This document shows positions 1 through 64,000 of a DNA stretch of 64,000 bases, piece by piece. The notes beneath the pieces were generated by a model. The model ran no database searches. It saw nothing but the letters and a program-made list of their open reading frames with translations, and was not told where the DNA came from. Source of the stretch: Candidatus Woesebacteria bacterium (GTDB lineage: Bacteria; Patescibacteriota; Microgenomatia; UBA8517); assembly GCA_016432365.1 (NCBI GenBank), contig CP066686.1, positions 273,771 to 337,770 of the forward strand, in the 5' to 3' direction. Made by a program: the position numbers and the translations under genes. Every line of letters starts with the position of its first letter. Within the stretch, counting starts at the first letter, position 1.

Positions 1-180
1 TACTGGGTACACAACCTCAATGATGCGCTGGTTGCTTCCGGGTACGGCCATAGCAATGCAGGTTACGCTGCTCTGCGGAACCTTAAACTTTCTGGCGAAA
101 GTCGAAGCTATGAGCTCAGAATGAGCATTGATAGCTTTGGCAATGGCCTCAGATACAAAAAATTTAACTAAGTGTTGCAT
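1..180 (-). CDS. partial hypothetical CDS (N-terminal part; start ATG at 178-180, runs off window)
   Basis: Minus-strand ATG at 180 opens a frame reading MQHLVKFFVSEAIAKAINAHSELIAST... that is uninterrupted to the window edge. Sits just downstream of the 207-626 minus gene in an operon-like arrangement. Confidence 0.3.
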   Translation of the reverse strand, partial: MQHLVKFFVSEAIAKAINAHSELIASTFARKFKVPQSSVTCIAMAVPGSNQRIIEVVYPV

Positions 181-206
181 TGTAACTCCTTTTAGTTTCT
201 GTTTGG

Positions 207-626
207 TTAGCGCCAGTTCTGTTCTTCCAGAAACATCTTCGCGGCAAAAGCAGCGGTAGCGAAAGAACCTTTCGGCATGAGTGGCCAGATTTCGACCTTG
301 TCAAAAGGAAATCTGGATGTAAGCTCTCTGCCAAATACTTCATCGGACAAAATGATCCCCCACGCCCTTCCAAGGCGGTTTCGCCAACCTTCAAGCTCTC
401 TTTCTCTTTGCTCGTTCCAGCTAGCGAGGCCGATGATTTGAAGGGGAGGTATATTGTCTCCACCTTGGTGGGTCAGAATGTACACAGACACTTTTTCAGG
501 ATCTTTTTTAAGGTCCTCGAAAGAGTTTGCTGTGGCCTGGCGGAGAGCTGGGCCAATGATCGTTTTAATGTGCTTTTTCAAAACTTCTGCATCCTCTTGG
601 GACGCAATCAAAAATAGGTCGGGCAT
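207..626 (-). CDS. hypothetical protein (139 aa)
   Basis: Complete ORF with native codon composition. No recognisable motif. Confidence 0.5.
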   Translation of the reverse strand: MPDLFLIASQEDAEVLKKHIKTIIGPALRQATANSFEDLKKDPEKVSVYILTHQGGDNIPPLQIIGLASWNEQRERELEGWRNRLGRAWGIILSDEVFGRELTSRFPFDKVEIWPLMPKGSFATAAFAAKMFLEEQNWR

Positions 627-724
627 AACTAACTCCTTTCTGGGATTTACTGCCTATTTATAGCCAGGAGTATATCCTATAGATTCAGAGAATGCAACCC
701 AACTTCAACTGATATAATTAATGA

Positions 725-1204
725 ATGAAGATTTTGATTATTTCTGATTCTCACGGCCATATTGCCAATCTTAAGGCCGTGATGGAAATCGGCAAAAAAG
801 CCAAGATTGGTGTCGTCATCCATTGCGGTGATTGGGACAACATTGAATCAATTAAAGCCGTTCTTGATTTCGGGATTCCTCTCTTTGCAGTAATGGGGAA
901 CGCCGATGTTGAAGAAGGAATTGAAGAATATCTGAAATTTAATGCCCAAAAGTTTGACCAACACCTTCTTAAACTGGATGTCGACGGGTTAAAAATTGGA
1001 ATAATCCACAGAGCCAGCCTGAAAGACGAAAAGTTATATGAATTTAAGACAGTTTTTTCGGGACACTACCATTCAAAAGAAGAAAAAACCATAAATTGGA
1101 CAAAGTTTGTTCGCCCCGGAGCATTAATAAACGGTATAAATTTTGCTCTCTATGAGACAATCAATAACACGGTAGAATTTTTTGAAGAAGACGAAAATGG
1201 ATAA
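725..1204 (+). CDS. metallophosphoesterase, YfcE/MJ0936-like phosphodiesterase
   Basis: N-terminal ILIISDSHGH and GDWD metal-binding motifs typical of the calcineurin-like phosphoesterase family. A -10 box TATAAT lies 6 nt before the ATG. Confidence 0.8.
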   Translation: MKILIISDSHGHIANLKAVMEIGKKAKIGVVIHCGDWDNIESIKAVLDFGIPLFAVMGNADVEEGIEEYLKFNAQKFDQHLLKLDVDGLKIGIIHRASLKDEKLYEFKTVFSGHYHSKEEKTINWTKFVRPGALINGINFALYETINNTVEFFEEDENG

Positions 1205-1775
1205 ATATACGCAATTACATAAATTGAAAGACGACATGGAAAAAGATGACTTGCTTCCTCTCAAGAAAGGCGCGAGTAAGTTGGTTTTTGGATCGGGAAA
1301 CACTAAAGCCTCAATCCTTTGTATCGGAGAGGGCCCCGGGAGAACGGAGGATGCTACCGGGCTTCCATTTGTAGGACAGGCTGGTAAACTTTTGGATAAA
1401 CTGTTGCTCCTGGCCGGACTCGAAAGAAAAAAGGTGTTTATAACGAATATTGTCCATCATAGACCCCCTGAAAACCGCGACCCACTCCCCGGGGAAATAT
1501 CGGCCTATGGAAAGTATCTGGACAAAATAATTGAAATTATCAATCCAAGGGTGGTAATTACATTGGGTAGATATTCAATGGCTAAATTTTTGCCAGATGT
1601 TTTCATTAGTGGAGTTCACGGAAAAAAATTTGATATCAAGTGGAAGGGTAAAAATATCATAGTTATCCCTATGTACCACCCGGCTGCATCTTTAAGGAAC
1701 GGGAAAGTGCTGGAGGCAGAAAAAGCCGATTTCGTGCAATTGGGAGAAATATTGAGTAAAATGAAAACTGCATAA
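1197..1775 (+). CDS. uracil-DNA glycosylase, family 4
   Basis: GEGPG...ED..G.PFVG.AG.LL motif characteristic of family-4 UDG. Start taken at the second Met to limit overlap with the upstream gene. Confidence 0.8.
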   Translation: MDKYTQLHKLKDDMEKDDLLPLKKGASKLVFGSGNTKASILCIGEGPGRTEDATGLPFVGQAGKLLDKLLLLAGLERKKVFITNIVHHRPPENRDPLPGEISAYGKYLDKIIEIINPRVVITLGRYSMAKFLPDVFISGVHGKKFDIKWKGKNIIVIPMYHPAASLRNGKVLEAEKADFVQLGEILSKMKTA

Positions 1776-3427
1776 TGAATAGTTTGAAATTTATTGCCCT
1801 TTCGGGTACCACAGGGGTCACAGAAAATCTTTACGTCTACGAATATGGAAACGACATGATTGTCGTTGATTGTGGCGTCGGATTTCCCGATTCCGAAATG
1901 TTTGGTGTGGATCTTGTGATTCCCGATTTTACTTATGTAGTTCAGAATAAGCATAAGCTTCGCGGGGTTCTAATCTCCCACGGACACGAGGATCATTTGG
2001 GTGCCATCCCCTTTTTGCTTAAAGAAGTTGACACGCCTGTCTACGCGACAAAATTGGTTGCAGGTTTTATTCAAGAAAAGTTGATAGATTCCGGAATGGA
2101 TACTAAAAATGTTAAAGTTTTCGATCCGGACCATGATGTTTTAACCCTTGGAGTATTTAAAGTGACTCCTTTTCGCGTTGCCCATTCTGTTCCTGACGGA
2201 GTTGGTTTTTGTATAGATTCACCGGAAGGGAAGCTTTTCCATGTTCCCGATTACAAATTTGATTGGACTCCGGTAGACGGACGCCCTTTTGATGCAGCCA
2301 AAGTGGCGACGCTCGCCTCTGGTGGCGCGCTCGCCCTTGCATCGGACTCACTTGGTGCCACATCTCCGGGATATACCGAAAGCGAAAAGGCGATTGAAGG
2401 AAGAATTGAGGCGGCAGGGAGAGAAGCGACGGGAAAAATTTATTTAACGACAATATCGTCAAATATCTCGAGAATGCAGCAAACCATTAATGCCGCAGCA
2501 AAACTTGGAAGGAAAGTGGTGCTGATTGGACGATCAATTGAAAGAAAGGCAGAGATTGCGAGGCAATTGGGCTATATATTTTATCCGCAAGGGGTTGTAA
2601 TTCGTTCAAAACAAGCTGCAAAACTTCCTCCAAATAAAGTTCTATATATTATATCCGGCTGTTATGGGCAGCCCGGAAGCGCACTTTACCGTTTAGCAAC
2701 CGGCGAGCATGATTTTTTGACGATAAATAAAGGTGATATGGTAATTTTTTCGGCTGACCCCGGGCCTCCGGGAAGCGCAGGTGGAATAAATTTCTTAGTC
2801 GATAAATTTATCGAAGGCGAGATCGACGTTCACTATTATGATATGCAGGAGGATCTCCATGTCTCAGGGCATGGAAGCATTAAAGATATCGAGATGCTTT
2901 TTGCTCTCGTCAAACCCAAGTATTATATTCCCATCGGAGGAACTATTCGCCACATGAGGGCATATGGACTAATTGCTCAAAGTATGGGTGCAAAAGAAAA
3001 AGAAGTTCTGGAACTTACTCCCGGACAGATTGTGGAATATTCAGGTCAGAACGCAAGAATTGCGGGCAGAGTTCCTGTTAAAGAAGTTTTAATCGACGGA
3101 CTTGGGGTTGGAGATGTTGGAAATACAGTGCTTCGGGACCGACATATTCTTTCCAAAGAAGGGATTGTCATAACGATAATTCATTTTGATAGAAATAATG
3201 GGAGGCTTCTTTCTCCGCCGGAGATATTAAGCCGCGGGTTTGTTTTTGAACAAAAATACGGTAGGGTTTTGGATGAAGCCTCGCGTGATCTATCCCGTGA
3301 GCTTCAAAAGAAGAAATCGGTTAATTCAACATTTGCCAGAAATACCACAATAGACTTTTTGGAAAAATACTTCGCTCAAAAAACCGGCAGACGCCCCATG
3401 GTATTACCTGTCATAGTTGAAGTTTAA
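1775..3427 (+). CDS. rnj: ribonuclease J (metallo-beta-lactamase/beta-CASP)
   Basis: HGHEDH zinc motif, MBL fold followed by a beta-CASP region, about 550 aa. Confidence 0.9.
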   Translation: MNSLKFIALSGTTGVTENLYVYEYGNDMIVVDCGVGFPDSEMFGVDLVIPDFTYVVQNKHKLRGVLISHGHEDHLGAIPFLLKEVDTPVYATKLVAGFIQEKLIDSGMDTKNVKVFDPDHDVLTLGVFKVTPFRVAHSVPDGVGFCIDSPEGKLFHVPDYKFDWTPVDGRPFDAAKVATLASGGALALASDSLGATSPGYTESEKAIEGRIEAAGREATGKIYLTTISSNISRMQQTINAAAKLGRKVVLIGRSIERKAEIARQLGYIFYPQGVVIRSKQAAKLPPNKVLYIISGCYGQPGSALYRLATGEHDFLTINKGDMVIFSADPGPPGSAGGINFLVDKFIEGEIDVHYYDMQEDLHVSGHGSIKDIEMLFALVKPKYYIPIGGTIRHMRAYGLIAQSMGAKEKEVLELTPGQIVEYSGQNARIAGRVPVKEVLIDGLGVGDVGNTVLRDRHILSKEGIVITIIHFDRNNGRLLSPPEILSRGFVFEQKYGRVLDEASRDLSRELQKKKSVNSTFARNTTIDFLEKYFAQKTGRRPMVLPVIVEV

Positions 3428-4884
3428 TCACAGGCTTTAAGTGCGCTAATTGAGATATAGCTAATATTTTCCGGTTTATAGTATCGTTTTTCTTCCACAA
3501 AGAACTTATCCAGCCCCGCCAAGTTTCCATCTCGGGCAACAAAATAGACAGGAATAGGGCTTGTTAGACAACTCAGGTTTAATACAGATCGGTCGAGATT
3601 TCTCGAGTCGATGTAAGTGGGCTTTACCCAGGCCGAATTATTAAAATATGCAAATACCGCGCTTTCGGGGTTACCTGCATCAATCCGGACCCCGGCAATT
3701 ATTTTTTTATCTTTCCCTTTTTGATTCAAATAATCAACCACCTCCGGAATGCCGTAGCCCGATGTCCACCCGGTTAGATATTCGGATTTTTGTGAAAATA
3801 CTGTCATCTTGTCCATGACATTGAAATATGTAATAGGGGAAATAACTAGGAGGTAGGTAATCATGATCGTGGGTATTGTCGAAACACTTCCAATCAAAAT
3901 CGCATGTGCTTTCCTAAAGTTAAAAAGGGTGTATGCGCAAAAGACGGAGATAAGTGGAAAAAAGGCGGATAAATATCTAGGGTTAAGCGACTTGCCCGAA
4001 AATAAGACAAGGATAAAACCTGTCAAAAAAAAGGTTGGGAGAATTCTATCCTTTCTCTTTAATAAAAAATATATTCCACAAATTGACAATATAAAAACAA
4101 AAGGGGTTAAATAAAAAAAAGATATATTGACGGCAGTTGAAAAATTTCTTATCCACAAAGAAAACGGAAAACTTAACAGTTCTGGAATAGATAGCATAAA
4201 CCGGTTATTGGTGTTCAATGAGGTCCAGAATATTTTTTGAAAAAAAAGTGGGGAGACGATAATCAGACTGGAAATAGCAGACAAGGCGAATTCTTTAAAA
4301 TGTTTTTTGTAAATCAAAATTAAACTCACCGAAATTAAAAAAACAAATGCTGAAAGTTTTATAAAGATACCTATACCCAAGATGAGTCCAAGACAAACCG
4401 CGTATTTAGTTTTTTTGGTTTCAAGTATTCTTAGTAGAAAATAAAAACTCCAGATGCCACACCCGGCGATTGCCGATTCCATTAATGCTTGGCGATCAAA
4501 AAAGGCGAAAAGAGGAACAATAATGTAAACAATCGAAGATAAACGCGCAAGCCTTTCATCTCCTAAGTTTTTCGCGATTTTATAAATTCCGGCCAATGTT
4601 AAAAATCCAAACATAACGGATACAATCCTGCCCGCCAAAAGAGGCGAATTAAAAATGTTTTCAAATACTCCAAAAATCCAAATAAGGAGTGGAGGCTTGG
4701 CATCATATAGCGAATAAAATAATCCAGCACTGGTATAGAGAGATTTCCATCCCCAATCCAAATAAATTGCTTCGTCGTTAAAAATTGGGAGTTTGGTTAA
4801 GTTAACTATTCTCGACAAAAAATATATTACGGAAAGCGTAGCTAAGGAATGATTGTGAATAAACTGTGTGATTGTTTTTTTCAT
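3424..4884 (-). CDS. GT-C glycosyltransferase family 39 (ArnT/PMT-like) membrane protein
   Basis: Polytopic membrane protein with an N-terminal DEaiY-type loop (FNDEAIYLDWGW) typical of ArnT/PMT-family glycosyltransferases. Confidence 0.7.
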   Translation of the reverse strand: MKKTITQFIHNHSLATLSVIYFLSRIVNLTKLPIFNDEAIYLDWGWKSLYTSAGLFYSLYDAKPPLLIWIFGVFENIFNSPLLAGRIVSVMFGFLTLAGIYKIAKNLGDERLARLSSIVYIIVPLFAFFDRQALMESAIAGCGIWSFYFLLRILETKKTKYAVCLGLILGIGIFIKLSAFVFLISVSLILIYKKHFKEFALSAISSLIIVSPLFFQKIFWTSLNTNNRFMLSIPELLSFPFSLWIRNFSTAVNISFFYLTPFVFILSICGIYFLLKRKDRILPTFFLTGFILVLFSGKSLNPRYLSAFFPLISVFCAYTLFNFRKAHAILIGSVSTIPTIMITYLLVISPITYFNVMDKMTVFSQKSEYLTGWTSGYGIPEVVDYLNQKGKDKKIIAGVRIDAGNPESAVFAYFNNSAWVKPTYIDSRNLDRSVLNLSCLTSPIPVYFVARDGNLAGLDKFFVEEKRYYKPENISYISISALKACD

Positions 4885-4956
4885 TGAGTAATTTTAACAG
4901 GTTTTAAAAAGCACCTATCTCCTGTTGAGGTTTAGCTTCCGTTCGTTATACAATGA

Positions 4957-7083
4957 TTGGCGATGATAAAAAAGCACAAAAGAAGAATAGATAAACGCGG
5001 TTTCAAATTAAAGATTAAGAGGGACACCTCTTTTTCTATCGCCAAAATTTTCTTTTTTGCACTGGCCGCATTAGTTCTTCTTTCTTTTTCTCGGCAGGGG
5101 GCGATACTACTCAAGTTTAACGATCTTCTTGTAGCTTATTTTTCCTGGTCATCATTTTTTTTACCATTTCTCTTTTTGGCTTTTGCATTTTTGATGTCTA
5201 GGGCCAAGTTTCCTATGGCTCAACCGAATGTTATTGTTGGTGGAATCCTTTTCTTTATTTCCATTGTGACTTTGACCAGAGCTGGGATTTTGGGAAATTC
5301 TGCATGGGATGGAATGAGCGCCTTAATTACAGGAATAGGTGCGGCGATTGTATTAATTGGGACCAGTTTTGTCGGTTTGATAGTCCTTTTTAATACTTCA
5401 ATTGACCAGGTTTTTAAATACGTCGCCGGACTACTTGTGCAGGTCGGGGGTTTTATCAAAAGCCCGGCTCCTATTAAAATTGGTGGCATACAGATGAGTA
5501 AAGGGCCAATGAAAGTTTCCGGTGGGGGTAACTTCAAACAACAGGTAAATATAAATCAAGCAAAACTCCCGATATCGGTAGCTGATAATAAACCCAAAGA
5601 GCCATTGGAGCAGAAACTTGTAAGCAATATTCCCGGCGAAGAAAAAATATGGAAATATCCAAGCTTTGATCTATTGAGTGATGCTGGGATAGGAAAGGCA
5701 GACAGAGGAGATATAAAAGGCAACGCGGCAGTCATCGAAAAAACACTTGAATCTTTTGGGATTACCGCAAGGGTGGTTGAGGTGAATCTTGGTCCGGCGG
5801 TGACTCAGTATGCAATTGAGGTTGCACTCGGTACAAAACTCTCCAAGATTACATCTTTGGAAAGGGATTTGGCTTTGGCTTTGGCAGCCCCAACCGGTAC
5901 AATTAGAATTGAAGCCCCGATCCCAGGAAGATCTTTGGTTGGTATCGAACTGCCAAATAGAGCAGCCGAATTCGTAACACTTAAGAGAATGATGGAGTCG
6001 GACGAGATGCTGGCGGCAAGATCAAAATTGGCGGTATCTTTAGGGTTTGATGTTTCAGGTAAACCCGTTGTCGCCGATATCGCCAGAATGCCCCATGTAC
6101 TTATCGCAGGACAAACCGGAAGCGGTAAATCGGTTTGTATTAACGCCTTTCTTGCATCTATCCTTTTTAGGGCAGCTCCAACCGAAGTAAAACTAATTTT
6201 AGTCGATCCCAAACGAGTTGAGCTAACGGGTTATAACGGTATTCCGCATCTACTTTCTCCCGTTATTGTAGAACCGGAAAAGGTAATATCTGCTCTCAGG
6301 TGGGTTATGGCCGAAATGGATAGAAGATATAAACTTTTTGCAGAAGCCGGGGCTAGGAATATTGACGGTTACAACGAAATGAGCGGGTTTCAAGCCCTGC
6401 CCTTTATTGTTCTTTTTATCGATGAACTTGCTGATATTATGCTTTTCTCTCCTGTTGAAGTCGAAGATGCAATTACTAGGATTGCGCAAATGTCACGAGC
6501 TACAGGAATTCATATGGTTTTGGCCACTCAAAGGCCATCGGTAGATGTCATTACGGGTTTAATTAAAGCTAACGTTCCTTCCCGTATCGCTTTTGCCGTC
6601 GCCTCTCAGGTCGATTCTCGCGTTATTCTTGACACACAAGGAGCAGAGAAACTGCTGGGTAAAGGAGATATGTTATATCTTCCACCCGAACAGGCAAAAC
6701 CACTTAGAATTCAAGGCGCGTTTGTCAACGATAAAGAAATTGAGGCGTTGGTGGCTTTCGTTAAAAACCAGGGAATTCCAACTCAATATACTGACGAAGT
6801 GACAACTATGAGCAAGGCCGGATCAGTTTCGGTTCCGGGGGTCGAAGGTGATACAGACAATTTGTTTAAGGAAGCGGTTAAGGTTGTTTGTCAGTACGAT
6901 AGAGCTTCGGCATCACTTTTGCAAAGAAGGCTGTCAATTGGTTATGCGAGAGCTGCCAGAATTGTAGATCAACTTGAGGCGGCGGGGGTTATCTCTACTT
7001 CAGATGGAAGTAGCAAGCCCAGGGAAGTGCTGGTCCAAAATGCAGATGAGTTTCTTGCCTCGTTTGGGGGTGGCGGTCAATGA
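4957..7083 (+). CDS. ftsK: DNA translocase FtsK/SpoIIIE
   Basis: N-terminal TM segments, Walker A GQTGSGKS, ATQRPS motif and a C-terminal gamma-like domain. Confidence 0.9.
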   Translation: MAMIKKHKRRIDKRGFKLKIKRDTSFSIAKIFFFALAALVLLSFSRQGAILLKFNDLLVAYFSWSSFFLPFLFLAFAFLMSRAKFPMAQPNVIVGGILFFISIVTLTRAGILGNSAWDGMSALITGIGAAIVLIGTSFVGLIVLFNTSIDQVFKYVAGLLVQVGGFIKSPAPIKIGGIQMSKGPMKVSGGGNFKQQVNINQAKLPISVADNKPKEPLEQKLVSNIPGEEKIWKYPSFDLLSDAGIGKADRGDIKGNAAVIEKTLESFGITARVVEVNLGPAVTQYAIEVALGTKLSKITSLERDLALALAAPTGTIRIEAPIPGRSLVGIELPNRAAEFVTLKRMMESDEMLAARSKLAVSLGFDVSGKPVVADIARMPHVLIAGQTGSGKSVCINAFLASILFRAAPTEVKLILVDPKRVELTGYNGIPHLLSPVIVEPEKVISALRWVMAEMDRRYKLFAEAGARNIDGYNEMSGFQALPFIVLFIDELADIMLFSPVEVEDAITRIAQMSRATGIHMVLATQRPSVDVITGLIKANVPSRIAFAVASQVDSRVILDTQGAEKLLGKGDMLYLPPEQAKPLRIQGAFVNDKEIEALVAFVKNQGIPTQYTDEVTTMSKAGSVSVPGVEGDTDNLFKEAVKVVCQYDRASASLLQRRLSIGYARAARIVDQLEAAGVISTSDGSSKPREVLVQNADEFLASFGGGGQ

Positions 7084-7706
7084 ATACGATTGGTCAAATC
7101 ATAAAAAATGCCCGTGTCGTAAAAGAATATTCTTTGAGCCGCCTCGAGGAAATTACAAAAATTAAAAAAGGCTTCATTTCTTCAATTGAAGAGGAAAATT
7201 GGGAGGAACTTCCCCCTTTCCCGACAGTGTTGGGATTCGTGAAGAGTATTGCCGGAGCACTTGAAGTGGACGAAAGAACTGCGGTGGCAACTTTAAAGAG
7301 GGACTATCCGCCAAAAAAATTGAGGATCAATCCTAAACCGGATGTTTCTCGGAAGTTTGTCTGGAGTCCAAAGTTGACTTTTATTATAGGTGTTGGACTT
7401 GTCTTTACAGTAATATTTGGATATTTGGCATTTCAATATACCAGATTTATTTCACCTCCGGCACTAAGTGTAGATAGTCCTGTTGAAGATCAAATTGTGT
7501 CAGGAAATAACGTGTTAGTTTTTGGTAATACGGATGTAGATGTAAAAATAACTGTCAATAATCAGCCGGTATTGGTTGACAATGATGGAAAATTCTCTGT
7601 AAGTATGGAAGTTGTGCCCGATACAAAAGAGATTGTAATTCAAGCAGTTTCAAGATCTGGTAAAATGAATGAAGTAAGGCGAAAGATACTAGTTACTAGT
7701 AACTAG
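7080..7706 (+). CDS. RodZ-like HTH membrane protein
   Basis: N-terminal HTH (XRE-like) segment, single TM and a C-terminal beta-rich domain. Overlaps the ftsK stop codon. Confidence 0.6.
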   Translation: MNTIGQIIKNARVVKEYSLSRLEEITKIKKGFISSIEEENWEELPPFPTVLGFVKSIAGALEVDERTAVATLKRDYPPKKLRINPKPDVSRKFVWSPKLTFIIGVGLVFTVIFGYLAFQYTRFISPPALSVDSPVEDQIVSGNNVLVFGNTDVDVKITVNNQPVLVDNDGKFSVSMEVVPDTKEIVIQAVSRSGKMNEVRRKILVTSN

Positions 7707-7724
7707 ATACTAATTTCTAAATAC

Positions 7725-7958
7725 GTGGATAACATTCAGACACTTTTAATAGTTGTAGTAGTAAGTTTGACCTTGCTTCTGGTCATTGTCGGAGTGCAGG
7801 TTATGTTAATTATTATCGATCTTCGGCGTGCCATTAAAAGATTAAATTCTATTTTGGAAGACGCGATTTTGGGCGGAGGACTAATTCGTCCGGAGCGACT
7901 TAGTTCTGTCTTGGAGCTTCTGCATAAAAACAAAAAACTGGAAACCCATGGAGGTTAG
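7725..7958 (+). CDS. small hypothetical membrane protein (GTG start)
   Basis: 77-aa ORF with one strong TM helix. No RBS. Weak support. Confidence 0.3.
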   Translation: MDNIQTLLIVVVVSLTLLLVIVGVQVMLIIIDLRRAIKRLNSILEDAILGGGLIRPERLSSVLELLHKNKKLETHGG

Positions 7959-8158
7959 TGCCACTCAAGTTTTTGAGCAAGCTTTCTTAAGTCCAATTTT
8001 GGAAGTTTGTCTGTTTCGACCAAGTATTCCTCAAGACCAATTTTTTCTGTAAGGTAGTCGGCAGTTAGCTCTTTTAGTCTCTTTTCTCCAGAATTTACTT
8101 CTTCAGCTGTAAACTGATGTTTTAATAAACCAATTCTTTCTAAAAATCTTTCTTGCAT
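7955..8158 (-). CDS. small hypothetical protein (67 aa)
   Basis: ORF only. Convergent with the preceding small ORF. No other signals. Confidence 0.2.
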   Translation of the reverse strand: MQERFLERIGLLKHQFTAEEVNSGEKRLKELTADYLTEKIGLEEYLVETDKLPKLDLRKLAQKLEWH

Positions 8159-8216
8159 CGTAGGTTGATTCTAACACAAGCTGGATTACAGTCAAATTTG
8201 AGGTTATACTTTAGCC

Positions 8217-10022
8217 ATGACGACAAAAGAGATCCGCGAAAAATATATAGCTTTTTTTAAAGCCAGGGGACACAAAGAAATTGCTCCGTCTCCACTCGTT
8301 CTGGAAAACGATCCGACTACCCTGTTTACCTCTTCCGGAATGCAACAAATGATACCTTTTCTTAAAGGTGAAAAACATCCATTAGGAACTCGGCTGGTTG
8401 ATTCTCAACCATCACTCCGGCTTCAAGATATTGAAGAGGTTGGAGACAATCGACATACGACATTTTTTGAAATGCTTGGCAACTGGTCACTCGGGGATTA
8501 TTTTAAAAAAGACCAATTGCTTTGGGTTTGGGAATTCATGACCAAGGAAATTGGGCTTGACCCAAAAAGGCTTTACGTAAGTTGTTTTGTTGGTAACGAC
8601 GAGGTTGGAAAGGATACGGAGTCGTATGATATTTGGAAAAAAATTGGAGTAGATGACGGGCATATTCATTTTTACGATGCCAAGAAGAATTGGTGGAGTC
8701 GTGCAGGTGAGCCCTCCAAAATGCCTGCAGGTGAAATTGGAGGTCCAGACTCTGAAATATTTTTTGAATTTGAAAATGTATCCCACTACCCCGCATTTGG
8801 GAAGTTTTGTCATCCGAATTGTGATTGTGGAAAATTTTTAGAAATCGGGAACTCCGTTTTCATGCAATTTATGAAAAATGAAGACGGTACGCTTTCAGAA
8901 TTGCCTCAAAAAAATGTCGATTTCGGTGGAGGACTAGAGCGAATCGCTGCCGCATTAAATAATGACCCAGATGTGTTTAAAATCGATATTTTTAAGTCCA
9001 TAATCAACAAAGTCGAAAAGGAAGTCGGTTTTAATTATGGAACAGATACAAAAAAGACGAAAAGTTTCAGAATAGTTGCAGACCATCTTAGGGCTTCGTG
9101 TAATTTACTTGCCGAAGGCGTTCTCCCATCAAATAAACTTCAAGGATACGTTCTTCGCCGTCTAATCAGGAGAGCGATGTTCCATTTTCATTTACTCGGT
9201 GCAGGAATTTCCGGCAGTGGAGTGTCACATGTTGCGGAAAGTTTAAGGCGGGAGTACACGAGCATAGATAAAAACTGGGATTTCGTAGAGGAGAACCTAA
9301 ATGTTGAAGCAACAAGATTTGAGTCGGCCCTAAAACGTGGTCTGGCCAAGCTAACACGTGCAGTATCCGATGGAGTCAAAATCGACGGTAAGGTTGCTTT
9401 TGATCTTTATCAAAACGACGGCTTCCCCTTGGAACTTACAATGGAAATTTTGAGCCAGAATGGTATGAATTTTTCTGCCGAAGAGAAAAATTTATTTGAG
9501 AGTGAATTTGAAAAGCACAAAGAAAATTCAAGAAGTATGTCAGCAGGAATTTTCAAAGGAGGACTGGAAAACAAATCAGACGAAACAATAACTAAACTTC
9601 ATACGGCTACTCATCTGCTTCACGCCGCGCTACGGGAGATCTTGGGTGAACATGTCGGTCAAAAAGGAAGCCATATAACGAATGAGAGATTGCGCTTCGA
9701 TTTTTCTTATCCGCAAAAATTAACAGACGACGAAATTAAAAAAGTTGAAAACTTGATCAATGAAAAAATAAAAGAAGATTTGCCGGTAACTTTTTCTGAA
9801 ATGAGTTTAGATGAAGCAATTAAAACCGGAGCCCTCCATTTCTTTGCAGAAAAATATGGAAAAAAAGTAAAAGTGTACACAATGGGGTCTTTTAGTCGCG
9901 AGATATGTGGTGGCCCTCATGTAACACACACAAAAGATGTTGGTGGTGTTAATATTATTAAGCAAGAGAAAATAGGAGCGGGAATTGTTAGACTTTATGC
10001 ATCATTAGAAGGCAAAAGTTAA
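8217..10022 (+). CDS. alaS: alanyl-tRNA synthetase, short form lacking the C-Ala domain
   Basis: Class II AlaRS catalytic core at the N-terminus (FTSSGM..., NWS(L)GDYFK). Editing-domain HxxxH...CGG(P)H zinc motif near the C-terminus. Only 601 aa. Confidence 0.85.
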   Translation: MTTKEIREKYIAFFKARGHKEIAPSPLVLENDPTTLFTSSGMQQMIPFLKGEKHPLGTRLVDSQPSLRLQDIEEVGDNRHTTFFEMLGNWSLGDYFKKDQLLWVWEFMTKEIGLDPKRLYVSCFVGNDEVGKDTESYDIWKKIGVDDGHIHFYDAKKNWWSRAGEPSKMPAGEIGGPDSEIFFEFENVSHYPAFGKFCHPNCDCGKFLEIGNSVFMQFMKNEDGTLSELPQKNVDFGGGLERIAAALNNDPDVFKIDIFKSIINKVEKEVGFNYGTDTKKTKSFRIVADHLRASCNLLAEGVLPSNKLQGYVLRRLIRRAMFHFHLLGAGISGSGVSHVAESLRREYTSIDKNWDFVEENLNVEATRFESALKRGLAKLTRAVSDGVKIDGKVAFDLYQNDGFPLELTMEILSQNGMNFSAEEKNLFESEFEKHKENSRSMSAGIFKGGLENKSDETITKLHTATHLLHAALREILGEHVGQKGSHITNERLRFDFSYPQKLTDDEIKKVENLINEKIKEDLPVTFSEMSLDEAIKTGALHFFAEKYGKKVKVYTMGSFSREICGGPHVTHTKDVGGVNIIKQEKIGAGIVRLYASLEGKS

Positions 10023-10123
10023 AATTTAGAAGTTAAAAATACAAGTTAAAAATCAAAAGTCGCTATTTTTATTTTTGAATTGCAATTTTGACTTTTGCAT
10101 TTTGAGTTTTAAATTATCACTTT

Positions 10124-12283
10124 ATGAATTTAAAAGATTTTTTGAACGTACGCGACAAGCCACCCGAACTTTTTTGGTCGGTTGTACTCGAACCGGGATG
10201 GGTGCAAGCGGGTATTTGGTATGTGGAAGCCGGAAGTGCAAATATGGTCAACATTGGTCCCGGAGCTGCTTGGGAAGTTGACGACGAACTGGTTGGTGCG
10301 GCTGATGCAGCATTATCTTCTACAGTACAAAAACTCCCCGAAAATTATCCGGAACCGACAAAAACCGTTTTTGGAGTTCCTTCAGCTTGGGTGAAAAGTG
10401 GAGAGATAGTCGAAGAACATTTGGCAAAAATTAAAAAGATTTGCGCAGATTTATCTTTGAACCCGGCGGGATTCGTTGTTATAAACGAAGCAATTGCCCA
10501 TTTCTACAAATCTGAGGAAGGGTCTCCGGTTAACGCAATTATTGTTGGGTTGGGCAATAGTTATTTGGAATTATCTGTTTTTAAACTCGGAAATTTGGTT
10601 GGTTCTACTTCGGTAGCCAGAAGCGTTTCTTTAATAGAGGATATAACTGAAGGTCTCTCCAGGTTCGATCAGGCCGCCCCCCTACCTTCCAGATTTATAA
10701 TTTTTGACGGAAAAGGCGGGGAACTTGAGGAGGCAAAAGAAACAATTTTACAAGCTTCTTGGATAGAAGAAGATAAAATCAAATTTTTGCATGCACCAAA
10801 AGTTGAAACTTTATCTTCGGACAGAAAAATATTAGCAACCAGTCTTGCTGGAGCGAGTGAAATAGGCCAGGTGTCCCAGATAAAGTCTGAGATTGAAACA
10901 GAACAGCCTACACAGGAAGAAATTAGAGAAGAAAGCAATGTCGCCCCTCCCGAAGAAGGCCTTACTCCCGAGGCTCTGGGTTTTTCAATCGGACAAGATG
11001 TTACCGTATCGGCCCCTTCGGAAGTTGTGTCTCAACCTCCACCCGTTAAGGAGCCCCCATCTCCGGCGCCTATCTCCCACGTTGCCCCCGAAAGACGGGG
11101 AATGAGCGAGTATATTAAGAAGACAAAAAGTCTTTTTCGTAAACCTCCGATTCTTCCTGGTAGATTCGCTATGGTTTCCGGAGTATTCCTGGTGATTTTT
11201 CTCTTAGTTTTAGGTTTAGGGTGGTGGTTCTTCCCTAAAGCGCATGTAGTAATTTATGTGACACCAAAAACTTTTCAGGAGGAATCAGAAATAACACTTA
11301 ATACCGGCGGGTCAGATTCGGGGACGAATAGCGTACCGGCAGCTAAGATATCAGTCCAAGTTTCCGGAGAAAAAACAAAGGCCACATCCGGTTTTAAGTT
11401 AATTGGAGACAAGGCCAAAGGAACTGTCCAGATAGCCAACGGTAATAGTAGTCCGATTGATTTGGCGGCAGGCACTATTCTTTTGTCTTCAGGAGGGCTT
11501 AAATTTGTCACCAACAGTGAGGCCTCTGTTTCTTCACAGCTTTTACCCGGCTCCCCGGGAACGGCAATGGTAGATGTTACCGCCGGCGACATCGGATCTC
11601 AATACAATTTACCCAAAGGTGAGGTTTTTAAGGTTGGGAACTTTTCAAAATCCTTAGTTGCCGGTACTTCTACAGGGGACTTTTCTGGAGGGAGTAGTCA
11701 ACAGATTGCTGCAGTTAGTAAAGATGACCAAAACGCGCTTGAAACTCAATTAAAAGATGAACTAACCGCCAAAGGGAAGGTGGAACTTTCTACAAAAGTG
11801 ACCGACAACCAGATTTTGATAGACGCCTTTTCCGGCGTTGATACAATAACCGAGAATTATGATCATAAGGTTGGAGATGCAGCTGATAGTCTAAAATTGT
11901 CTTTGTTGTTGTCGCTTTCCACAGTTGCTGTTGATAAACAGAAACTATTGGAGTACGCCCGAAACAACCTGAAGGATAAAGTGCCATCGGGGTTTGTACT
12001 ACGCGACTCGCAGATTGACTTTAAATTTACGTTTGTTTCACAAAAAGACGATAATTATGTTTATAAAGTGGCCATAGGAGCAAATTTTTTGCCGCAAGTA
12101 AATACAGACGCGATCGCCAAACAAATATCCGGTAGAAGCATATCTGTTTCAGAAAGTTATTTAACTTCAACTCCCGGGTTTTCCCGTGCAGACATAACCC
12201 TGAATCCACGCTTCCCGGGTCCATTTGGGGTGATACCCAGAGTCCTTAAGAATATTAAGATAGAAGTGGTGGCAGACAAATAA
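10124..12283 (+). CDS. hypothetical membrane protein: possible actin-like (FtsA/PilM-like) N-domain, Pro-rich linker, TM, large extracytoplasmic domain
   Basis: 719-aa ORF. A central hydrophobic helix (VSGVFLVIFLLVLGLGWWFF) is preceded by a PPxP-rich linker. The fold assignment of the N-domain is an inference. Confidence 0.6.
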   Translation: MNLKDFLNVRDKPPELFWSVVLEPGWVQAGIWYVEAGSANMVNIGPGAAWEVDDELVGAADAALSSTVQKLPENYPEPTKTVFGVPSAWVKSGEIVEEHLAKIKKICADLSLNPAGFVVINEAIAHFYKSEEGSPVNAIIVGLGNSYLELSVFKLGNLVGSTSVARSVSLIEDITEGLSRFDQAAPLPSRFIIFDGKGGELEEAKETILQASWIEEDKIKFLHAPKVETLSSDRKILATSLAGASEIGQVSQIKSEIETEQPTQEEIREESNVAPPEEGLTPEALGFSIGQDVTVSAPSEVVSQPPPVKEPPSPAPISHVAPERRGMSEYIKKTKSLFRKPPILPGRFAMVSGVFLVIFLLVLGLGWWFFPKAHVVIYVTPKTFQEESEITLNTGGSDSGTNSVPAAKISVQVSGEKTKATSGFKLIGDKAKGTVQIANGNSSPIDLAAGTILLSSGGLKFVTNSEASVSSQLLPGSPGTAMVDVTAGDIGSQYNLPKGEVFKVGNFSKSLVAGTSTGDFSGGSSQQIAAVSKDDQNALETQLKDELTAKGKVELSTKVTDNQILIDAFSGVDTITENYDHKVGDAADSLKLSLLLSLSTVAVDKQKLLEYARNNLKDKVPSGFVLRDSQIDFKFTFVSQKDDNYVYKVAIGANFLPQVNTDAIAKQISGRSISVSESYLTSTPGFSRADITLNPRFPGPFGVIPRVLKNIKIEVVADK

Positions 12284-12402
12284 ATCAAGACTCCAGAAAG
12301 TCGGAAGACTCAGAATACTCGGTTGATCGGTGCGTCAGAATCTCTGGTTTCTGATTTTCTGAGTCTCTGAGTTATCTGAGTTTTCTGATAGACTGTTTTG
12401 GT

Positions 12403-13083
12403 ATGTCTCAAAAAACAATATTACGTATCGCAGCAGTTGTTTCCGGAATATCAGGAATAATAATTCTTATCGGGGTAATTTACCCGATAGTTGCCTATGA
12501 CGCCACGTATTCCAAAAACTTTCAAAAAATAGTTTCTCCGGTTTCAGATACCGCCGGAAGTGTGGTTGCAGGGGTAAGTACCTCAGGCTCCGTTGATTAT
12601 ACCCAAGCGAGCAATTGGTTTACGGGGGGTGCAGTAAAATCCGACTTCACCAATTCAAAAGTTGAGTATTATACAATTTCTATTCCCAAAATTAAGGTTA
12701 TAGATGCTACGGTAGCAATCGGAGGAGAGGATTTGAGTCAACATATTATTCAATACCCGGGCACAGCACTTCCGGGTAAAAGGGGCAACTCCGTTCTTTT
12801 TGGTCATTCAATTCTTCCCATTTTTTATAACCCCAAAAACTATCTTGCGATTTTTTCGATGCTGCCAACATTGAAAATCGGGGATGAGATCGACGTTGAC
12901 TACGACGGTGTTTCGTATAAATACAGGGTTGAGTCAATGTTTGAGGTCAAACCCACAGATATTCAGGTATTGGATCAGGACTCGAGCGACTCATTTTTAA
13001 CTCTGGTAACTTGTGTACCGCCCGGGGACCCGACTCTTTCCAGGAGGTTGATAGTAAGGGCAAGGGTGGTTCCACCACAATAA
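12403..13083 (+). CDS. sortase family transpeptidase
   Basis: N-terminal TM anchor, LFGH motif and catalytic TLVTC motif. Confidence 0.8.
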   Translation: MSQKTILRIAAVVSGISGIIILIGVIYPIVAYDATYSKNFQKIVSPVSDTAGSVVAGVSTSGSVDYTQASNWFTGGAVKSDFTNSKVEYYTISIPKIKVIDATVAIGGEDLSQHIIQYPGTALPGKRGNSVLFGHSILPIFYNPKNYLAIFSMLPTLKIGDEIDVDYDGVSYKYRVESMFEVKPTDIQVLDQDSSDSFLTLVTCVPPGDPTLSRRLIVRARVVPPQ

Positions 13084-13127
13084 AAAAGAGACTAGATGCT
13101 AGAATCTAGTTACTAGTTTTTAAAAAT

Positions 13128-13514
13128 ATGAAAGTACTTGGAATTGATTATGGAAGAGCAAAAGTGGGATTGGCAATTGGTGTGGGAAGTTTTGCGGAGC
13201 CATATGACGTAATTCGCTATACAGACACAAACTCACTAATTGAAAAAATAGGGGAAATCGTTAAAGTGGAAAAGGTCGAAAAAATCGTCATTGGTTTATC
13301 GGAAAACGAAATAGGGGAAGCAACTAAAAAATTTGCGGAAGCTCTTCACTCTTCACTTTCCCCTCTTCCTTTTGAGTTCTTCGATGAAACTCTTACCTCA
13401 CAGGATGCTCAAAAGTTGAGCAGGGAAGCCGGAATGTCCCGTAAAAAAGCTCGCGGGATGGAAGACGCCTTCGCCGCCTCAATCATGCTTCAGAATTATT
13501 TGGATAGTAATTAA
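13128..13514 (+). CDS. ruvX: Holliday-junction resolvase-like RuvX/YqgF
   Basis: GIDYG..KVGLA N-terminus and a conserved acidic DE..T residue. About 128 aa. Confidence 0.85.
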   Translation: MKVLGIDYGRAKVGLAIGVGSFAEPYDVIRYTDTNSLIEKIGEIVKVEKVEKIVIGLSENEIGEATKKFAEALHSSLSPLPFEFFDETLTSQDAQKLSREAGMSRKKARGMEDAFAASIMLQNYLDSN

Positions 13515-13579
13515 AAAACTTGACCCACCTTCGCCAAGACTTCGTGGGGTCTGTATATTGCTTGTAGAGTCTATGGAAT

Positions 13580-13608
13580 TTGACTTTTAGCCTCAAATAT
13601 GCTACACT
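13580..13608 (+). promoter_or_regulatory. sigma70-like promoter TTGACT-17-TACACT
   Basis: Seen directly. Would give a roughly 350-nt leader before the cold-shock-domain gene. Confidence 0.4.
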
Positions 13609-13965
13609 ATCGGATACTTGAATTCCATATTTTGCTTGGGATTTAGGTTCAATTAGCTCATTAATCCCGTACAGAATTTACTTTGCGCCACGAACTACGT
13701 TTGTGCTCGCAAAGGGCTTTTTTACGGGATCTGCAGTGCTAGTCGCACTTTGACAAAAGAGAGATAAAGAACTCCTTTTAGCCTTGTTCCAGCAATAATT
13801 TCGCATTCGCCTTTTCAGCACTGTTCGTACACGGCTCTTGCCAAATTCTGACGGGACTTCGCTTCTGCATGCTTGAAGGCAGCACTCCGCGCATCTGTTA
13901 CAACTCGTGCTCGGAACGCTGCTCATTCAAGCGGCCTACCAATGGGTAGAAAAGGAGTGAGTGAT

Positions 13966-14583
13966 ATGGAAACCGGAACGGTAAAATGGTTCGACGCCCG
14001 GGAAGGTAAAAAGTTTGGCTTCGTGACGGCTGAGGATGGGAAAGAAATTTTCTTCCATTACAATGACGGAAGACCCATTCAGGTCAATGTCACAAAACGC
14101 CGAGTCGAGTTTTCCGACCAGCCTACGTTTCAGACCAAAGACGGAGTTCGCCGTCTTCGCGACCCCAAGCCCGGAGACAAAATCGTTTTTGTCAGGACGC
14201 AGGGTTACAAGGGTGATAAGGCATCGCCTTGGTCTTTCAAGTCGATCCACGACAAAGCAATCGACCAAATTGCCAAGTTGCCGGAACCGACTGTGTACCG
14301 AGCCCTCGAGACGATGAATAATGTCGGCGACGTGGCCGGTGAACCCAAGGTGTTGTGGGAAGGGTCCGATTTGGAAGCGCTCCTTGCCAAGTACCCAGTA
14401 CCTTCTGGTAGGCAGTCTCCCGGTTCCGATCCACTGATTCCGTATTATTCGGATTCAGACAATATCTTTGAGATTCGGCACTGGTTCGAGAAGAAGGTTG
14501 GAGAAATCTGGGAGCAATGCCCCGATCCACGCTTGCTGTCGGGAGCAAACCGACAGTTCGAACGTATCACCAACCGTTGGTAA
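13966..14583 (+). CDS. cold-shock domain (CspA-like) protein fused to an uncharacterised 140-aa C-terminal domain
   Basis: METGTVKWFD...KGFGFV RNP motifs of the CSD. Strong SD AAAAGGAGTGA 6 nt before the ATG. Locally GC-rich. Confidence 0.75.
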   Translation: METGTVKWFDAREGKKFGFVTAEDGKEIFFHYNDGRPIQVNVTKRRVEFSDQPTFQTKDGVRRLRDPKPGDKIVFVRTQGYKGDKASPWSFKSIHDKAIDQIAKLPEPTVYRALETMNNVGDVAGEPKVLWEGSDLEALLAKYPVPSGRQSPGSDPLIPYYSDSDNIFEIRHWFEKKVGEIWEQCPDPRLLSGANRQFERITNRW

Positions 14584-14698
14584 TCTCTCTTTAGAAATTT
14601 AAGTCTTGGGCCCTGGGGGTATTTTTTTTACTATACCTTCAGGGCCCGGTTTGTTTTATGAGGTTGACTTCCTGTTTCCCATGCTATACTTTAGATAC

Positions 14699-14893
14699 AT
14701 GTTTAAAAGCGTAATTGCACCAATGCAGGCCTGGCTACTTTCTCAGGGAAGATGTGTTGGTTGTGGTACAAATCTTTCTGAAGGCAAAAGTAAAAAAACA
14801 AAGTTTGGTGAACAAATTACATGCAAAAAATGCGGCAGAATCTTTATTAAAAAAGACAATAAATATAGAAGAGCTCTTCTAAACGAGGTTTAA
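14699..14893 (+). CDS. small zinc-ribbon protein (CxxC...CxxC)
   Basis: MFKSV... ORF with CVGCG...CKKCG. Promoter TTGACT-15-TGcTATACT sits directly upstream with its -10 box 8 nt before the ATG (leaderless). Confidence 0.45.
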   Translation: MFKSVIAPMQAWLLSQGRCVGCGTNLSEGKSKKTKFGEQITCKKCGRIFIKKDNKYRRALLNEV

Positions 14894-14918
14894 GTAAAAT
14901 TTGGTATACTAATCTTTC

Positions 14919-15869
14919 ATGAAAAAGTTATTTCTTTTGCTTCTAGTTCTAACTTTGGTTGCGGCAGCATCTATTGTTTGGTTTTACATCAATGTCCAAC
15001 CCGCAGGTACAAATAAAAACTTCAAAAATTTTCTTATCGAAAAAGGTGCTTCGGCTTCCAAAATTGGAACCAACCTAGAACAGGCGGGTTTTATTAAAAA
15101 TGCTTTGGCCTTTAAAATTTATGTAAAGTTCAGCGGACAGGATGGAAAAATTTTTCCCGGTGAATATAGACTTAATAGCGCCATGTCTATGTTCCAAATT
15201 GTCAGTCAACTGACCCGCGGACCGCTTGAGCTTTGGGTAACAATTCCTGAGGGGCTTAGACGAGAGGAGGTTGCTATGAGGTTTACAACAGGACTTGATC
15301 GGGATGCTGTGTTTACCAATGAATTTCTGCAAGCCTCGAAAAACTATGAGGGTAAACTCTTTCCTGACACCTATCTTTTTCCTAAAGACGCGAGCGCTTC
15401 TTCGATTGTAAACAAAATGACCAAGACCTTTGATTCAAAAACTTCAGGTCTTGTTGCGGGACCGGACTTAACATTCAATCAAAGAATTGTCTTGGCCTCA
15501 ATTCTTGAAAGAGAAACTAAAACCAGTGCAGAACGTCCAATTGTCGCCGGGATAATGATGAATAGAATTAGAGCGGGGATGCCTCTACAGGTAGACGCAG
15601 CAGTTCAATACGCTGTTGGAACATCCAAAAACTGGTGGCCTATATTGTCTCGAGATGACCTTCAAATCAATTCGCCTTTTAATACCTATAAATTTTCCGG
15701 ACTTCCCCCTGCCCCGATCGCAAGTCCGGGAATTTCAGCCCTTGAGGCGGCTTTTAGTCCGGCCTCTACCGAGTACTGGTACTATATACACGATAAAAGC
15801 GGAATAATTCATTACGCCGGGACTCTTCAGGAGCACAACGCAAACGTTGCGAAATATTTAGGAAAATGA
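14919..15869 (+). CDS. mltG: endolytic murein transglycosylase MltG (YceG-like)
   Basis: N-terminal TM followed by a YceG-like domain with the conserved acidic catalytic region. Confidence 0.85.
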   Translation: MKKLFLLLLVLTLVAAASIVWFYINVQPAGTNKNFKNFLIEKGASASKIGTNLEQAGFIKNALAFKIYVKFSGQDGKIFPGEYRLNSAMSMFQIVSQLTRGPLELWVTIPEGLRREEVAMRFTTGLDRDAVFTNEFLQASKNYEGKLFPDTYLFPKDASASSIVNKMTKTFDSKTSGLVAGPDLTFNQRIVLASILERETKTSAERPIVAGIMMNRIRAGMPLQVDAAVQYAVGTSKNWWPILSRDDLQINSPFNTYKFSGLPPAPIASPGISALEAAFSPASTEYWYYIHDKSGIIHYAGTLQEHNANVAKYLGK

Positions 15870-16118
15870 AGCTCTCAAACCTGACGGTCGGAGTATCTTC
15901 TCCCTAACTTCGTCGGGAGTGGAATCCCTTCGAAGCGGAACATTTTCGCTTATCCGCGGGCTAACGCCCGGGGTATTTGCGAAGGGGGATAAACCATATA
16001 TTTCCCCCTTGACCCTGCCACTACACTTACTTGCTCCCAAATACTACGTGTTTGCGTCGCAAGAGCGTGAGTGCGTGGTCTGCGCCCCAGCCAGAAACCT
16101 TGCAGTTCTAACTGGGGC

Positions 16119-16146
16119 TTGACATGAGGCTAAATACGGCTATAAT
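16119..16146 (+). promoter_or_regulatory. consensus promoter TTGACA-16-TATAAT for rpoBC
   Basis: Seen directly about 90 nt upstream of the rpoB ATG. Confidence 0.5.
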
Positions 16147-16234
16147 CCTCCCTAGGCGTACATGAATAGGTACGCTCGTCTCGCTTCGAATCTGCGGGCC
16201 TTTAGTGTTTAAAAATATAAAAATACCCACAAAA

Positions 16235-19200
16235 ATGACGTCAAAAAATATTCGCCGCAATTTCGGCAAGGATGAAAAAAACCTACCGATAATCAACCTA
16301 TCTGAAGTACAAACAGAAAGTTGGAAATTATTTTTGGGCGAGGGTATTAAAGAAGAGCTGATTCAAGTTTCCCCAATTGACGATTTTACAGGTAAAAATT
16401 GGCAACTCTCTCTTGGTGATCACTCCTTAGGTGCTCCGACAGTTTCTCCAATGACAGCCCAGAAAAAAGGAATCACTTATGCATGTCCTTTAAAAATCCG
16501 AGCTACCCTTGTAAATAAAAGAACAGGTAAAGAAGTAACCCAAGATGTGTTTTTGGGTGATATTCCTCAGATGACAACCCGTGGTACGTTTATAGTTAAC
16601 GGAATAGAACGTGCCGTTATCAATCAGATTGTAAGGTCCTCAGGAGCTTATTTTTCGGGCGAACTTGATCCATCAAGCGGCAGGGTGCTTTATAAGGCGG
16701 AGATTAGACCCTTACACGGCAGCTGGCTTGAGTTTGAAGTTACCAGAGGAGACTTGATTTACGCGAGAATTGACCGCAGGAGAAAAGTTTTAGCTACAGT
16801 ATTTTTGAGAGCTATAGGAGTCGAATCTGATCAAGACATTACCAACGCCTTTGAAGCGATGGATAAGAATCCGGATCATAAATATATTGCGGCAACACTT
16901 GCAAAAGATTCAACAAAGACCAGAGAAGAAGCTTTAATTGAGGTTTATAGAAAAATGAGACCCGGTGAACCCACAGTTTTGGAAAATGCTGAGGCTCTTT
17001 TCCAAACACTGTTTACAGACGGTAGAAGATATGATTTAGGAAAAGTTGGTAGATTTAAAATAAACAAGCGCTTGGGAGTTAACCTTCCAAACGACAAATC
17101 TACTTGGGTTCTTACCAAACAAGATGTAGTAGCTGCAATAAATTATCTTATCGGGCTTCAAAATGGAGTAGGAAAACTTGATGATATTGACCATTTGAGT
17201 AACCGAAGACTCAGGCGTGTCGGAGAGCTTGTGGCAGTAAACGCTTTCCGTGTCGGTCTTTTAAGACTCGAAAGATCGGTCAAAGAAAAGATGTCTTTGA
17301 TTTCACCCGACGATAAGCCCCTTCCCGCGAATCTTATTAATGCCCGTCCTTTGATAGCTTCACTTAACGAGTTTTTCAGAAGCAACCAGCTTTCAACAAT
17401 TTTAGATGACACGAATCCTTTGAGCGAGGTAGACAATCTTAGGCGTGTTTCCGTTCTTGGAACAGGTGGAATTAATCGTGAGCGCGCCAGCTTCTCTATT
17501 CGTGATGTCAACGCCTCACAATACGGCCGAATTGACCCGGTAAGATCACCTGAAGGACCAAACATCGGACTTGTTACTTACCTTGCTCTTTACGCCAAAG
17601 TTGACGAATTTGGTTTTATTCAAGCCCCGTATAGAAAAGTAGAGAAAGTGGGTAAAAAAGTAAAAGTAACAGACGAAGTTGTGTATCTTACTGCGGACGA
17701 TGAAGAAGATAAATATATAACTCACTCAGGAGTAAGTGTTGATAAAGATGGTTTTATCACAGATAGCAGAGTTCCGTTAAGATACATGGGTAAGTTTATT
17801 GAAGGCGCAGCGGAACTTGTTGATTATATTGACGTCACTCCAAGAGAGGTAGTCGGAGCCTCAGCCTCACTAATTCCTTTCTTGGCAAATGACGAGGGAA
17901 ACCGCGCCCTTATGGGAAGTAACATGCAATGTCAGAGCGTCCCGCTAGTTAACCCCGAGTCCCCAATTGTCGGAACAGGAATGGAAAGGACAATTTCTGA
18001 AGGTATGCAAAGAGTTATCCGCGCGAAACATGCCGGAGTTGTTGAATACATTGACGGTGAAAAGGTAATCGTTAAACTGGATAAAAAAGCTGAAACAGAT
18101 ACGACAGTTGATATTGAAGACACCGAAATTATCGATGGAGGCAAGAAAGAAGTCTACCATTTAACCAAATTTAAACGTACAGCCCACTCCACTGCATATA
18201 ATCAAATCTCCCGAGCTGTCCCTGATCAAAGAGTTGAGGTCGGAGATTTGTTGGTTGACGGTCCTGCAAGCCAGGATGGTGAGCTTGGACTTGGCCGCAA
18301 TCTTGTTGTCGCTTACGCCAACTTTGGTGGTTATGGTTTTGAGGACGCCATATTAATTTCAGAAAGACTTGTTAAAGAAGATTTGCTGACTTCAATTCAC
18401 ATCGAAGAATATGAGGCAGAGGTCGTTGATACAAAACTTGGTCCCGAAGAGATTACAAACGATATTCCTAATGTTTCTGAATCCGAACTGGCCAATCTGG
18501 CCGGAGATGGAATAGTAATGATTGGGGCGCAAGTTGGGCCGAATGACATTTTGGTCGGTAAAATAGCTCCCAAGGGTGAAACAGAACTTACTTCAGAAGA
18601 AAGACTTCTTAGAGCAATTTTTGGTGAGAAGGCCCGCGAAGTGCGAGATACCTCTCTCCGTGTTCCCCATGGCGAAAAAGGAATAGTGGTTGATGTCCAA
18701 ACACTTGATCGTGATAAAGGCGACGAGCTTGGGCCGGGGGTAATACAAAAAGTAATAGTCAGGGTTGCTCAAATCAGAAAAATTACAGTTGGAGATAAGG
18801 TGGCCGGACGCCATGGTAACAAAGGAGTTGTTGCCAAAATGATGCCTGTTGCAGACATGCCCCATCTTGCCGACGGAACTCCCGTCGATGTAGTTATTTC
18901 TCCTCTTTCTGTTATTTCCCGTATGAACCTTGGTCAGTTGATGGAGACACATCTTGGTTGGGCTTTGTACAAAAAAGGTGAAAAAGCAGCCCTTCCCGTT
19001 TTTGACAAAATTGGCGGGGACGCGATAGCCAAGGAATTGGAAAGCGCAGGTCTTGCGGTAAACGGTAAGTCACGTCTCTATGACGGTAGGACAGGTGAGG
19101 CTTTTAAGGAAGATACGGTAGTTGGAGTTGGATACATAATGAAGCTTATCCACATGGTGGAGGACAAGACACACGCCCGTTCAACCGGTCCATACTCGCT

Positions 19201-19603
19201 TGTTACACAACAGCCTCTTGGAGGAAAAGCTCAAATGGGAGGTCAGAGACTCGGAGAGATGGAGGTCTGGGCACTTGAAGCGCATCGTGCAAGTCACACC
19301 TTGCAGGAAATGCTTACTATTAAATCCGACGATGTTTTGGGGAGAGCCAAAGCTTTTGAGGCAATAGTTAAGGGAGTAGAAATTCCTGAGTCAACCATCC
19401 CTGAATCATTCAAAGTACTTGTTCGTGAACTTAATTCTCTTAGCCTTGCAATCGACCCCAAAGGGGTGAGTCTTGCCACGGTTGACGAGAATTCTGATGC
19501 TGAGGGTATGGAACTTGCAAAAGCGGCTGGAGCAGAAATGGTTGCAACAGATGAATTGGTCGCAGATAAAGGTCCGATGGAAGTAGAGGAAGTTATAGTT
19601 TAA
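16235..19603 (+). CDS. rpoB: DNA-directed RNA polymerase beta subunit
   Basis: MTSKNIRRNFGK N-terminus and conserved beta-subunit blocks throughout. The ORF track's extension to 16205 uses a GTG, judged less likely. Confidence 0.95.
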   Translation: MTSKNIRRNFGKDEKNLPIINLSEVQTESWKLFLGEGIKEELIQVSPIDDFTGKNWQLSLGDHSLGAPTVSPMTAQKKGITYACPLKIRATLVNKRTGKEVTQDVFLGDIPQMTTRGTFIVNGIERAVINQIVRSSGAYFSGELDPSSGRVLYKAEIRPLHGSWLEFEVTRGDLIYARIDRRRKVLATVFLRAIGVESDQDITNAFEAMDKNPDHKYIAATLAKDSTKTREEALIEVYRKMRPGEPTVLENAEALFQTLFTDGRRYDLGKVGRFKINKRLGVNLPNDKSTWVLTKQDVVAAINYLIGLQNGVGKLDDIDHLSNRRLRRVGELVAVNAFRVGLLRLERSVKEKMSLISPDDKPLPANLINARPLIASLNEFFRSNQLSTILDDTNPLSEVDNLRRVSVLGTGGINRERASFSIRDVNASQYGRIDPVRSPEGPNIGLVTYLALYAKVDEFGFIQAPYRKVEKVGKKVKVTDEVVYLTADDEEDKYITHSGVSVDKDGFITDSRVPLRYMGKFIEGAAELVDYIDVTPREVVGASASLIPFLANDEGNRALMGSNMQCQSVPLVNPESPIVGTGMERTISEGMQRVIRAKHAGVVEYIDGEKVIVKLDKKAETDTTVDIEDTEIIDGGKKEVYHLTKFKRTAHSTAYNQISRAVPDQRVEVGDLLVDGPASQDGELGLGRNLVVAYANFGGYGFEDAILISERLVKEDLLTSIHIEEYEAEVVDTKLGPEEITNDIPNVSESELANLAGDGIVMIGAQVGPNDILVGKIAPKGETELTSEERLLRAIFGEKAREVRDTSLRVPHGEKGIVVDVQTLDRDKGDELGPGVIQKVIVRVAQIRKITVGDKVAGRHGNKGVVAKMMPVADMPHLADGTPVDVVISPLSVISRMNLGQLMETHLGWALYKKGEKAALPVFDKIGGDAIAKELESAGLAVNGKSRLYDGRTGEAFKEDTVVGVGYIMKLIHMVEDKTHARSTGPYSLVTQQPLGGKAQMGGQRLGEMEVWALEAHRASHTLQEMLTIKSDDVLGRAKAFEAIVKGVEIPESTIPESFKVLVRELNSLSLAIDPKGVSLATVDENSDAEGMELAKAAGAEMVATDELVADKGPMEVEEVIV

Positions 19604-19615
19604 AATCAAACACTT

Positions 19616-22600
19616 ATGGAACAATTAGCCGATCTAAAAAATTTAGCAGATTTCAAGAGTCTATTAATAAGATTTGCGTCACCTGACGAAATCAGAGCCT
19701 GGTCCCGTGGAGAAATCACCAAACCTGAGACAATTAACTATAGAACCCTCAAACCAGAAAAGGACGGACTTTTTGACGAAAGAATTTTTGGTCCTACAAA
19801 AGATTGGGAGTGTTACTGTGGAAAGTATAAGAGAATCAGATATAAAGGTGTTATCTGCGACAAATGTGGAGTTGAAGTCACTCAAGCCAGAGTAAGGCGC
19901 GAAAGAATGGGGCACATCACATTAGCTTCCCCCGTTGCCCATGTCTGGTTTTTTAAAGGAGCACCAAGCAAAATTTCACTTCTTTTGGGAGTAGCGCCAC
20001 GCGGTGTTGAACAAGTAGTCTACTTTGCCAGATATTTAGTTACCGAAGTAGATGAGGCAAAACGAAAAGATGCAATTGCCAATATTGAAAAGGCTAAAGA
20101 CGCAAGACTAAGCGAAATTGTTGAAGATTTTAAATCAAGACACGACGCTTTAAAAATTGAAGAAAAAGAGGCTAAAGAAAAGATTGCAAACAAAATTAAA
20201 GATAAAGAACAAGCTTCCTTAGCGATTTCTGAAGTCGAACTTAATCTTCGCAAAAAAGAGGCTGCAATCAGCGAAGAGGAAAGAGGAACTGTCACAAAAA
20301 CAGAACAGCTCTTTAACGATCTTTCATCTGTTATAAAAGGGTTGAAGACCTTGAGTATTTTGAGCGAAGAAGAATATGATGAACTTTATGCCCACGACGC
20401 TTCCGAATTTTTCACCGCCAAGATGGGAGCGGACGCAGTTCTTTCCGCAATTGAAAAAATCAATTTGGAAGAAATAACAAAAACTCTTCGCGAAGAAATA
20501 AATCTAATCAAAAGCGGCAGTTCAAAATATGTAAAATTAGTTAAAAGACTCAAACTTGTTGAAGGACTAAGACGAGCTAAAGTTAATCCGTCATGGATGG
20601 TTCTTAAAGTTTTACCGGTTCTTCCTCCCGACCTTCGCCCCATGGTTCAACTTTCAGGTGGACGTTTTGCTACAAGTGATTTGAACGATCTTTATAGAAG
20701 GGTAATAAACAGAAACAATAGACTTAAACACTTAATTGGGCTTGGCGCTCCTGAAATTATCTTGAGAAACGAAAAAAGAATGCTTCAGGAAGCGGTCGAT
20801 TCGTTAATTGATGCATCTCAGAGGAAAGCCACCAGGAAATCTCGTGGTAGACAACCACTACGAAGTTTAAGCGACATGCTTCGTGGAAAACAAGGAAGAT
20901 TCAGACAAAATCTTTTGGGTAAGCGTGTTGATTATTCAGGCCGAAGTGTTGTTATTGTAGGCCCAGAACTTAAACTTACCCAGTGTGGACTTCCCAAAGA
21001 TATGGCTCTTGAGATGTTCAAACCTTTCGTTTTGCGTGAGATGATCGCAAGGGGAATTGCCCCCAACGTTAAAAGTGCTAAGAATATGCTTGATAGGCGT
21101 CCTCCCGAGGTTTTTGATATTTTGGAAGAGATTACTAAGAATCACCCGGTTCTTCTAAATCGTGCTCCTACGTTGCACAAACTTTCTATCCAGGCCTTTT
21201 ACCCGGTTCTTATTGAGGGAAGTGCTATAAGACTTCACCCCGCAGTCTGCGCAGGATTTAATGCTGACTTTGACGGAGACCAAATGGCTGTTCACGTTCC
21301 TTTGAGCGAAAAAGCAATCGAAGAGGCCAGGACTCTTATGCTTCCATCCAATAATCTTTTGCGCCCCTCAGATGGCTCTCCTGTAGCAACTCCTTCAAGC
21401 AAGGAAATTGCCTTGGGTGCTTACTATCTGACAAGTTTGGATGATAGGATTCCTGCACTTAATACGATTTTTGCTGACAAAGATGAAGCCATTTATGCCT
21501 ATCAGGCGGGAATAGTAGAAGTAAGACAGAAAATAACCGTCAGAATCGGTGATAAGATGGTTGAGACAACCGCAGGAAGACTTCTTGTCAACGAAGTTCT
21601 TCCCGAGAACTTTGAGTTCTTTAACGAAGCTGCGACTTCATCTGCAATAAAGAGCCTTTTTGTAAAAGCCTACGCAACAGTTTCTAAAGAACGTGTTGTA
21701 CAAATGGTTGACGATATTAAAGATTTGGGATTTTTCGGAGGAACAATTTCCGGAATTTCGTTCGGTATTTTTGATGCTAAGGTTTACCCCGGCAAGGCAA
21801 AGGTACTTGAGGCGGCTGACGCTCGAGTTTCTGAGATTGAAGATAATTTTGCCGGAGGCCTTATTACGGCAGAGGAAAAGCGACGTCTGACACAGGAAGT
21901 TTGGATAGAAACCTCAGAAGATTTGGCTGACAAAACATGGGCCCTTTTGGAACCCACAAACCCAATCCGTGTTGTAATTGACGCTAAAGTCGGACGTGCT
22001 TCCCGTGACCAAGTTAAACAGCTTGCGGCCATTAGAGGTTTGGTTGTCGATCCGCTCGGGAAAATTGTTGATCTTCCCATTAAGTCCAACTTCAGGGAAG
22101 GACTTTCCATTTTCGAATACGTAACATCATCCCGTGGATCCAGAAAAGGACTTACAGACACTGCCATTAAAACTGCAGATGCAGGATACCTTACAAGGCG
22201 TTTGGTTGATGTTGCCCACGATGTATTGGTCAGACTCGAAGACTGTGGAGCTAAAGATGGTTATACGATTATGAAAGATGTTCGTACACAAGCCTTTTAT
22301 GCTAGGATTTTGGGAAGAATTGCGGCTAAAGACGTATTAGGTAAAAATGGTAAAACAGTTTTGGCAGCCGCTGGAGATTTAATCGATGAAGAAAAGGCCA
22401 AGAAAATCGACGAAGACGGAGTATCTATGGTTGAGGTTAGATCAGCTCTTACTTGCAAGGCCAGATATGGAATTTGTCAGAAATGTTATGGTTGGGATCT
22501 TAGTACCAAAAAGATTGTCGATATAGGAATGCCTGTTGGAGTTGTCGCAGCCCAATCCATCGGAGAACCAGGAACTCAGCTTACACTTCGTACAAAGCAC

Positions 22601-23338
22601 GCAGCCGGAGTAGTCGGAGTCGATGTCACACAAGGACTTCCGAGGGTAGAAGAATTGGTTGAATCCCGCATTCCTAAGGTTGTTTCTGCTCTATCTGAAA
22701 TTAATGGAAAAGTTCGCGTCGGGGAGAGTGAAGAAGGTTGGAAAGTTACAATTACATCAAAAGGTACACCCAAAGAAGAAAAAGAATATATTATTCCCAA
22801 AACCCTACAGCTTGCGGTAGAAGATGGGCAGTTGATTGAGGCTGGTGCAGCGCTTGCCAAAGGACCATTGGACATTAAAGATATACTTTCCATAAGAGGA
22901 CTTAGGGCGGCTCAGGAATATTTAGTTCACGAAATTCAAAAAGTCTATGAGTCTCAGGGGATTCCTATAAACGACAAGCATTTTGAAGTCATTGTTAGAA
23001 AGATGAGTGACGAAGTCAGGGTCGTAACAACCGGAAACACACCATTCCTTCCGGGGGAACTTACAAGTCGGGCCTCATTTGAGGAAGAAAACGAGAAAGT
23101 CTTGGCTGCGGGTGGAGAGCCTTCAAGCGCTCAACAGGTAGTTTTGGGTATTACCCGCCGCGCGCTTTATACCGAAAGTTGGTTGTCAGCGGCATCTTTC
23201 GAGCAGACTACAGATGTTTTGACTGAGGCGGCACTTTTGGGACGCGAAGACAAATTGGTCGGGCTTAAGGAGAACGTTATAATCGGAAGATTGATTCCGG
23301 TAAGTATTGAAAGGGCGACGATGTCTGAAAATAACTAA
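19616..23338 (+). CDS. rpoC: DNA-directed RNA polymerase beta' subunit
   Basis: Zinc-binding CxxC...C motifs, NADFDGD catalytic motif. 1240 aa. Confidence 0.95.
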
Positions 23339-23339
23339 T

Positions 23340-23786
23340 ATGCCGACGATTAATCAACTGACAAGGAAGGGAAGGAAAAGGAACATCAAGAAAGTTAAGA
23401 CGACTTCTTTAAAAAGATGGTTTAACGCAAAAGATAGAACTTTCAAAGAAACTCCGTCATCCTTTAAAAGAGGTGTTGTTTTGGCGGTTCGCACAATGAC
23501 TCCCAGAAAGCCGAACTCAGCTCTTCGAAAAGTAGCCAGAGTCCGCCTTTCCAATAAACAAGAGATTACGGCTTATATTCCAGGGGAAGGACATGAGCTT
23601 GCTGAGCATTCAATTGTTTTGGTTCGAGGAGGTCGTGTAAAAGATTTGGGTGGAGTAAAATATCATATAGTTCGTGGCAAGTTTGATACCACGGGGGTAT
23701 CGGGACGTCTTACAGGCAGAAGCAAGTATGGCGCCAAGAAAAGTGGACAGGTGAAAGCAGGAGCAAAACCTGCACCGGCAGCCTAA
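23340..23786 (+). CDS. rpsL: 30S ribosomal protein S12 (with about 20-aa internal insertion)
   Basis: MPTINQL..., PNSALRK and GGRVKDL motifs. Confidence 0.9.
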
Positions 23787-23796
23787 TTAAAAAAGT

Positions 23797-24276
23797 ATGG
23801 CAAGAAAAGGACAAATCAAAATTAAAGTAGCAGACGTTGACCCGATTTACGGGAGTAGGCTCGTGACAAAATTAATAAACAGGAGTATGAAGGATGGTAA
23901 GAAATCCGTTTCCCGTAGAGAAGTTTACGAGGCGATGGAACTAATTAGAGAAAAAGCCGGTGAAGACCCCGTCATTATTTTTGACAGGGCAATGGAAAAC
24001 ATCAAGCCGACAATGGAAGTTCGTCCCCGCCGTGTTGGAGGTGCAGCTTACCAAGTACCTCAGCAAGTCCGCGGTCCCAGGCGCGAATCCCTTGGAATTA
24101 GATGGCTTGTTGCGGCGGCAAATTCTAAATCCAATACAGAATTCCATACCTATGCGGAAAAATTAGCATCAGAAATTATGGATGCAGCTAAAGGTGAGGG
24201 AGTTTCTGTTAAAAAGAGAACAGATGTAGAAAAAGTAGCAGAAGCAAACAAGGCATTTTCCCACTTTAGATGGTAA
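23797..24276 (+). CDS. rpsG: 30S ribosomal protein S7
   Basis: Typical S7 sequence ending ...AFSHFRW. Confidence 0.9.
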   Translation: MARKGQIKIKVADVDPIYGSRLVTKLINRSMKDGKKSVSRREVYEAMELIREKAGEDPVIIFDRAMENIKPTMEVRPRRVGGAAYQVPQQVRGPRRESLGIRWLVAAANSKSNTEFHTYAEKLASEIMDAAKGEGVSVKKRTDVEKVAEANKAFSHFRW

Positions 24277-24290
24277 TATAGACTATTTTT

Positions 24291-24812
24291 ATGCCTGAAC
24301 AACAGGAATTTGGACCTGACACATTCGAAGTTTATACAGAAAAAACTCTTCAAAAACTATCTTCGTTTAATTTTAAAGATTTAACCAGATATTTAAACAC
24401 AGATAAAATAGGATCGTATTCATTCAATATACCCACGGATAAGGCGGAGAATGAAAAGTTAACGGATTTTGTTACAACGGTTTTGGAATTATCGAGACTC
24501 GCAGGCATTAAGGAGAACGGTGTGGCTAGAAAAGACGTTGAAGACGTATTGGAAAAAGTTAAAAAAGGTGATTTTTTGTTACTGAAAAGTCACGCCTCAG
24601 AGGAAGGTGCTATTGTAGATGTCTGCCTCTCACTGGCAAGAGACAAAAAAACACCTCAAGGGAGAATCCCCCTTCCGTTTACAGGTGGAAACCTTGGTAT
24701 TTGGGTAAACGCTAACAAAAGCATTTCTTTTACAGGAAATAGACGTTATGATCATGCTGCGATCATGCTTACAAGTGTTTCAAAAAAAATGAATCTCAAG
24801 ATTTCTGATTGA
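24291..24812 (+). CDS. hypothetical protein inserted between rpsG and fusA
   Basis: Only long ORF in a 640-nt gap of the otherwise conserved str operon. Native-like composition, no motif. Confidence 0.5.
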   Translation: MPEQQEFGPDTFEVYTEKTLQKLSSFNFKDLTRYLNTDKIGSYSFNIPTDKAENEKLTDFVTTVLELSRLAGIKENGVARKDVEDVLEKVKKGDFLLLKSHASEEGAIVDVCLSLARDKKTPQGRIPLPFTGGNLGIWVNANKSISFTGNRRYDHAAIMLTSVSKKMNLKISD

Positions 24813-24915
24813 ATTGAGGTGTTTGTCCTGTTACAATCACACTTGCTCCTAATTGGAGCTTTTCTGTGTCTGGTGTTTTCTAATCACTATTCACTAATAA
24901 CTATTAACTATTTTT

Positions 24916-27084
24916 ATGGCTGAGGTTGCAAAGAAAAAAGCGGCGATAGTAACAACTGCGACAAAAGATCGCAATGTTTCCTATGAGAAAATCAGAAATA
25001 TCGGTATTATTGCCCATATCGATGCCGGTAAAACCACGACAACAGAAAGACTCCTATTCGAAACAGGCAGAACTTACAAACAAGGTTCGGTTGATGACGG
25101 TACAACAGTCACAGACTGGATGGCTCAGGAACGTGAGCGTGGAATCACTATTGTCTCTGCCGCAATTACCGCTTTTTGGGATCTCAAAACTGCCTCTTCC
25201 GTCGAAGCTGGTCATTATCGTATCAATTTAATTGATACACCCGGCCACATTGATTTTACCGCAGAAGTTGAACGATCTCTCCGTGTTTTGGACGGCGCTC
25301 TTATGGTCTTTGACGGTAGAACAGGGGTCGAATCTCAATCCGAAACAGTTTGGAGACAAGCTGACAAATACAACGTACCCAGAATTTGTGTTTTAAATAA
25401 ATTGAATTTGATCGGGGCGGACTTTGAGGCTTCAATAAAATCTATCAGGGAAAGACTTAAGGCCAATGCTTCTCCCGTAACCATTCCAATAGGGCAGGAA
25501 CATGAACATAGAGGTGTAGTAAACCTGATTTCGATGAAGGCCCTTACTTATAAGGCGGTTGAGGATCACGCACTAACCGAAGAAGAAATTCCGGCGGAAC
25601 TATTGGATATGGCTAAAAAATATAGGGGTGAGCTCATAGAAAAAGTTTCTGAATTTGACGACGAGGCTTTGAATCTGTTCTTGGAAGGCAAAGAACCTGA
25701 TGAGAATATTCTCAAAAGAGCCATCAGAAAAGGTGTAATTTCCGGAAAGTTCTTCCCGGTTTTTGGAGGGGACAATAGGACCGCCGAGAGCCAACTTCTA
25801 CTTAATGGTGTAGTTGAATATCTTCCTTCTCCAATCGACCTTCCGCCCGTTGCCGGAACAAACCCCAAAACAGGTGAAGAAGAAAAGAGAGAAAGAAGAA
25901 ACGAAGCTCCGATGAGCGCTTTGGCATTCAAAGTTATGACCGACCCACACGTGGGTCGCCTTGTCTACATGAGGGTTTATTCAGGTTCAATCAAGTCGGG
26001 ACAGGAGGTTTACAATTCCACAAAACAGAAATACGAGAGAATTGGTAAGTTGGTTCTACTTCACGCCGATCAACGTGAGCTTATTGAAGAAGCGTTTGCA
26101 GGAGAAATTGTGGCTGTGGTAGGTGTGAAAGAAACCTCTACTGGGGACACGGTTTGTGATTCAGCCCATCCAATAGTACTTGAGTCAATTAGCTTTCCCG
26201 AGCCTGTTATTTCGTTGGCAATTGAGCCTGCTACCAAGAGCGACCAGGAAAAGATGGGCAATGCCCTAAGTAAACTTTCGGACGAAGATCCAACATTCAG
26301 AATTAAATCGAATCCCGAAACCGGACAAACCATTATTTCAGGAATGGGAGAGTTGCAGCTGGAAGTGCTTGTAGACCGTATGAAGCGCGAATTTAACGTT
26401 GTTGCAACCACGGGTGCACCTCAGGTGGCGTATAAAGAAACAATCAAGAAAATAGGCGAGGGTGAAGGTAAATATATCAGGCAAACCGGAGGCCGTGGAC
26501 AATACGGACACTGTTTACTTAGACTTGAGCCTCTTGGCCGCGGGGAAGGATTTGAATTTAAGAGTGAAATAAAAGGAGGCGCAATTCCATTGGAATATAT
26601 AGGCCCGATCGAAAAAGGTGTCAAAGAAAAGATGGAAAATGGAGTTATGGCAGGTTTCCCCATGGTGGACATGAGGGTAGTAGTATTTGACGGAAGTTTC
26701 CACGACGTAGATTCTTCAGAAATGTCGTTTAAGATTGCGGGTTCAATGGCCTTGGAAGACGCTTTTAAGCATTCTGATCCCGCTCTTCTTGAGCCTATCA
26801 TGAAAATTGAAGTCTTTACCCCGGGAGAATATATGGGAGACGTTATAGGAGATCTTTCGTCAAAACGTGCTCAAATATCAGGAAGCGAAGAAAAGGCGGG
26901 CGAAACTGTAATTTACGGTGTTGTTCCTCTTTCGGAGCTTTCCGGTTATGCCACGAAACTAAGGTCCCTTACCCAAGGCCGTGCCAGGGCTTATGTTGAG
27001 CCTTCCCACTACGACGAAGTCCCAAGTCACATTACAGCTCAGATTGTAGCTAAAGCAGGCAAGGTGGTAATGGCAAGAGGGTAA
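24916..27084 (+). CDS. fusA: elongation factor G
   Basis: G-domain AHIDAGKTT, DTPGHIDF, NKLD. Confidence 0.95.
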   Translation: MAEVAKKKAAIVTTATKDRNVSYEKIRNIGIIAHIDAGKTTTTERLLFETGRTYKQGSVDDGTTVTDWMAQERERGITIVSAAITAFWDLKTASSVEAGHYRINLIDTPGHIDFTAEVERSLRVLDGALMVFDGRTGVESQSETVWRQADKYNVPRICVLNKLNLIGADFEASIKSIRERLKANASPVTIPIGQEHEHRGVVNLISMKALTYKAVEDHALTEEEIPAELLDMAKKYRGELIEKVSEFDDEALNLFLEGKEPDENILKRAIRKGVISGKFFPVFGGDNRTAESQLLLNGVVEYLPSPIDLPPVAGTNPKTGEEEKRERRNEAPMSALAFKVMTDPHVGRLVYMRVYSGSIKSGQEVYNSTKQKYERIGKLVLLHADQRELIEEAFAGEIVAVVGVKETSTGDTVCDSAHPIVLESISFPEPVISLAIEPATKSDQEKMGNALSKLSDEDPTFRIKSNPETGQTIISGMGELQLEVLVDRMKREFNVVATTGAPQVAYKETIKKIGEGEGKYIRQTGGRGQYGHCLLRLEPLGRGEGFEFKSEIKGGAIPLEYIGPIEKGVKEKMENGVMAGFPMVDMRVVVFDGSFHDVDSSEMSFKIAGSMALEDAFKHSDPALLEPIMKIEVFTPGEYMGDVIGDLSSKRAQISGSEEKAGETVIYGVVPLSELSGYATKLRSLTQGRARAYVEPSHYDEVPSHITAQIVAKAGKVVMARG

Positions 27085-27193
27085 AGTGTATTTGGGTGTT
27101 GACACCCCTATTTAGCCTCGGATATAATTCAACCTAACGAGCGTTAATTCGCTCTTGTTTCTTGAAAAAGGAACTTATATAATAAGCACTTGA

Positions 27194-28384
27194 ATGGCAG
27201 ACGCAAAACAACATTACGACAGAAGTAAACCACATGTAAATATTGGTACCATTGGTCATGTTGACCACGGTAAAACCACACTTACCTCAGCCATTACCAT
27301 GGTTCTTGCCAAGCAAGGTTTAGCCAAGGCTAAGAAATATGAAGATATTGATTCAGCTCCCGAGGAAAGAGAGCGTGGAGTCACTATCAATCTTTCTCAT
27401 CAGGAATACGAAACAGCAAAAAGGCACTATGCCCACATCGATGCTCCAGGCCATGCTGACTATATTAAGAACATGATTACCGGTGCTGCTCAAATGGACG
27501 GTGCTATTTTGGTAGTCTCAGCAGCGGACGGTCCTATGCCTCAGACAAGAGAGCATGTAATTTTGGCCAGACAGGTTAATGTTCCTGCACTTGTAGTATT
27601 CCTTAACAAGTGCGATACGGTCGATGATCCTGAAATCATTGATTTGGTTGAAGCAGATGTGCGTGAACTCCTTAAGAAATATGAATATCCAGGAGATGAG
27701 GTCCCTGTAATTCGTGGAAGCGCTCTTAAGGCTACAGAGGGTGACGCTGAAGCAGAAAAGAAGATTGTCGAACTTATGGATGCGGTTGATAACTATATTC
27801 CTGATCCTGTTCGTCAGACCGACAAGCCTTTTCTTATGCCTGTCGAGGACGTATTTACGATCTCTGGACGTGGAACAGTTGTTACAGGACGTGTTGAGCG
27901 CGGAATTATTAAAGTTAACGAGGAAATCGAAATAGTTGGGCTCAAAGATACTCAAAAATCGGTTGTAACAGGTCTTGAAATGTTCAGAAAGACACTTGAT
28001 GATGCCCAAGCCGGAGACAATGTTGGAATACTTCTTCGCGGAGTTGAAAAAGATCAGGTCGAGCGCGGTCAGGTTCTTGCAAAATCAGGGAGTGTTACAC
28101 CTCACACCGAATTTGATGCAGAAGTTTACATTCTTTCCAAAGAAGAGGGTGGACGCCATACACCATTCTTTACAGGCTACAAACCTCAGTTCTACATTCG
28201 TACAGCGGATGTTACGGGTGAGGCCACTCTTCCGGAAGGAATCGAAATGGTTATGCCTGGAGATAACGCCAAAATGCACGTCAAACTTATACAGCCGGTA
28301 GCCTTGGAAGATGGTCTTAGATTCGCAATTCGTGAAGGTGGCCACACAGTTGGTGCCGGAGTTATAACAAAAGTAACAGTTTAG
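27194..28384 (+). CDS. tuf: elongation factor Tu
   Basis: [22 protein letters not shown]. Confidence 0.95.
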
Positions 28385-28400
28385 TTTGTAGCACATTCGT

Positions 28401-28709
28401 ATGGCAACAGGAAGACTAAGGGTAAAACTCAAAAGTTATGACCACAGGGTCTTAGATGAGGCGGCTTCAAAGATAATTGATACCGCTTTAGCTACTGGTG
28501 CCAAAATTGTAGGTCCAATTCCTCTCCCCACAGACCGCTCCATGATGGCCATTAAAGAGTCTCCTTTTACTGATAAAGATGCTCAAGAGCACTATGAAGT
28601 TTTAACCCACAAACGATTAATCGATATAATTGACCCATCCCCGCGTACGGTTGATTCCCTAGGGAATCTGGATCTCCCTGCAGGCGTAAGTATCGAAATC
28701 AAAATGTAA
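28401..28709 (+). CDS. rpsJ: 30S ribosomal protein S10
   Basis: Typical S10 ([10 protein letters not shown]..). Confidence 0.9.
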
Positions 28710-28720
28710 GCCCCATAGTC

Positions 28721-28749
28721 TTGACTCTTGGCCTCATTTGTGTTATCAT
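28721..28749 (+). promoter_or_regulatory. promoter TTGACT-17-TATCAT of inserted mini-gene
   Basis: Seen directly. Precedes an SD-ATG at 28795. Confidence 0.4.
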
Positions 28750-28794
28750 TCCCCAACTTACATTCTGTAAGAATCTTGCACTTTGGAGGCATAA

Positions 28795-29094
28795 ATGATT
28801 TCTGTTAAACCTATCAACAATGCGCAATCGTTGGAAGTTAGGAAAAAGAAGTTCGGTCTGGAAATTGAATTGACTGCCATTTTTGGTCTCGGTATCACGA
28901 CCAAGGCGAAAATTTCCACGAGAGATTTGAAAGCCAGCCTTGAACAGCCGATTGGCGAACATCGTGATTTCGACGGATCTCTAAGGCGAGTGGTTCGGAC
29001 CGGTTTCAATCACACCCATCTTTTTTTCAAACCGAACAGCAATAACGACCTAGTTGTGGTCGAAACATCGGATCTACTGATCGCAATAAGTTAA
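28795..29094 (+). CDS. hypothetical 99-aa protein (autonomous inserted gene)
   Basis: GGAGG SD 7 nt upstream of the ATG, with its own promoter and intrinsic terminator. Locally about 48% GC. Confidence 0.55.
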
Positions 29095-29117
29095 GCATCA
29101 TTGAAATACAAGTCAGT

Positions 29118-29158
29118 AGCCCTGAACAATCAGCAATACGTTCAGGGCTATTTTTTTG
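29118..29158 (+). terminator. Rho-independent terminator (10-bp stem AGCCCTGAAC/GTTCAGGGCT plus T7)
   Basis: Perfect inverted repeat followed by ATTTTTTTG. Confidence 0.65.
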
Positions 29159-29199
29159 TCCTTCGACTTCGCTCAGGATCTTCGAGTCATCGAGCCTGA

Positions 29200-29228
29200 T
29201 TGACGTTCGTCTCAGGATGATATATAAT
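29200..29228 (+). promoter_or_regulatory. promoter TTGACG-17-TATAAT for rplC and downstream S10-operon genes, followed by a roughly 160-nt structured leader
   Basis: Seen directly. The leader contains GCGCC-TTCGG-AGGCGC tetraloop hairpins. Confidence 0.45.
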
Positions 29229-29394
29229 TCCCCTCATGACATCCTCATCGGATGAATAGATAGTCTTCGTAAGATGCCTTCGGGCGCCTTCGGAGGCGCT
29301 CGTTTAATGACGGTTGGAATCACCAGCTGGTTTCAGAACATATGATAAGTGAACTTCGCTTTAAGCGTAAGCCCGCCTTGTCATTCGCAGACTC

Positions 29395-30189
29395 ATGATT
29401 AATACAATTTTAGGTTCAAAAGGAGTAAATTCTCAAACCTTTATACAAGGGTTCAGAATTCCCGTTACAAAGGTAACAGCGGGTCCTTGTGTCGTGACTC
29501 AAATTAAAAAAACCGATAAGGACGGCTATTGGGCAATTCAACTCGGCTTTTCAGCCAAATCCGGCAAAAATACTTCAAAATCACTTCAAGGTCACCTCAA
29601 AGAAAGTCAAAAGTCAGAAGTCAAAAGTCAAAATTTTCCAAGATATCTCAGAGAAGTTAGAGTAGACAGCGAGCCGGAATATAAAGTCGGGGACACAGTA
29701 AACGCCTCCGACATTTTTCATCCCGGGGATATTGTTTCCGTCATGGGTGTAAGTAAAGGCAAAGGCTTTGCTGGAGTAGTTAAGAGGCATGGTTTCCGCG
29801 GTGGCCCAAGAACTCACGGTCAATCTGATCGCGAACGCGCTCCCGGATCAATCGGTCAAACTACAACTCCGGGAAGAGTTTACAGGGGTAAAAGAATGGC
29901 GGGGAGAATGGGGGGAGAGCAAGTAACAGTAGAAAATCTTCATATAATTAGTATAAATGCAGAAAAAAACGAGCTGGAAGTTTCAGGACAAATTCCGGGA
30001 ACAGTTGGCTCTCTGGTTACAATAAACAAGATCAAATCAGGAAGCCTTAAAGAACTTGAACACGAAGTAGTGGCGCAAATGGTAGAGGGTGAAGGAGCAG
30101 CGGAAGAATCAAAAACAGGAGATGATAAGGCCGAATCCGCCCCAGCCCAGCCGACAGCTTCGGCACCCGAAGGAGGAGCTAAAGAATAA
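29395..30189 (+). CDS. rplC: 50S ribosomal protein L3
   Basis: Typical L3 blocks. Contains a KESQKSEVKSQNF insertion and an acidic C-terminal tail. Confidence 0.9.
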   Translation: MINTILGSKGVNSQTFIQGFRIPVTKVTAGPCVVTQIKKTDKDGYWAIQLGFSAKSGKNTSKSLQGHLKESQKSEVKSQNFPRYLREVRVDSEPEYKVGDTVNASDIFHPGDIVSVMGVSKGKGFAGVVKRHGFRGGPRTHGQSDRERAPGSIGQTTTPGRVYRGKRMAGRMGGEQVTVENLHIISINAEKNELEVSGQIPGTVGSLVTINKIKSGSLKELEHEVVAQMVEGEGAAEESKTGDDKAESAPAQPTASAPEGGAKE

Positions 30190-30191
30190 AT

Positions 30192-30890
30192 ATGGCAAAA
30201 ATAGATCTATACACAATAAAAGGGGTTAAAAGCGGGGATATGGTTCTTCCCAAGTCTTTTGATGAAGAAATAAATATGAATACGCTTGCCCAGGCTCTAA
30301 GAATTTATGAAGAAAATGCTCATCCGGGGCTTAGGAATACCAAAACAAGATCTGAGGTCAATAGAACAACCAAAAAAGTTTATAAACAAAAAGGAACGGG
30401 TGGCGCGCGCCATGGTTCACGCCGTGCCAACTTATTTGTCGGTGGTGGAATCATTTTCGGACCGCGTCCTGAGCGTCGCATTTTGAACATTTCGGATAAG
30501 CTAAAAATTAAAGCAAAATTAATGGCCTTTGCATATAAATTGGACAAAAAGGAAATTGTTGCAGTAACCGGCATTTCTAAAATCACAAAAACAAAAGAGC
30601 CCGCAGGGCTTTTGAATAAGTTGGGGGCGGAGATAAAGGCAAAAAGATTTACTTTTGTTCTTTCGGAGGGAGCAGTGGCAGTAAACAAGTTTTTAAGGAA
30701 TCTGAAGGATGCGAACTTTGTTTTGTATAAAGATGTCAACGCTCTAGACATCTATTACGGTGGGACAATAATTATGGACGACGGAATTTTTGGGAATGAA
30801 CAAAAGGAAGTCAAAAGTCAAAATTCGAAGGTCAAAAATGCAAATAAAAAGGAAAAAGTAACGAAAGTTAAAAAAACTGAGAAAAAATAA
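30192..30890 (+). CDS. rplD: 50S ribosomal protein L4
   Basis: Typical L4 with a Lys-rich C-terminal extension. Confidence 0.9.
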   Translation: MAKIDLYTIKGVKSGDMVLPKSFDEEINMNTLAQALRIYEENAHPGLRNTKTRSEVNRTTKKVYKQKGTGGARHGSRRANLFVGGGIIFGPRPERRILNISDKLKIKAKLMAFAYKLDKKEIVAVTGISKITKTKEPAGLLNKLGAEIKAKRFTFVLSEGAVAVNKFLRNLKDANFVLYKDVNALDIYYGGTIIMDDGIFGNEQKEVKSQNSKVKNANKKEKVTKVKKTEKK

Positions 30891-30893
30891 GCC

Positions 30894-31169
30894 ATGATAA
30901 CACCCGTTTTTACAGAAAAAAGTTTAAAATTAGCCAAAGAAGGTAAATATACTTTTTGGGTTAATGTTAAGCAAGACAAAATGTCGCTTAAGGCCCTAAT
31001 TGCCAAACTTTTTGGAGTACACGTAATCGATATCAAAACAGTTACGACTTCGGGGGAAACCAAAAAGAACAATCGGGGAGTGAAAGTTACAACATTAAGA
31101 GGTAAAAAGGCGATAGTTACCTTAAAAGAAGGTGAAAAAATAGATTTATTTGAAGAAAACAAAAAATGA
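30894..31169 (+). CDS. rplW: 50S ribosomal protein L23
   Basis: Typical L23. Confidence 0.9.
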   Translation: MITPVFTEKSLKLAKEGKYTFWVNVKQDKMSLKALIAKLFGVHVIDIKTVTTSGETKKNNRGVKVTTLRGKKAIVTLKEGEKIDLFEENKK

Positions 31170-31918
31170 GAAGATTAAAATCAATATTACAAAAACGATC
31201 CGGACGAGCTCACGGCAAAGTTGTGGTTAGGCACCAGGGCGGTGGAGAAAAACGCTTTATGCGTGAAGTGGATTTTAAGAGATCTAAATTGGATATCTGG
31301 GGAAAAGTTGAAGGAGTTGAATACGATCCGAATAGAAATGCACTTCTTGCAGTAGTTTTGTATACCGACGGAACAAGGGTTTACATTTTGGCCCCCGTTG
31401 GGCTTAAAATTGGTGATAAAATAATCGCTTCGGAAGCGGCTCCGGTTACTCCGGGGAACGCCCTTCCTTTGAAGAACATTCCGGTTGGGGCATTAGTGCA
31501 CAATATAGAGATTACCAGAGGTAAAGGTGGACAAATTGTAAAAGGGGCCGGAAGCGCAGCCACCATTTTCGGGAAAGAGGATGCCTGGGTTTTGGTCAAG
31601 CTTCCCTCCGGAGAAATCAGAAGATTTGACCCCGAGTGCTATGCGAGTATTGGACAGGTGGGTAATGTTGATGCTAAGAACGAGGTTTTAGGCAAAGCTG
31701 GAAGAGTGCGTCACATGGGAATTAGACCAAGCGTCCGCGGAGTTGCAATGAATCCCGATTCTCATCCTCATGGAGGAGGAGAAGGAAGAAGTGGAATTGG
31801 TATGAAACATCCTAAGACTGTTTACGGTAGGAGCGCGGTTGGTAAGACCCGCAACAAGAAGAAGTATTCTAATCGGATGATAGTTCAAAGAAAAGGAGGC
31901 AAGTCGCTCTTAGGCTGA
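31166..31918 (+). CDS. rplB: 50S ribosomal protein L2
   Basis: GRNxxGxITxRHxGGG-like block and SHPHGGGEG motif. Confidence 0.9.
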
Positions 31919-31919
31919 T

Positions 31920-32201
31920 ATGTCAAGAAGTTCTAAAAAGGGGCCGTTTATAGACCCAATACTAGTCAAAAAAGTGGAAAGTGGAAAAGGGGAAAAAGAG
32001 ACCCCGATAAAAACGTGGTCGAGGAAATGCCGAATTGCACCCACATTTATCGGTAAATATTTTCAGGTTCACAACGGACATGTATTCATCGATGTTTTTA
32101 TAACCGAAGACATGGTTGGGCACGCTTTAGGTGAATTTGCTCCCACAAGAACATTCAGAGGCCACGGAGAGATTGTAAAGCGCACTCTAGAAAAGACCTA
32201 A
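31920..32201 (+). CDS. rpsS: 30S ribosomal protein S19
   Basis: Typical S19. Confidence 0.9.
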
Positions 32202-32202
32202 C

Positions 32203-32664
32203 ATGGAGAAAACATATACATCAACACAAAAATATTTGATTATGAGTCCTAGAAAAATAAGACTTGTGACCGATCTTATAAAAAAACTTAAGCCGGTTGA
32301 TGCTGTTGCCCGGCTTCCGTTTGTACAAAAGAGAGCGGGGGAAGTTGTTGCAAAAGTAATTAAAAGCGCCATAGCTGATGCTAAAAATCAGGGGGCCAGT
32401 GATACGGATTTGATTTTCAAAGAGATTCAGGTAGGAGAAGGACCAAGATTAAAAAGAGGACGCGCGGCAAGCCGTGGAAGATGGCATCCAGTCAAAAAGA
32501 GAATGGCCCACATCCGAGTTGTGTTAACAACCAGAGCAAAAAAATCCGAAGTACGAAATCCTAAATCCGAAACAAAAACTGAAAATTCAAAAGTCAAAAA
32601 TCTAAAGGCAAAAGTGCAAGTTAAAAGTGAAGATAAGAGCAAGAAGAAGGAGGAGGAAAAATAA
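32203..32664 (+). CDS. rplV: 50S ribosomal protein L22 (Lys-rich C-terminal extension)
   Basis: Typical L22 core. Confidence 0.9.
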   Translation: MEKTYTSTQKYLIMSPRKIRLVTDLIKKLKPVDAVARLPFVQKRAGEVVAKVIKSAIADAKNQGASDTDLIFKEIQVGEGPRLKRGRAASRGRWHPVKKRMAHIRVVLTTRAKKSEVRNPKSETKTENSKVKNLKAKVQVKSEDKSKKKEEEK

Positions 32665-32665
32665 A

Positions 32666-33316
32666 ATGGGACAAAAAGTTAACCCGATAGGTATAAGAAT
32701 AGGTTCGTTTTTACCTTGGAAATCAAGGTGGTTTGCCGACGACGGACTATTTAAAGATTTTTTACTGGAGGATATAAAGATCCGAAAGGGTCTTATGGAA
32801 AAACTTAAACTTGCAGGCATTACGGAAGTTGAGATCGAAAGACTTCCCAAAAGCATGACAGTTACAATTACGGTCAGTAGACCGGGTGTTGTAATTGGTC
32901 GGGGTGGAACCGGAATTGAAGATGTTAAAAAATATATTTTAGGTGCCGTAAACGAAGTCCGTACTAAAAAGGTAAAAGATTTAAAAATTGATATTAGAAT
33001 TAATGAGGTCAAAAATCCCGAACTTTCGGCACATTTGGTTGCCGGAAGAATTGCCGGAGAGTTGGAGCGCAGAATTCCCCATAGGAGGGTTGTTCAAAAA
33101 GCGTTGGAGAGAGTTATGGCATCGGGTGCTCTTGGGGCCAAAGTAGTACTCGCTGGGCGTATTAACGGTATAGAAATTTCAAGAGTAGAAAAATTTCATA
33201 TGGGCAGTGTCCCGGCCCAAACCTTAAGAGAAAGCATTGATTACTCTCAAGTTCCGGCGCTTTTGAAGAGAGGTTATGTTGGAGTAAAGGTGTGGATACA
33301 CAAAAAACAGGAGTAA
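32666..33316 (+). CDS. rpsC: 30S ribosomal protein S3
   Basis: MGQKVNPIGIR... with KH and S3-C domains. Start chosen at the internal Met right after the rplV stop. Confidence 0.9.
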   Translation: MGQKVNPIGIRIGSFLPWKSRWFADDGLFKDFLLEDIKIRKGLMEKLKLAGITEVEIERLPKSMTVTITVSRPGVVIGRGGTGIEDVKKYILGAVNEVRTKKVKDLKIDIRINEVKNPELSAHLVAGRIAGELERRIPHRRVVQKALERVMASGALGAKVVLAGRINGIEISRVEKFHMGSVPAQTLRESIDYSQVPALLKRGYVGVKVWIHKKQE

Positions 33317-33420
33317 AATTCAAAAATCAAAATGCAAAAATCAAAAATTCAAATCAAAATTAAAAATTTCCAAATTTTGACTTTTAACTTTTAAATTTTA
33401 AATTTGAGCAAAGCGAACAT

Positions 33421-33831
33421 ATGTTACAACCAAAAAGAAGAAAATTCATAAAAGATTTTAGAGGCCGAAGGCGAGGATTGGCAACTCGTGGTAGTGAAAT
33501 CTCTTTCGGGGATTTTGCGATGAAAGCCCAGGAAGTAGCCTGGGTGACCAGCGCGCAAATTGAGTCAGCAAGGCGTACAATAACACACAACCTTAAAAAA
33601 GGCGGAAGAGTTTGGGTTAGGGTTTTCCCGGATAAACCAATTACAAGTAGACCGGCCGGAAAAAGAATGGGAGGCGGAAAAGGAGACATTTCAACGTATG
33701 TAGCAGTAGTTAAACCGGGAATGATCCTTTTTGAAGTAGCGGGAGCGGCCGAGGCCATTGTCCGTGAGGCCATGAGAAGAGCGTCAGCAAAATTGCCGAT
33801 AGATATAAAGATAATTAGTAGGGAGGACTAA
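33421..33831 (+). CDS. rplP: 50S ribosomal protein L16
   Basis: Typical L16. Confidence 0.9.
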   Translation: MLQPKRRKFIKDFRGRRRGLATRGSEISFGDFAMKAQEVAWVTSAQIESARRTITHNLKKGGRVWVRVFPDKPITSRPAGKRMGGGKGDISTYVAVVKPGMILFEVAGAAEAIVREAMRRASAKLPIDIKIISRED

Positions 33832-33834
33832 AAT

Positions 33835-34074
33835 ATGAAAAGAAAAGAATTTACAGGTTTAAAAAATAAGTCGATCAAAGATCTGGAAAAGCTTGTCAGA
33901 GAGAAAAAGGAAGAATCTCTCAAGAAAAAAATGGAAGGAATCTCGGGTAAAGACAAAAATCTAAAGAATTACAGAAACCTGAGGCGCGAAATTGCACAGG
34001 CTTTAACTTTGATTAAAGAGAAGCAGATAATTGAGGAGCTAAAAAGCAAAAGCGAAGAAGTCAAAACTAAATAA
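33835..34074 (+). CDS. rpmC: 50S ribosomal protein L29
   Basis: Typical L29. Confidence 0.85.
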   Translation: MKRKEFTGLKNKSIKDLEKLVREKKEESLKKKMEGISGKDKNLKNYRNLRREIAQALTLIKEKQIIEELKSKSEEVKTK

Positions 34075-34077
34075 ACT

Positions 34078-34326
34078 ATGAAAGTATTTACAGGAAGAGT
34101 AATCGCAACAAAAATGGCCAAAACAGCAACGGTCGCCGTGGAGCGTGTTGTAATACACCCTTTGTACAAGAAAAGGTTTATGAGGGATACAAAATATCAG
34201 GTTCATGATGAGAGTGGGGTAAAAATCGGAGATGTTGTTAAATTCACGGCCAGTAAGCCTTACTCAAAGACAAAGAAATGGAAAGTTTTGGAAGTAGTTA
34301 ATCGGAAAGGAGAAGCTAGTAGCTAG
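34078..34326 (+). CDS. rpsQ: 30S ribosomal protein S17
   Basis: Typical S17. Confidence 0.9.
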   Translation: MKVFTGRVIATKMAKTATVAVERVVIHPLYKKRFMRDTKYQVHDESGVKIGDVVKFTASKPYSKTKKWKVLEVVNRKGEASS

Positions 34327-34350
34327 ATTCTAGTAACTAGTGACTAAAGT

Positions 34351-34716
34351 ATGGTTCAATTACGCACAATGTTAGTTTCGGCAGATAATAGCGGGGCCAA
34401 AAGACTCATGATCATTGGGGTTCCGGGAAGAGTTGGTAAATTCGCGACTCTCGGAGATGTTGTTCTTTGTGTAGTCAAGGGGGCTGACGCGGCGGGAATA
34501 GTCACTGACCATGAAAAAGTTAGAGTTTTAATAGTACGCACACGAAAAGAAGTCGGTAGAAGTGACGGGACCTACATCCGCTTTGACGATAATGCCGGGG
34601 TTGTGATTGATAAGCAAGGCCTCCCCAGGGGCACAAGAATTTTGGGTCCGGTTGCCAGAGAAATTAAGGATGTCGGATATAACAAGATTGCGTCGTTAGC
34701 TAGAGAAGTCATTTAA
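34351..34716 (+). CDS. rplN: 50S ribosomal protein L14
   Basis: Typical L14. Confidence 0.9.
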   Translation: MVQLRTMLVSADNSGAKRLMIIGVPGRVGKFATLGDVVLCVVKGADAAGIVTDHEKVRVLIVRTRKEVGRSDGTYIRFDDNAGVVIDKQGLPRGTRILGPVAREIKDVGYNKIASLAREVI

Positions 34717-34722
34717 TAATAT

Positions 34723-35037
34723 ATGTTGAAATTTAAAAAAGGAGATACAGTTAAAATAACAGCGGGTAAAGATAAAGGAAGAGAGGGGAAAATTGAGAAA
34801 ATTTTACCAGTCGAATCTAAAGCTTTAATCCCCGAGATCAATCTTTACAAAAAACACGTAAAAGGATTTGGAGACGTAAAAGGGGGAGTTTACCCACTTC
34901 CTCGTCCAATGAGTTTCGCCAAATTTGCTTTAATTTGCCCGAAATGTAAAAAGGTAACTCGAGTCGGATTCAAGTTTGCAGGGGACGAAAAAAACAGGAT
35001 TTGCAGGAAATGCGGAAAGGAAATTGACAATAAATAA
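34723..35037 (+). CDS. rplX: 50S ribosomal protein L24 with C-terminal zinc-ribbon extension
   Basis: KOW motif at the N-terminus. CPKC...CRKC at the C-terminus. Confidence 0.85.
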   Translation: MLKFKKGDTVKITAGKDKGREGKIEKILPVESKALIPEINLYKKHVKGFGDVKGGVYPLPRPMSFAKFALICPKCKKVTRVGFKFAGDEKNRICRKCGKEIDNK

Positions 35038-35038
35038 T

Positions 35039-35584
35039 ATGGATAAACAAAGATTGCAGGAAAAGTTTGAAAAAGAGGTCAAACCGGTATTGGCCAAAGA
35101 ATTTGGCATAGATAATTCTATGGCAATCCCGAGAATTAAGAAGATTGTTATCAATATGGGTGTGGGAGAAGCGGCCAAAAACCAAGCTCTAATGGATGGA
35201 TTAAGACGGGATATTGCTGCCATTTCCGGTCAATTTCCTTCGGTGAGGAATGCAAAGGTTTCAATTGCAAGCTTTTCGCTTCGTGCAGGGATGCCGGTTG
35301 GTTTGTCTGTAACTTTGAGAGGAAACAGAATGTATTCATTTTTAGACAGGCTCATGTCGACCACCTTGCCGCGTCTAAGAGATTTCAGAGGAACATCTAT
35401 AAAATCGTTTGATAAGTCGGGCAATTACACTTTAGGGTTTGTGGAGCACACTGTTTTTCCGGAAATTGATCCGGCAAAAAGCGCCGCCCCTCATGGGCTT
35501 GAAGTGACGGTCGTGATATCAGGTGGCGACGTGGTACAATCCAAAAGACTTTTGGAACTAATGGGGATGCCATTTCAAAAATAA
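35039..35584 (+). CDS. rplE: 50S ribosomal protein L5
   Basis: Typical L5. Start at the internal Met right after the rplX stop. Confidence 0.9.
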   Translation: MDKQRLQEKFEKEVKPVLAKEFGIDNSMAIPRIKKIVINMGVGEAAKNQALMDGLRRDIAAISGQFPSVRNAKVSIASFSLRAGMPVGLSVTLRGNRMYSFLDRLMSTTLPRLRDFRGTSIKSFDKSGNYTLGFVEHTVFPEIDPAKSAAPHGLEVTVVISGGDVVQSKRLLELMGMPFQK

Positions 35585-35587
35585 TAT

Positions 35588-35773
35588 ATGTCAACAACTG
35601 CAAAAGAAGTCAGAGAAACCAAAAAATTGAAGTTTAAAGTTAGATATCGAAACAGATGTAAAATCTGCGGGAGATCGCGTGGTTACATACGGAAGTTTGG
35701 AATTTGTAGGCTTTGTTTCAGAGAACATGCGTTAAGAGGTGAAATCCCTGGTGTCAGAAAAGCGAGTTGGTAA
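35588..35773 (+). CDS. rpsN: 30S ribosomal protein S14 type Z (zinc)
   Basis: 61 aa with CKICGR...CRLC. Confidence 0.9.
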
Positions 35774-35777
35774 TTAT

Positions 35778-36176
35778 ATGAAGAAAACAAAAAATAAAGT
35801 TACAAATTATTCGGTAGGAGACTTTTTAATAAAAGTTAAAAATACCGCCATGGCTAAGAATAAAAAACTTGAGGTACATGGCAATAACAAAATTGTGGCA
35901 ATAGCCGAGGCTCTCAAAAAGCTTGGTTATCTGGACGAAGTTAAAAAGGATAAAAACGATCTAAATATCTCCCTGGCATTCAAAAACAAGAAGCCGGTTT
36001 TAATGGATCTAAGGTTGATAAGCAAGCCGGGACTTAGAATCTACTTGGGAGTCGATGAAATTGGCGCCAAGAAAGGTCCATCAACTTTTATTATTTCGAC
36101 CCCGAAAGGAATCCTTTCGTCACGCGAATCGATAAAGTCCAGAACGGGCGGGGAAGTAATTGCGGAAATTTGGTAA
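35778..36176 (+). CDS. rpsH: 30S ribosomal protein S8
   Basis: Typical S8. Start at the internal Met after the rpsN stop. Confidence 0.85.
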   Translation: MKKTKNKVTNYSVGDFLIKVKNTAMAKNKKLEVHGNNKIVAIAEALKKLGYLDEVKKDKNDLNISLAFKNKKPVLMDLRLISKPGLRIYLGVDEIGAKKGPSTFIISTPKGILSSRESIKSRTGGEVIAEIW

Positions 36177-36177
36177 T

Positions 36178-36729
36178 ATGAGCAAAATCGGAAGACAACC
36201 AGTCAAAATTGTTTCGGGAGTAACAGTTGAAGTTACGGGCCAAACTGTTAAGACAACCGGTCCAAAAGGCGTCCTTACCAGACACCTACCTTATGGGGTC
36301 AAAGCAGAAGTCAAAGATGGAGAAGTTCTTGTAACGGTAAAAGGTTCGAGCAAATTAGCTAGTAGTTTGCACGGAACGTTCAGGTCGATAATAAACAACG
36401 ATGTCTTTGGAGTATCTACCGGATGGAGCAAAAAACTTGAACTGGTCGGGACCGGTTTTAGGGCAGAACTTACGGGAAAAACATTATCCCTAACCGTAGG
36501 CTATTCTCATCCTGTAAAAATTGAAGCACCGGTTGGGATTACTTTTAAAATTGAAAAAATGATAGTTACAGTAGATGGTTTTGATAAAGAAATTGTCGGA
36601 CAGGTTGCGGCAGACATCCGCGGAGTCAGGCCTCCGGAACCTTACAAAGGTAAGGGAATTAAATATGTAGATGAAGTTATCCGCAGGAAGCCAGGAAAGG
36701 CTGCAGCCAAAACGACAGGAGCGGCCTAA
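36178..36729 (+). CDS. rplF: 50S ribosomal protein L6
   Basis: MSKIGRQPV..., two L6 repeats. Confidence 0.9.
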   Translation: MSKIGRQPVKIVSGVTVEVTGQTVKTTGPKGVLTRHLPYGVKAEVKDGEVLVTVKGSSKLASSLHGTFRSIINNDVFGVSTGWSKKLELVGTGFRAELTGKTLSLTVGYSHPVKIEAPVGITFKIEKMIVTVDGFDKEIVGQVAADIRGVRPPEPYKGKGIKYVDEVIRRKPGKAAAKTTGAA

Positions 36730-36762
36730 CTAAAATTAATAATTAATAATTAAAAATTAAAA

Positions 36763-37083
36763 ATGGAAATCAAACAAAAAAGATATCAACAAAGAAAAAG
36801 AAGGGTTAAAGCAAAAATTTTTGGTACTAAAGCTCGCCCAAGACTTAGTGTTTTTCGTTCAAATAAATATTTGTATTCTCAGGTAATTGACGATGAAGCC
36901 CAAGTGACTTTAGTTTCCGCCAAGGGACCTAAAAATGATGGTGCAAAAGTTGGAGAAGAATTGGCAAAAAAGGCGATGAGTAAGAAAATCAAAAAGGTTA
37001 CTTTTGACAGAAATGGATTTATTTACCACGGCAAAGTTAAGGCTTTGGCAGATGGAGCAAGAAAAGGAGGACTTGAATTCTAG
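36763..37083 (+). CDS. rplR: 50S ribosomal protein L18
   Basis: Typical L18. Confidence 0.85.
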
Positions 37084-37107
37084 TTTCTGAAACTAGTTCA
37101 GAATAAA

Positions 37108-37620
37108 ATGGCAAATTTTAATAGGAGGCAACAATACGATACAGGACCAAAAGAGTTCGAAGAAACAGTGGTCCAAATAAATAGGGTTTCCAAGAAGACA
37201 AAAGGTGGAAATCAGGCAAGATTCTCCGCACTTGTTGTTGTGGGAGATAAAAAGGGGAGAGTCGGAGTAGGGCTTGCCAAGGCCCATGACGTACGAAACG
37301 CGATCAGGAAATCAATTGAAGCAGCCAAGAGAAAATTAATCGTAGTCCCGCTCTCTGGTACCACAATACCATATTCGGTCAACGAGAAATTTTCGGCAGC
37401 AAAAATATTATTAAAACCAGCACCCCCAGGGAGTGGAATTATTGCGGGAGGCCCTATGAGAGTAGTTCTTGAGGCAGCCGGAATAAGAGATGCAGTAGGA
37501 AAGATTTTGGGAACTAAAAATAAAATCTCAAACGTTTATGCCACCCTTAAAGCCTTGGAACAAATTACCGGTATTGTAGAAATGAAGAAAAAGCCGGCAA
37601 AGGCAGAAACTAAAGAATAA
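37108..37620 (+). CDS. rpsE: 30S ribosomal protein S5
   Basis: Typical S5. Confidence 0.9.
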   Translation: MANFNRRQQYDTGPKEFEETVVQINRVSKKTKGGNQARFSALVVVGDKKGRVGVGLAKAHDVRNAIRKSIEAAKRKLIVVPLSGTTIPYSVNEKFSAAKILLKPAPPGSGIIAGGPMRVVLEAAGIRDAVGKILGTKNKISNVYATLKALEQITGIVEMKKKPAKAETKE

Positions 37621-37625
37621 TCAAA

Positions 37626-38039
37626 ATGGAAAAAAATAAACTACCAAAGATAGTTCAAAGACCAAAAAAACGTGTAGGACGTGGTGTTGGTTCGGGTAAA
37701 GGTAGTCATACTTCAGGACGTGGTCAAAAAGGACAAAAATCAAGAACTTCAAAAGGAATTCTTTTTGAAGGGCTTAAAATGAAGAAGTCCTTCCTCAAAA
37801 GGCTTCCGCTTCAAAGAGGGAAGGGAAAATTTAAGGCCGGTGGAAAACCGCTGACTCTCAATCTGAGAGACTTGGAAGTTCTCCCGACCGGATCAAAGAT
37901 TACAGTTGAACTTTTGGTGAAAGAAAAGCTAGTTGATGCAAAATTGGCCAAAAAATTTGGAGTAAAAATATTAGGCGGAGGCAAAACAACCAAAAAATTT
38001 ACGTTCGAAGTCCCAACCTCAAAAAGTGTAGTTAAATAA
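37626..38039 (+). CDS. rplO: 50S ribosomal protein L15
   Basis: Gly/Arg-rich N-terminus (GRGVGSGKGSHTSGRGQKGQ). Follows rpsE directly, so no L30 gene. Confidence 0.85.
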   Translation: MEKNKLPKIVQRPKKRVGRGVGSGKGSHTSGRGQKGQKSRTSKGILFEGLKMKKSFLKRLPLQRGKGKFKAGGKPLTLNLRDLEVLPTGSKITVELLVKEKLVDAKLAKKFGVKILGGGKTTKKFTFEVPTSKSVVK

Positions 38040-38080
38040 ATTTCCTTAAGTTTCTGTGATTTTCCCCAAATTCCTTTTTT

Positions 38081-38150
38081 TCAAAAAAAAGACACCCCCT
38101 TTATAATCCTTGCGGATAACCTTATTACAGGTTGGGGGTGTTGTTTTACA
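38081..38150. terminator. bidirectional intrinsic terminator (A-run, 8-bp GC stem ACACCCCC/GGGGGTGT, T-run)
   Basis: Seen directly. Serves rplO on the plus strand and the convergent 38179-38862 gene on the minus strand. Confidence 0.5.
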
Positions 38151-38178
38151 CTTTGCGGGTTTGTTGTGTTTGGTTTTA

Positions 38179-38862
38179 TTACTTGTTGGAAATGGCGATG
38201 TTGTTGCCGAAAACTTTCTTGAAAGCTTCAACAACGTTGTCTACAATCGACATGTGATTGTCGTCGAGTTCAGTCCAACTGAAGGCGTTTGCAATCTCGA
38301 CGCGCGCCTCGTAAGGCTGTATTGAAACTTGTGTGACGCCCGGGATCTGCATAACGATGCGGACAAATTCTCCGCCGCCATCAATGCCGACCTTGCGTAG
38401 ATACTCAAGGCTGGAAATCCGAAGTGGACGCTGGAAAGTCTCATAGCGTGTATTCGAGATTTCAAAGTTGGTGGCGAAACCCCGAAGCCGATCGTTTGGA
38501 TAAGTCTCAATGACAAGTCTTTTCCGGGGATGTAGCTCGTCATACCTTGCTTGAAATGCCTTTTTGACAATCTGGTCGATCTTTTCGTTCCAGAGCGTTC
38601 GACGTCCGAAGGAATCTTTCTCCTTCAGGTAGATCGCAACTTCATATGGTTCAACAAAAATATGGTCAACCCCATCGATCTGGCGCAGTTCCTGAACCAT
38701 CTCGGCTACGATACGGTCATGGTCGCGAAGAGCTTCGAGGTGCAAACTTCGAGCCGAACCATGGGACGTATAGAGCGAGATGTTTTGCTTGCCGATTTCC
38801 ACATTAGTTGAGAAAGTTCTCCCCAACGCGTGGTGCACACGAACATTGAATATCAGTTTCAT
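38179..38862 (-). CDS. hypothetical 228-aa protein with internal tandem duplication (two domains of about 110 aa), inserted on the opposite strand between rplO and secY
   Basis: SD GGAGAAAG before MKLIFNV.... Own promoter and terminator. Locally about 48-50% GC. Repeats aligned by eye (IFVEPYEVAIYL / VSIQPYEARVEI and others). Confidence 0.6.
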   Translation of the reverse strand: MKLIFNVRVHHALGRTFSTNVEIGKQNISLYTSHGSARSLHLEALRDHDRIVAEMVQELRQIDGVDHIFVEPYEVAIYLKEKDSFGRRTLWNEKIDQIVKKAFQARYDELHPRKRLVIETYPNDRLRGFATNFEISNTRYETFQRPLRISSLEYLRKVGIDGGGEFVRIVMQIPGVTQVSIQPYEARVEIANAFSWTELDDNHMSIVDNVVEAFKKVFGNNIAISNK

Positions 38863-38945
38863 AATCTTTCTCCGATTTCTCATCATCATCAGAATAGAAT
38901 TTCCGAAGCCAAAACCCGCAATTTCAACGTGCAAAACCGAACCGC

Positions 38946-38974
38946 ATTCTATAACAACCACACATCAAAGTCAA
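38946..38974 (-). promoter_or_regulatory. promoter TTGACT-17-TAGAAT (minus strand) for the inserted 228-aa gene
   Basis: Reverse complement read directly from the sequence. Confidence 0.45.
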
Positions 38975-39039
38975 GATTATGGGATATTGTGTAGAAAAAC
39001 CCTGTCTTTAGGATCAAAATTGGGATATAATTTACAAAC

Positions 39040-40323
39040 ATGTTTAATTCAATAATTCACTTTTTTGATAAAGCGGTCAAAACCCCCTCTATCAGGAGAA
39101 AATTACTAGTCACTGCCGGGGTCTTGATTATCTTTAGGCTTGCAGGGCATATTCCGGCAGCCGGTATAAACAGGGAAACTTTGACCGCTCTTTTTAACGG
39201 GAGTCCTCTTCTTTCGCTTTTAGATGTATTTTCAGGCGGAACTTTGGCCAACTTTTCCATTCTTGCACTGGGGCTTAACCCTTACATCAATGCCTCGATT
39301 ATTTTTCAGATGTTGGGCTATGTGATTCCGAGTCTGGAAGCACTTCAAAAAGAAGGGGAATTTGGTCAGGAAAAAATCAATCAATACACACGACTTTTAA
39401 CAGTCCCATTAGCCGCTCTTCAGGCTTTTGGAATGTATGCCCTTTTGAAGGGTCAGCAGGTTATCCCAAACTTGGAACCTGTAGCTCTTTTGTCATTAGT
39501 AATAACTATGACTGCAGGTACCGTTTTTGCTGTTTGGCTTGGAGAACTAATTAGCGAATACGGTTTTAAAAATGGAGTTTCCATTCTGATCTTCACCGGA
39601 ATTGTTGCGCGTTTACCCATCACTTTAGGGCAATCGGCTAGTGTTGTTCAGTCGCAAGACGTTCTCAAGGTGATAATTTTCTTGGCGGTTGCAGTTGTTA
39701 TTGTTGGACTTGTGATTTTCATCAGCGAAGCGGCACGTCAAATTCCGATTCACTATGCCAAAAGAAGGACAGAAAGCGGGCTTGCCTCAACTTCTTATCT
39801 TCCTCTTCGTCTTAATCAGGCCGGAGTAATCCCTATAATTTTTGCCGTATCTTTGGTTCTTTTACCCTCGCTCTTGGGTCAGTTTTTGGTAAATGTTCCC
39901 AACGCTGCGGTTGCCAATATTGCCCGAACGATCAGTACGGCTTTTAACCCCCAATCACTTACTTACAACTTGGTATATTTCTTTTTGGTTTTCGGATTTA
40001 CCTATTTTTATACGGCAGTTGTCTTTAACCCAGAAAAAATTTCTGAAGATTTGCAAAAAGGTGGAGGTTTTATCCCCGGAATTCGTCCCGGCAAGGAAAC
40101 GGCAAAGTATCTTTCTTTTGTTCTTGCCCGTTTAACTGTGGTGGGTGGGGCATTTTTGGGAATGGTGGCCATTTTGCCGTCATTTTTCCAGAGTTTTGTC
40201 GGAGTACAAAGCCTGGCCATTGGAGGAACTAGTATCTTGATTGTTGTTTCTGTAGCCCTAGAAGTAATTCGTGAGATTGAAGGTGAAATGGTTATGGGTA
40301 AATACGAAGGGCTAATACGATGA
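39040..40323 (+). CDS. secY: preprotein translocase SecY
   Basis: 10 TM segments and conserved SecY blocks. Confidence 0.9.
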   Translation: MFNSIIHFFDKAVKTPSIRRKLLVTAGVLIIFRLAGHIPAAGINRETLTALFNGSPLLSLLDVFSGGTLANFSILALGLNPYINASIIFQMLGYVIPSLEALQKEGEFGQEKINQYTRLLTVPLAALQAFGMYALLKGQQVIPNLEPVALLSLVITMTAGTVFAVWLGELISEYGFKNGVSILIFTGIVARLPITLGQSASVVQSQDVLKVIIFLAVAVVIVGLVIFISEAARQIPIHYAKRRTESGLASTSYLPLRLNQAGVIPIIFAVSLVLLPSLLGQFLVNVPNAAVANIARTISTAFNPQSLTYNLVYFFLVFGFTYFYTAVVFNPEKISEDLQKGGGFIPGIRPGKETAKYLSFVLARLTVVGGAFLGMVAILPSFFQSFVGVQSLAIGGTSILIVVSVALEVIREIEGEMVMGKYEGLIR

Positions 40324-40955
40324 ACATTTTACTAATGGGCCCTCAGGGATCGGGTAAAGGTACTCAGGCTGCAAAAATTTGTGAAGAATTCGGCTTTTTT
40401 TATTTTGAATCCGGCTCATATTTGAGAAGAATTGCGGAAACCGACCCCTGGCTTAAAGATTGGTTGAATACAGGAAAACTAGTACCTGACAAAGAATTAA
40501 CTTCCTATCTTTCTGCGTTCTTAGATAAAAACAACCTATATGATGATATAGTTTTTGATGGATTTCCTAGGACTGTTGTTCAATATCATTTTTGGAAAGA
40601 CTGGCTTAAAGACAAGGGTGTTAGTCTGGATCTTGTTTTTGTACTCAAGATAAGCAGCGAAGAAACTGTCAGAAGATTGTCAGCCAGAAGACAGGATCCA
40701 GAGAACGGAAAAATATATAACCTTATTACAGACCCACCGCCTGCAGATATAAATGTAAGTACATTGATTCAAAGAGAGGATGACAAACCGGAGGCTATCA
40801 AGGTGCGTCTGGCCTATTACCACAACATAACGGAGCCTTTAATAGCTGAATTAAAAAAGGATACAAAAGTTGTCGAGGTGGATGGTGAGCGCCCGATTGA
40901 CGCAATCTCCAAAGATCTAATAGAAATAATTAAAGAAAATGGCCATAAAAATTAA
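40320..40955 (+). CDS. adk: adenylate kinase
   Basis: GPQGSGKGTQ P-loop, LID and NMP-binding regions. Confidence 0.9.
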   Translation: MNILLMGPQGSGKGTQAAKICEEFGFFYFESGSYLRRIAETDPWLKDWLNTGKLVPDKELTSYLSAFLDKNNLYDDIVFDGFPRTVVQYHFWKDWLKDKGVSLDLVFVLKISSEETVRRLSARRQDPENGKIYNLITDPPPADINVSTLIQREDDKPEAIKVRLAYYHNITEPLIAELKKDTKVVEVDGERPIDAISKDLIEIIKENGHKN

Positions 40956-41691
40956 AACTCCGGAAGAAATTCAAATTATGGCCGAGGGGGGTAAAAAACT
41001 TGCTCGAGTAAAGAATGCCCTCAAAGAGGCTGTCAAAGCCGGGGTGCGCGCTTCAGATATCGAAAAACTTGCAATGGACTTGATCCACGCGGAAGGGGCT
41101 GAAGCCTCTTTTGCCAAGGTGCCTGGTTACTCCTGGGCCACTTGCATTAATGTTAACGAAGGCCTGGTTCACGGAATTCCGAGCCGGGACATGATTTTTA
41201 AGGACGGAGACCTTGTTAGCGTAGATGTTGGAGTCTATTTTAAAGGCTTCCACACGGACACCTCCACTTCTGTCGGAATAAATTTGAGCCCGGAAAATAA
41301 GAAATTTCTCAATATCGGCCAAAATGCCCTAGAAAAGGCAATCTCGAAGGTAAAGGTTGGTAACTATATTTATGATATCAGCCAGGCCATAGAGACGACT
41401 ATAGAGGCTGCAGGGTACACTACAATAAAGGCACTGGTAGGACACGGGGTGGGCCATGAACTTCACGAGGATCCCCAGATTCCCTGTTTTGTACCCGGTA
41501 AAGTTAGCGACAGCCCTGTTATAAAAGAAGGAATGGTCTTGGCGGTTGAGGTAATGTATGCTCAGGGGAAGGATAAAGTGGAGATTTTAGAAGACGGGTG
41601 GACAATAGCCATGACTGATGGTAAAATAGCAGGACTTTTTGAAGAGACCGTTGCGGTGACCGGGAAAGGAGCATTAGTTCTCACTCGATGA
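40939..41691 (+). CDS. map: methionine aminopeptidase type I
   Basis: Pita-bread fold with metal ligands D, D, H, E, E. Confidence 0.9.
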   Translation: MAIKIKTPEEIQIMAEGGKKLARVKNALKEAVKAGVRASDIEKLAMDLIHAEGAEASFAKVPGYSWATCINVNEGLVHGIPSRDMIFKDGDLVSVDVGVYFKGFHTDTSTSVGINLSPENKKFLNIGQNALEKAISKVKVGNYIYDISQAIETTIEAAGYTTIKALVGHGVGHELHEDPQIPCFVPGKVSDSPVIKEGMVLAVEVMYAQGKDKVEILEDGWTIAMTDGKIAGLFEETVAVTGKGALVLTR

Positions 41692-41903
41692 AAAACCAAA
41701 GTACAGTTGAAGTTGATGGGGCCGTTTTGCAAGCATTGCCCAATACGATGTTCCGGGTACAGCTTACAGATGGCAGACTCATCCTGGTAACTTTGAAGGG
41801 GAAAATGAGGAGGGCTTATGTTAGAATATTCCCCGGCGATAGAGTGAAGGTGGAAATGACGCCGTACGACGAGAACAGGGGAAGGATAATATACAAATAT
41901 TAA
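41688..41903 (+). CDS. infA: translation initiation factor IF-1
   Basis: S1-like OB fold, 71 aa. Confidence 0.9.
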   Translation: MKNQSTVEVDGAVLQALPNTMFRVQLTDGRLILVTLKGKMRRAYVRIFPGDRVKVEMTPYDENRGRIIYKY

Positions 41904-41964
41904 AAATCAAAAATAAAAAAGTAAAAATATTTTTGATATTTGATATTTAATTTTTAATATTACG

Positions 41965-42078
41965 ATGAAGGTTATTAGTTCGATTAAAGCACGATGTAAA
42001 GATTGTAAGATTGTTAAGCGCCACGGGGTGCTTTACATCGTTTGTAAAAACCCGAGGCACAAACAACGCCAGGGATAG
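41965..42078 (+). CDS. rpmJ: 50S ribosomal protein L36 (C4 zinc type)
   Basis: [37 protein letters not shown]. Missed by the ORF track because it is under 60 aa. Confidence 0.85.
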
Positions 42079-42150
42079 TAACTAGAAATTAGAAACTAGA
42101 CACTAGTTAAAAACTAGCTTCTAGCTTCTAGCATCTAATAGCTAGAATTT

Positions 42151-42564
42151 ATGGCTAGAATTGCAGGAATTGAATTACAAGATAATTGGAAAGTTGATTA
42201 CGCTCTGACGAAGATCAAAGGGTTGGGGTGGTCGTTGTCAAAGAAAATAATGGAGACTGCCGGGATTGATCCTAAAAAGAGAATTTCCGAACTTTCTGCT
42301 GATGAGGTCACAAAGATATCTACCGAACTTGAAAAATATTCGATAGAGGGAGACCTTTTCAGAATGGTTAGGGGAAACATTCAAAGGTTACAGGTTATTG
42401 GTTCTTACCGTGGGACCAGGCATACAAAAAATCTTCCCGTAAGAGGACAGAGAACTAAGACAAATGCCCGCACAAAGCGCGGTAAGCGAAAGACAGTCGG
42501 AGCTTTCAAAAAAGAAATGTTAAGCAAGATGACAGCCGGTAAGACTGAGGAGGCTAAAAAATAA
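42151..42564 (+). CDS. rpsM: 30S ribosomal protein S13
   Basis: MARIAGI... typical S13. Confidence 0.9.
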   Translation: MARIAGIELQDNWKVDYALTKIKGLGWSLSKKIMETAGIDPKKRISELSADEVTKISTELEKYSIEGDLFRMVRGNIQRLQVIGSYRGTRHTKNLPVRGQRTKTNARTKRGKRKTVGAFKKEMLSKMTAGKTEEAKK

Positions 42565-42569
42565 ATTGA

Positions 42570-42977
42570 ATGGCGACAAAAATAAAAGCTAAAACAAAGG
42601 CAAAAGGAAAAAATGCGGTCTCAAGTGAGGCTCAACTGGGCAAGATATTTATATCTGCCTCGTTTAATAATACCCTGGTGACTGTGACCAATGCCCGAGG
42701 AGAAACTTTAGCTTGGGGTTCATCGGGTGCATCTGGTTTTAAAGGAACCAGGAAATCAACACCTTATGCCGCAACGACTGCTGTTGAAAAAGTACTCGGT
42801 AAAGCCAAAAACGAACACGGAGTTGATGAAGTCGAGGTTTATGTTAAAGGTCCGGGGCCGGGACGCGATGCCGCTCTTCGCGCAATTCGTGCCACGGGGG
42901 TTAAAATATCTTTAATTGCAGACGTTACACCGGTTCCGCACAACGGACCAAGACCGAAGAAGAAGCGCAGAGTATAA
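42570..42977 (+). CDS. rpsK: 30S ribosomal protein S11
   Basis: Typical S11. Confidence 0.9.
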   Translation: MATKIKAKTKAKGKNAVSSEAQLGKIFISASFNNTLVTVTNARGETLAWGSSGASGFKGTRKSTPYAATTAVEKVLGKAKNEHGVDEVEVYVKGPGPGRDAALRAIRATGVKISLIADVTPVPHNGPRPKKKRRV

Positions 42978-42989
42978 AAACTAAATAAA

Positions 42990-43589
42990 ATGGCAAGATA
43001 TACAGGACCAAAAGACAGATTATCAAGACGCGAAAACTTTGATATTTTTAGTGCCGGTACAAAACTTACCAGGCTCAACGTGGTTCCGGGTGTTCATGGG
43101 GCTAAAGGAACTCGAGGATCCTCTCAGTTTGGCAGGCAGCTTAGAGAAAAACAAAAAGTCAAAAGGATTTACGGACTAATGGAGGCTCAGTTCAGAAGAT
43201 ACGTCGACGAGGCATCTAAGACCAGGGGAAATACAGGTGAAGCTCTTTTGGTTAGCCTTGAAGAACGTTTAGACAATGTGGTATTCAGACTTGGATTTGC
43301 CCCGAGCCGCCCTGCAGCCAGACAGCTTGTGTCTCATAGGCACGTTTTAGTCAATGGTAAAAAATTGAACATTCCTTCTTATAAAGTCAGAGTTGGAGAA
43401 ACCATCGGAATTGATGCCAAGGCTATTGCTATTCCCGAAGTCAAGCGAAGCCTAGACAAAGAAGATTTTACACCGCCAGCTTGGCTTGAAAGAAAAGCAG
43501 CTATCGGCAAAATGGCCAAAGCGCCTGTCAGAGCAGATATAGTGGAAGCTATTAGCGAACAGGATATAGTTGAGTTCTACTCGCGTTAG
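42990..43589 (+). CDS. rpsD: 30S ribosomal protein S4
   Basis: MARYTGPK... typical S4. Confidence 0.9.
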   Translation: MARYTGPKDRLSRRENFDIFSAGTKLTRLNVVPGVHGAKGTRGSSQFGRQLREKQKVKRIYGLMEAQFRRYVDEASKTRGNTGEALLVSLEERLDNVVFRLGFAPSRPAARQLVSHRHVLVNGKKLNIPSYKVRVGETIGIDAKAIAIPEVKRSLDKEDFTPPAWLERKAAIGKMAKAPVRADIVEAISEQDIVEFYSR

Positions 43590-43629
43590 ACGCGAGGTTT
43601 GAGGCCAGGCCGAAAACACAGCCACCTTA

Positions 43630-43720
43630 TTGCCAAAGTTTCTCATAGATACTTTGGCAAGCGAGAAGAAAGCGGGCGTTCTCTATCCTTGTTGAAAAAG
43701 TTCCGTAGGTACTTTTTCAA
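43630..43720 (+). promoter_or_regulatory. two related 10-bp-stem hairpins (TTGCCAAAGT..ACTTTGGCAA; TTGAAAAAGT..ACTTTTTCAA) between rpsD and the rpoA promoter
   Basis: Seen directly. Likely an attenuator or terminator pair. Confidence 0.4.
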
Positions 43721-43736
43721 GCAATAGAAGTCATGC

Positions 43737-43765
43737 TTGATTCCTGTTTGATCCTGGGTTATAAT
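43737..43765 (+). promoter_or_regulatory. promoter TTGATT-17-TATAAT upstream of rpoA
   Basis: Seen directly. Confidence 0.45.
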
Positions 43766-43806
43766 ACTCCCTAGTCTCTGATTGGGGACTATATTTTGAA
43801 AGAAAA

Positions 43807-44724
43807 ATGAACGAACCAATGTTTGAAATTAAAGAAGAAGAAAAGAGTGCGGGTTATGGAAAATTCGTAATCACCCCCTTGGAGAGAGGCTATGGCTTGA
43901 CCGTAGGGAACTCTCTTCGCCGCGTTCTTTTGACTTCTCTTTCCGGAATTGCCGCAACTTCAGTCAAGATCGCTGGTGTTAAACATCAGTTTTCCACACT
44001 CCAGGGAATGAAAGAAGATATTGTCGAATTTGTACTTAATCTCAAGAAGGTCAGGTTTTCAGGAGACTTGGACAAACCCGTTAAAGCCACTTTAGAAGTG
44101 TCCAAAAGTGGTGAATTTACAGCAAAAGAAATCAAAGTCGGGTCAGGAATAACCATAGCCAATCCGGATCAGATATTAGGTACTCTTAACAAGGGATCTA
44201 AAATTCAGGCTGATATAACGATCGAAAAAGGGGTAGGATATTCGCTTGCTGATGAGCGCCCTTCAGAGACAATCGGCATGATCCCGGTTGATGCTTCTTT
44301 CTCTCCTGTCAAGCGTGTTAGTTATAAAATTGAAGAAACCCGTGTTGGACGTCTTACAAATTACGATAAACTTATTTTAGAAATTTGGACTGACGGAACA
44401 ATGGATCCTGAAGTCGCCTTGACCGAATCTGCCAAGATCCTGCTTTCATACTTTGGTCAGATTCTTAACCCTAAAAAGGTTGAAAAGGCAGAGATCGAAA
44501 AGAAGGATGATTTGGGCTTGGTTGGCAAACTCTCCGTAGAGGAAATCGGTCTTCCTACAAGAGTGGCAAATGCTCTTATAAAAGCAGGGTTTGAAACAGT
44601 TGAAGAACTCGCCTATGCCAAAAAAGAAGATCTTGTAAATGTCAGGAACTTGGGTGAAAAGTCCCTCAAAATAATTGCAGCCGCACTCGGAACCAAGGGA
44701 GTCGAGTTTCTCGCAATCAAGTAA
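43807..44724 (+). CDS. rpoA: DNA-directed RNA polymerase alpha subunit
   Basis: N-terminal dimerisation domain and C-terminal alpha-CTD. Confidence 0.9.
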   Translation: MNEPMFEIKEEEKSAGYGKFVITPLERGYGLTVGNSLRRVLLTSLSGIAATSVKIAGVKHQFSTLQGMKEDIVEFVLNLKKVRFSGDLDKPVKATLEVSKSGEFTAKEIKVGSGITIANPDQILGTLNKGSKIQADITIEKGVGYSLADERPSETIGMIPVDASFSPVKRVSYKIEETRVGRLTNYDKLILEIWTDGTMDPEVALTESAKILLSYFGQILNPKKVEKAEIEKKDDLGLVGKLSVEEIGLPTRVANALIKAGFETVEELAYAKKEDLVNVRNLGEKSLKIIAAALGTKGVEFLAIK

Positions 44725-44730
44725 CACAAT

Positions 44731-45189
44731 ATGAACAAAAAGGTGTTCGGAAGAAAGCTTTCCCGAAGTAGGCCAGCTCGTGAAGCATTGTTTGCTTCCC
44801 TTGCGCGGGCCATGATGTTGAGTGGAAAAATAGTGACTACCAGAGCAAAAGCGAAGGCGGTTCAACCTGATTTGGAAAAATTTGTTACACTGGCAAAAAG
44901 GGGTGATCTTTCAGGAAGGCGCAGGATTTTGGCAAGTTTGGATAATTCCAAAGATGCTTTGGAAGCATTGTATAAAAAAATAGTACCGGTTTTTTCGGCA
45001 AGGACATCCGGGTTTACAAGAATAATTTCTCTTCCAAGACGTAAAGGGGATAATGCGCAAGTGGTTAGAATGGAATGGACAGAGACTATAATTAAAAATG
45101 AAGAATTAAAAATTAAGAATAAAAAAGCGCCAAAAAAAGAGGAAAAAGTTAAAAAGACAGTAAAAGGAAAGGGAAAAATTGAAAAATGA
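44731..45189 (+). CDS. rplQ: 50S ribosomal protein L17
   Basis: Typical L17 with a Lys-rich tail. Confidence 0.85.
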   Translation: MNKKVFGRKLSRSRPAREALFASLARAMMLSGKIVTTRAKAKAVQPDLEKFVTLAKRGDLSGRRRILASLDNSKDALEALYKKIVPVFSARTSGFTRIISLPRRKGDNAQVVRMEWTETIIKNEELKIKNKKAPKKEEKVKKTVKGKGKIEK

Positions 45190-45578
45190 AAACATATCAA
45201 CCCATAAAAAAAGAAGTAAAAAGAGATACGCGCACGATTGATGCCGGTGGGCGCGTTTTGGGTAGAGTAGCAACCGAAATTGCTACAGGACTCATGGGTA
45301 AAGATAAAGTTACATATAGCCGTCATATGGACTCAGGAGACAAGGTGATTGTAACAAATGCAGATAAAGTGGTTATAACAGGCAGAAAGGCCCAGCAAAA
45401 GGTTTATCAAAGCCACTCAGGTTACCCGGGCGGTTTCAAAGAGGTAAAATACGAAAGAATGATGGAAGTTCATCCTGAGCGCGTGCTTGAGCACGCTGTC
45501 GAAGGGATGCTCCCCGACAATAAGTTGAAAGCACAAAGGATGAAGAGGCTTACAGTAGTAACAGGAGATAAAAAATAA
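45186..45578 (+). CDS. rplM: 50S ribosomal protein L13
   Basis: Typical L13. Confidence 0.9.
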   Translation: MKTYQPIKKEVKRDTRTIDAGGRVLGRVATEIATGLMGKDKVTYSRHMDSGDKVIVTNADKVVITGRKAQQKVYQSHSGYPGGFKEVKYERMMEVHPERVLEHAVEGMLPDNKLKAQRMKRLTVVTGDKK

Positions 45579-45579
45579 A

Positions 45580-45990
45580 ATGGCAAAAACTAAAAAAATT
45601 GATTATTTGTACGGAGTGGGAAGAAGAAAGACTTCTCAGGCGAGAGTCAGAGTTTACCATGGAAAAGGTGAAAATACTGTTAACGGAAAACCAACAAATA
45701 AATATTTTGAGGGAGACGTACAGACAAAGGCATTAGCAAAGCCTTTTGGGGCAACCGAAACTTCCGATAAATATTATTACTCCGGCCGTGTTACGGGTGG
45801 TGGTAAAGAAGGTCAACTTTCAGCCCTTGTACTTGCTCTCTCCCGCGCTTTACTTAAAATTGCTCCCGAAAAGAACAGAGTAGTTCTTAGAAAACTCAAA
45901 TTGTTAACCCGCGACTCTCGTGTCCGCCAACGCAGAATGGTTGGAATGGGTGGTAAAAGCAGGAGGAAAAGACAGTCCCCTAAGCGTTAA
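45580..45990 (+). CDS. rpsI: 30S ribosomal protein S9
   Basis: Ends ...GKSRRKRQSPKR. Confidence 0.9.
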   Translation: MAKTKKIDYLYGVGRRKTSQARVRVYHGKGENTVNGKPTNKYFEGDVQTKALAKPFGATETSDKYYYSGRVTGGGKEGQLSALVLALSRALLKIAPEKNRVVLRKLKLLTRDSRVRQRRMVGMGGKSRRKRQSPKR

Positions 45991-46024
45991 AGTACGGCAA
46001 CTTCTTTGTTATACTGTTTTAAGC

Positions 46025-47086
46025 ATGGAAAAAACCAGTAGTTTAAAGTTGAAAGAAGCGTGCGTCATTGGAAGTATATACTACAACGATTATCAAACCG
46101 AAGGTTCTATAGGAAATGTCAGGGGAAAAGCGGCCATTAATTCGCTTATAAACATTCTGGAAAAAGGTTGTAAAGTTGCAATTATTATTGCCAAAGAGAC
46201 AGATCCAAAGTTTGTAGACGATTTAAAGGAGAAATTGTCGATTTTGGGTAATAAAAGTGAAAACATTGTTTGGAATTTTGAAAGAGAGAGCGGTTATAGT
46301 GAGGCAAGAAGAGAAGCGATTTCACTTGCAAGGTCAAAATATACTGAACCTCCCCCAAGAGTCTTCATAATGCAAGAAATTGAGAAAAACCTTTCGGAAA
46401 ATTATGAAGATTTTTTGAATACTTTGTCAAAAGATCGGGTATTGGTAATGATGGATAGAGGAATAAATATTTCCAACAATCAAGATTTATGGCCGGAACC
46501 GGATCATTCGGACGTCAATTTACCCAAGGACCAACTTTGGGGAGAGAGAAGTCAAAATATTAAAATGGCACGCCAGGAAGAAGTTTTTGGTTTGACCGAC
46601 AAAACGAAGGGTAATCATCTTTGGGACAGACTAAATGGAGTCAGAATTATAAGAAATGAATTAATGAAGACCGGAAATGTGGAGATAAATCCAAGTGACT
46701 TAATACTTTTAAAATACGAATATTCTGACGGATATACCGAAGAAGACAGGAGATTTAAAATGGATGGTTACTCAGCCAGTGTTTACAATCCAATTCCAAT
46801 TTTGGAAGCTTTGGGGGCGGAGAATCAAATGGCCCAAGTATCAGTAAATTATTTACACCCTGAAGAACAAAGGCAGCAGGAAGAAAATGACCCCAATTTT
46901 AGAGAAAAAAGATTAAGACAAAAAACCGATCTTCCGGCAAATAATTTTGAAATTGTGGCAAATATTAAAAAGTGGCAAAAAGAAGGTAGGTGGCCACAGG
47001 TTTTACTCGAAGCATTAAAGGGGGATAAAGTACTACATATAGTTCATCTTAAGGAAGACGAATACTTCTACGGATATAGCAACTAA
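46025..47086 (+). CDS. hypothetical protein (353 aa)
   Basis: Start set at the internal ATG after the rpsI stop. N-terminal region may be a nucleotide-binding alpha/beta fold (inference only). Confidence 0.5.
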   Translation: MEKTSSLKLKEACVIGSIYYNDYQTEGSIGNVRGKAAINSLINILEKGCKVAIIIAKETDPKFVDDLKEKLSILGNKSENIVWNFERESGYSEARREAISLARSKYTEPPPRVFIMQEIEKNLSENYEDFLNTLSKDRVLVMMDRGINISNNQDLWPEPDHSDVNLPKDQLWGERSQNIKMARQEEVFGLTDKTKGNHLWDRLNGVRIIRNELMKTGNVEINPSDLILLKYEYSDGYTEEDRRFKMDGYSASVYNPIPILEALGAENQMAQVSVNYLHPEEQRQQEENDPNFREKRLRQKTDLPANNFEIVANIKKWQKEGRWPQVLLEALKGDKVLHIVHLKEDEYFYGYSN

Positions 47087-47128
47087 GTTAATCCTGCAAA
47101 ATAATTGTTTTTATGATATTAATTAACA

Positions 47129-47641
47129 ATGGAGATCGGATTGATAAGCTCTTCAGATATGATGGACCTCCCCGACTACTGGGAGAAAAGACGTGAACTA
47201 TACATCAAGATATCGGACAACTCTAAATTTCAGGAAAATATGAAGAATAATAAAGAAAAGTGGACTCAAGAATTACTGAAAAGATACCCAAACCTTACAT
47301 CTAGTAAAGACAGTTTAGAAGAATCGATAAGAAGTGTAACCTTTATCGACTATTTGGTAAGAAACGAACTTCATACGGCAGATGCTCCATTTTTGCAACC
47401 TCGAGATGCAAATTCAAGTGACCCGATGCAAAAAACAGGGATTGAAGATTTGGTTGAAAAGTTCGTAAATGGTGACTTTGCCGCTGCAAGTGAGCAAGTT
47501 CAAAATGGCATTGAACTTATTGATAACAGCGCATTTTCTGTTGGACACAATATTCATATGGGTTTATTGGCACTTCACATTCTCCGAGAGGAGGCTGTGG
47601 GACTTCGCGGACATTTAAAAGCTTTAGAAAAGTCTAAATAA
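47129..47641 (+). CDS. hypothetical protein (170 aa)
   Basis: ORF only. Confidence 0.45.
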   Translation: MEIGLISSSDMMDLPDYWEKRRELYIKISDNSKFQENMKNNKEKWTQELLKRYPNLTSSKDSLEESIRSVTFIDYLVRNELHTADAPFLQPRDANSSDPMQKTGIEDLVEKFVNGDFAAASEQVQNGIELIDNSAFSVGHNIHMGLLALHILREEAVGLRGHLKALEKSK

Positions 47642-47691
47642 TTTCTTTCTGGGCACCGTGATGACCTTAAAATATTTGGTATACTTCAGAC

Positions 47692-48135
47692 ATGTCAGGT
47701 GAAAGGTTTACATTAAGAGTGGCGGTCTATCTTGTTTTGATTAAGAATGGTAAAACACTTCTTTCCAGGAGATTTAACACCGGCTGGATGGATGGAAAAT
47801 ATAGTTTAATAGCTGGCCACATTGACGGGAAAGAGTCGGTTTTTGGTGCTATGATCCGCGAAGCATTCGAGGAGGCGGGGATAAAAGTTTTAAAAAGCGA
47901 CGTGAAACCGTTGAAAGTGCTTCATAGAATGTCCGATGATGGTATGGAATATATGGACTTCTTTTTTATTGCCGAAAGATGGGAAAGGGAGCCAATAATT
48001 AAGGAACCAGATAAATGTGACGATATGGGTTGGTTTCCGGTTAACAATCTGCCTGACAATACTTTGCCGTACGTTAGATATGTGATTGAAAATTTCGAGG
48101 ATGGAGTTTCTTTCGTAGAATTTGGCTGGGATTAG
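47692..48135 (+). CDS. NUDIX hydrolase
   Basis: Nudix box GHIDGKESVFGAMIREAFEEAGI. A -10 box TATACT lies 6 nt before the ATG. Confidence 0.85.
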   Translation: MSGERFTLRVAVYLVLIKNGKTLLSRRFNTGWMDGKYSLIAGHIDGKESVFGAMIREAFEEAGIKVLKSDVKPLKVLHRMSDDGMEYMDFFFIAERWEREPIIKEPDKCDDMGWFPVNNLPDNTLPYVRYVIENFEDGVSFVEFGWD

Positions 48136-48166
48136 TTATCCTCAAATTAATCTGTTAAAATACGCA

Positions 48167-48189
48167 TGAGCGGTGTAGTTTTACCGGTA
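48167..48189 (+). repeat. direct repeat of the tRNA-Pro 5' end (GCGGTGTAGTTTTACCGGTAAG) within the tRNA leader
   Basis: Matches positions 3-24 of the downstream tRNA. Followed by GATGGGT/ACCCATC and GGTGC/GCACC hairpins but no T-arm. Confidence 0.4.
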
Positions 48190-48264
48190 AGCTTCGATGG
48201 GTCCCCACCCATCTCAGGTGCTTCGCACCAAGCTTGGCCGCTAAACTCCACCCCTCGTATAACT

Positions 48265-48335
48265 CGGGGTGTAGTTTACCGGTAGAATGGGCGCATGGGG
48301 TGCGTCCGGACTGAGTTCAATTCTCAGCACCCCGA
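48265..48335 (+). tRNA. tRNA-Pro (anticodon GGG), 71 nt, CCA not encoded
   Basis: Hand-folded cloverleaf. 7-bp acceptor stem with C1:G72, U8, D-loop ACCGGUA, anticodon stem GGCGC/GCGUC with loop AUGGGGU (U33, G37), 4-nt variable loop, T-arm CUGAG-UUCAAUU-CUCAG, discriminator A. Confidence 0.6.
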
Positions 48336-48337
48336 CT

Positions 48338-49390
48338 ATGTTTGCAGACTCTTTCGGTTTTGAAAATTTGGTGGCTGGTAGCCATGTAGTTTTTAAGGAA
48401 AGAGCACTTCAACTTACCCAAGCGGAGCGTGAAGTCAAAATAGACAATGCACGAAAACTCTACGCGGGAGTAGAGGTTCTTCGGAGATTTAGAAACGAAG
48501 CGCTATCAGAACAGGGTTCAAATCGACAAAAGGTGTTATCTGAGGCACACAAGTTTTCAGAATATATGGCAGGGACAATTTTAGATCTGTCATTACCAGA
48601 AAAGCCAATTTCTTGCAGTCCTCAGGTTCTAAAAAATATTCAAGATGTTCAAGGGAGGCTTCAAAATAAAAATGCAAGTTCTTATCATTCTAACCCGCCT
48701 TCAACTGTCGTACACAATTTATTCAGAGCTACCGAAGACATGCTTGTCAGGATAGAAGAAAAAGCCGGATCCGTTGTCAGTCCAGATCATAAATTATCAG
48801 CCGACGAGCTAAAATATGTACTTGTCGAATTTCTTTCAGGGACAAATATGTTGCCGAGAGATGCTATTGGAAAGTTTTTTAACAAATCCTCAAAAATCGG
48901 TGGAATTTTAAGTGGGGGGAGTGTTTACCTGGAAATTGTCAAAAAGGTTGTAGAAAAGTATGGGAATGGTTTTACAATCAAGACATTTGTTATTGCTGTA
49001 GATAAAGAAAAAAAGGTGGTGGCTTATGAGCAGGGGTCGAATGATGACAAGGTCGCTGACGTAATCTTAACCGACGATATGATTGATAGAGGGGGGACAA
49101 TGACCACGGCGCTTCAAAATGCCGGCGGAACTTTTCAAAACGCTACAATCTATTCGGGTAATGGTCGTGAACTGCCCGGGGAATTTCAGAAAAGGCAAAC
49201 TCAAAAACGAATGGGTCATTTAACAATACTATTTCAGGATTATGCAGATCTATCTATGGCAGGTAAATATGTCGATGCAGATAGGATTTTTGAGCAGGCG
49301 AATTCTTATGCTAAAGATAACGGAGTAGAGCTTCAGCCTGGTTGGTATATAAGAAAGGCAAAGATTGACGAACTTCGCAAGAGAAAGTAA
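48338..49390 (+). CDS. hypothetical protein with C-terminal type-I phosphoribosyltransferase (PRTase) domain
   Basis: PRPP-binding motif VILTDDMIDRGGTMTTA and a preceding GGILSGG PPi loop. Start moved to 48338 because the ORF-track start lies inside the tRNA. Confidence 0.6.
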   Translation: MFADSFGFENLVAGSHVVFKERALQLTQAEREVKIDNARKLYAGVEVLRRFRNEALSEQGSNRQKVLSEAHKFSEYMAGTILDLSLPEKPISCSPQVLKNIQDVQGRLQNKNASSYHSNPPSTVVHNLFRATEDMLVRIEEKAGSVVSPDHKLSADELKYVLVEFLSGTNMLPRDAIGKFFNKSSKIGGILSGGSVYLEIVKKVVEKYGNGFTIKTFVIAVDKEKKVVAYEQGSNDDKVADVILTDDMIDRGGTMTTALQNAGGTFQNATIYSGNGRELPGEFQKRQTQKRMGHLTILFQDYADLSMAGKYVDADRIFEQANSYAKDNGVELQPGWYIRKAKIDELRKRK

Positions 49391-49446
49391 TGAGTTGAGT
49401 TTTCCTTCTTGCATTTTGTTTGGTGCCATAGTACAAATGTAGCGTA

Positions 49447-50532
49447 ATGGTGAAACACAAAAAACCCGAAACTGAGGCTCCAACTAAACAAGAAGGTGGC
49501 GCACAAAAATTGGCTGCAATCCGACTTGCGATGGACCAAATCGAAAAACAATACGGTAAGGGAAGTATAATGCGCCTCGGTGGAGACAGCGGTGAGAAAT
49601 TTAAGTTTGATGTAATTTCCACGGGCTCCATAGCGGTTGATTTGGCACTTGGAGTGGGTGGTTTCCCAAGAGGCCGAATTATAGAAATCTATGGCCCTGA
49701 AGCTTCGGGCAAAACCACATTGGCTCTTTCTGTTATTGCTGAAGCTCAAAAAATGGGCGGACAATGCGCTTTTGTAGACGCAGAACACGCCTTGGATCCT
49801 ACACGTGCGGAAATTTTGGGGGTGGATCTGGATAATCTTTTAATGTCCCAACCGGACACTGGTGAACAAGCTTTGGAAATCACGGAAACTTTAATTCGTT
49901 CAGGTGCGATAGATGTGGTTGTAGTTGATTCGGTTGCCGCACTTGTGCCGAGAGCGGAACTTGAAGGAGAAATGGGTGACAGTGTTATGGGAATGCAGGC
50001 CCGTTTAATGTCTCAAGCCTTGAGAAAACTTACCGGTGCAATTTCAAAATCAAAAACGGTTTTGATATTCACCAACCAACTTCGCCAAAAAATCGGTGTT
50101 ATGTTTGGCAACCCGGAAACAACCCCCGGAGGACTTGCGCTTAAATTCTATTCGTCAGTTCGCATAGATCTAAGAAGAATTGAAGTTCTTAAAGATGGGG
50201 AAAAAGTGATTGGTTCAAGACATCGTGCAAGGATAGTCAAAAATAAATGCGCCCCTCCCCTTAGGGTTGCCGAGTTTGACATAATGGAAACAGAGGGAAT
50301 AAGTAGATTTGGTGGAATTCTGGATGTGGGTCTTGAGTTGGGGCTAATCGGCAAAAACGGATCTTTCTTTAATTACGATGGCAAGCCAATAGCTCAAGGC
50401 AAAGAAGCGGCAAAATTGTACTTAAAAGATAACTCTAAAGTGGCTGACGAAATTGACAAAAAGATTCGCGACCTAGTTGCTTCCGGTAAACCTCTGCCAA
50501 AAGAAATTGGTGAAGAAAATAAAGAAGAATAA
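49447..50532 (+). CDS. recA: recombinase RecA
   Basis: Walker [10 protein letters not shown] and L1/L2 loops. Short N-terminal extension. Confidence 0.95.
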
Positions 50533-50539
50533 TTTTTAA

Positions 50540-51217
50540 TCAGATTCTGTTGTATTGGTGAAACCTTGGTGATTGTGGACAGTTTTTGGCCCCGCCCAGC
50601 CCACTGAATGTAGCTGGTTTATAGCCGGTAACTCTCTCCAAAGCCCCGATAAAATCTTTCACTTTGCCAATTATCTCTTCAAACGGAATGTCTTCTGGTT
50701 TATCGAATTGTCTAAAGTGGGGATTGGGCTCGTCACCTTTTTCGGAAAAAGAGATTTTAAACATGGTTTTCCTCCACCGTTCAATTGTGTCCTCCCGCTT
50801 TTGATAATTCCCCATTTTTTCGGCAAACTTATCGCTTATTGCCGCCTTTTCCCTTGAACTAACAGCTGTTTCAAGTTCCATTTCGAACTCTTTGATGTTT
50901 GGTTCTTCAATACTCTGTTCAACGAGCTGTACCTGATCAAGTAGTGCGACATGGACATCTTTACAAGAAGTCGTCGGATAATATGTTGCTGCTTCTAGGT
51001 AGTGGATTACTCCATCTGAATAATGCGTGTTTGTCATTTTCTCGCCGCAAAAAGTATTTGGATCTAAATCAATTCCTGCAAGCGACGCTCCAATTTGAAT
51101 AAGTTTTGTATGGGGACACCAAGGTTTTTCCCCGTGGCCTTCCGGGAAATTAACAGGAATAATCGGTTCAAACTCCAACATACTGGCGATTGTAGTTTTT
51201 AGTGAATATAATGTCAA
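50540..51217 (-). CDS. hypothetical protein (possible LAS/M15-like zinc hydrolase; weak)
   Basis: PHT...GASLAGIDLD and IHY segments faintly resemble the VanY/M15 SxHxxGxAxD and ExxH motifs. Inference only. Confidence 0.45.
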   Translation of the reverse strand: MTLYSLKTTIASMLEFEPIIPVNFPEGHGEKPWCPHTKLIQIGASLAGIDLDPNTFCGEKMTNTHYSDGVIHYLEAATYYPTTSCKDVHVALLDQVQLVEQSIEEPNIKEFEMELETAVSSREKAAISDKFAEKMGNYQKREDTIERWRKTMFKISFSEKGDEPNPHFRQFDKPEDIPFEEIIGKVKDFIGALERVTGYKPATFSGLGGAKNCPQSPRFHQYNRI

Positions 51218-51852
51218 GCATGCCGCAAATAACTTCTATCAAACAACAAAAAGCTAAAAATAGAGTCAATGTGTATTTGGACGACAAATTTGGGTTTGGA
51301 ATAGATCTCGATAATTTTGTGTTGCTTCACCTCAAAATTAATCAGGAACTGACGGATGAAGAAGTCGTGGAAATTGTTAAAAAAGCCGAATTTCAAAAGA
51401 CATTGGATAAGCTTCTCCGTTTTGCGACCCTCAGACCAAGAAGTGAAAAAGAAGTGAATGATTATTTTCGGCGTAAAAAAGTCCACGAGAGTATGTGGGA
51501 ACCACTTTTTGAAAAACTTAAACACTTTGAACTTATAGACGACCTTAAATTTGCCAAGTGGTGGGTAGATCAACGCCAAAATTTTAAACCCAAACCAACC
51601 AGAATTTTGAAGATCGAACTTACTCAAAAAGGCATAGTCAAAGAAATTATAGAAAATGTACTGGGGGAAACAAAAGTTGATGAAGAAAAAATGGCACGAG
51701 AACTTCTGACTCGAAAGGCGTACAAATGGAAAGGTTTAGAACCGCGTTTAACGCGGCAAAAAATGTCGCAGTATTTGGCAGGAAAAGGGTTTGGATGGGA
51801 TTTAATTGAGAAGATTGTAAAAATTGCAGTGGGTGACAAACATCTTTTGTGA
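51202..51852 (+). CDS. recX: RecA regulator RecX
   Basis: Three-helix repeat architecture (NVYLDD.F.F..., FAKWWVDQR). Start ambiguous between 51202, 51211 and 51220. Confidence 0.8.
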   Translation: MNIMSSMPQITSIKQQKAKNRVNVYLDDKFGFGIDLDNFVLLHLKINQELTDEEVVEIVKKAEFQKTLDKLLRFATLRPRSEKEVNDYFRRKKVHESMWEPLFEKLKHFELIDDLKFAKWWVDQRQNFKPKPTRILKIELTQKGIVKEIIENVLGETKVDEEKMARELLTRKAYKWKGLEPRLTRQKMSQYLAGKGFGWDLIEKIVKIAVGDKHLL

Positions 51853-51885
51853 CGTTGTCACCCACTTTGTTGCTAAATTTTTTCG

Positions 51886-52215
51886 TTAAACCAGCTCAGG
51901 TTTGAAATAGTCGTCGGTGTGTGGAAAAGTGTATCCTGCCCACTCATCGGACGCTGTTTCCAAGGATGCCGAAAATGGCAACCAACCAACTCTTGTGTCG
52001 CCCATCACGATATCCATAACTCTGGACGTTCCCGGGTTGTTGTTTAACCAAAAGGTCAGCCTCATTTCTACCAAAGCCCCTGCCTCGTGGTGTTTTGGAT
52101 CGACCTTTCGCAAGAACCTCATTGGGTCCTCGATGCCTCTTGAAAGAAGCACCCGTACGAAAGCAGCCTGGGCAGCACCAACACTTGCGGTAATCTCTAT
52201 CGCTATCGCTGACAT
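51886..52215 (-). CDS. hypothetical 109-aa protein, GC-rich with SD
   Basis: About 50% GC. AAGAGGAG SD before the ATG. No motif recognised. Confidence 0.45.
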   Translation of the reverse strand: MSAIAIEITASVGAAQAAFVRVLLSRGIEDPMRFLRKVDPKHHEAGALVEMRLTFWLNNNPGTSRVMDIVMGDTRVGWLPFSASLETASDEWAGYTFPHTDDYFKPELV

Positions 52216-52385
52216 TGTAAAACTCCTCTTCCCGTCTCGGGAAATTGTGAGACTCGTCTCGAGTCTAGGGTGTGCGAGTGGCGTCGATTTCAGCCAAACT
52301 TAGGCAGTATAGCACAATCAGCCTCAAAAGTCAATAATTATGGGGTACGATTGAAACCATATTTTGGATATGTTATATTGGCGTT

Positions 52386-52775
52386 ATGGAACAAACGAAC
52401 AGCTTTAGGTGGTATTATTCAATCGTTGAACAGGCTCACGATCGAATTCAAGATCCAGATTTTGACTATATTGATTTTGCCAGGCAGAATATGGACGAAT
52501 TTAGAAGAGACAATACAACACCGGACAAGCGTCAAGAAATTGCAGTTCAAGTTTCAGAGACATTAAGTCAGAAAATGAATCAGGTAGATACAATGGATAC
52601 ATTGTATAAGTATCTTGATTTCAAAAAAGTTTTAGGTGCCGCCGATCCAACGCTGAAATCGTTTATGAGAACATGTTTACGTATGGGTGATTTTGTTGCT
52701 GCTGATATTTTAACCCCAAAGGAGAACTTGGAGGCTTCTATTTCTGGTGCTCAGTTAATGTCTCTTCTGGCTTAG
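52386..52775 (+). CDS. hypothetical protein (129 aa)
   Basis: Promoter TTGAAA-17-TATATT with its -10 box 6 nt before the ATG (leaderless). Confidence 0.5.
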   Translation: MEQTNSFRWYYSIVEQAHDRIQDPDFDYIDFARQNMDEFRRDNTTPDKRQEIAVQVSETLSQKMNQVDTMDTLYKYLDFKKVLGAADPTLKSFMRTCLRMGDFVAADILTPKENLEASISGAQLMSLLA

Positions 52776-52938
52776 AGCAAAAGTTGTGCACTTGTTATTA
52801 ATCTGCTAAAATACTCCCTAGAGTCAAAGAAAATGGTACAAAGAGCCTCACAAATAGCTTCTTTCGCCACTCAGGCCATCTGAGATTTCTTTCTTTGCTC
52901 TACTAGTGCCTAATGCCTAGTTTCTAATTACTAATTTT

Positions 52939-54102
52939 ATGACCGCGCAAGACGATTACAAAGATAAACTGGCCAAGGTTGCCAAGATGACAGTTGATGA
53001 GGCTAAAAAGGCCCTTTTGGATGAAGTTCAAAAGGAGCTCACCGGGGAGATTGCCAAAAAAATCAGGGCTGCCGAAGAAAAGATCAAAGAGGAAGCCCAC
53101 GAAAAATCTCTCGAAATTCTCCTGGATGCCATGAAGCAAGGCGCTACCGGTTACGTTGCCGAATATACGGTTTCTTCAGTTACCGTGCCTAACGAAGACG
53201 CCAAAGGCCGAATTATCGGCGCGGGAGGACGTAACATCCGTACTTTTGAAAAAGAGGCGGGGGTTGAAATCGAAATCGACGAAACAAACGATATCAGGCT
53301 TTCTTCGTTTGATGCTGTTCGTCGCGAAATTGCCAGGCGTGCTCTTGAAATCCTTATCAAAGACGCCAGAATTCAGCCTTCCAGGATTGAAGAAGTTGTC
53401 CGCCAGGTGAAAGCCAGCATGGAAGAAGTCCTTTTAGAGGAAGGAAAGAAAATTACTCACGAATGCGGAGTCTACAACTTGCCGGTAGAATTAATGAGAC
53501 TTATCGGCCGTTTCAGATTTAGGACCTCTTATGGACAAAACTTAGGAATCCACACCATAGAAGAAACAAAAATGGGAATCGCGATTGCCCAGGAGGTTGG
53601 AGCAAATGCAGATGTGGTGCGGCTCGGATGCTTATTGCACGATGTTGGTAAAATCGTAACCGATGAAGAGGGGAATCATATTGAGCTTGGTGTCAATCTT
53701 CTTAAAAAATATGGACTACCCAAAGAAGTTGTTGCTTGTGTAGCAGAACACCATGAGGATAGGCCTTTTTCATCCAACGAATCCGTAATTGTTTGGATGG
53801 CTGATGCAATTTCCGGTTCACGCCCCGGGGCCAGATACGAACCACACGAAGGATATGTTAAAAGAATGACCAAAATTGAAGAAGTTTCAAAAGGTTTCCC
53901 CGGAGTGGACCAGGTATTTGCATTCCAGGCAGGACGTGATGTCCGCGTGATAGTCAATCCCGACGAAGTAGATGATGACAAACTTACGGTTTTGGCTCAT
54001 GACATAGCAAGGAAACTTGAAAAAGAAGCAGAATATGCAGGACAAATTAAAGTCTCCGTTATTCGCGAAGTTCGCGCCACAGAAACAACTTCAGCTAAAT
54101 AG
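52939..54102 (+). CDS. rny: ribonuclease Y
   Basis: Coiled-coil N-terminus, KH domain (GRIIGAGGRNIR), HD domain (HDVGK...). Confidence 0.9.
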   Translation: MTAQDDYKDKLAKVAKMTVDEAKKALLDEVQKELTGEIAKKIRAAEEKIKEEAHEKSLEILLDAMKQGATGYVAEYTVSSVTVPNEDAKGRIIGAGGRNIRTFEKEAGVEIEIDETNDIRLSSFDAVRREIARRALEILIKDARIQPSRIEEVVRQVKASMEEVLLEEGKKITHECGVYNLPVELMRLIGRFRFRTSYGQNLGIHTIEETKMGIAIAQEVGANADVVRLGCLLHDVGKIVTDEEGNHIELGVNLLKKYGLPKEVVACVAEHHEDRPFSSNESVIVWMADAISGSRPGARYEPHEGYVKRMTKIEEVSKGFPGVDQVFAFQAGRDVRVIVNPDEVDDDKLTVLAHDIARKLEKEAEYAGQIKVSVIREVRATETTSAK

Positions 54103-54184
54103 TTTTGAAGTTGACAGTCTTCGATGATTTTTGCATAATCTAATCCCAGGGGAGTATTAATGTTTAACCTGGAATTACACAACA

Positions 54185-54215
54185 ATTTAAAACGACCGAC
54201 CCGGTCGTTTTTTTT
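54185..54215 (+). terminator. Rho-independent terminator (ACGACCG-ACCC-GGTCGT plus T8)
   Basis: Seen directly after rny. Confidence 0.6.
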
Positions 54216-54245
54216 GCGGCTAAAGAAAGGAAGGAGGTGATTTAG

Positions 54246-54446
54246 ATGGCAGAAAGGTTTGTGCTTAACAAAGAAGGGGAGTTGTTGGCGACCATCGAAG
54301 AAGACGAAAATTCAAAAACAACAACCGTGATGGATTGGAGGGGAAAAGAAGCATTTAAAATAGAAGAAAGAAAAGATATTCACGGAAAAACCTTTACAAA
54401 GGCGGTAGATCCCTTGAGTGGTTACGGTAACGAAAGTTACGAATAA
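54246..54446 (+). CDS. small hypothetical protein (66 aa)
   Basis: Strong SD AAGGAGGTGA 7 nt before the ATG. Confidence 0.5.
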   Translation: MAERFVLNKEGELLATIEEDENSKTTTVMDWRGKEAFKIEERKDIHGKTFTKAVDPLSGYGNESYE

Positions 54447-54542
54447 TCATTTTACTTGACCCCAGTCACAATTTCGCATTCGCCTTTTTAATTCTATTCG
54501 AATACGGCTTATGCCAAATTATAACGGGGCACGGCAATTCAC

Positions 54543-54571
54543 TTGACAATAATTGATATTTGCCGTATTCT
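54543..54571 (+). promoter_or_regulatory. promoter TTGACA-17-TATTCT for hup; -10 box 10 nt before the ATG
   Basis: Seen directly. Confidence 0.45.
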
Positions 54572-54581
54572 TGACACGAAT

Positions 54582-54857
54582 ATGACAAAAGGTGACTTGA
54601 TTGATCAAGTGGCAAGAAAAGCACATCTTACAAAAAAAGCTGCAGAAGAAGCTGTTGAGGTTTTTCTTAATGAAATCGGACGCATTTTATCTAAAGGCGA
54701 GAAAGTTGTTCTTTCCGGATTTGGAACTTTCAGAGTAATTTCGATGAAAGGTAAAACCGTTAAGATTCCAAAAACAGAAAAAATGGTTACAATTAAATCT
54801 CACAGATCTCCCCGTTTTACTCCAGGAAAGAAACTCAAACGCCAAGTGGCGAGGTAA
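54582..54857 (+). CDS. hup: HU-family DNA-binding protein
   Basis: MTKGDLIDQVA..., the GFGTF beta-arm motif and RSPRF motif. Confidence 0.85.
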   Translation: MTKGDLIDQVARKAHLTKKAAEEAVEVFLNEIGRILSKGEKVVLSGFGTFRVISMKGKTVKIPKTEKMVTIKSHRSPRFTPGKKLKRQVAR

Positions 54858-55003
54858 ATTCGAAATACGAAGCTTCAAACGCGAAACAATATTTGAATTC
54901 TAAATCCGAATGTTTAAAACATTAGAATTTATGATTTTGAATTTGTTTAGAATTTCGCGCTTCGAATTTCGGATTTGGAAAGTATACGTAGTATACTTGA
55001 CGT

Positions 55004-55993
55004 ATGGACCGAGCGATTATTGTAGACCACCTCGTAAAAAATTTTGAAGTTGTTCAAAAGGACCCGGGTTTGACGGGAGCTGTAAAGTCTCTTTTTTCCC
55101 CGAAGAAAAAACAAGTGCATGCTCTGCGGGGAGTTTCTTTTTCTATTCAAACAGGTGAACTTGTTGGGTTTATTGGACCAAATGGTGCAGGTAAAACCAC
55201 AACTCTGAAAACTTTATCCGGACTTCTGTATCCGACCAGTGGTTTTGTCAGCGTAATGGAACATGATCCTTGGGAGAGGAAACCTGAATTTTTAAAACAG
55301 ATTGCACTAGTCATGGGTCAAAAGAATCAACTTTGGTGGGACCTTCCGGCTATTGAGACTTTTGAATTAAACCGCGCAATTTATGAACTAAGTACCAGGG
55401 AATATGAAGAAAACCTCAAGGAGCTGGTTGAACTTTTGGAAATTGGAAAACTTATTAATACTCCTGTCAGAAAACTTTCGTTGGGACAACGTATGCGGAT
55501 GGAGCTTACTGCGGCGCTTCTTCATAAACCAAAGGTTTTATTTTTGGATGAACCGACGATTGGCTTGGATCTTGTCGCTCAGCAAAAAATGCGCGATTTC
55601 ATCTATGAATACAATAGAAAAAATCAGGCCACAATAATTTTAACTTCGCACAACATGGACGATTTGGTTGACCTCGCAAGGCGGGTAATTGTTGTTGACG
55701 AAGGAAAAGTTTTGTTTGATGGAGCGTTTGAAGAACTAGTTGAAAAGTTTGCCAAGGAAAAAATTATTAAGGCGACTCTAGCAAAAGATGACGGAATTGC
55801 AGACCTTGAAAAAATCGGAAAGGTAAGAAAACTCACTTTTCCGCAAGTGGTTATTGAAGTACCTAGGAATGCTATTGCAGTTGCGGCTGCCGAGCTTTTA
55901 CAAAATTTTCCGGTTGATGATTTGACGATAGAGGAAATTCCGATAGAGGATGTGATTCGCAAAGTTTTTAGAGACGGTATTTCCGGAAAATGA
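55004..55993 (+). CDS. ABC transporter ATP-binding protein
   Basis: Walker A GPNGAGKTT, signature LSLGQRMR, Walker B LFLDEPT. Confidence 0.9.
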   Translation: MDRAIIVDHLVKNFEVVQKDPGLTGAVKSLFSPKKKQVHALRGVSFSIQTGELVGFIGPNGAGKTTTLKTLSGLLYPTSGFVSVMEHDPWERKPEFLKQIALVMGQKNQLWWDLPAIETFELNRAIYELSTREYEENLKELVELLEIGKLINTPVRKLSLGQRMRMELTAALLHKPKVLFLDEPTIGLDLVAQQKMRDFIYEYNRKNQATIILTSHNMDDLVDLARRVIVVDEGKVLFDGAFEELVEKFAKEKIIKATLAKDDGIADLEKIGKVRKLTFPQVVIEVPRNAIAVAAAELLQNFPVDDLTIEEIPIEDVIRKVFRDGISGK

Positions 55994-56793
55994 ATAAATA
56001 TTTTCAGATCTTCAAAATTTCCTTTCAGGAAGAATTTGCTTATAAAATCAACTTCGTGATGTGGAGGGTACGAAATGTTTTTCAGATAATTGTCACATAT
56101 TATCTTTGGGATACTATTTTTTCCTCTCCGGGGAGACAGGTTTTTGGTTATGACAGGGCAAAAATCATGACATATATTTTTGCTCTGATGATAGTTCGTT
56201 CAATAGTTCTCTCTGCACGGGCGGTAGACGTTTCAAGCGACGTTGCCGAAGGGAACCTTTCGAATTATCTTATTCGTCCGATGAGTTATTTTAAATATTG
56301 GTTTACCCGGGACGTTGCCAGCAAGGTTTTGAATTTGTTTTTTGCCGCCGGTGAGTTTATGATTCTTTTTATAATTTTAAGACCTCCGTTCTTTTTTCAA
56401 ACAAATATTTATGTTTTTCTGTCATTCCTAATCGCAATAGTTCTAGCGGTACTGATATATTTTTCACTACTTTTTATAATTTCAGCTGTCCCTTTTTGGG
56501 CGCCCGAGCTCGGATGGGGGTCTCAATTTTTAGTAATTATTGTAATGCTGGAATTTTTATCAGGGGCTGTATTTCCGATAGATATTTTACCCGGCATTTA
56601 CCAAAAAATTATAATGTCCCTGCCGTTTCCTTATATGATATTTTTTCCTGTCCAGGTTTACTTGGGTAAAATCACGGGGATGCCACTAATACAGGGATTT
56701 GTGATATCGACAGCTTGGGCAGTGGCACTCTATTTGGCTATGCGATATGTTTGGGGCAAAGGCCTAAAGGAGTATCAGGCATTCGGAAGGTAA
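55990..56793 (+). CDS. ABC-2 family transporter permease
   Basis: 6-TM hydrophobic protein, overlapping the ATPase stop. Confidence 0.75.
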   Translation: MNKYFQIFKISFQEEFAYKINFVMWRVRNVFQIIVTYYLWDTIFSSPGRQVFGYDRAKIMTYIFALMIVRSIVLSARAVDVSSDVAEGNLSNYLIRPMSYFKYWFTRDVASKVLNLFFAAGEFMILFIILRPPFFFQTNIYVFLSFLIAIVLAVLIYFSLLFIISAVPFWAPELGWGSQFLVIIVMLEFLSGAVFPIDILPGIYQKIIMSLPFPYMIFFPVQVYLGKITGMPLIQGFVISTAWAVALYLAMRYVWGKGLKEYQAFGR

Positions 56794-56815
56794 TTATGGT
56801 GAGCGGAGTCGAACC

Positions 56816-57604
56816 ATGAAAAAATTACGATATTATTTTAAAATTTGGTGGTTACTAACCAGAAATTCATTTTCTATTGTATTGGGGCAAAGAGTTGCTC
56901 TATTGTTTTTTTTGACAGGTAAAGTACTTAGATTTTCTTTGTTTATTGGCTTTCTGTATTTTTTAATACAAGGGACAAGCGGTCTTGCCGGGTATTCAGG
57001 TAATCAAGCAGTTTTCTTCTTTCTTGTTTTCAATTTGGTAGACGTAATATCCCAGTTTTTCTTTAGGGAGGTTTACCGTTTTAGGCCGAAAATTATTTCC
57101 GGTGATTTTGATCTAACTTTGGTTAAACCAACAAATACATTATTTGTTTCGCTTTTGGGCGGAGCAGATGTGATAGATTTTTTTACGATTCCTCCACTTA
57201 TTGTCGCCGTTTTTTATGTTGGTTCCCAGTTTCACCCCTCCGTACTAAGTATTTTGTACTTTGTGCTGCTTATTGTGAATGGTTTTCTAATTGCGGCGGC
57301 TTTCCATATAACCGTCCTCGCTTTGGGAATAATTACACTTGAAATCGATCATACAATAATGATTTATCGGGACCTGACTTCCTTCGGACGATTTCCGGTA
57401 GATATTTATAAACAGCCGATTCAAGGACTTTTAACATATTTAATTCCGGTCGGAATTATGATAACCTTTCCGGCAAAAGCGTTGATGGGACTTATTAGTG
57501 GAAGTGGAGTCTTGATATCTATGTCTATCGGAATTTTGGCTTTACTTATTTCGTTCAGATTTTGGAATTTTGCCTTGAAAAAATACGCCAGCGCGAGTAG
57601 CTAA
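56816..57604 (+). CDS. ABC-2 family transporter permease
   Basis: Polytopic membrane protein in the same operon. Confidence 0.75.
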   Translation: MKKLRYYFKIWWLLTRNSFSIVLGQRVALLFFLTGKVLRFSLFIGFLYFLIQGTSGLAGYSGNQAVFFFLVFNLVDVISQFFFREVYRFRPKIISGDFDLTLVKPTNTLFVSLLGGADVIDFFTIPPLIVAVFYVGSQFHPSVLSILYFVLLIVNGFLIAAAFHITVLALGIITLEIDHTIMIYRDLTSFGRFPVDIYKQPIQGLLTYLIPVGIMITFPAKALMGLISGSGVLISMSIGILALLISFRFWNFALKKYASASS

Positions 57605-57609
57605 CAAAT

Positions 57610-58578
57610 ATGAAGAAACTTCTAGTAATTTGCGGTCCAACCTCCACTGGCAAAACTTCACTGGCTATCAAAATTGCCAATAAGTTGAATGGGGAAATTG
57701 TTTCTGCTGATTCACGTCAAGTTTACAAGATGATGAATATAGGAACGGGTAAAGATTTGCCCGTTAATTCAAAATTAATAATTAATAATTTAAAATTGGG
57801 CGGCTTCTATAAAATAGAAGACGTTCCTGTATGGGGATATGACCTTGCAGACCCAAAGGGGGAGTTCAGTGTTGCCCAATATCTCAAAATTGCACATCGT
57901 ATTATTGATGATATTTCCATAAGAGGTAAACTTCCGATATTGGTCGGTGGAACCGGCCTTTATATAAAAGGAGTCATCGACGGAATTGGTACGGCGTCTG
58001 TGCCAAAGAATAATAAACTTCGAAAGAACTTGGAAGGGAAAACCGCGGATGAACTTTACGAAAATCTTTCTCAACTAGATTCTCTTAAAGCGGGTTCGTT
58101 AAACTCTTCCGATAAAAGAAACCCTAGACGTTTAATACGAGCTATCGAAATCGCGCAATACCAACTAACAAAAAAAACCCCACCTTCCGCCCATCACACG
58201 ATCGGAAATAATTTTGATGTTATGTATGTCGGTTTGACTGCTCCCAAGGAATTTGTAGATAGAAAAATAGTGAAGAGGGTAATAGATAGGGTAGACAAGG
58301 GGATAAAAACGGAGATCGAGAATTTGTTAAAGAACGGTGTCAGTTGGGATGATCAGGCTATGATGGCCATGGGATATGGGTTGTGGCGGGACTATTTTGA
58401 AGGAGATGTGTCTGAAGACACCATACTTACAGAGTGGGCCAGGGACGAGGTGCAGTATGCCAAACGGCAGATGGTTTGGTTCAAAAAAGACGATAGAATA
58501 AAATGGTTCGATATAACTGATCCCGAATATCCAAATAATGTGGAAAATTTGATCCAAAAATGGTATAATCAGGCATAA
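57610..58578 (+). CDS. miaA: tRNA dimethylallyltransferase
   Basis: GPTSTGKT P-loop and DSRQVYK motif. Confidence 0.9.
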   Translation: MKKLLVICGPTSTGKTSLAIKIANKLNGEIVSADSRQVYKMMNIGTGKDLPVNSKLIINNLKLGGFYKIEDVPVWGYDLADPKGEFSVAQYLKIAHRIIDDISIRGKLPILVGGTGLYIKGVIDGIGTASVPKNNKLRKNLEGKTADELYENLSQLDSLKAGSLNSSDKRNPRRLIRAIEIAQYQLTKKTPPSAHHTIGNNFDVMYVGLTAPKEFVDRKIVKRVIDRVDKGIKTEIENLLKNGVSWDDQAMMAMGYGLWRDYFEGDVSEDTILTEWARDEVQYAKRQMVWFKKDDRIKWFDITDPEYPNNVENLIQKWYNQA

Positions 58579-58579
58579 T

Positions 58580-59554
58580 ATGCCACGTAAAATCGAGATC
58601 TCTCATAAAACAATAATTTTTTCAGTTTTCTTTCTGATTTTTTTGTGGTTTCTTTTTTACATTAAAGATCTGCTTTTACAGCTTTTTATCGCGCTCCTCT
58701 TTACTACAATTCTTGACCCTTTTGTTACCAGATTGGCGTCTTTCAAGATTCCAAGAGGTATCGCTATTCTTTCATCTTATGTTTTGATCTTGGGGCTTTT
58801 AGGTGGAATTATTGCACTCCTGGCCCCGCCGCTTGTAGAGCAGACAACGAATTTTGCAAATTCGCTTCCGGGCTATATTTCTCAATTGGGTATACCTCCA
58901 GTGGTTAGTTCAGAAGTAAATCGCGAGTTTTTGACGAGGGTGGGCAGTATTCCGGGACAGCTTCTTGTATTTGGGGCAAGCCTTTTGGCGAATGTAGTAT
59001 CAGTTTTGGCAGTGTTAGTTTTTACTTTTTATCTGCTTCTTTCCAGAAACAAGCTGGATGAGCAACTTGGACTTTTCTTTGGCACAGAGAAAGCAGGGAA
59101 GCTGGTTGATCTTTTGGCTAGGCTTGAAGGAAAGTTGGGAGGCTGGGCCAGGGGTGAGCTCACTTTAATGTTCCTTGTTGGTTTGCTTAATTATATTGGG
59201 TTAACAATTTTAGGAATGCCTTTTGCACTGCCGTTGGCAATTCTTGCAGGTTTATTCGAAGTTATCCCTTATTTAGGGCCACTTGTTGCGGCAATCCCCG
59301 GAGTTTTAATTGGTTTTGGGATTTCCCCTGTTACGGGTTTTGGTGTTGTGATCATGGCGATACTAGTTCAACAACTTGAAAATTATGTATTTGTTCCGAA
59401 AATAATGGGAAAGTCAGTTGGGGTTTCTCCGATTATTATTCTTTTGGCGTTTGCGATAGGAGAAAGACTGGCTGGTGTAGTGGGAATGATAATCTCCGTA
59501 CCTTTTGTAATCACGCTTCAGGTTTTGGCACAAGAGTATCTTGTGAAAGATTAG
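58580..59554 (+). CDS. AI-2E family transporter (PerM/UPF0118)
   Basis: 8-TM protein with conserved QLENYVF.P motif. Confidence 0.85.
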   Translation: MPRKIEISHKTIIFSVFFLIFLWFLFYIKDLLLQLFIALLFTTILDPFVTRLASFKIPRGIAILSSYVLILGLLGGIIALLAPPLVEQTTNFANSLPGYISQLGIPPVVSSEVNREFLTRVGSIPGQLLVFGASLLANVVSVLAVLVFTFYLLLSRNKLDEQLGLFFGTEKAGKLVDLLARLEGKLGGWARGELTLMFLVGLLNYIGLTILGMPFALPLAILAGLFEVIPYLGPLVAAIPGVLIGFGISPVTGFGVVIMAILVQQLENYVFVPKIMGKSVGVSPIIILLAFAIGERLAGVVGMIISVPFVITLQVLAQEYLVKD

Positions 59555-59562
59555 ATATCCAC

Positions 59563-59781
59563 AAAAAATCCCGCATGTGCGGGATTTTTGTACTCTAGAG
59601 AGTAGTAAGCCATTTTCGCTACGCTCAAATGTCTTGGCTTCTCTCTAGTGCACGATACGAAAAACCCCTCCTTATGGAGGGGTAAATCGTACTCTAGAGA
59701 GTAGTAAGCAAATCTTGCTACTCGTTATCCATAAAAAATCCCACGAAAGTGGGATTTTATATACTCTAGAGAGTAGTAAGC
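59563..59781 (-). repeat. three tandem modules of (rnpB 3'-terminal 21-mer GCTTACTACTCTCTAGAGTAC plus intrinsic-terminator hairpin)
   Basis: The antisense 20-mer TACTCTAGAGAGTAGTAAGC occurs identically at 59591-59610, 59690-59709 and 59762-59781. Each copy is flanked by a hairpin of different sequence that conserves the stem (ATCCCGCA/TGCGGGAT; CCCCTCC/GGAGGGG; ATCCCAC/GTGGGAT) next to a T-run. Confidence 0.7.
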
Positions 59782-60115
59782 CAGGTTCTGTTAGGCCCTG
59801 AACAAATTTCAGGGTTTGACGATCATCCATCTAACGCCCTCGAACTTCGGAACGTGGCTCGATTACTCGAGCCGTTGGTAAAGCTCCTGTAACGTTCCTT
59901 TCGGAGGTTGCAGCGGGGAGGATTGCCTCTTTTCACTCGTTTTTCCCTACCTTTAGGGTAAGAAAATCGACATAGTCTCTGTGGCTCTAACTGGCTACAT
60001 TCCTTGCGGAACATATCCCAGGCTTACGCCTGGCACCCTGCTTTTCTGCTGCCTGGACTTTCCTCCCCTCATAGCCTTGCGGCGACGTGGGGCGATCATC
60101 CTTTCTCTAGAGTGA
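59762..60115 (-). ncRNA. rnpB: RNase P RNA (bacterial type A)
   Basis: The reverse complement carries GAGGGGAGGAAAGUCCAGGC (P4 5' strand, CR-I) and AGCAGGGUGCCAGGCGUAAGCCUGGG (the P10-P12 region). It also has AGGUAGGG.AAAA.GAGUGAAAAG (CR-II-like) and a P18 hairpin followed by ACAGAACCUGGCUUAC (CR-V, P4 3' strand). P1 pairs ACUCUAGAGA with UCUCUAGAGU. Confidence 0.8.
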
Positions 60116-60124
60116 AACTAGTAT

Positions 60125-60153
60125 AGCAGAATAACCCCAAAGAATCAATGGTA
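60125..60153 (-). promoter_or_regulatory. promoter TTGATT-17-TATACT (minus strand) for rnpB, overlapping the pyrH 3' end
   Basis: Reverse complement read directly. The -10 box lies about 7 nt before the P1 5' strand. Confidence 0.4.
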
Positions 60154-60178
60154 TTATAGGCTATTCTACTATAACCAT

Positions 60179-60895
60179 CTAGGAAACTAAAGTTCCCGTT
60201 TTTTCTCCCTGAAGAATTTTGTCGAGATTTTTCAATTCTTTAATATTGAAGACTATTATTGGCATGTTATGTTTTTGGCATAATGCAAAAGCTGTCGCGT
60301 CCATCACCTTTAGATTTTTCTCTATTGCCTCTTGGTATGTTAATTTATCGTAAAATGTTGCGTTTGGATTAATTTTTGGATCTTCCGAATATACTCCGTC
60401 GACATTTGTGGCCTTTAAAATTACGTTGCAGTGCATTTCTATTGCACGTAGGGCAGCCCCACTGTCTGTGGTGAAGAATGGATTTCCGGTTCCGGCCGTG
60501 AATATCACAATTCTCCCCTTGTCGATGTGTCTCATGGCACGCCTTCTAATATATGGTTCGGCCACCGACTTGATCTCAAAGGCTGTCATCATTCTGGTTG
60601 GTGCACCGGTTCGCTCCAATGCGTCCTGAAGAGCAATACCGTTTATTATTGTTCCCAACATCCCAATATAGTCCGCGGCAGCTTCATCCACATTTGTCGA
60701 CCTTTCTCTGCCTCTGAAAATATTTCCGCCACCTACAACTATTGTCAGTTCAACACCGGTCTTTTTCCAAATGTCACATATTTGTAGAGCTATCCTTTCG
60801 AAGTTTTCAAAGCCAATCCCTTTTCCGTCTTTTTCACCAAACAATTCTCCGGAAAGTTTCAGAAGCACTCTTTTGTATTTGAGTTTTTTCTTCAA
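60179..60895 (-). CDS. pyrH: UMP kinase
   Basis: Amino-acid kinase fold (KLSGE..., VVGGGN, TAGTGNPFF). Confidence 0.9.
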   Translation of the reverse strand: MKKKLKYKRVLLKLSGELFGEKDGKGIGFENFERIALQICDIWKKTGVELTIVVGGGNIFRGRERSTNVDEAAADYIGMLGTIINGIALQDALERTGAPTRMMTAFEIKSVAEPYIRRRAMRHIDKGRIVIFTAGTGNPFFTTDSGAALRAIEMHCNVILKATNVDGVYSEDPKINPNATFYDKLTYQEAIEKNLKVMDATAFALCQKHNMPIIVFNIKELKNLDKILQGEKTGTLVS

Positions 60896-60950
60896 ATGCC
60901 TAAGTGTATTGTATCACTGAGTTCTGATATATTGATACTAATACACCACA

Positions 60951-62480
60951 ATGCTTGCCAAAATTACTTCCGGCGCAACCGTAGGTCTTACCGCTACACT
61001 AGTTGATGTTGAGGTTGACGTTGCGGAACAAGGGCTTCCAAGTTTTACTATTGTTGGTCTGCCGGATAAAGCTGTTGAGGAATCCAAAGAAAGAGTAAGG
61101 AGCGCGATAAAAAATTCAGGTGCAGATTTTCCTATAAATAGAATTACGGTAAATTTGGCTCCTGCAGACTTGCCAAAAGCCGGACCTGCATATGATCTCC
61201 CAATTGCGCTTGGAATTTTAGTTGCCTCAGGCCAAATTGCCCCTGAAATTGACGATGCATTATTTTTTGGTGAACTGTCTCTTGATGGAAGCCTGCGTCA
61301 TACAAACGGAATTTTACCTATGACGTATTTGGCCAGAATTAAAGAAATGAAGCGTGTTTTTGTTCCAAAAGTAAATGAAACTGAGGCGGCGGTTGTGCCG
61401 GGAGTTGAAGTTTATGCAATTGATTCACTTTTGACATTGGTACGTTACTTTCATAAGACAGTTGAAATCGATCCAGCACCAAAAATTAGTCTTAAAAAAC
61501 TTCTGGTCGTAAGAGAGGCGGAATTTGATTTTTCCGAAGTTGTAGGACAAGAACAAGCCAAAAGAGCGATGGAAATAGCGGCTGCAGGAAATCACAATTT
61601 ATTTATGAAAGGTACACCGGGATCAGGTAAAACAATGCTGGCACGCGCCTTACCCGGGATTTTGCCAACCCTAACGGAAGACGAAGCTTTGGAAGTAACA
61701 AAAATTTATTCTATAACCGGAAATCTTCCCGAAGGTGAATCGATAATTACAAAACGTCCTTTTAGAAGTCCGCACCACACTACAAGCCGGATTGGTTTAA
61801 TCGGAGGGGGGACAAATCCCATGCCAGGAGAGATTTCTTTGGCCCACCGTGGAGTTTTATTTTTGGACGAATTTCCCGAATTTCCCAGAAACGTTTTGGA
61901 GTCGCTCCGACAACCAATGGAAGATTCAGTTGTGTCAATCTCTAGGGCCAAGGGAAGCGTAACTTATCCTGCCAATTTTCTTCTGGTTGCCGCCAGTAAT
62001 CCCTGCCCATGTGGATATTTTGGCGACACTAAGCGCGCGTGTACTTGTTTGCCGGGGAACATCTCACGCTATCAACACAGAATTTCCGGCCCGATTTTAG
62101 ATAGAATTGATATTCACATAGATGTTCCGTCGGTAGAAACACAAAAGCTAATATCGAAAAGTGAAAAAGGAAAAGCTGAGTGTTCAAAAGAGATACAAAA
62201 ACGGGTACAAAAAGCACGCGATATGCAGTTGAAACGCTTTGAAGGAACCAAATTAAAATCCAATTCAGAGATGAGTACGCGCAATGTTAAAGAATTTTGT
62301 GATTTATCGGAAGATTGTCGTGTAATTCTCACCAGTGCTGTTGCAACAATGGACCTCTCCGCCCGCAGTTATTTCAAAGTTATCAAAATTGCTAGGACTA
62401 TAGCTGACCTGGCAGGGAAAAAAGAGATCTCCTCAACCCACATAGCAGAAGCGCTTCAATACAGACCAAAAACTGAATAA
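60951..62480 (+). CDS. comM: YifB/ComM family Mg-chelatase-like AAA+ ATPase
   Basis: N-terminal ChlI-like domain, Walker A GTPGSGKT, C-terminal Mg-chelatase ChlI motifs. Confidence 0.85.
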   Translation: MLAKITSGATVGLTATLVDVEVDVAEQGLPSFTIVGLPDKAVEESKERVRSAIKNSGADFPINRITVNLAPADLPKAGPAYDLPIALGILVASGQIAPEIDDALFFGELSLDGSLRHTNGILPMTYLARIKEMKRVFVPKVNETEAAVVPGVEVYAIDSLLTLVRYFHKTVEIDPAPKISLKKLLVVREAEFDFSEVVGQEQAKRAMEIAAAGNHNLFMKGTPGSGKTMLARALPGILPTLTEDEALEVTKIYSITGNLPEGESIITKRPFRSPHHTTSRIGLIGGGTNPMPGEISLAHRGVLFLDEFPEFPRNVLESLRQPMEDSVVSISRAKGSVTYPANFLLVAASNPCPCGYFGDTKRACTCLPGNISRYQHRISGPILDRIDIHIDVPSVETQKLISKSEKGKAECSKEIQKRVQKARDMQLKRFEGTKLKSNSEMSTRNVKEFCDLSEDCRVILTSAVATMDLSARSYFKVIKIARTIADLAGKKEISSTHIAEALQYRPKTE

Positions 62481-62524
62481 ATAATGTTGACTTTTACAAT
62501 CTCCACGAATAGACTGCAAACTAT

Positions 62525-63136
62525 ATGACTTCTGAAATAGAAATTCCTCAATGGATGTCAAGAACAAGTAGAGCGTTGACGGGCAGAGAACACAGAGCGA
62601 TCTTTTCAAGAGATCGAAAAGCAGGAGTGGAAGTGAAAAAAGAAACACTTATTAAAACATTGGATAGATGTTTGTATTATTGGAATTTTTTAAAAATTGA
62701 TAATGCTTTGGAGGGTGTTGCAAAAGCGTTTGATCTGAGGATTGCTTATAAACTTGTAAGAGGTTACAACGCAAGTATCCCTGTAGAAAAACATGATACC
62801 GCAGAAGCACTTGGCAAAAAAATATTGTCTGCTGTTAGTTTAAAAGATGAAGATGTTAGAACGATTGTTAATACGGGTATAGAAACAAGACTTGTTTCCG
62901 AGGACGATTCTCAGAGGTTCACAGAATTTAGCTTAGCCCTATATAACGATTCAATCTTTGTAGGTTCTACACAACCCGAGCCGAGTAAAAACGACACCAG
63001 TTATTTGGTTAGTGTTACCCAGGATTTAGGAAATCCAGTCAATATTAAGAGTTCGGAGGTTTTCAGATATGGACTGGATGGATATTTGGCGGACCTTGTA
63101 GCAAACTATCCGACCTTTTTTCCAAAGAAAAGTTAA
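62525..63136 (+). CDS. hypothetical protein (203 aa)
   Basis: ORF with promoter TTGACT-17-TAGACT 8 nt upstream. Confidence 0.5.
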   Translation: MTSEIEIPQWMSRTSRALTGREHRAIFSRDRKAGVEVKKETLIKTLDRCLYYWNFLKIDNALEGVAKAFDLRIAYKLVRGYNASIPVEKHDTAEALGKKILSAVSLKDEDVRTIVNTGIETRLVSEDDSQRFTEFSLALYNDSIFVGSTQPEPSKNDTSYLVSVTQDLGNPVNIKSSEVFRYGLDGYLADLVANYPTFFPKKS

Positions 63137-63218
63137 CAGACTTCAATATAGTTCCCACTTTCGCAGGGACGACACCGTTATGTTTAACTAAACTGCGAAA
63201 CTCGTGTAAAATATCAAT

Positions 63219-63662
63219 ATGAAATTAGTAGTTCAAAGAGTTAAAAAAGCTAAGGTTGTTCGCGTGTCTGATAAAAAAACAGTTGGGGAGATTGGATTAG
63301 GTTTATTTGTACTTGTGGGCTTTAAAAAAGGGGATACAAACGAAGCTGTTAAACTGCTGGCCGATAAACTGTCAAAATTAAGAGTAATGAGCGACGATCA
63401 AGAGAAAATGAATAAATCGATAAACGAAGTCGGAGGCAAGATTCTGGTTGTTTCCCAATTTACGCTATATGCCGACACCAAAGGTGGAAACAGGCCGTCA
63501 TTTATCAATGCCGAAGAGCCAGAGAAGGCCAAAAAATTATATGAATACCTCATTTCAAAATTGCGCGAACTTAGTGTCGATGTAGAGACCGGGAGTTTTG
63601 GGGATTACATGCAAATAGAAGCACTGTTAGACGGACCTGTGACTATTCTGTTTTCAGAATAA
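63219..63662 (+). CDS. dtd: D-aminoacyl-tRNA deacylase
   Basis: VVQRV N-terminus and conserved SQFTL motif. Confidence 0.85.
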   Translation: MKLVVQRVKKAKVVRVSDKKTVGEIGLGLFVLVGFKKGDTNEAVKLLADKLSKLRVMSDDQEKMNKSINEVGGKILVVSQFTLYADTKGGNRPSFINAEEPEKAKKLYEYLISKLRELSVDVETGSFGDYMQIEALLDGPVTILFSE

Positions 63663-63698
63663 GAATCCTGAGCGTAGTCGAATGGATGACTATTCTAT

Positions 63699-64000
63699 AT
63701 GACTAAAGCAGCGTTAATCATCGCCAAAGTTTTTAGCAATATTGTTTTGGTTTTTACATTCCTTGTTGTTATGCTAACCGTATTTTTGACCGGTTATGCT
63801 CAAGGATATGGCTATGGTTGGAATGGTGCAGTTGAAGAGTATCAAAAATTATTGTCGGACAAAGTTTCCTCGACCTCCAAGCCATCAGCAACAACCTCTC
63901 CGGTTCATCGAACTCAACCAGCTCCTATTGCCTGGGGTGGCCCCCAACTTTGGGACGCAGTTAATAAAAGCAGAGTCGAACACGGTGTTAACCCTCTAAA
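63699..64000 (+). CDS. partial hypothetical membrane-anchored protein (runs off the 3' end of the window)
   Basis: ATG at 63699, TM helix, then a hydrophilic domain (possibly CAP/YkwD-like) open to the end of the window. Not in the ORF track because no stop lies in the window. Confidence 0.4.
   Translation, partial: MTKAALIIAKVFSNIVLVFTFLVVMLTVFLTGYAQGYGYGWNGAVEEYQKLLSDKVSSTSKPSATTSPVHRTQPAPIAWGGPQLWDAVNKSRVEHGVNPL

Follow-up and report, generated by a model that had tools for sequence, protein, structure and literature searches.

Five genes in a 64-kb stretch of the 1.08-Mb genome of a Candidatus Woesebacteria bacterium (the window, meaning the whole stretch of DNA analyzed), here designated A, B, C, D and F, are probably self-contained, leadered accessory cassettes exchanged among related CPR bacteria; we put the probability of this reading at roughly 0.6. 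Each of A to D would be an autonomous unit, in which a host-type sigma-70 promoter (TTGACT-17-TAnnnT) is followed by a leader, a Shine-Dalgarno (SD) site and an ORF, with a predicted hairpin just 5' of the well-spaced SD. Units B and C would also carry a clear intrinsic terminator. For F, the parts mapped are a conserved SD and leader. Source records assign the window's own proteins to Candidatus Woesebacteria, and the closest species representative among the genomes compared is a Patescibacteria MAG.

Start signals and composition across the window

The gene set comprises 76 curated genes, about 15 of them with corrected starts. An SD core at 4-10 nt spacing from the start codon was found for 9 of the 76, as against 6% of random positions, these calls being sequence motifs and the 16S anti-SD lying outside the 64-kb window. 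A TATAAT-like hexamer (at least 5/6) ends 4-10 nt upstream of the start in 18 of the 76 genes, against a background of 3-5% (random positions or all ATGs); an SD is absent from all 18. Together, these counts confirm the view of a first-pass annotation of this DNA that its native genes are SD-poor and often of leaderless type. Other Microgenomates loci use SD more, with 8 of 22 mapped starts in L002 and 3 of 7 in L010 (GC 51%); these SD-richer loci are a possible donor pool.

The highest GC3 values belong to A (.587), C (.548), D (.536), infA (.528), F (.500) and B (.470), where the background is about.36; infA is a high-GC3 gene of native origin. SD sites occur in five of the six genes with GC3 of at least 0.47 versus 4 of the 70 others (Fisher p = 3.9e-5), and the four genes that fit the native codon table most poorly are C, A, B and D. 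The link between SD and composition is therefore real when GC3 and codon usage are computed per gene, and all five SD strings and start codons listed by the first-pass annotation, for genes A to E, lie at the positions it gave. The anomaly it described is statistically sound but was overstated, and is confirmed in part. The assertion that the window holds no other strong SDs is wrong: native rpsC (AGGAGG at 9 nt) and rpmC (GGAGG at 8 nt) also have strong, well-spaced ones. ABC_perm2 has GGAG, and SD-like motifs stand 12-16 nt upstream of rplD, rpsK and rpsI. Among the four genes described as GC-rich, B is barely so, with an overall GC of.433 versus.416 for the window, and deviates in GC3 and codon usage only. 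The set of four was moreover incomplete, as F (207-626, minus strand), which lies outside the range then considered, is also GC-rich and SD-led.

Three lineage-specific genes, hyp173 (24291-24812), hyp129 (52386-52775) and hyp67, are AT-rich and lack an SD, two of them with a leaderless-type -10, so the combination of SD and high GC3 is not general to orphans. Gene E (66 aa, 54246-54446, plus strand; 54231-54446 with its extended SD, AAGGAGGTG at 54231-54239, and ATG at 54246) is, as previously described, an SD-bearing small ORF of native-like composition. Its protein is a singleton cluster.

Cassettes at ribosomal protein gene junctions

Gene B encodes a 99-aa orphan (28795-29094, plus strand) between rpsJ and rplC. 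Its promoter and leader of about 40 nt (28721-28794, plus strand) comprise TTGACT-17-TATCAT, the hairpin CTTACAttcTGTAAG and the SD, GGAGG at 28785-28789, ahead of the ATG at 28795; 1 nt of the 40 in this leader differs in L137, L139 and L140. An intrinsic terminator, AGCCCTGAAC...GTTCAGGGCT followed by T7 (29118-29157, plus strand), closes the S10-L3 variable region at its right-hand edge, which is conserved, and the terminator hairpin is found also in L136 and L138 and in two copies each in L137 and L139. The B homologue at the same slot in L137, L139 and L140 is 47-49% identical, nucleotide similarity to relatives ends about 90 nt inside the ORF, and dN is.52 with dS saturated, versus flank dS of.4-.8, dS being unreliable on the 36-49% identical alignments of B and D. 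Gene B has no match in Pfam, PHROG, NCBIfam or PADLOC, and the case for it as a real gene is one homologue family. The S10-L3 junction holds B in the window, the B homologue plus two further SD-led small ORFs in L137, L139 and L140, a YafQ toxin-antitoxin pair plus an SD-led 55-aa ORF in L136, and an epimerase with two membrane proteins in L002; it is empty in L003.

The genes rplO and secY flank gene C (38179-38862, minus strand), which is encoded on the opposite strand. The start first assigned to it, at 38862, stands, but the protein is 227 aa long rather than 228. The promoter and leader of about 77 nt (38863-38974, minus strand) contain TTGACT-17-TAGAAT (38974-38946), GATGATGATGAGAAATCGGAG and the SD, GGAG at 38873-38870, and L083 and L084 retain both this leader and its SD; the terminator, ACACCCCC...GGGGGTGT followed by T8, spans 38083-38141 (minus strand). 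The protein contains an internal two-fold repeat (...PGV..V.I.PYE..V...FSW...) and belongs to a family of five known clusters in total. A faint match to Nfu_N was obtained for a single C homologue only, and the structure model is poor (pLDDT 49).

A block of high identity to L084, 38110-38950, coincides with the promoter-to-terminator span of C. Positions 38110-38229 are 97-98% identical to L084, whereas flanking DNA is 58-68% identical. For C, dS is 0.36 (dN/dS about 0.25), versus a dS of about 2.4 for the adjoining secY, measured on a 118-codon fragment from a 1.6-kb L084 contig. C occupies the L15-secY junction in the window and also in L083 and L084. In L141, the closest long relative (core dS 0.55-0.85; L084 is a more distant lineage), the junction holds instead an RrnaAD methyltransferase and a TrpR-type HTH protein, without C, and it is empty in L002 and L003.

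Cassettes in other settings

Gene D, encoding a 109-aa orphan (51886-52215, minus strand), lies between recX and hyp129/rny. Its promoter and leader of about 84 nt (52216-52334, minus strand) comprise TTGACT-17-TATACT (52334-52306), the hairpin CCCGAGACGGG at 52241-52231 and the SD, AGGAG at 52227-52223, ahead of the ATG at 52215. The recX-rny slot holds two D allele types: D shows 36% identity in a comparison in which rny reaches 90% and recX 77%, and in L091 the slot contains the other allele, at 70% identity. Hairpin and SD are retained in L091-L095 despite protein identities of 36-70%. Type II orthologues share this leader and show a native GC3 of.37; for type I, dN/dS is.21. Among 1.84 billion representatives, D homologues amount to four small-protein clusters and two weak repeat-protein matches.

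Gene F (139 aa, 626-207; 207-637 on the minus strand with its SD, AGGAG at 637-633, 6 nt from the start) is an orphan with a GC of.48 beside a metallophosphoesterase gene. It is syntenic in L131-L135 at 86% amino acid identity, with a dS of.53 versus 1.0-1.4 for its flanks and a dN/dS of.16. In L131, F is followed by a second GC-rich, SD-led gene of 104 aa, and the region beside it contains Fic and Bro-N genes.

Gene A (205 aa, 13966-14583, plus strand) encodes a cold-shock domain (CSD) with an insertion, plus a C-terminal domain that is conserved but whose fold family has no known assignment; a Pfam domain match and a structure model of pLDDT 90, confident in the CSD, were obtained. A promoter-like site, TTGACT-17-TACACT with extended TG (13580-13608, plus strand), is so placed that the 5' UTR would be about 350 nt, and TTGACT-type sites occur about 215 nt 5' of the start in the A relatives L085 and L086. 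The leader (13615-13965, plus strand; RNA fold z = -4.2) contains a 21-bp hairpin (about 13875-13926), of which 7 of 21 pairs are kept via compensatory changes among four sequences, then a short hairpin, CCTACCAATGGGTAG, and AAAAGGAGTGAGTGAT, with the SD, AGGAG, at 13953-13957 and the ATG at 13966. The string AAGGAGTGAGTGATATG is invariant across A homologues that are themselves just 50-84% identical, approximately, and GTGA repeats average 2.5 per 35 nt in 22 distinct A leaders versus 0.12 in random same-locus 35-mers. The leader motif, (GTGA)n then AGGAG, matches no Rfam family. Contexts of A in other genomes are non-syntenic.

Proposed exchange of cassettes and alternative explanations

No mutual similarity is detectable among the cassette proteins, their family sizes differ widely, from about 5 to 26 or more clusters, and no homologue of B to F lies within 4 kb of any of 38 A-family loci, results that run counter to the earlier suggestion of a common donor or one dispersed function. 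Judged by their sequences, the cassette proteins are mutually unrelated and not one system: A is a predicted nucleic-acid binder, with a cold-shock domain and an extra domain, C is a tandem-repeat protein, and B, D and F are orphans. The first-pass interpretation is partly supported, in that presence and absence of C, the alleles of B and D, and the non-syntenic contexts of A do place these genes in the flexible part of the genome.

The units appear, from patterns of divergence and of presence or absence, to be exchanged among related CPR bacteria, which would account for histories unlike those of flanking genes. B and C occupy core-operon junctions (S10/L3 and L15/secY) with cargo differing among close genomes, and D a third variable slot, recX/rny, while F keeps its gene neighborhood in the relatives compared. 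Whole units or single alleles may be swapped via recombination between conserved flanks, leaders and terminators; because no integrase, transposase, tRNA-adjacent site or terminal repeat is found at the cassettes within the window, this mechanism is one we infer. Genomes whose flanking genes are 77-100% identical carry instead alleles of B and D that are 47-49% and 36% identical, respectively, and orthologues keep SD and leader even at 36-49% coding identity. The low dS of C and F could nevertheless partly reflect synonymous-site constraint instead of recent exchange, native infA also combining high GC3 (.528) with the lowest core dS (.32), and B and D could have diverged so far by evolving fast in place. 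The SD is part of the cassette and is retained with it. A leaderless start would need exact promoter-ATG spacing, but an SD would let any transcript covering the gene be translated, and so would suit a gene landing in varied places; portability is a plausible reason for the SDs of these cassettes. GC-rich synonymous composition is a trait of this gene pool, for which candidate causes are GC-richer, more SD-using CPR source lineages, GC-biased gene conversion at recombining loci, and synonymous-site selection. No GC-rich donor pool was found; all 18 A-family loci examined lie in DNA AT-richer than the gene.

The origin originally proposed, recent import of A to D from foreign donors (one or a few) that use SD and are GC-richer, possibly as one dispersed function, is already weakened and now very unlikely. 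Composition, codon usage and SD presence do deviate jointly, and some relatives lack the genes; however, every placeable homologue comes from DNA that is CPR-type or Woesebacteria-syntenic, positional orthologues exist for B, C, D and F with the same SD and leader, the promoters of A to D are all of the host type, and the proteins are neither similar nor co-localized. The GC excess of A over its flanks, seen in 18 of 18 A-family loci examined, including between members with saturated dS, argues against recent acquisition as its cause. Also unlikely, though less so, is a native specialized regulon of resident, vertically inherited genes at variable loci, in which selection would keep SD, leader and GC-rich codons under a putative distinct translation regime (stress, cold, or conditional anti-SD availability), by analogy with rpsU, the sole SD-bearing gene in the SD-blind Bacteroidia system (PMC9976891, PMC7797042). 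Consistent with a regulon, SD and leader hairpins are better conserved than coding sequences, high GC3 persists in orthologues from a dS of 0.5 to saturation, and A combines a cold-shock domain with a long, structured leader. High GC3 also accompanies low dS in native infA. Yet C occurs in the distant L084 and is missing from the closer L141, a pattern that ignores relatedness, A is non-syntenic between genomes, and the type II orthologues of D, with native GC3 and the same leader, indicate that high GC3 is dispensable for any such regime.

Descent from phage morons or defense modules left by CPR phages is very unlikely. A self-contained promoter-gene-terminator build does resemble that of phage morons, toxin-antitoxin genes occupy variable sites of relatives, Fic and Bro-N genes stand beside F in L131, and the CSD of A weakly matches, at domain level only, the PADLOC CSD_V and a retron effector model. 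Against this, 2.9 million viral contigs contained no relatives of A, C or D, PHROG searches gave no match beyond the CSD, no viral structural match reached E <= 0.001, and no cassette in the window is flanked by phage genes. Hardly credible is an artifact of spurious ORFs in GC-rich non-coding RNA or spacer, with SDs arising by chance. Long spurious ORFs do arise in GC-rich DNA (the RNase P RNA gene, 59761-60111, yields a GC-rich ORF of 63 aa), and such DNA is somewhat likelier to hold GGAG-type motifs. For A, C, D and F the explanation is in effect refuted by purifying selection on C, F and D type I (dN/dS.16-.25), the Pfam domain and confident model of A, invariant W, P and G columns within protein families, conserved SD positions among orthologues, and the lack of any Rfam match in cassette regions.

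Comparison with known systems

These units recall the flexible genomic islets of the pangenome concept, which lie between core genes at hotspots of integration or recombination: at a given junction the cargo varies among close relatives, and the cassettes have atypical composition and a history unlike that of their flanks. Unlike islets, they are single small genes rather than multi-gene islands, their sites in the window have no integrase, tRNA or IS element, and the S10-spc ribosomal protein gene cluster itself encloses two of the variable sites. Genomic islands are usually AT-richer than the host, whereas this cargo is GC-richer. Phage morons, autonomous promoter-gene-terminator units between conserved genes, offer a parallel in that each cassette gene has its own promoter, B and C have Rho-independent terminators, and the cassettes lie between conserved neighbors, some on the opposite strand; the cassettes, however, are chromosomal, without phage context or viral homologues. 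Integrons are gene-cassette arrays with an IntI integrase and an attI site. L137 resembles such an array in its tandem small ORFs and in an imperfect palindrome present twice, 3' of the second and third ORFs, but the repeat is an ordinary terminator hairpin with a T-run, IntI and attI are absent, and a promoter of its own precedes the first cassette. CspA-family cold-shock proteins have long regulatory 5' UTRs, and A shares with them the fold, a long leader that is strongly structured, and motifs resembling RNP1 and RNP2 (KKFGFV, IFFHY); it differs in being 205 aa long, in the roughly 35 residues inserted into its CSD, and in carrying a conserved C-terminal domain some 110 residues in size.

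A survey of CPR ribosomes found anti-SD loss to be frequent in only one Parcubacteria subgroup (PMC9297842). In Bacteroidia, ribosomes are SD-blind and an SD is retained on rpsU for autoregulation (PMC7797042, PMC9976891, PMC13000453). The Woesebacteria genome differs in that many first genes look leaderless rather than dependent on A-rich leaders, and in that its SD bearers are accessory orphans plus rpsC and rpmC, not rpsU. Like Bacteroidia, it mostly avoids SD, with a few genes keeping strong, conserved ones, which suggests a special translational status for those genes.

Translation-start signals and codon composition

The window has a GC content of 41.6% and contains the rpoBC, str, S10, spc and alpha ribosomal gene clusters in addition to alaS, recA, recX, rny and others. 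The closest species representative in the genome collection is L002, a Patescibacteria MAG whose ribosomal protein L16 is 88% identical, followed by a Microgenomates MAG, which places the host in the candidate phyla radiation (CPR). Start signals were scored for a curated set of 76 genes, about 15 of them with starts corrected by conserved N-termini, and a Shine-Dalgarno (SD) core was taken as sub-motifs of AGGAGG 4-10 nt from the start, the 3' end of the host 16S rRNA lying outside the window. An SD core is found for 9 of the 76 genes, compared with 6% of random positions. A TATAAT-like hexamer (at least 5 of 6 positions) ending 4-10 nt before the start is found for 18 of the 76, compared with 3-5% at random positions or at all ATGs, and no gene with such a hexamer carries an SD. 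The first-pass annotation had described native -10 hexamers close to the ATG, and the counts bear this out.

The SD-bearing set consists of gene A, encoding a cold-shock domain (CSD) fusion protein (13966..14583, plus strand, 205 aa); the orphan B (28795..29094, plus strand, 99 aa); C (38179..38862, minus strand, 227 aa); the orphan D (51886..52215, minus strand, 109 aa); E (54246-54446, plus strand, 66 aa), native-like in composition; the orphan F (207-626, minus strand, 139 aa); and the native genes rpsC, rpmC and one for an ABC permease. Contrary to what had been claimed, A through D do not have the only strong SDs, nor do those four make up the full class, F being a fifth member that was missed. 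SD-like motifs at rplD, rpsK and rpsI stand 12-16 nt from the start. We rejected the explanation that an SD merely accompanies possession of a leader, since native rplC (leader of ~160 nt) and rpoB (~80 nt) are leadered and lack an SD.

The association of SD with composition, proposed in the same annotation, is real and significant. The six genes highest in GC3 are A (.587), C (.548), D (.536), infA (.528), F (.500) and B (.470), over a background of ~.36, and an SD occurs in five of these six versus 4 of the 70 others (Fisher p = 3.9e-5). In fit to the native codon table, C, A, B and D rank at the bottom of the 76 genes. B is only mildly GC-deviant (GC.433).

Directly upstream of many native start codons are stop-codon-rich, low-complexity spacers made of CTAG/TAG units such as CTAGTTACTAGTAACTAG (7689-7713, 13092-13116, 34323-34347, 42075-42137 and 52910-52936, also 24880-24915 and 12360-12400). 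In Levyibacteria, locus L006 shows comparable tandem arrays of heptamers, (AGAACTA)n and (AACTTTC)n, in front of rpsM, secY and rpsC. The spacers may be unstructured regions for SD-independent initiation, or translation insulators between genes.

Architecture of the SD-led cassettes

Promoter-like sites with a common -35 hexamer, TTGACT-17-TAnnnT, precede A, B, C and D and imply leaders of ~350, ~40, ~77 and ~84 nt, respectively. In each of the four a hairpin stands just upstream of the SD, whose spacing is 5-8 nt, and clear intrinsic terminators end B, which lies between rpsJ and rplC, and C, which lies between rplO and secY and is oriented against the spc cluster. We refer to promoter, leader, SD and ORF together, with the terminator in B and C, as a cassette. 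The SD and adjacent hairpin are retained in orthologues even at 36-49% protein identity; judging from sequence, SD and leader are part of the cassette unit. No integrase, transposase or flanking repeat was seen at cassette borders in the window. No terminal repeats, direct or inverted, were detected around the cassettes, the search returning only low-complexity A-rich and CTAG repeats plus one 67-nt repeat; at the borders, the sole repeat seen is a terminator hairpin that is duplicated in the relative L137. Upstream of E, a promoter-like site (54111-54139) precedes a perfect hairpin of terminator type with a T-run (54189-54218). This hairpin stands just before an extended SD and is either the terminator of rny or an attenuator belonging to the leader of E.

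Variable junctions among relatives

Among the relatives L002, L003, L136, L137 and L141, the S10|L3 and L15|secY junctions hold different genes, and S10|L3 varies even among genomes whose S10 protein is identical to that of the window. Where the window has B, three relatives (L137, L139 and L140) have a B-homologue, known through synteny alone, that is 47-49% identical, has a leader with a single difference in 40 nt and precedes two further small SD-led ORFs; in L136 and L138 the place is taken by a YafQ toxin-antitoxin pair and a 55-aa SD-led ORF; L002 has three envelope genes; and in L003 the junction is empty. At L15|secY, C is present in the window, L083 and L084; L141, the closest long relative, has genes for an rRNA adenine dimethylase and a TrpR-type HTH protein there; and L002 and L003 have an empty junction. 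D occupies the recX-rny interval in L091-L095 too. F keeps its syntenic position in L131-L135, where another GC-rich SD-led gene follows it; the window begins inside the counterpart of that gene. One 143-kb relative contig carries homologues of both B and F, each at the syntenic position.

The right edge of the S10|L3 variable region is a conserved terminator hairpin, after which comes the rplC promoter. This hairpin lies at 29117-29150 in the window, at 4771-4804 in L136, and at both 3947-3980 and 4499-4532 in L137, where it follows the second as well as the third small ORF; the duplicated copy may be a recombination point for cassette gain and loss. Since rplC has a strong promoter of its own, TTGACG-17-TATAAT (29200-29228), the S10 cluster is split after rpsJ. 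The rplC leader of ~160 nt is conserved, GC-rich and contains stem-loops (29158-29394; 4533-4759 in L137). It matches no Rfam family and could mediate autoregulation of a ribosomal protein.

Two further orphans were noted. Between D and rny lies hyp129 (52386-52775), AT-rich with a leaderless-type promoter, which is absent in L092 and has in its place in L091 a 137-aa ORF with no detected similarity; a 49-nt stretch upstream of rny (52820-52868) is 94% identical in L091. A 173-aa orphan (24291-24812) lies between rpsG and fusA, genes that are adjacent in L003. AT-rich like native genes and lacking an SD, it provides a contrast to those orphans that are GC-rich and SD-led.

Gene histories compared with flanking core genes

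Core genes of the window differ from those of L141 by dS 0.55-0.85, with amino-acid identity of 93-100%. Compared with L084, a secY fragment has dS of ~2.4, so L084 belongs to a more distant lineage than L141, whereas C has dS 0.36 and dN 0.09; the flank fragments compared are short, and dS is unreliable on very divergent alignments. The C block (38110-38950), from terminator to -10 element, is 82-98% identical to L084 while its flanks are 58-70% identical. C is therefore shared with a distant lineage and missing from a nearer one. Similarly, F has dS 0.53 versus 1.0-1.4 for its flanks. B has the opposite pattern, with dN 0.52 and saturated dS beside flanks at dS 0.4-0.8, and nucleotide similarity to its homologue stops ~90 nt into the ORF. 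D follows the pattern of B: its identity to the L092-L095 allele is 36%, beside 90% for rny and 77% for recX in those genomes, and a 70%-identical allele occupies the same slot in L091. Values of dN/dS of.16-.25 for C, F and D type I argue that these are real proteins under purifying selection. The histories of C, B and D thus appear incongruent with those of flanking core genes, in comparisons that involve short flanks and possible synonymous constraint. The native gene infA (41688-41903) combines its high GC3 with the lowest dS (.32) of the core genes versus L141, which indicates that both can coincide in a vertically inherited gene here, and synonymous-site constraint may therefore contribute to the low dS values seen for C and F. 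Inside the spc cluster, adk (40320-40955) is only 66% identical to its L141 counterpart, with saturated dS, between neighbours (secY, map, infA) that are 94-100% identical, and looks like another replaced or fast-evolving gene.

The CSD-fusion family and its leader

The protein encoded by A belongs with cold-shock domain proteins (PF00313), having a predicted five-stranded OB fold and both RNP1 and RNP2 motifs, but differs from the stand-alone CspA-type protein of ~70 aa in its length, an insertion and a C-terminal domain. Against the Csp models of NCBIfam it reaches 21-32 bits, where the cut-offs are 82-152, and a fold search of BFVD with the A model was negative. Homologues occur in non-syntenic contexts, rich in toxin-antitoxin and IS genes, on other CPR-type contigs. 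The sequence AAGGAGTGAGTGATATG is invariant across the closest family members, and a C-poor (GTGA)n-AGGAG(G) tract is common to 22 distinct A-family leaders, with GTGA at a density of 2.5 per 35 nt versus 0.12 in random 35-mers from the same loci. Upstream of the tract is a 21-bp hairpin with seven compensatory pairs among four sequences, and the leader in the window has an RNA fold z of -4.2. The family and its conserved leader make a concrete candidate for a new cis-regulatory element.

Rfam gave nothing credible in the A leader, its sole match in the window being a bacterial class A RNase P RNA gene (59761-60111, minus strand, 105.9 bits), which accounts for a GC-rich 63-aa ORF at 59823-60014; a 33-nt repeat in three copies (59590-59793) adjoins and overlaps the end of this gene. 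The 67-nt repeat occurs in the A leader (13789-13855) and between E and the HU gene (54462-54528), with 79% identity and an imperfect palindrome, AATTTCGCATTCGCC...GGCTnnTGCCAAATT, as its core. Both window copies precede genes for nucleic-acid-binding proteins, and a partial copy of 28 nt lies downstream of rpsI in relatives (L141 9377-9404, minus strand).

Protein families

No family could be assigned to B, E or F from Pfam, PHROGs, PADLOC or NCBIfam, and the last three returned nothing beyond a generic CSD for any cassette protein. C is an internally duplicated protein with five clusters known. It has no Pfam match itself, although one homologue has a faint precomputed match to Nfu_N (PF08712); a PDB profile search found nothing relevant, and the structure model (pLDDT 49, from a 5-sequence alignment) was too poor for fold search. 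For D, 1.84 billion representatives yielded four clusters of small-protein homologues and, besides these, two weak matches to repeat proteins. One of the latter, P0039 (5227 aa), aligned with the D query over 17 stretches at E = 2e-23, and D could be related to a repeated domain found in such giant proteins; the other, P0041 (591 aa), looks like a low-complexity repeat and is probably not a true relative. Scans of viral contigs found no viral relatives of A, C or D. A prophage moron or defence system is not supported, as viral, defence-family and phage-context searches were negative except for the generic CSD domain match.

Origin of the cassettes and of their GC excess

We consider it likely, with a probability of roughly 0.6, that the SD-led, GC3-rich genes are portable, self-contained cassettes that belong to the flexible gene pool of the CPR, occupy variable junctions and are exchanged between relatives. 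The main rival, that they form a resident, specialised translation class maintained by selection, like the SD-bearing rpsU of SD-blind Bacteroidia, would accommodate the retained leaders, and would fit less easily with the presence of C in a distant lineage and its absence from a nearer one; we regard it as rather improbable. The first-pass annotation had instead envisaged recent acquisition from an SD-using donor, possibly a common one, of genes that could be parts of one dispersed function. The correlation of composition and SD from which it argued is confirmed. However, every placeable homologue lies in CPR-type or Woesebacteria-syntenic DNA, which speaks against a non-CPR donor; the cassette proteins have no similarity to one another, and no homologue of B-F occurs within 4 kb of any of 38 A-family loci, which speaks against a single multi-gene system. 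The proposal of a common foreign donor and a dispersed function is accordingly very unlikely.

The GC3 of the cassette genes is atypical for the host, with z-scores of +2.4 to +5.0. In 18 of 18 A-family loci examined, the gene exceeds its flanks in GC (mean +0.12, range +0.04 to +0.19, Wilcoxon p = 2e-4), with no GC-rich host context seen around any of them. GC3 in this family reaches 0.83. Since dS between its members is saturated, the excess is not simply donor composition yet to decay. Orthologues of C and F retain GC3 of.50-.58, while in D type II, which carries the same leader, GC3 is at the native level (.37). A GC-richer source pool within the CPR is a possible explanation, and other Microgenomates loci do use SD more often (8 of 22 mapped starts in L002; 3 of 7 in L010, at 51% GC); GC-biased gene conversion at recombining loci and selection on synonymous sites are possible as well.

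Implications and comparison with known systems

CPR bacteria are uncultivated and their translation-start signals poorly described. In the window, core genes are leaderless-type or SD-less, whereas a set of small orphans is SD-led and GC3-rich, and at least three of these orphans occupy variable junctions. Should the division extend genome-wide, SD plus GC3 would mark the flexible gene pool cheaply from sequence, gene callers with one initiation model per genome would handle these genomes badly, and a maintained GC excess of mobile genes in AT-rich genomes, contrary to the usual signature of islands, would need explanation. A more speculative and rather unlikely extension is that this Woesebacteria lineage, and perhaps Microgenomates more widely, has two regimes, in which SD-led starts serve mainly circulating small accessory cassettes while the core is leaderless or SD-independent. 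Selection or GC-biased gene conversion would then maintain the pool's GC-rich synonymous composition and near-invariant leaders, including the (GUGA)n-AGGAG leader with covarying hairpin of the CSD-fusion family, and the split might be gated by anti-SD availability, as in Bacteroidia. A full-text literature search found no paper joining Shine-Dalgarno, leaderless and Patescibacteria.

SD-blind Bacteroidia with SD-bearing rpsU are known (PMC7797042, PMC9976891), and loss of the anti-SD motif was reported as frequent only in a Parcubacteria subgroup in a survey of CPR ribosomes (PMC9297842). The Bacteroidia system combines a genome-wide lack of SD with a retained anti-SD, which is sequestered by bS21, bS18 and bS6, with an SD on rpsU; here SD is scarce across a window that includes neither rpsU nor the 16S gene. 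Among known kinds of element, the cassettes are closest to flexible genomic islets.

Follow-up and report, generated by a model that had tools for sequence, protein, structure and literature searches.

The window, which is the whole stretch of 64,000 nt that was analysed, carries FtsA-like, sortase, ruvX, zinc-ribbon, yceG/mltG and rpoB genes, all on the + strand. A single ORF lies between ruvX and the zinc-ribbon gene, and it encodes a protein, here termed CSD-X, whose N-terminal part, a cold-shock domain (CSD), is followed by a tail domain termed X. The features of this locus are as follows.

13128-13514, + strand: ruvX
13570-13608, + strand: promoter, from a consensus scan and the alignment of relatives
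13615-13965, + strand: predicted 5′ leader of ~351 nt, its start taken from the -10 box
13966-14583, + strand: CSD-X gene, 205 codons and TAA, the sole ORF between ruvX and the zinc-ribbon gene
14607-14659, + strand: intrinsic-terminator-like hairpin, GGGCCCTGGGGGTAT / ATACCTTCAGGGCCC and then GGTTTGTTTTAT
14699-14893, + strand: zinc-ribbon gene with a 64-aa product

The ORF starts with the ATG at 13966 and ends with the TAA at 14581-14583, and its product is 100% identical to a protein from an NCBI metagenome-assembled genome named 'cold shock domain-containing protein [Candidatus Woesebacteria bacterium]'. An earlier note on this DNA, made from the letters alone, had read the CSD into the tail without a stop, and this reading holds, with neither a stop nor a frameshift at the junction and with the fusion kept in 25 full-length relatives (about 25-26 end to end in the alignment, at 46-84% identity), among which conserved positions occur in both halves of the protein. 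The strong Shine-Dalgarno (SD) sequence that the same note assigned to the gene was likewise found, as AAAGGAG 8 nt 5′ of the ATG, and the SD box recurs in the relatives. CSD-X is a real gene and apparently a long-inherited one. A search of the literature on CSD fusions in Patescibacteria returned nothing.

Probable inheritance of the gene at the ruvX locus

The composition of the gene is deviant, the ORF having 51.8% GC and a GC3 of 0.59, as against a GC3 of 0.37 (sd 0.05, maximum 0.53) for the 61 other ORFs of the window. Such values are what would be expected if a horizontally transferred GC-rich island, that is, a recently acquired or mobile cassette, had been set down between ruvX and the terminator. 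Exactly the promoter, leader and ORF are missing in L027, the closest relative by its neighbouring genes (sortase 95%, YceG 79% and zinc-ribbon protein 89% identical), where the GGGCCC hairpin and then the zinc-ribbon gene come immediately after ruvX. Between the window and L027, homology stops at ~13529-13546 and restarts at 14580, the base that precedes the stop codon, and this comparison, taken alone, resembles an insertion of 1.03-1.05 kb. The conserved unit begins ~10 nt upstream of the -35 box and extends as far as the stop codon, and its relatives occupy at least six unrelated contexts, found between secY and adk, adjoining rplL-rplJ, after a trigger-factor gene, and in some cases beside toxin-antitoxin pairs or rve-type and IS200-type transposase genes.

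However, the order sortase-ruvX-(gene)-Zn-ribbon-yceG is shared by the window and by L031, L033 and L029, four diverged genomes, and the identity of CSD-X to its counterparts in L031 and L033 (55% and 59%) tracks that of RuvX (55% and 63%) and YceG (54%). The junction as found in the window reads TGGTAATCTCTCTTTA in L031 and, more diverged, TGGTAATTTTTCTCTC in L033. The unit holds no integrase or transposase, and no mobility gene, terminal inverted or other terminal repeats or target duplication was found at its boundaries as defined against L027; a 9-nt inverted repeat (CCAAGACTT/AAGTCTTGG) at the unit edges was not accepted as a terminal repeat, since its right arm belongs to the host sequence and is found in L027 as well. 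No relatives of CSD-X were detected in the IMG/VR viral contigs, and the high GC3 offset is common to all members of the family, whatever the composition of the host, so that it gives no donor signature. A recent acquisition is thus judged unlikely, and the GC-rich island of ~52% GC described in the earlier note stands as to composition but is not read as a newcomer.

Because the gene occupies the same site in L031, L033 and L029 and has diverged to a degree like that of the neighbouring genes, the most parsimonious reading of these sequences is that CSD-X was ancestrally present at the ruvX locus and was lost in L027, most simply by deletion. The unrelated contexts elsewhere suggest that the unit was relocated on a deeper time scale. 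That GC3 stays high in this ORF is a trait of the family, one for which the two-module model set out below does not account.

The GGGCCC hairpin 3′ of the gene (14607-14648, -29.4 kcal/mol, z -6.2) is also real, but it does not close the unit in the sense first proposed, since a nearly identical hairpin stands directly after ruvX in L027, a relative without CSD-X, which makes it an ancestral ruvX terminator.

At the ruvX locus of L029, the same promoter and leader precede a long CSD that hhalign identifies as a homologue (probability 97.4%, E 1e-11) and that carries a different, Cys/His-rich tail instead of X. A homologue search with this variant left it a singleton, and tblastn for a remnant of X in L029 and L027 returned none. 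No stand-alone Csp, for which a check had been proposed, was seen at the locus in the relatives examined; L029 has this CSD module with its Cys/His-rich tail.

Promoter, leader RNA and SD box

The promoter proposed earlier, TTGACT-17-TACACT at ~350 nt upstream of the gene, was recovered by the consensus scan and aligns with those of the relatives. The -35 box TTGACT (13580-13585) is separated by a 17-nt spacer from TACACT (13603-13608), which forms an extended -10 element (TG-C-TACACT, 13600-13608), and is preceded by an upstream block, TCTATGGAA, with the family consensus CCYATART. In 15 of 16 related loci the corresponding position holds the pattern TTGAC..TGnTAnnnT, preceded by CCYATART. 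The leader that follows is composed of the following segments.

13615-13662, + strand: 5′-proximal segment, ATCGGATACTTGAATTC...GCTCATTAAT, common to the orthologous leaders of L031 and L029
13663-13752, + strand: insert 1, ~90 nt, with a terminator-like hairpin, missing from L031, L033 and L014
13782-13869, + strand: insert 2, one copy of a repeat of ~85 nt that is partly palindromic, found by nhmmer
13871-13932, + strand: hairpin H1, GCTTGAAGGCAGC...GCTGCTCATTCAAGC, -31 kcal/mol, z -4.6
13934-13949, + strand: small hairpin just 5′ of the SD in the minimum-free-energy fold, at the position of the relatives' H2 (CCTG..CAGG)
13951-13965, + strand: SD and conserved purine box, AAAGGAGTGAGTGAT, with GAGTGAGTGA at 13955-13964

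Predicted leader length varies substantially, being 61-221 nt in the relatives and ~351 nt in the window, the latter because of two segments that the alignment shows to be extra relative to the L031 and L033 orthologues. In insert 1, the hairpin at 13664-13731 (CTTTGCG..CGCAAAG, then GGC and T6; -28.9 kcal/mol, z -5.0) is the terminator-like hairpin of the earlier note and is real as a structure; its T-run pairs with an upstream A-rich arm, the scan gave it no score as a terminator on the + strand, and as a window-specific insertion it is no conserved regulatory feature. Insert 2 belongs to a repeat with further copies at 54456-54545 of the window, flanked by a small ORF and the HU gene, and at 2630-2725 (reverse strand) of L014, between gyrB and the CSD-X promoter, the nhmmer E values for the three copies being 3e-24, 1e-26 and 5e-8 and the column identity of their alignment 75%. 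Judged by these alignments, neither insert is a feature of the family. Two further ORFs were rejected as genes, an antisense one of 82 aa (13678-13926) and a 26-codon uORF (13869-13949), both of which lie within or overlap window-specific sequence and are not conserved.

The shared part of the leader is conserved at the nucleotide level. The 5′-proximal segment gave blastn matches of 92-96% identity, and the promoter, the leader hairpins and the GAGTGAGTGA box are preserved among loci whose proteins are about 50-60% identical. The fold of 13615-13995 (-124.5 kcal/mol) is more stable than that of shuffled sequences (z -4.5), as is that of a second leader (z -5.2). RNAalifold on six leaders of the window's type yielded an H1 of 20 bp and an H2 of 7 bp with a few compensatory changes, and the covariation term of +1.7 is unfavourable, statistically weak support that comes from six leaders only. 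In a second leader type this place is taken by another hairpin, TAGGTGGCT...AGCCACCTA. The exact 10-mer GAGTGAGTGA was found in 24 of 34 loci, each with a single site, which in five of them consists of two overlapping copies, and in every case where the gene start is known it lies no more than ~30 nt 5′ of the ATG. Within the 64 kb of the window, both this 10-mer and the exact 11-mer GGAGTGAGTGA are present a single time. We take AAAGGAG-(UGA)-GUGAU to be an extended SD complementary to the 3′ end of 16S rRNA, the window itself being without a 16S gene. The recurrence of these elements in the alignments supports the view that the promoter, the SD and the long leader belong to the CSD-X gene.

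The earlier note had likened the leader to csp thermosensors, which would make it a cspA-type RNA thermosensor and the gene a classical cold-shock-inducible csp. The predicted leader is long, conserved and structured, its SD region is predicted to be mostly paired, and the box directly 5′ of the SD formally resembles the arrangement of the cspA 5′ UTR (PMC9947658). However, the leader shows no sequence similarity to known csp leaders, and a scan of 12500-16500 against Rfam 15 at E ≤ 1 returned only two chance matches, both to eukaryotic families. The terminator-like hairpin on which the likeness was partly built is not conserved. For 16 leaders folded at 10, 25 and 37 °C, no consistent shift was seen in the predicted unpaired probability of the SD, its accessibility ranging from 0.07 to 0.72 between loci, though these are equilibrium folds and the cspA switch is kinetic, so that such a switch could be missed. 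Several of the samples are named as groundwater wells (the Hainich 'Hain' records), and since wells such as these are stably cold, cold shock may be irrelevant there. On balance we consider the thermosensor rather doubtful.

Cold-shock domain and tail domain X

The protein divides into the following parts.

13966-14232, + strand: long CSD, residues 1-89, from Pfam CSD, AlphaFold, Foldseek and family conservation
13972-14067, + strand: CSD strands 1-3 with KKFGFV and IFFHY, residues 3-34
14068-14163, + strand: family-specific beta-hairpin insertion, residues ~35-66
14233-14580, + strand: X domain, residues 90-205, alpha+beta, from AlphaFold and profile search

The Pfam CSD model (PF00313) matched residues 3-34 only, with 37.4 bits against a cut-off of 27 and an E value of 2.4e-9. 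This match covers positions 2-32 of the 66 in the profile, because an insertion separates the second half. The RNP-type motifs named earlier as KGFGFV and FFHY are present, though their letters are KKFGFV (RNP1-type, residues 15-20) and IFFHY (RNP2-type, residues 28-32), and G18, F19, F30 and H31 are conserved in ≥90% of the relatives. With the aromatic and basic residues of both motifs in place, the binding face of the CSD is intact by sequence. Matches among PDB sequences were essentially all to Csp and Y-box proteins, and those in NCBIfam, PHROGs and PADLOC were essentially only to Csp-type and Y-box entries, in both cases through the same N-terminal stretch.

The full-length AlphaFold2 model, built from the alignment of relatives, reached a pLDDT of 90.7, and in Foldseek searches against the PDB it matched CspA, CspB, CspE and YB-1 with a probability of 1.0 and a target-normalised TM of ~0.8 (up to 0.84) over ~91 alignment columns, the insertion included. 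In this model and its matches, residues 1-~90 make up a complete five-stranded antiparallel CSD beta-barrel, of which strands 4-5 terminate in an invariant ASPW, and the ~30 residues between strands 3 and 4 form two beta-hairpins with the consensus DGxxIxxGKxxPEFSG....LRDP. Because of this insertion the barrel reaches residue ~90, and the unassigned tail is therefore ~115 aa long and not 140 aa, as had been given; that it belongs to no recognisable family was borne out. As the cold-shock OB barrel is complete and its RNP aromatic residues are intact, the CSD most likely binds single-stranded RNA in the manner of the Csp RNA chaperones, by analogy with which this is proposed.

The known family that would have explained the tail was not found in any library searched. 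No match was obtained for the tail in Pfam, NCBIfam, PHROGs or PADLOC, a Pfam scan of 44 diverse X domains one by one gave nothing recurrent, Foldseek of the X model against viral models gave nothing at E ≤ 0.001, and a cluster look-up of ten proteins of the X family provided neither names nor accessions. Modelled alone, X reached a pLDDT of 87, with three helices and a four-stranded sheet. Its signature is YRV ... WEG ... DPLxPY ... WFE ... W..C.DPR, of which YRV, WEG, WFE and W..C.DPR are the most widely kept; the conserved residues are aromatic and charged (R112, W131, W173, E175, D187 and R189, with R112 invariant), and no cysteine or histidine cluster is present. According to these models, X is an alpha+beta domain that folds independently, and no relative of it could be detected in described families or in solved structures.

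A search of 1.84 billion representatives with the X profile returned 135 proteins, and architectures were tallied over these and their close relatives, about 150-152 clusters or proteins. A CSD-like N-terminus followed by X is the dominant architecture, seen in at least 95 of about 152 proteins, while X stands alone in 17, is followed by acidic or zinc-ribbon tails in 15 and occurs as two tandem copies in several; one protein (P0115), whose neighbourhood of hypothetical genes is uninformative, joins it to a nucleotidyltransferase. With X found alone or with other partners, and the CSD of L029 found with another tail, the two modules are shown by these sequences to be separable. Giant Big_13 Ig-repeat proteins were rejected as relatives of X, four of them (P0054, P0061, P0071 and P0148) repeating only profile positions 84-107, and the score of the fifth (P0028) being made up of 13 summed stretches, one of them longer (positions 22-107). 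The GTDB species-representative genomes contained one locus only, which was already among the known loci. The record of that locus is titled Gammaproteobacteria, possibly through a binning error.

The profile of X did produce matches at the edge of significance among PDB sequences, to a tandem engrailed (E 3e-4) and to Nkx2.5 (E 6e-3), in which WFEKK of X aligns with the WFQNRR recognition helix. A weak match to TrmB (E 0.03-0.04) was also obtained. If X were a helix-turn-helix of the homeodomain-like or winged-helix kind, CSD-X would be a DNA-binding transcription factor, for which the Y-box proteins offer a precedent of a CSD in DNA binding. The homeodomain resemblance is unproven, however: the matches all come from one family, in two independent AlphaFold runs (pLDDT 87-91) the position expected for the recognition helix is occupied by a beta-hairpin, and X has no three-helix bundle with a recognition helix. 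We therefore hold a transcription factor to be very unlikely.

The matches of the CSD half, on the other side, include PADLOC CSD_V (E 4e-8) and NCBIfam retron_eff_Se72 (E 2e-4), and some relatives lie beside PIN, HicB-like, YoeB or HEPN-nucleotidyltransferase genes, as might be seen for a defence or toxin effector akin to the CSD effectors of retrons (Se72 / type V). Both matches, however, are to the generic CSD only, that to Se72 (NF038236) with 21.2 bits against a cut-off of 82, and the tail has no PADLOC match. No reverse transcriptase was seen among the called neighbours, which are housekeeping genes (sortase, ruvX, zinc-ribbon, yceG and rpoB), and at the ruvX locus the gene appears to be passed on stably. 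A role as such an effector appears extremely improbable.

Possible role and comparison with known systems

The reading that we favour, by a little better than an even chance, is that CSD-X is a two-module nucleic-acid-binding protein of Woesebacteria/Microgenomates, under post-transcriptional control through its leader. Transcription would be driven by the gene's own strong extended -10 promoter, as predicted, and the leader would present H1, a second small hairpin, an A-rich stretch and the GAGUGAGUGA box merged with the SD, in this order, translation initiation probably being set through this conserved structured leader, possibly with autoregulation by the protein as for CspA (PMC9947658). 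The OB barrel of the CSD would bind single-stranded RNA as Csp chaperones do, and X would add affinity or specificity, much as Lin28 and AtGRP2 gain it from their zinc knuckles or Y-box proteins from their C-terminal domain. By this analogy X may be an auxiliary binding module; RNA binding, the role of X and control through the leader are all things that we infer.

A stronger form of the two-module reading is that X is an undescribed nucleic-acid- or nucleotide-binding fold, and that the CSD, X and the leader with its hairpin and GAGUGAGUGA box make up an autoregulatory RNA-protein circuit. The CSD-X protein would bind its own leader and so set its own translation, and the GAGUGAGUGA box, which reads as an extended complement of the 3′ end of 16S rRNA, could serve this autoregulation. 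The components of this circuit have been seen so far in metagenomic sequences only, Microgenomates being the one lineage identified. A long regulatory 5′ UTR and autoregulation by the gene product are established for cold-inducible csp genes (PMC9947658). We put this circuit forward tentatively, as a possibility with the chances against it.

The family is rare and known from metagenomes only, with ~150 sequence clusters, most of which join a modified CSD to the compact X domain. CSD proteins are the archetypal bacterial RNA chaperones, and to our knowledge nearly all of the characterised bacterial ones are single-domain proteins of ~70 aa. X has no Pfam model, solved relative or fold match, and it can stand alone or be swapped, as for the Cys/His-rich tail. 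Bacteria of the candidate phyla radiation (CPR), to which Woesebacteria belong, have small genomes and few known regulators; if X is a new RNA-binding module, it would be an added building block of bacterial RNA-binding proteins and a handle on post-transcriptional control in these organisms. Nucleotide-level conservation of the promoter, leader and SD box makes them a concrete and testable candidate for a cis-regulatory RNA. Since uncharacterised lineage-specific domains are common in CPR genomes, CSD-X is not surprising in kind: its CSD is joined to a partner domain that is uncharacterised, and its gene has a conserved leader that is a candidate for regulation.

CSD-X shares with E. coli CspA and CspE and with B. 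subtilis CspB the OB-fold CSD with its RNP1- and RNP2-type aromatic residues, but it is 205 aa long as against ~70 aa for Csp, with the extra insertion of ~30 residues between strands 3 and 4 and the 115-aa domain. The cspA gene has a long structured 5′ leader with a box 5′ of the SD (PMC9947658), and the leader predicted for CSD-X is alike, behind a promoter of its own, although the two have no sequence or Rfam similarity. The effectors of retron Se72 and type V contain a CSD that the same models detect, but CSD-X falls far below the family cut-off, is found in no retron reverse transcriptase or ncRNA context and has an unrelated tail. The CspB of Mycobacterium tuberculosis (PDB 9xw3), a 134-aa chain, is like CSD-X a bacterial CSD protein of more than 70 aa, though the match is to the CSD only (query residues 3-54, E 0.035) and X has no counterpart in it. 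A likeness in architecture is seen with the eukaryotic Lin28, plant AtGRP2 and YB-1, in which an N-terminal CSD is joined to a second binding module by the same logic as in CSD-X, the module of Lin28 and of AtGRP2 (for the latter, PMC11602973) being CCHC zinc knuckles, and the CSDs of Lin28 and YB-1 are structural matches to that of CSD-X in Foldseek. X is unlike the partner modules of Lin28 and AtGRP2 in that it holds no zinc knuckle, homology stops at the CSD and the lineage is bacterial, whereas in the L029 orthologue the Cys/His-rich tail that replaces X recalls the zinc-knuckle architectures of eukaryotes.

The ruvX locus in relatives and the partners of domain X

At the orthologous ruvX locus of one related genome (L029, 4440-5173), the CSD-X promoter and leader recur with the GAGTGAGTGA box and drive a 162-aa protein, which contains the homologous long cold-shock domain (CSD), with the tail domain X replaced by an acidic Cys/His-rich tail (CDCGH...CMEAGCHCGDE). 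This protein was a singleton in a database of 5.8 billion proteins. The closest relative (L027) harbors an empty site at 4409-4587, where the promoter-leader-ORF unit is wholly missing and the GGGCCC terminator is retained. The 24 nt remaining between the homology blocks (TAAGAATTTCGTACAACTTCAAGA) bear a loose likeness to the CSD-X ORF at its 3′ end, a resemblance that fits a deletion scar.

Domain X was also found in other architectures, as listed below; where it is N-terminal, it is followed by LTP.T.LEREIDAENRR.FPGDY and by Cys-rich double-zinc-ribbon or acidic tails.

Other architectures of domain X
N-terminal X: P0114, P0116, P0123, P0130, P0132, P0133, P0138, P0140, P0159
Nucleotidyltransferase, then X: P0115
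CSD-like domain, then two tandem X copies: P0065, P0069, P0103, P0125, P0157

Genomic contexts and taxonomic placement of the family

In another lineage (L005, 4049-5668), CSD-X lies inside the ribosomal-protein (spc) operon, with secY and adk on either side, and is accompanied by a DUF5678 gene in divergent orientation; L032 likewise has a DUF5678 gene near its CSD-X. In two loci, rve-type transposase genes, identified by eye from the WYN..RPH motif, have their 3′ ends (L021, about 1285-1440; L023, about 1053-1180) immediately upstream of the CSD-X promoter. A third locus, L002, carries an IS200-type Y1 transposase gene (6637-7332) 1 kb downstream. The genome from which L002 and L011 derive, CAZUOM010000001.1, is the sole species-representative genome with a family member, and its record is titled 'uncultured Gammaproteobacteria bacterium'. 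All other placed members are Microgenomates/Woesebacteria-like, and the title may stem from a mistaken taxonomic label or from faulty binning.

Composition, RNA genes and a second promoter in the window

Three other ORF-like stretches have a GC3 of 0.50-0.53, the window mean of 0.37 being well below. The one at 51917-52303 has a translation that does not look protein-like, and it matched no Rfam family. Only two RNA genes were detected within the window.

High-GC3 stretches and RNA genes in the window
51917-52303 (+), ORF-like stretch
38179-38961 (-), ORF-like stretch
207-626 (-), ORF-like stretch
59761-60111 (-), bacterial RNase P RNA class A (105.9 bits)
48265-48336 (+), tRNA-Pro(GGG)

The zinc-ribbon gene promoter (14664-14690; TTGACT...TGCTATACT) is very like that of CSD-X (TTGACT...TGCTACACT) and is conserved in L027 and L031; this likeness and conservation suggest a strong promoter type that would be common in the window's lineage.

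Repeats in the CSD-X leader

A perfect 14-nt inverted repeat (TCCCGTAAAAAAGC / GCTTTTTTACGGGA) has one arm in the ruvX coding sequence (13437-13450) and the other in the window-specific leader hairpin (13716-13729), whose outer stem presents the motif in both orientations. A second, partly palindromic repeat of about 85 nt (AATTTCGCATTCGCC...ACGGCT..TGCCAAATT) was found in three copies.

Copies of the ~85-nt repeat
Window 13782-13869, within the CSD-X leader
Window 54456-54545, with a 66-aa ORF on one side and the HU gene (54582-54857) on the other
L014 2630-2725 (reverse strand), in a different genome, in the stretch separating the gyrB stop from the CSD-X promoter

Its column identity across the two genomes is about 75%. 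A REP/MITE-like element and a regulatory site are both possible identities for this repeat.

Follow-up and report, generated by a model that had tools for sequence, protein, structure and literature searches.

An uncatalogued family of structurally constrained hairpins in Patescibacteria, with two intergenic members upstream of a cold-shock-domain gene and an HU gene

Two copies of one intergenic repeat

The window (the whole 64-kb stretch of Candidatus Woesebacteria DNA analysed here) carries a gene for a CSD-family protein (csd) and a gene for HU (hup), each with a copy of the same short repeat upstream. Pfam confirmed the CSD and HU genes, and the CSD-family protein has a 100% identical match in Candidatus Woesebacteria. 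The csd ATG at 13966 lies 108 nt past copy 1, and the hup ATG at 54582 has no Shine-Dalgarno sequence. The features of the two sites are listed below; stems P1 to P5 and types are described in the following sections.

13519-13538, minus strand: terminator-like site, the first downstream of copy 1 in the sense of the hairpin
13786-13857, minus strand: copy 1, full hairpin P1 to P5, type B, with core P2 to P5 at 13795-13848 (MFE fold of 13775-13875 and covariance model)
13966-14583, plus strand: CSD-family gene, 205 aa, downstream of copy 1 (Pfam CSD, E 2.4e-9, a partial match covering residues 3-34 only)
54189-54211, no strand assigned: hairpin with T-runs on both sides, bidirectional terminator-like, the first downstream of copy 2 on the minus strand
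54246-54446, plus strand: 66-aa ORF, adjoining copy 2 on its upstream side and inserted relative to the closest relative
54456-54461, plus strand: -35-like TTGACC overlapping the base of P1, from flank comparison; no -10 at 16-18 nt and not called a promoter
54459-54530, minus strand: copy 2, full hairpin P1 to P5, type B, with core P2 to P5 at 54468-54521 (MFE and covariance model)
54543-54571, plus strand: hup promoter TTGACA-17-TATTCT, 12 nt past copy 2 and outside the element, conserved in L044, L048 and L054
54582-54857, plus strand: HU gene, 91 aa, downstream of copy 2 (Pfam Bac_DNA_binding, E 4.8e-26)

In a gap-free comparison, 13797-13858 and 54470-54531 are identical at 49 of 62 bases (79%), which confirms a repeat that had been predicted at about 75% identity, with the second copy one base away from the 54469-54530 given then. 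The 5' 19-mer AATTTCGCATTCGCCTTTT occurs exactly twice in the 64 kb when up to three mismatches are allowed (0.15 expected from shuffles), and the 3' gapped block ACGGCTNNTGCCAAATTNTNACGGG occurs twice in the 64-kb window versus 0.00 expected from shuffles. Neither nhmmer nor the covariance model with filters off found a third copy in the 64-kb window, and a relaxed descriptor run over 728 kb of fetched DNA returned no copies beyond those already known; there were no tandem repeats.

The repeat had been called non-coding, and this is borne out. A minus-strand ORF (13678-13926) does overlap copy 1, yet copy 2 has no counterpart of it, and we rejected a coding reading for this reason. A tRNA-like element or tmRNA was also rejected, ARAGORN reporting only a tRNA-Pro at 48265, as was a type I toxin–antitoxin system with the 66-aa ORF, because this ORF encodes a hydrophilic, acidic protein and is missing from L044. 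In this closest relative, rny is followed directly by the element, with no 66-aa ORF between them.

The original prediction also placed the end of the repeat 12-15 nt before a -35 element of the TTGA(C/A) type. The gaps are indeed 12 nt from copy 2 to TTGACA (54543) and 14 nt from copy 1 to TTGAAG (13873), with a -10 partner found only at HU; no promoter was called at 13873. A promoter scan found no minus-strand promoter upstream of either window copy, and there is none common to the type-B relatives. Neither window copy was called on either strand in a scan for intrinsic terminators, and no U-run follows.

A conserved hairpin on the minus strand

Both strands of both copies were folded, and the minus strand of each forms the same long irregular hairpin. 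From base to tip, it consists of P1, P2, a G.G mismatch, P3, two tandem G.A-type pairs, P4, an internal loop, and P5. P1 is a variable basal stem (GCCCC/GGGGU in copy 2), P2 is AAUUU/AAAUU in the window copies, P3 is GCA[U]/[A]UGC, and P4 is GCC/GGC. The internal loop is asymmetric, with GU facing an A-rich run that ends in AA, and P5, at the tip, is a 4-bp stem of variable sequence that in most members ends in a 5-nt loop of the GNRNA type, which is GAAYA in both window copies. The differences between the two copies fall mostly in P5, where pairing is kept: GUAC/GUGC (with one U.G pair) in copy 1 versus AUUC/GAAU in copy 2. Folded with its flanks, copy 2 has an MFE of -34.6 kcal/mol (z = -6.3), and none of 200 shuffles was as stable; the corresponding values for copy 1 are -24.6 kcal/mol and z = -1.45.

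Several observations place the structure on the minus strand. Copy 2 folds at -33.1 kcal/mol on the minus strand versus -18.8 kcal/mol on the plus strand, and the RNAalifold consensus reaches -18.9 kcal/mol on the structured strand versus -12.1 on the opposite strand. A covariance model, proposed earlier as a check on the repeat, was built and scored 78.6 bits for copy 2 and 72.3 bits (E 4e-18) for copy 1 on the minus strand, versus 14.9 bits for the plus strand. The core helices contain three non-Watson-Crick pairs, each of them G.U when read on the structured strand and A.C or C.A on the opposite one, and the conserved unpaired or mismatched bases are purines on the structured strand. Taken alone, the arms (P1 and outer P2) favoured neither strand; it is therefore the core that decides the strand. 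Taken together, these findings show that the structure, with its conserved purine-rich loops, lies on the minus strand, opposite in sense to csd and hup.

How widespread is this hairpin? We scanned one genome per species, metagenomes and IMG/VR viral contigs with degenerate patterns, which brought 15 further instances in Patescibacteria genomes and metagenomes, or 17 with both window copies. The scan of species genomes found the motif in four MAGs, a fifth match being due to chance; one is labelled Paceibacterota (with two copies), one Microgenomates, and two "uncultured Gammaproteobacteria" (label as deposited). In the metagenome scan, ten of the 27 matches were true instances and the remainder were chance matches in G+C-rich DNA. 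All chance matches of this kind were discarded (L005, L006, L007, L009, L010, L012, L014, L017-L019, L022, L023, L025, L026, and L032), as were the four matches in IMG/VR viral contigs, which were all G+C-rich chance. The family thus delineated consists of imperfect palindromes of ~72-90 nt that are widespread but sporadic in Patescibacteria.

All 17 instances adopt the same P1-P5 fold, which is more stable on the structured strand, and RNAalifold independently yields the same structure. Of 272 core pair cells across the 17 instances, 99.6% are paired, versus only 28-41% in slid registers. Six pairs covary with both sides changed, namely all four of P5 and two of P2. None of 500 shuffles reached the observed percent paired, both-side-changed cells, further pair types or covariation score, and a single shuffle attained the observed number of pairs with changes on both sides. 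P1 differs between subfamilies and is always paired (CCGCC/GGAGG, CCCUCC/GGAGGG, GCCCG/CGGGU, or GACCCC/GGGGUC). Apical and basal stems therefore vary but keep their pairing, and the purine-rich middle of the hairpin does not vary: ~30 bases, mismatches and bulges included, are invariant across classes of bacteria, the invariance of P3 and P4 being imposed in part by the search patterns used. That P3 can change is seen in the orthologous copy upstream of HU in L044, where three consecutive P3 pairs are replaced on both sides (U-A to C-G, A-U to U-A, and C-G to U-A) with the architecture intact. This compensated variant points to selection on the structure of type-B copies, too.

No Rfam 15 family matched the element: at E up to 10, the hits overlapping it on either strand were noise (mir-651 with 17.4 bits and lsy-6 with 14.6 bits), and no hit at the gathering level overlapped it in the window or in 15 loci. 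Literature searches on CPR RNA motifs or leaderless promoters brought nothing relevant. These findings show that both window copies belong to a hairpin family of Patescibacteria that is structurally constrained and uncatalogued.

Genomic contexts and occurrence at orthologous sites

The family comprises two subtypes. Type A has AUUUU/AAAAU as P2, and its structured strand is usually codirectional with the next gene (9/11 in our reading of the ORF maps). In L001, the core of type A lies ~30 nt before the start codons of both thrS and pheS, in two near-identical copies that differ by one base. Other type-A copies are found 1) between rplT and pheS (L011) or upstream of pheS (L021), 2) before a small ORF and cysS (L003), 3) ~370 nt upstream of a 16S rRNA gene (L008), 4) 63 and 130 nt after tRNA genes (L013 and L002, respectively), and 5) starting 2-3 nt past an AdoCbl-II aptamer (40.7 bits, E 2e-8) and ending ~18 nt before an ORF (L029). 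Members of the A1 subfamily have a terminator, a -10-like hexamer and a common AAATAG motif ahead of the hairpin.

Type B has AAUUU/AAAUU as P2 and the plus-strand flank CTTGACCCC, of which copy 1 carries a degenerate form, CTTGTTCC, at about 13783-13790. Its members are both window copies, L016, L020, L024, L027, and the L044 variant. Wherever flanks are known, the structured strand of type B is antisense to both neighbours; on the gene strand, the -35 of the following gene is found ~8-37 nt further downstream. The genes next to type B encode HU, CSD, a DUF5667 protein, and an M23 peptidase. As further observations on the neighbourhoods, an RRM protein is encoded ~330 nt from the L004 copy, and some copies adjoin GIY-YIG or HNH genes.

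Promoters are a recurrent feature of these sites. Next to type-B copies, we found TTGACA-17-TACTAT in L024 and TTGACT...TAGAAT/TAGACT in L016/L020. In L003, L011, and L021, the element abuts the T-run of the upstream terminator, and a -10 hexamer follows 17 nt after the core and 6-7 nt before the ATG. Since the hexamer is this close to the start codon, the downstream genes may be leaderless and the element untranscribed. L001, like L011 and L021, has a -10 hexamer 17 nt past the core and 6-7 nt ahead of the ATG, which suggests that the genes after these copies are leaderless, with the element upstream of the promoter. A promoter inside the element itself was rejected, as the 15-nt spacer between TTGGCA and the TAGTAT-like hexamer is shorter than a promoter needs and the "-10" belongs to a covarying stem. 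Sequestration of the Shine-Dalgarno sequence by P1 was rejected as well, since the GGAGG-like strand is 15-25 nt from start codons and also occurs in the rRNA-leader copy.

With such contexts, the element might be a duplex promoter-upstream site that tunes strong promoters of genes for nucleic-acid binding and translation, as an activator site, a nucleoid protein site, or a cruciform. Type B always sits just upstream of a sigma-70-like promoter (HU, L024, and L016/L020), the -10 hexamer stands exactly 17 nt past the core TGCGAA in L001, L011, and L021, the neighbours include HU, CSD, the RRM protein (L004), an rRNA operon, and aaRS genes, and a site of this kind can work in either orientation. 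We nevertheless consider a duplex site improbable. The spacing to the -35 is not fixed (~8-37 nt) and the promoter-proximal part is G+C-rich (ACGGGGCACGGCAATTCAC) instead of A/T-rich, both of which speak against the UP-element offered by the original prediction. The activator site that it also offered fares no better, because spacing is variable, because the variable stems keep complementarity and not sequence, which duplex DNA would not require, and because the same promoters are kept and work without the element in close relatives. Moreover, the association with CSD is not conserved, and the L029 copy, between a riboswitch aptamer and an ORF, is in a transcribed position.

Alternatively, the hairpin might act at RNA 3' ends, in processing or as an insulator, with no specific partner, as a terminator-like or RNase III-type structure usable either way round. 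This would suit an element that is always intergenic, is often beside canonical terminators, and amounts to a ~25-30 bp helix with internal loops; its rRNA-leader, tRNA-trailer, and intercistronic locations are ones in which processing sites often occur. A U-run directly follows P1 in L030 and L008 (and only there), and in L044 the element is the sole hairpin between rny and hup and is followed by a plus-strand U-rich stretch. However, no U-run follows either window copy on either strand, canonical terminators already stand beside many copies, and a generic hairpin would not keep the ~30 invariant bases with their mismatches and bulges, which makes this explanation, in our view, quite improbable.

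Is the element retained at orthologous sites? At seven CSD orthologue loci (84-50% identity), it was absent in all seven. The HU loci keep the synteny rny-hup-ABC transporter, and the only relative with the element upstream of HU is the closest one (L044, HU 97% identical), which has a diverged, structurally intact copy at the corresponding position and in the corresponding orientation; relatives whose HU is 92-93% identical lack it and keep the hup promoter. Upstream of pheS, it was absent in five of eight regions (the rplT-pheS spacer of five other Woesebacteria lineages). One comparison gives a filled and an empty site: L011 and L057 have near-identical flanks, and the P1-to-P1 unit is cleanly inserted in L011 between the T-run of the rplT terminator and GTTGTAAAAT, L011 reading GGGGTTTTT, the element and GTTGTAAAAT, and L057 reading GGGTTTTTTGTTGTAAAAT, with no target-site duplication in this pair. 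In ~430 kb (partly redundant) of Woesebacteria loci retrieved via CSD, HU, and PheS homologues, we found no copy except the diverged one of L044-L047.

These findings show that the element is dispensable and comes and goes at orthologous sites. Its pairing with csd and hup is not conserved; other genes neighbour it elsewhere. There are 15 other instances, but the CSD loci and the HU relatives other than the closest lack it. The original interpretation finds only partial support: csd and hup do not have a promoter UP-element in common, and the "shared upstream element" of these genes should not be read as a promoter motif in annotation. Of the three options offered then, a shared regulatory RNA motif comes closest.

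The sporadic occurrence, at all three orthologous sites (pheS, HU, and CSD), also brings in a different possibility, a mobile or self-propagating DNA palindrome in the manner of REP, PATE, MITE or ssDNA transposition, with the hairpin recognised as ssDNA by a nuclease or transposase acting in trans. Copies would then be passengers in permissive gaps of a compact genome, with incidental effects on their neighbours. The clean filled/empty pair fits such a palindrome, as do the presence of two copies at unrelated loci in the window and of two in L001, the occurrence of both orientations relative to genes, and the tRNA, GIY-YIG or HNH genes adjoining some copies. So do the relationships between copies. 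Subfamilies share identical sequence in freely variable stems, including subfamily-specific P1 and flanks, at non-homologous loci and in hosts of different classes (labelled Paceibacterota and Microgenomates), which points to copying and not to vertical descent. In the variable parts, copy 2 has more in common with L020 and L024 (78%) than with copy 1 from its own genome (62%), and between L016 and L020 a block of ~135 nt holding the element is near identical amid flanks that are ~50-60% identical, with P5 swapped wholesale.

Several properties argue against such a palindrome. No target-site duplication abuts the hairpin in type A or type B, and the candidate CTTGAC of type B was rejected because the second CTTGAC is a genuine -35, 11-37 nt from the hairpin end. 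Conservation peaks in the middle of the hairpin and is lowest at its ends (P1), whereas elements with terminal inverted repeats show the reverse pattern. In the genome fragments covered, copies are few (2 in the 64-kb window), no transposase is linked, the sole Y1_Tnp gene seen (L040) having no copy nearby, and the viral contigs of IMG/VR contain no match. Finally, orientation tracks subtype, which is unexpected for a single ssDNA transposition mechanism. On balance, we regard a mobile palindrome as rather unlikely, yet as a serious competitor of the explanation given below.

A possible structured RNA module and its known counterparts

The repeat, its fold, its covariation, the strand asymmetry of its core, a family with two subtypes, and presence or absence at orthologous sites are established. 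To account for them we tentatively favour, at somewhat less than even confidence, a module of structured RNA, or at least a single-strand hairpin, that has a conserved partner and has been copied between intergenic sites. The module would act as RNA, and the partner, most likely a protein, would dock at its invariant purine-rich middle. Type-A copies sit on the sense strand before genes of the translation apparatus and, in one case, directly after a B12 aptamer, where a leader element is to be expected. The window copies are not part of the csd or hup mRNAs, since they are antisense to both flanking genes and end upstream of the -35. If expressed, they would give promoter-upstream antisense transcripts running toward 54211-54189 and 13538-13519, and any effect on csd or hup would be indirect.

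In favour of RNA are the common fold with its covariation, the purine loops and G.U pairs on one strand, the sense leader positions of type A, including the slot between aptamer and ORF, and the terminator, -10-like hexamer and AAATAG motif ahead of the A1 copies. Against it are the lack of a detectable minus-strand promoter, the possibly leaderless genes after several type-A copies, the arms with no strand preference, the signs of copying between non-homologous loci, and the dispensability of the element in relatives. In DNA palindromes, moreover, template switching can produce compensatory changes even when RNA-level selection is absent. By GC skew, the plus strand is the leading strand and the structured strand is the lagging-strand sequence, a position that alone does not separate the RNA and DNA readings.

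A more far-reaching proposal, which we consider doubtful, is a new CPR-specific class of structured RNA whose G.A/G.G/A-rich middle would bind a conserved factor or small molecule and couple the expression of thrS, pheST, cysS, and rRNA to a signal, with antisense type B as a decoy or promoter-upstream RNA; or else the hairpin would be the recognition hairpin of an undescribed single-strand mobilisation system. The genomes of Patescibacteria are tiny, non-coding DNA is very scarce in them, and few of their regulatory RNAs are known. An ~80-nt element beside aaRS, rRNA and tRNA genes and a B12 riboswitch would be an unrecognised regulatory RNA or a small mobile hairpin of an unrecognised kind, and either answer informs how these bacteria control or reshuffle their genomes.

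Known systems share parts of this picture. Like integron attC sites, the element is an imperfect palindrome with a conserved lower or middle part, mismatched or extrahelical bases, a variable tip, and a structured strand antisense to adjacent ORFs, and copy 2 directly follows a small inserted ORF. An attC identity was rejected, since the RYYYAAC...GTTRRRY boxes are absent and the polarity here is the reverse, GTT...(G/A)AC. The base of the hairpin (GTTATAA...TTGTGAC in copy 2 and GTCAGAA...TTATTGC in copy 1) does not match attC, no cassette array in the window or integrase nearby was seen, and type A, unlike attC, has the opposite orientation. The UGA...GAA around a stem and GAGCCGUAU recall the K-turn, the hammerhead, and group II domain V, which were rejected since the bulge or three-way junction that they require, or a supporting Rfam score, is lacking.

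The RNase III hairpins of phage T7 are mutually similar, have internal loops, and are scattered between genes, where they punctuate polycistronic RNA. The family described here differs in spanning many hosts and in having two orientation classes. REP/BIME and ERIC in enterobacteria and Correia elements in Neisseria are short imperfect intergenic palindromes, found in either orientation in several copies per genome. The Patescibacteria family is similarly intergenic, in both orientations, sporadic at orthologous sites and near terminators or promoters, with hairpins possible in transcripts. Unlike them, it has far fewer copies, is most conserved in the middle of the hairpin, and shows no target duplication or linked RAYT/transposase; and unlike REPs, which are largely species-specific, its core is common to hosts of different classes.

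Finally, mRNA leader motifs differ from this family in that the latter has no Rfam match, a loosely coherent gene set, antisense copies in the window, and is dispensable in close relatives. A T-box leader was rejected because the thrS and pheS copies in L001 differ at one base, which means that the element is not amino-acid-specific, and because it measures 75-90 nt and has no Rfam T-box match. A cis-regulatory leader lies on the sense strand in a 5' UTR, which does not hold for the window copies and appears, from sequence, compatible with the positions of type A; it also has covarying stems around conserved loops, and these are present. Like ribosomal-protein leaders, THF-II, and the NMT1 xanthine motif, the element is ~55-90 nt long and forms a single irregular hairpin with invariant internal loops and covarying stems, and like mRNA leader motifs in general, type-A copies are found in the sense direction, shortly before aaRS genes or directly after a riboswitch aptamer.

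Start regions of the HU gene and of pheS and thrS

The HU gene hup, downstream of copy 2 of the hairpin element, looks leaderless or nearly so. Its -10 hexamer TATTCT ends at 54571 and its ATG lies at 54582 (window, forward strand), with no Shine-Dalgarno sequence before this ATG. Some database versions of HU, e.g., P0027, are 104 aa long and start at a TTG that in fact lies within the -35 hexamer. The regions considered were as follows.

54543-54584 (window), +: HU promoter to start codon, for -10 to ATG distance and absence of a Shine-Dalgarno sequence
L057 4975-5003, L011, and L001 760-792 and 4000-4031: pheS/thrS start regions with a -10 hexamer near the ATG

In L057, a pheS locus without the element, and in L011 and L001, which both carry the element, we found that 6-7 nt separate the pheS/thrS ATG from the end of a -10 hexamer (TAAAAT, TAATAT, or TAAACT), which often has a TG upstream of it, and that these starts have no Shine-Dalgarno sequence. 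In L057 and L011, the pheS -10 hexamer is immediately 3' of the rplT terminator. In these bacteria, pheS and thrS thus appear to be leaderless.

A candidate small RNA and the CSD gene beside copy 1

Between ruvX and copy 1 of the element, we identified a structured stretch that is a candidate small RNA.

13580-13728 (window), +: candidate small RNA region with a sigma-70-like promoter, a stable fold, and a hairpin followed by U6

The sigma-70-like promoter reads TTGACT-17-TACACT (13580-13608, +) and has a TG upstream. After it come ~115 nt that are strongly structured (-37.5 kcal/mol, z = -5.2) and end 3' in the hairpin and U6. This stretch has no match in Rfam, and the related contig L027 does not conserve it.

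The CSD protein encoded on the other side of copy 1 (13966-14583, +) has 205 aa; its cold-shock domain match is confined to residues 3-34, the remainder being a long extension, and the search for homologues gave only 26. Local G+C content is raised in the gene region, at 52% vs. ~41%. One relative has a Y1_Tnp (IS200/IS605-type) gene (L040 11637-12332/L041 6560-7255) 1 kb away from its CSD orthologue, and this locus has no copy of the hairpin element.

Sequences adjoining other copies of the element

54189-54446 (window), +: 66-aa ORF and upstream hairpin, an insertion relative to L044
L029 4599-4745 and 7189-7302: AdoCbl-II aptamer and LOOT RNA locus

When compared to L044, the closest relative, the window has a ~330-nt insertion between rny and the element, consisting of a bidirectional terminator-like hairpin and a 66-aa ORF. 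The ORF has a strong Shine-Dalgarno sequence (AAGGAGGTG), and its acidic product has no match in Pfam. In L029, the copy of the element comes 2-3 nt after an AdoCbl-II (B12) riboswitch aptamer and precedes an ORF of unknown function; ~2.5 kb farther along, the opposite strand carries a LOOT RNA.

Other features in the window and its relatives

A 719-aa protein with a weak Baseplate_J-like match (E 1e-5) is encoded at 10124-12283 (+), flanked by alaS and a sortase gene. The bacterial class A RNase P RNA (59761-60111, -) scores 105.9 bits, which only just exceeds the gathering score of 100 and suggests that this RNA is reduced or divergent. Finally, the relatives' hup loci L048-L051 carry, between recX and rny (about 6020-7400), an RVT_1 reverse transcriptase and bAvd pair with no counterpart at the homologous place in the window. 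This pair, a few kilobases from hup, looks like a diversity-generating retroelement.

Follow-up and report, generated by a model that had tools for sequence, protein, structure and literature searches.

In the stretch of DNA analysed here, a window of 64,000 nucleotides from a Candidatus Woesebacteria genome, a spacer of 365 nt separates mltG, whose stop codon is at 15867-15869, from rpoB, which starts with ATG at 16235. This spacer ranks first in GC content among the 23 intergenic regions of the window. The block 15870-16118 within it has a GC content of 0.53, versus 0.416 for the whole window, with values of 0.50–0.55 in 200-nt windows. The segment 15860-16125 folds with -101.6 kcal/mol on the plus strand (z = -4.65) and with -109.8 kcal/mol on the minus strand (z = -5.39), and on each strand none of 200 shuffled sequences was as good. 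When the intergenic regions of the window are compared, only the RNase P RNA region exceeds the block in degree of structure. The first-pass annotation, which had pointed to a GC-rich and highly structured block, was thus right in this respect, and all hairpins that it listed were located in the sequence: CTTCG..GGGA-GTGGAA-TCCC..CGAAG at 15908-15935, GCGGA..TCCGC at 15936-15957, AAGGGGGA-13 nt-TCCCCCTT at 15983-16010 and CCCCAG..CTGGGG at 16085-16117. Inside 15946-15982, the minimum-energy fold favours CGGGC-TAAC-GCCCG over GCGGA..TCCGC. The near-match TTCGTCGGG lies at 15910-15918. The consensus promoter said to end the block is indeed a perfect one, with a score of 12/12 for TTGACA-16-TATAAT (16119-16146) in front of rpoB. 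The block had also been described as free of ORFs. Literally this does not hold, as two mechanical ORFs overlap it, one of 67 aa (15919-16122, plus strand) and one of 60 aa (15858-16040, minus strand), but neither is conserved. A coding reading of these ORFs was rejected because tblastx gave no match and because members of the repeat family described below vary by non-triplet indels and have lengths that are not multiples of three.

SRP RNA, 6S RNA and tmRNA had been proposed as identities for the block. Rfam 15 at gathering thresholds returned the RNase P RNA (59761-60111, minus strand) as its sole match in the whole window. The suggested Rfam/Infernal check of both strands gave no family match even at E <= 10, since merely three chance matches to eukaryotic families were obtained for 15700-16300, and ARAGORN reported one tRNA-Pro and no tmRNA. 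With these results the three identities are unsupported, and they were rejected. A divergent housekeeping RNA gene of this type could be missed by the Rfam models in CPR bacteria. The block is GC-rich and strongly structured, and CPR RNAs can diverge, as illustrated by the RNase P RNA of the window, which scores 105.9 bits against a threshold of 100. However, besides the blank searches, the fold is a row of independent hairpins that forms neither a closed 6S-like rod nor the SRP helix 8 motif. Moreover, as detailed below, the block is made of two unrelated pieces, the locus is empty in relatives, two copies are present within the window and more copies lie before other genes. A housekeeping RNA gene kept in place is unlikely given that the block is missing at the same locus in the closest relatives, and we regard this explanation as extremely improbable and, for practical purposes, refuted.

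The locus was compared in 80 others retrieved with the N-terminal 400 residues of RpoB, all of them from Candidatus Woesebacteria, Microgenomates or Patescibacteria. The mltG gene is located upstream of rpoB in about 75 of these 80 relatives. In the nearest ones, the mltG-rpoB spacer is ~115–140 nt long and corresponds to the promoter plus a conserved two-hairpin leader, the mltG stop codon abutting the -35 box of rpoB. Alignment with the six nearest relatives leaves a clean gap of ~245 nt opposite 15870-16118 in all six. Four further relatives (L203, L204, L205 and L004), found via MltG homologues, give the ancestral state: in the first three, which also lack the block, the mltG stop codon is directly followed by TCC(C/T)CCTTGAC, and the empty site of L004 reads TAG-GTCTATAT-TCCCCCTTGACA. 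The promoter and leader of the window are orthologous to those of the relatives without the element. The leader (16148-16234, plus strand) lies outside the insertion and is kept across 21 relatives; its hairpins are GCGUAC..GUACGC and CCCGC..GCGGG, the latter followed by CCUUUAGUGUUU. From this synteny, and from the mltG stop codon touching the -35 box in the nearest relatives, the whole block is, as far as genome comparison can tell, inserted DNA. It would comprise two parts, A and B. Between them lies the ancestral spacer with the left CTTGAC (16008-16013), i.e. the original -35 context (15996-16013, plus strand). Its sequence ATATTTCCCCCTTGAC (15997-16013) corresponds to 'ATATTCCCCCTTGAC' in L004 and 'TCCCCCTTGAC' in L203 at the empty sites, and its persistence between the parts argues for two insertions. 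The 250 nt that had been taken as a single unit are therefore two unrelated insertions with ancestral sequence between them. Both parts would probably be transcribed through read-through from mltG alone.

Part A (15870-15995, plus strand) is an orphan structured insertion that follows the mltG stop codon and precedes the ancestral 'ATAT-TCCCCCTTGAC'. Two hairpins lie within it (15908-15935 and 15946-15982), and at 15983-15989 it supplies the 5' arm of another one, in which the new AAGGGGGA pairs with the ancestral TCCCCCTT (16003-16010, 3' arm). Together with the ancestral spacer (15870-16013), part A forms three hairpins with z = -3.5. It is missing in L004, L203, L204 and L205, and no homologue was found in 213 loci, in phages (INPHARED), in plasmids (PLSDB) or in IMG/VR. 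As two independent Logan assemblies contain it linked to mltG, it is no assembly artefact. When aligned with part B, with the second copy of the part B family and with the sister family 2 (both described below), part A showed no significant similarity compared with shuffled sequences. The possibility that it is a degenerate part B was discarded, its alignment being no better than shuffles and no match being found with R1, our covariance model of the part B core. Part A thus appears to be a second insertion, unrelated to part B.

Part B (16008-16124, plus strand) is a canonical member of a repeat family, with the layout CTTGAC-core-hub-P5-CTTGACA, a net insertion of 110 nt and an R1 score of 98.6 bits. 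The core is a long hairpin (16011-16080, plus strand) found both in the minimum-energy fold and by RNAalifold. It starts with P1, in which GACC (16011-16014) pairs with GGUC (16077-16080), and continues with P2 (16016-16026 paired with 16067-16075), a 3x3 internal loop with UUA (16027-16029) opposite AGC (16064-16066), P3 (CUUGC, 16030-16034, paired with GCAAG, 16059-16063) and the P4 hairpin (16037-16054). The hub GGTCTGCGCC (16077-16086, plus strand), invariant in all six canonical copies, is followed by P5, a hairpin of variable length that reads GCCCCAG...CUGGGGC in the window (16084-16118, plus strand). The right CTTGAC (16118-16123, plus strand) overlaps the -35 box TTGACA (16119-16124), and the -10 box TATAAT of the rpoB promoter (16141-16146, plus strand) comes after a 16-nt spacer.

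The block had only one relative when compared by blastn with the 80 loci, at L055 2699-2846. This copy is directly upstream of the rpoB promoter of a genome whose RpoB is 72% identical and in which the upstream gene differs. Metagenomes were then scanned with the pattern AAGAGCGTG-N4-10-GGTCTGCGCC, which returned 120 loci. Five contain the full element (L087, L108, L121, which equals L108, L154 and L166), giving four distinct copies; the other 115 are chance matches to the 19-nt seed and served as a negative control of 713 kb. The members have the form CTTGACC-core-GGTCTGCGCC-P5-CTTGAC(A/T) with a total length of 100–149 nt, and a termini-only model of the family would read CTTGACCCC...GGGGTCTG...CTTGAC. 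R1 gives them 77–109 bits, the best score in the seed-sharing control metagenome DNA being 16.6 bits, and among the 80 rpoB loci it matches L055 alone, with nothing further at E <= 10. The pair CTTGACC...CTTGACA at L207 5370-5420 was rejected as a member, as it does not have the hairpin architecture. The core of the window copy is 82–87% identical to the copies upstream of lexA, greA and hrcA and to that of L154, versus 65% to the L055 copy, so that the two rpoB copies were not simply inherited in place. Conservation ends precisely at the two CTTGAC hexamers that bound every canonical copy at either end; the flanking sequences are unrelated.

In the DNA covered, the element appears to be rare: two copies in 74 kb of this genome and a single one in the rpoB neighbourhoods of 80 other species (560 kb). 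The second copy is a diverged one (13656-13741, plus strand; R1 38.6 bits, E ~4e-9), and R1 detected no further copy in the adjacent 10 kb beyond the window. An exact and near-exact repeat search of the window did not recover the element, and blastn of the insert against the window gave only the insert itself. Rfam, searched at E <= 10, had no match in five member loci of the family, and neither IMG/VR (searched with three patterns) nor INPHARED phages nor PLSDB plasmids contained a match to the element. On the distribution of these hits, the family appears to be specific to Woesebacteria.

Three independent comparisons of filled and empty sites give the same junction, the empty sites holding one (C/G)TTGAC. 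The rpoB promoter is filled in the window and empty in L004, L203, L204 and L205. The lexA promoter of L087 is filled (...gccaCTTGAC[element]CTTGACATCTTCGGGTAAAGTTTGTACAAATA), and the corresponding empty site is ...ggtaCTTGACTTGTTCGGGTATTATTTGTATAAATA in L212/L213, L208 also being empty. The rpoB promoter of L055 is filled and that of L056 is empty (agcgggaGTTGACAacttg). A mini version of 34 nt, CTTGAC[CCCACACAAT...ATTGTGACTTGAC]T, is present in the rpoB promoter of L060. In five of the six canonical copies the right hexamer is followed 16–17 nt on by a -10-like hexamer and then, 75–120 nt downstream, by a gene in the same direction. The promoter is TTGACA-16-TATAAT for rpoB in the window and in L055, TTGACA-17-TACAAA for lexA in L087 (uvrB diverging on the other side), TTGACA-17-TATTTT followed by a CIRCE-like TTAGCAGTC for hrcA-grpE-dnaK in L108, and TTGACA-17-TATTAT for greA in L166. 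In L154, TTGACT-17-TAGCCT has no clear downstream gene. The promoter is not created by the element, because relatives without it carry a -35 box of their own in this position. The element would rather land on the -35 box and restore the promoter.

We propose that part B integrates exactly at CTTGAC, which in intergenic DNA would usually be a sigma-70-type -35 box (cTTGACa). The right-hand CTTGAC would then be placed 16–17 nt from the resident -10 box and the promoter would be rebuilt, which would explain why the insertion is tolerated before rpoBC, lexA, hrcA-grpE-dnaK and greA. The window contains 31 CTTGAC hexamers, only ~6 of them intergenic. A simple account of the prevalence of promoter copies is that few CTTGAC are intergenic and that insertions inside genes are lost to selection, so that the promoter copies remain.

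The fold of part B is conserved within the family. RNAalifold with six sequences recovers P1–P4 with 22 pairs, four of them compensatory. In an eight-sequence alignment, which was fitted to the model and somewhat favours structure, 93.8% of the cells are paired and 14 of the 26 pairs are changed on both sides, a result equalled by none of 500 shuffles; pairing falls to 29–52% when the partner columns are slid. In the six canonical copies, the UUA/AGC loop, the UCCC junction and the hub GGUCUGCGCC never vary. P5 is a hairpin in every copy, with a sequence and a size (~18 to 70 nt) that vary; that of L108 is an inverted module resembling the core (R1 35.7 bits). The GUC of the hub has alternative partners, either the left GAC (P1) or the right GAC as an extension of P5. 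In each of the six right ends, when folded alone, P5 is prolonged across a 3x2 loop by a GUC/GAC helix of 3 bp, the layout being GUC, a 3-nt spacer, P5, a 2-nt spacer and GAC. The covariation check against relatives, which had been recommended for the block, thus supports the fold of its 3' half, and this fold is, judging by the pattern of substitutions, under selection. The U.G pairs in P1, P3 and P4 favour the plus strand, i.e. the sense of the downstream gene. This strand evidence is mild, since P5 of the window itself pairs better on the minus strand, and it would hold equally for single-stranded DNA.

Such a fold could mean that part B is a functional structured RNA, either an sRNA or a cis-acting module of read-through or 5'-UTR transcripts, that selection keeps near promoters of core transcription and stress genes. 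It could act, for example, as a stability, processing or protein-binding module, and its patchiness would reflect gene gain and loss, not transposition. This is the main rival of a mobile-element reading. The strong covariation suits it well, and the invariant UUA/AGC loop and hub suggest a binding site. The U.G pairs just mentioned would be C.A mismatches on the other strand, and the orientation is always that of the downstream gene. Copy 2 resides within the long 5' UTR of a cold-shock-domain (csd) gene (promoter 13582-13610) and is presumably transcribed, and the L166 copy directly follows a tRNA gene, allowing co-transcription. However, part B appears to have neither a promoter nor a terminator of its own that would make it a discrete transcript: there is no conserved upstream promoter and no U-tract after P5. 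P5 was for this reason rejected as an intrinsic terminator, though the genome has canonical ones. An internal promoter starting from the left CTTGACC was also rejected, as no -10-like hexamer was seen by eye 16–18 nt downstream in any copy. Furthermore, the syntenic site is empty in nearly all relatives with precise CTTGAC junctions, conservation halts exactly at both hexamers, and Rfam offers no match.

Another argument against an RNA family comes from related modules in the window. A sister 'family 2' is found upstream of the HU gene (54455-54548, plus strand), with a second copy at 13775-13860. Its layout is CTTGACCCCAGT..., a long hairpin, ...ACGGGG, a second hairpin and CTTGACA. The two copies are 79% identical, with an alignment score of 78 versus 16.9 +/- 2.8 for shuffles. 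Compared with the part B family, termini and layout are alike and the interior is different; such a swap of the interior with conserved termini is a typical feature of mobile DNA rather than of RNA families. The 64 kb thus hold two R1 copies and two copies of family 2. L024 shares the leader blocks that flank copy 2 of the part B family and lacks the segment holding this copy and the adjacent family 2 copy. A minimal hairpin read from the sequence (13519-13553, plus strand) has the family-like termini CTTGACCCAC...GTGGGGTCTG; its R1 score of 7.1 bits is not significant, and its relation to the family is only a resemblance.

Presence/absence polymorphism with precise junctions, a family with a conserved fold and a link with promoters are all observed for part B, and on balance a miniature insertion element that targets promoters is better supported than a free-standing RNA gene. 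The explanation we retain, and hold to be somewhat more probable than all others taken together, is that the block results from two separate insertions of which part B is a non-autonomous structured mini element targeting the -35 hexamer CTTGAC. The functional RNA is a possibility to be taken seriously, even if we consider it unlikely. Of the 'novel RNA' proposed by the first-pass annotation, the 3' half survives as a real, conserved and covarying fold, but one that behaves as an insertion element on -35 boxes. Several observations do not fit easily with a mobile element. P5 is variable, whereas an end bound by a transposase is expected to be conserved, and the terminal inverted repeats amount merely to CCCC/GGGG (4–5 bp), with only L108 having long inverted modules. 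No transposase or recombinase was found in the ten ORFs scanned in the window, no longer element sharing the ends of part B was observed, and no ORFs other than housekeeping genes lie inside or beside any copy. A single copy in the rpoB neighbourhoods of 80 species is few for such an element. The compensatory changes, the plus-strand G.U pairs and the constant orientation suit a functional RNA equally. Finally, short direct repeats could give precise deletions, and some of the 'empty' sites could be losses.

Concerning the mechanism, the mini element could be moved in trans, as a single DNA strand, by a site-directed enzyme, with the hub GUC (in GGGGUCUGCG) reading the CTTGAC target by pairing with its GAC either at the left junction, which gives P1, or at the right end, as the P5 extension. 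We offer this route, drawn by analogy, as a speculative and rather improbable one. It is modelled on IS608, in which cleavage and target sites are recognised by pairing with guides located 5' of subterminal hairpins (PMC5934647). The insertion point there lies 3' of a constant motif, which remains in the left flank; this motif is TTAC in IS608 and TTGAT|G in ISDra2 (PMC5934647). Part B resembles the PATEs, non-autonomous derivatives of the IS200/IS605 family that move by single-strand 'peel and paste' transposition of the IS608/ISDra2 type, in several ways: it lies beside a fixed motif kept in the left flank (CTTGAC), it is without real terminal inverted repeats and has hairpins at both ends, and its empty sites look precisely restored. 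Its structure is strand-specific and tolerates G.T pairs, and its right end, GUC-P5-GAC, is similar to the guide GR, hairpin IPR and cleavage site CR of IS608. On the other hand, the geometry of the left end is unlike that of IS608, the target GAC being within a long stem, whereas in IS608 it is upstream of the guide, which is followed by the hairpin. Further differences from IS200/IS605 elements are the target, which has 6 nt and is at the same time a promoter element, the 3' end, which is an exact repeat of that target, and the right hairpin, which is not constant from copy to copy; a scan of ten ORFs in the window also gave no TnpA or TnpB. Part B may thus work like a target-specific non-autonomous insertion element, and it is at most a candidate derivative of IS200/IS605.

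Other known small elements were also compared. Part B has the traits of a classical DDE-type MITE in that it is small, has no conserved ORF, is flanked by direct target repeats and shows filled and empty sites, but the terminal inverted repeats of at least ~10 bp are absent, the ends having only CCCC...GGGG in common, and a flanking repeat that is fixed in sequence (CTTGAC) is unusual for a target-site duplication. The Correia elements of Neisseria and the enterobacterial ERIC/IRU end in clear inverted repeats of 20 bp or more, and their duplications are short and non-specific (TA, for example). Like part B, they are ORF-free intergenic sequences of 100–150 bp that form long hairpins when transcribed, may supply or border promoter elements and show presence/absence polymorphism among strains. 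In part B, by contrast, the repeat is always CTTGAC, the inverted termini measure 4–5 bp and the element keeps a fixed position with respect to the -10 box. REP/BIME sequences are believed to owe their spread to an HUH enzyme that acts on single-stranded hairpins; REPs are 20–40 nt long, very numerous and mostly downstream of genes. Part B differs from them in being 100–149 nt long, rare, built around a multi-helix core and located immediately upstream of promoters on -35 boxes. The likeness with REP/BIME and their RAYT (TnpA-REP) lies in the short GC-rich repeated extragenic palindromes (PMC8266576). Elements of the IS110/IS492 type with their bridge (seek) RNA share other traits with part B: they are target-specific, have no inverted repeats and carry a short identical core on both sides, with a looped structured ncRNA at the element end and promoter elements split over the junction. 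Part B is far smaller, however, and has no DEDD recombinase gene inside or adjoining any copy.

In another explanation, CTTGAC is an att-like crossover core used by a tyrosine, serine or IS110-type integrase. The ~110 nt would have been left by an integrative element or would be a mini cassette moved by the integrase. In every copy, the two junctions carry one and the same hexamer as a direct repeat, which agrees with this idea. The circle junction GGGG-CTTGAC-CCCC (GGGGCTTGACCCC) would be a short inverted repeat with an asymmetric spacer, similar to a recombinase core. The L166 element follows the tRNA-Glu gene and an apparent duplicated tRNA 3' fragment, and several relatives have 0.2–2.4 kb of additional DNA between mltG and rpoB. 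However, no integrase was found near any copy, the targets have in common only CTTGAC(A/T), which is very short for an att site, and the conserved long hairpin is given no role. We consider site-specific recombination of this kind as quite improbable.

The small genomes of CPR bacteria (Patescibacteria) are regarded as having little mobile DNA and little regulatory RNA. A folded element that appears to have landed repeatedly on the -35 boxes of core genes (rpoBC, lexA, hrcA-grpE-dnaK and greA) without destroying their promoters is therefore of interest. If it is mobile, it would use promoter hexamers as safe havens, a targeting strategy of which, to our knowledge, there is no description, and its enzyme would be yet to be found in these organisms. 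If instead it is a functional RNA or DNA structure, it would be an upstream module shared by key Woesebacteria promoters. A bolder version of the mobile-element reading, to which we give rather little credence, is a self-targeting cassette of ~100 nt that recognises the -35 hexamer by its own hub, inserts and regenerates the promoter. It would then be an undescribed module of CPR bacteria for which the promoters of essential genes are safe landing sites, perhaps being insulated or tuned by it.

The element also has practical consequences, as it can mislead annotation into calling an RNA gene and it breaks assemblies before rpoB. Two Logan contigs with an identical mltG both end at position 16054 of the window, where the first 31-mer contained entirely in the shared core also ends. 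Such a stop is what we would expect if the sample holds another copy. Similarly, L003, whose RpoB N-terminal 400 aa are 99% identical, begins within P5 of the same element.

A second repeat family has its termini in common with the rpoB element, the folded candidate insertion element located between mltG and rpoB. Its two copies in the window, at positions 54455-54548 and 13775-13860, are 79% identical to each other and have the same layout: CTTGACCCCAGT... opens a long hairpin region, after which come ...ACGGGG, another hairpin and finally CTTGACA. The first copy lies upstream of the gene encoding HU, whose promoter (TTGACA-17-TATTCT) is followed by the ATG only about 10 nt further on. The other is found within the 5' UTR of csd, the cold-shock-domain gene. 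This 5' UTR is about 350 nt long, starting from the promoter TTGACT-17-TACACT at 13582-13610, which is conserved with the homologous locus L024, and is crowded by inserted modules (upstream region 13515-13966, with the ATG at 13967). The csd region may itself be an acquisition, since no csd gene is called between ruvX and mltG in three related loci (L203, L205 and L206).

The spacer between mltG and rpoB is apparently a hotspot at which insertions recur. Extra DNA of 0.8-2.4 kb is present in this spacer in several Woesebacteria, the loci listed for this observation being L015, L009, L037, L041, L046, L047, L050, L072 and L081. The spacer of L041 carries an ATPase-like gene, and small ORFs are found in those of L044 and L045. 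Also at this locus, the rpoB 5' leader (16148-16234) contains a GCGUAC-loop-GUACGC hairpin and a CCCGC-loop-GCGGG hairpin, with CCUUUAGUGUUU after the second. It is conserved in Woesebacteria, with high sequence conservation and little covariation among 21 relatives, and is without an Rfam match. This leader could act in attenuation or bind a protein; rplJ-rplL is not located upstream of rpoB in these organisms.

At L166, a locus where an rpoB-type element is found at the greA promoter, tRNA-Glu(ctc) is followed by a hairpin (GGGGC-AA-GCCCC), a tRNA-like segment and then the element. The stretch downstream of this tRNA and immediately 5' of the element spans positions 1797-1863 of the locus. 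The segment after the hairpin resembles a tRNA 3' half, with the T-arm CTCGGTTCAAATCCGAG and the acceptor strand TGGGGTCA. The latter is the reverse complement of the start of the element, TGACCCCA.

Three further intergenic regions fold strongly, namely 41692-42150 (minus strand, z = -6.9), 54858-55003 (minus strand, z = -5.5) and 12284-12402 (plus strand, z = -5.2), and zero Rfam matches were obtained in them at gathering thresholds. The RNase P RNA gene (59761-60111, minus strand) scores only 105.9 bits versus a threshold of 100. Beside it, in the region 59590-59793, a 33-nt repeat (GTACTCTAGAGAGTAGTAAGC...) occurs three times, at 59590, 59689 and 59761, and its last copy overlaps the 3' end of the gene. 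A Logan contig from the same organism starts inside this gene, at about position 59907. Finally, a short motif, CTAG(T/A)TACTAGTAACTAG, recurs between genes at 7689, 13092, 34323 and 42075. This repeat, terminator-like or a spacer, may be characteristic of these genomes; similar runs ('taactaat', 'aacctataacctataacc') are present upstream of lexA in two related loci, L087 with an rpoB-type element at the lexA promoter and L208 with an empty site.
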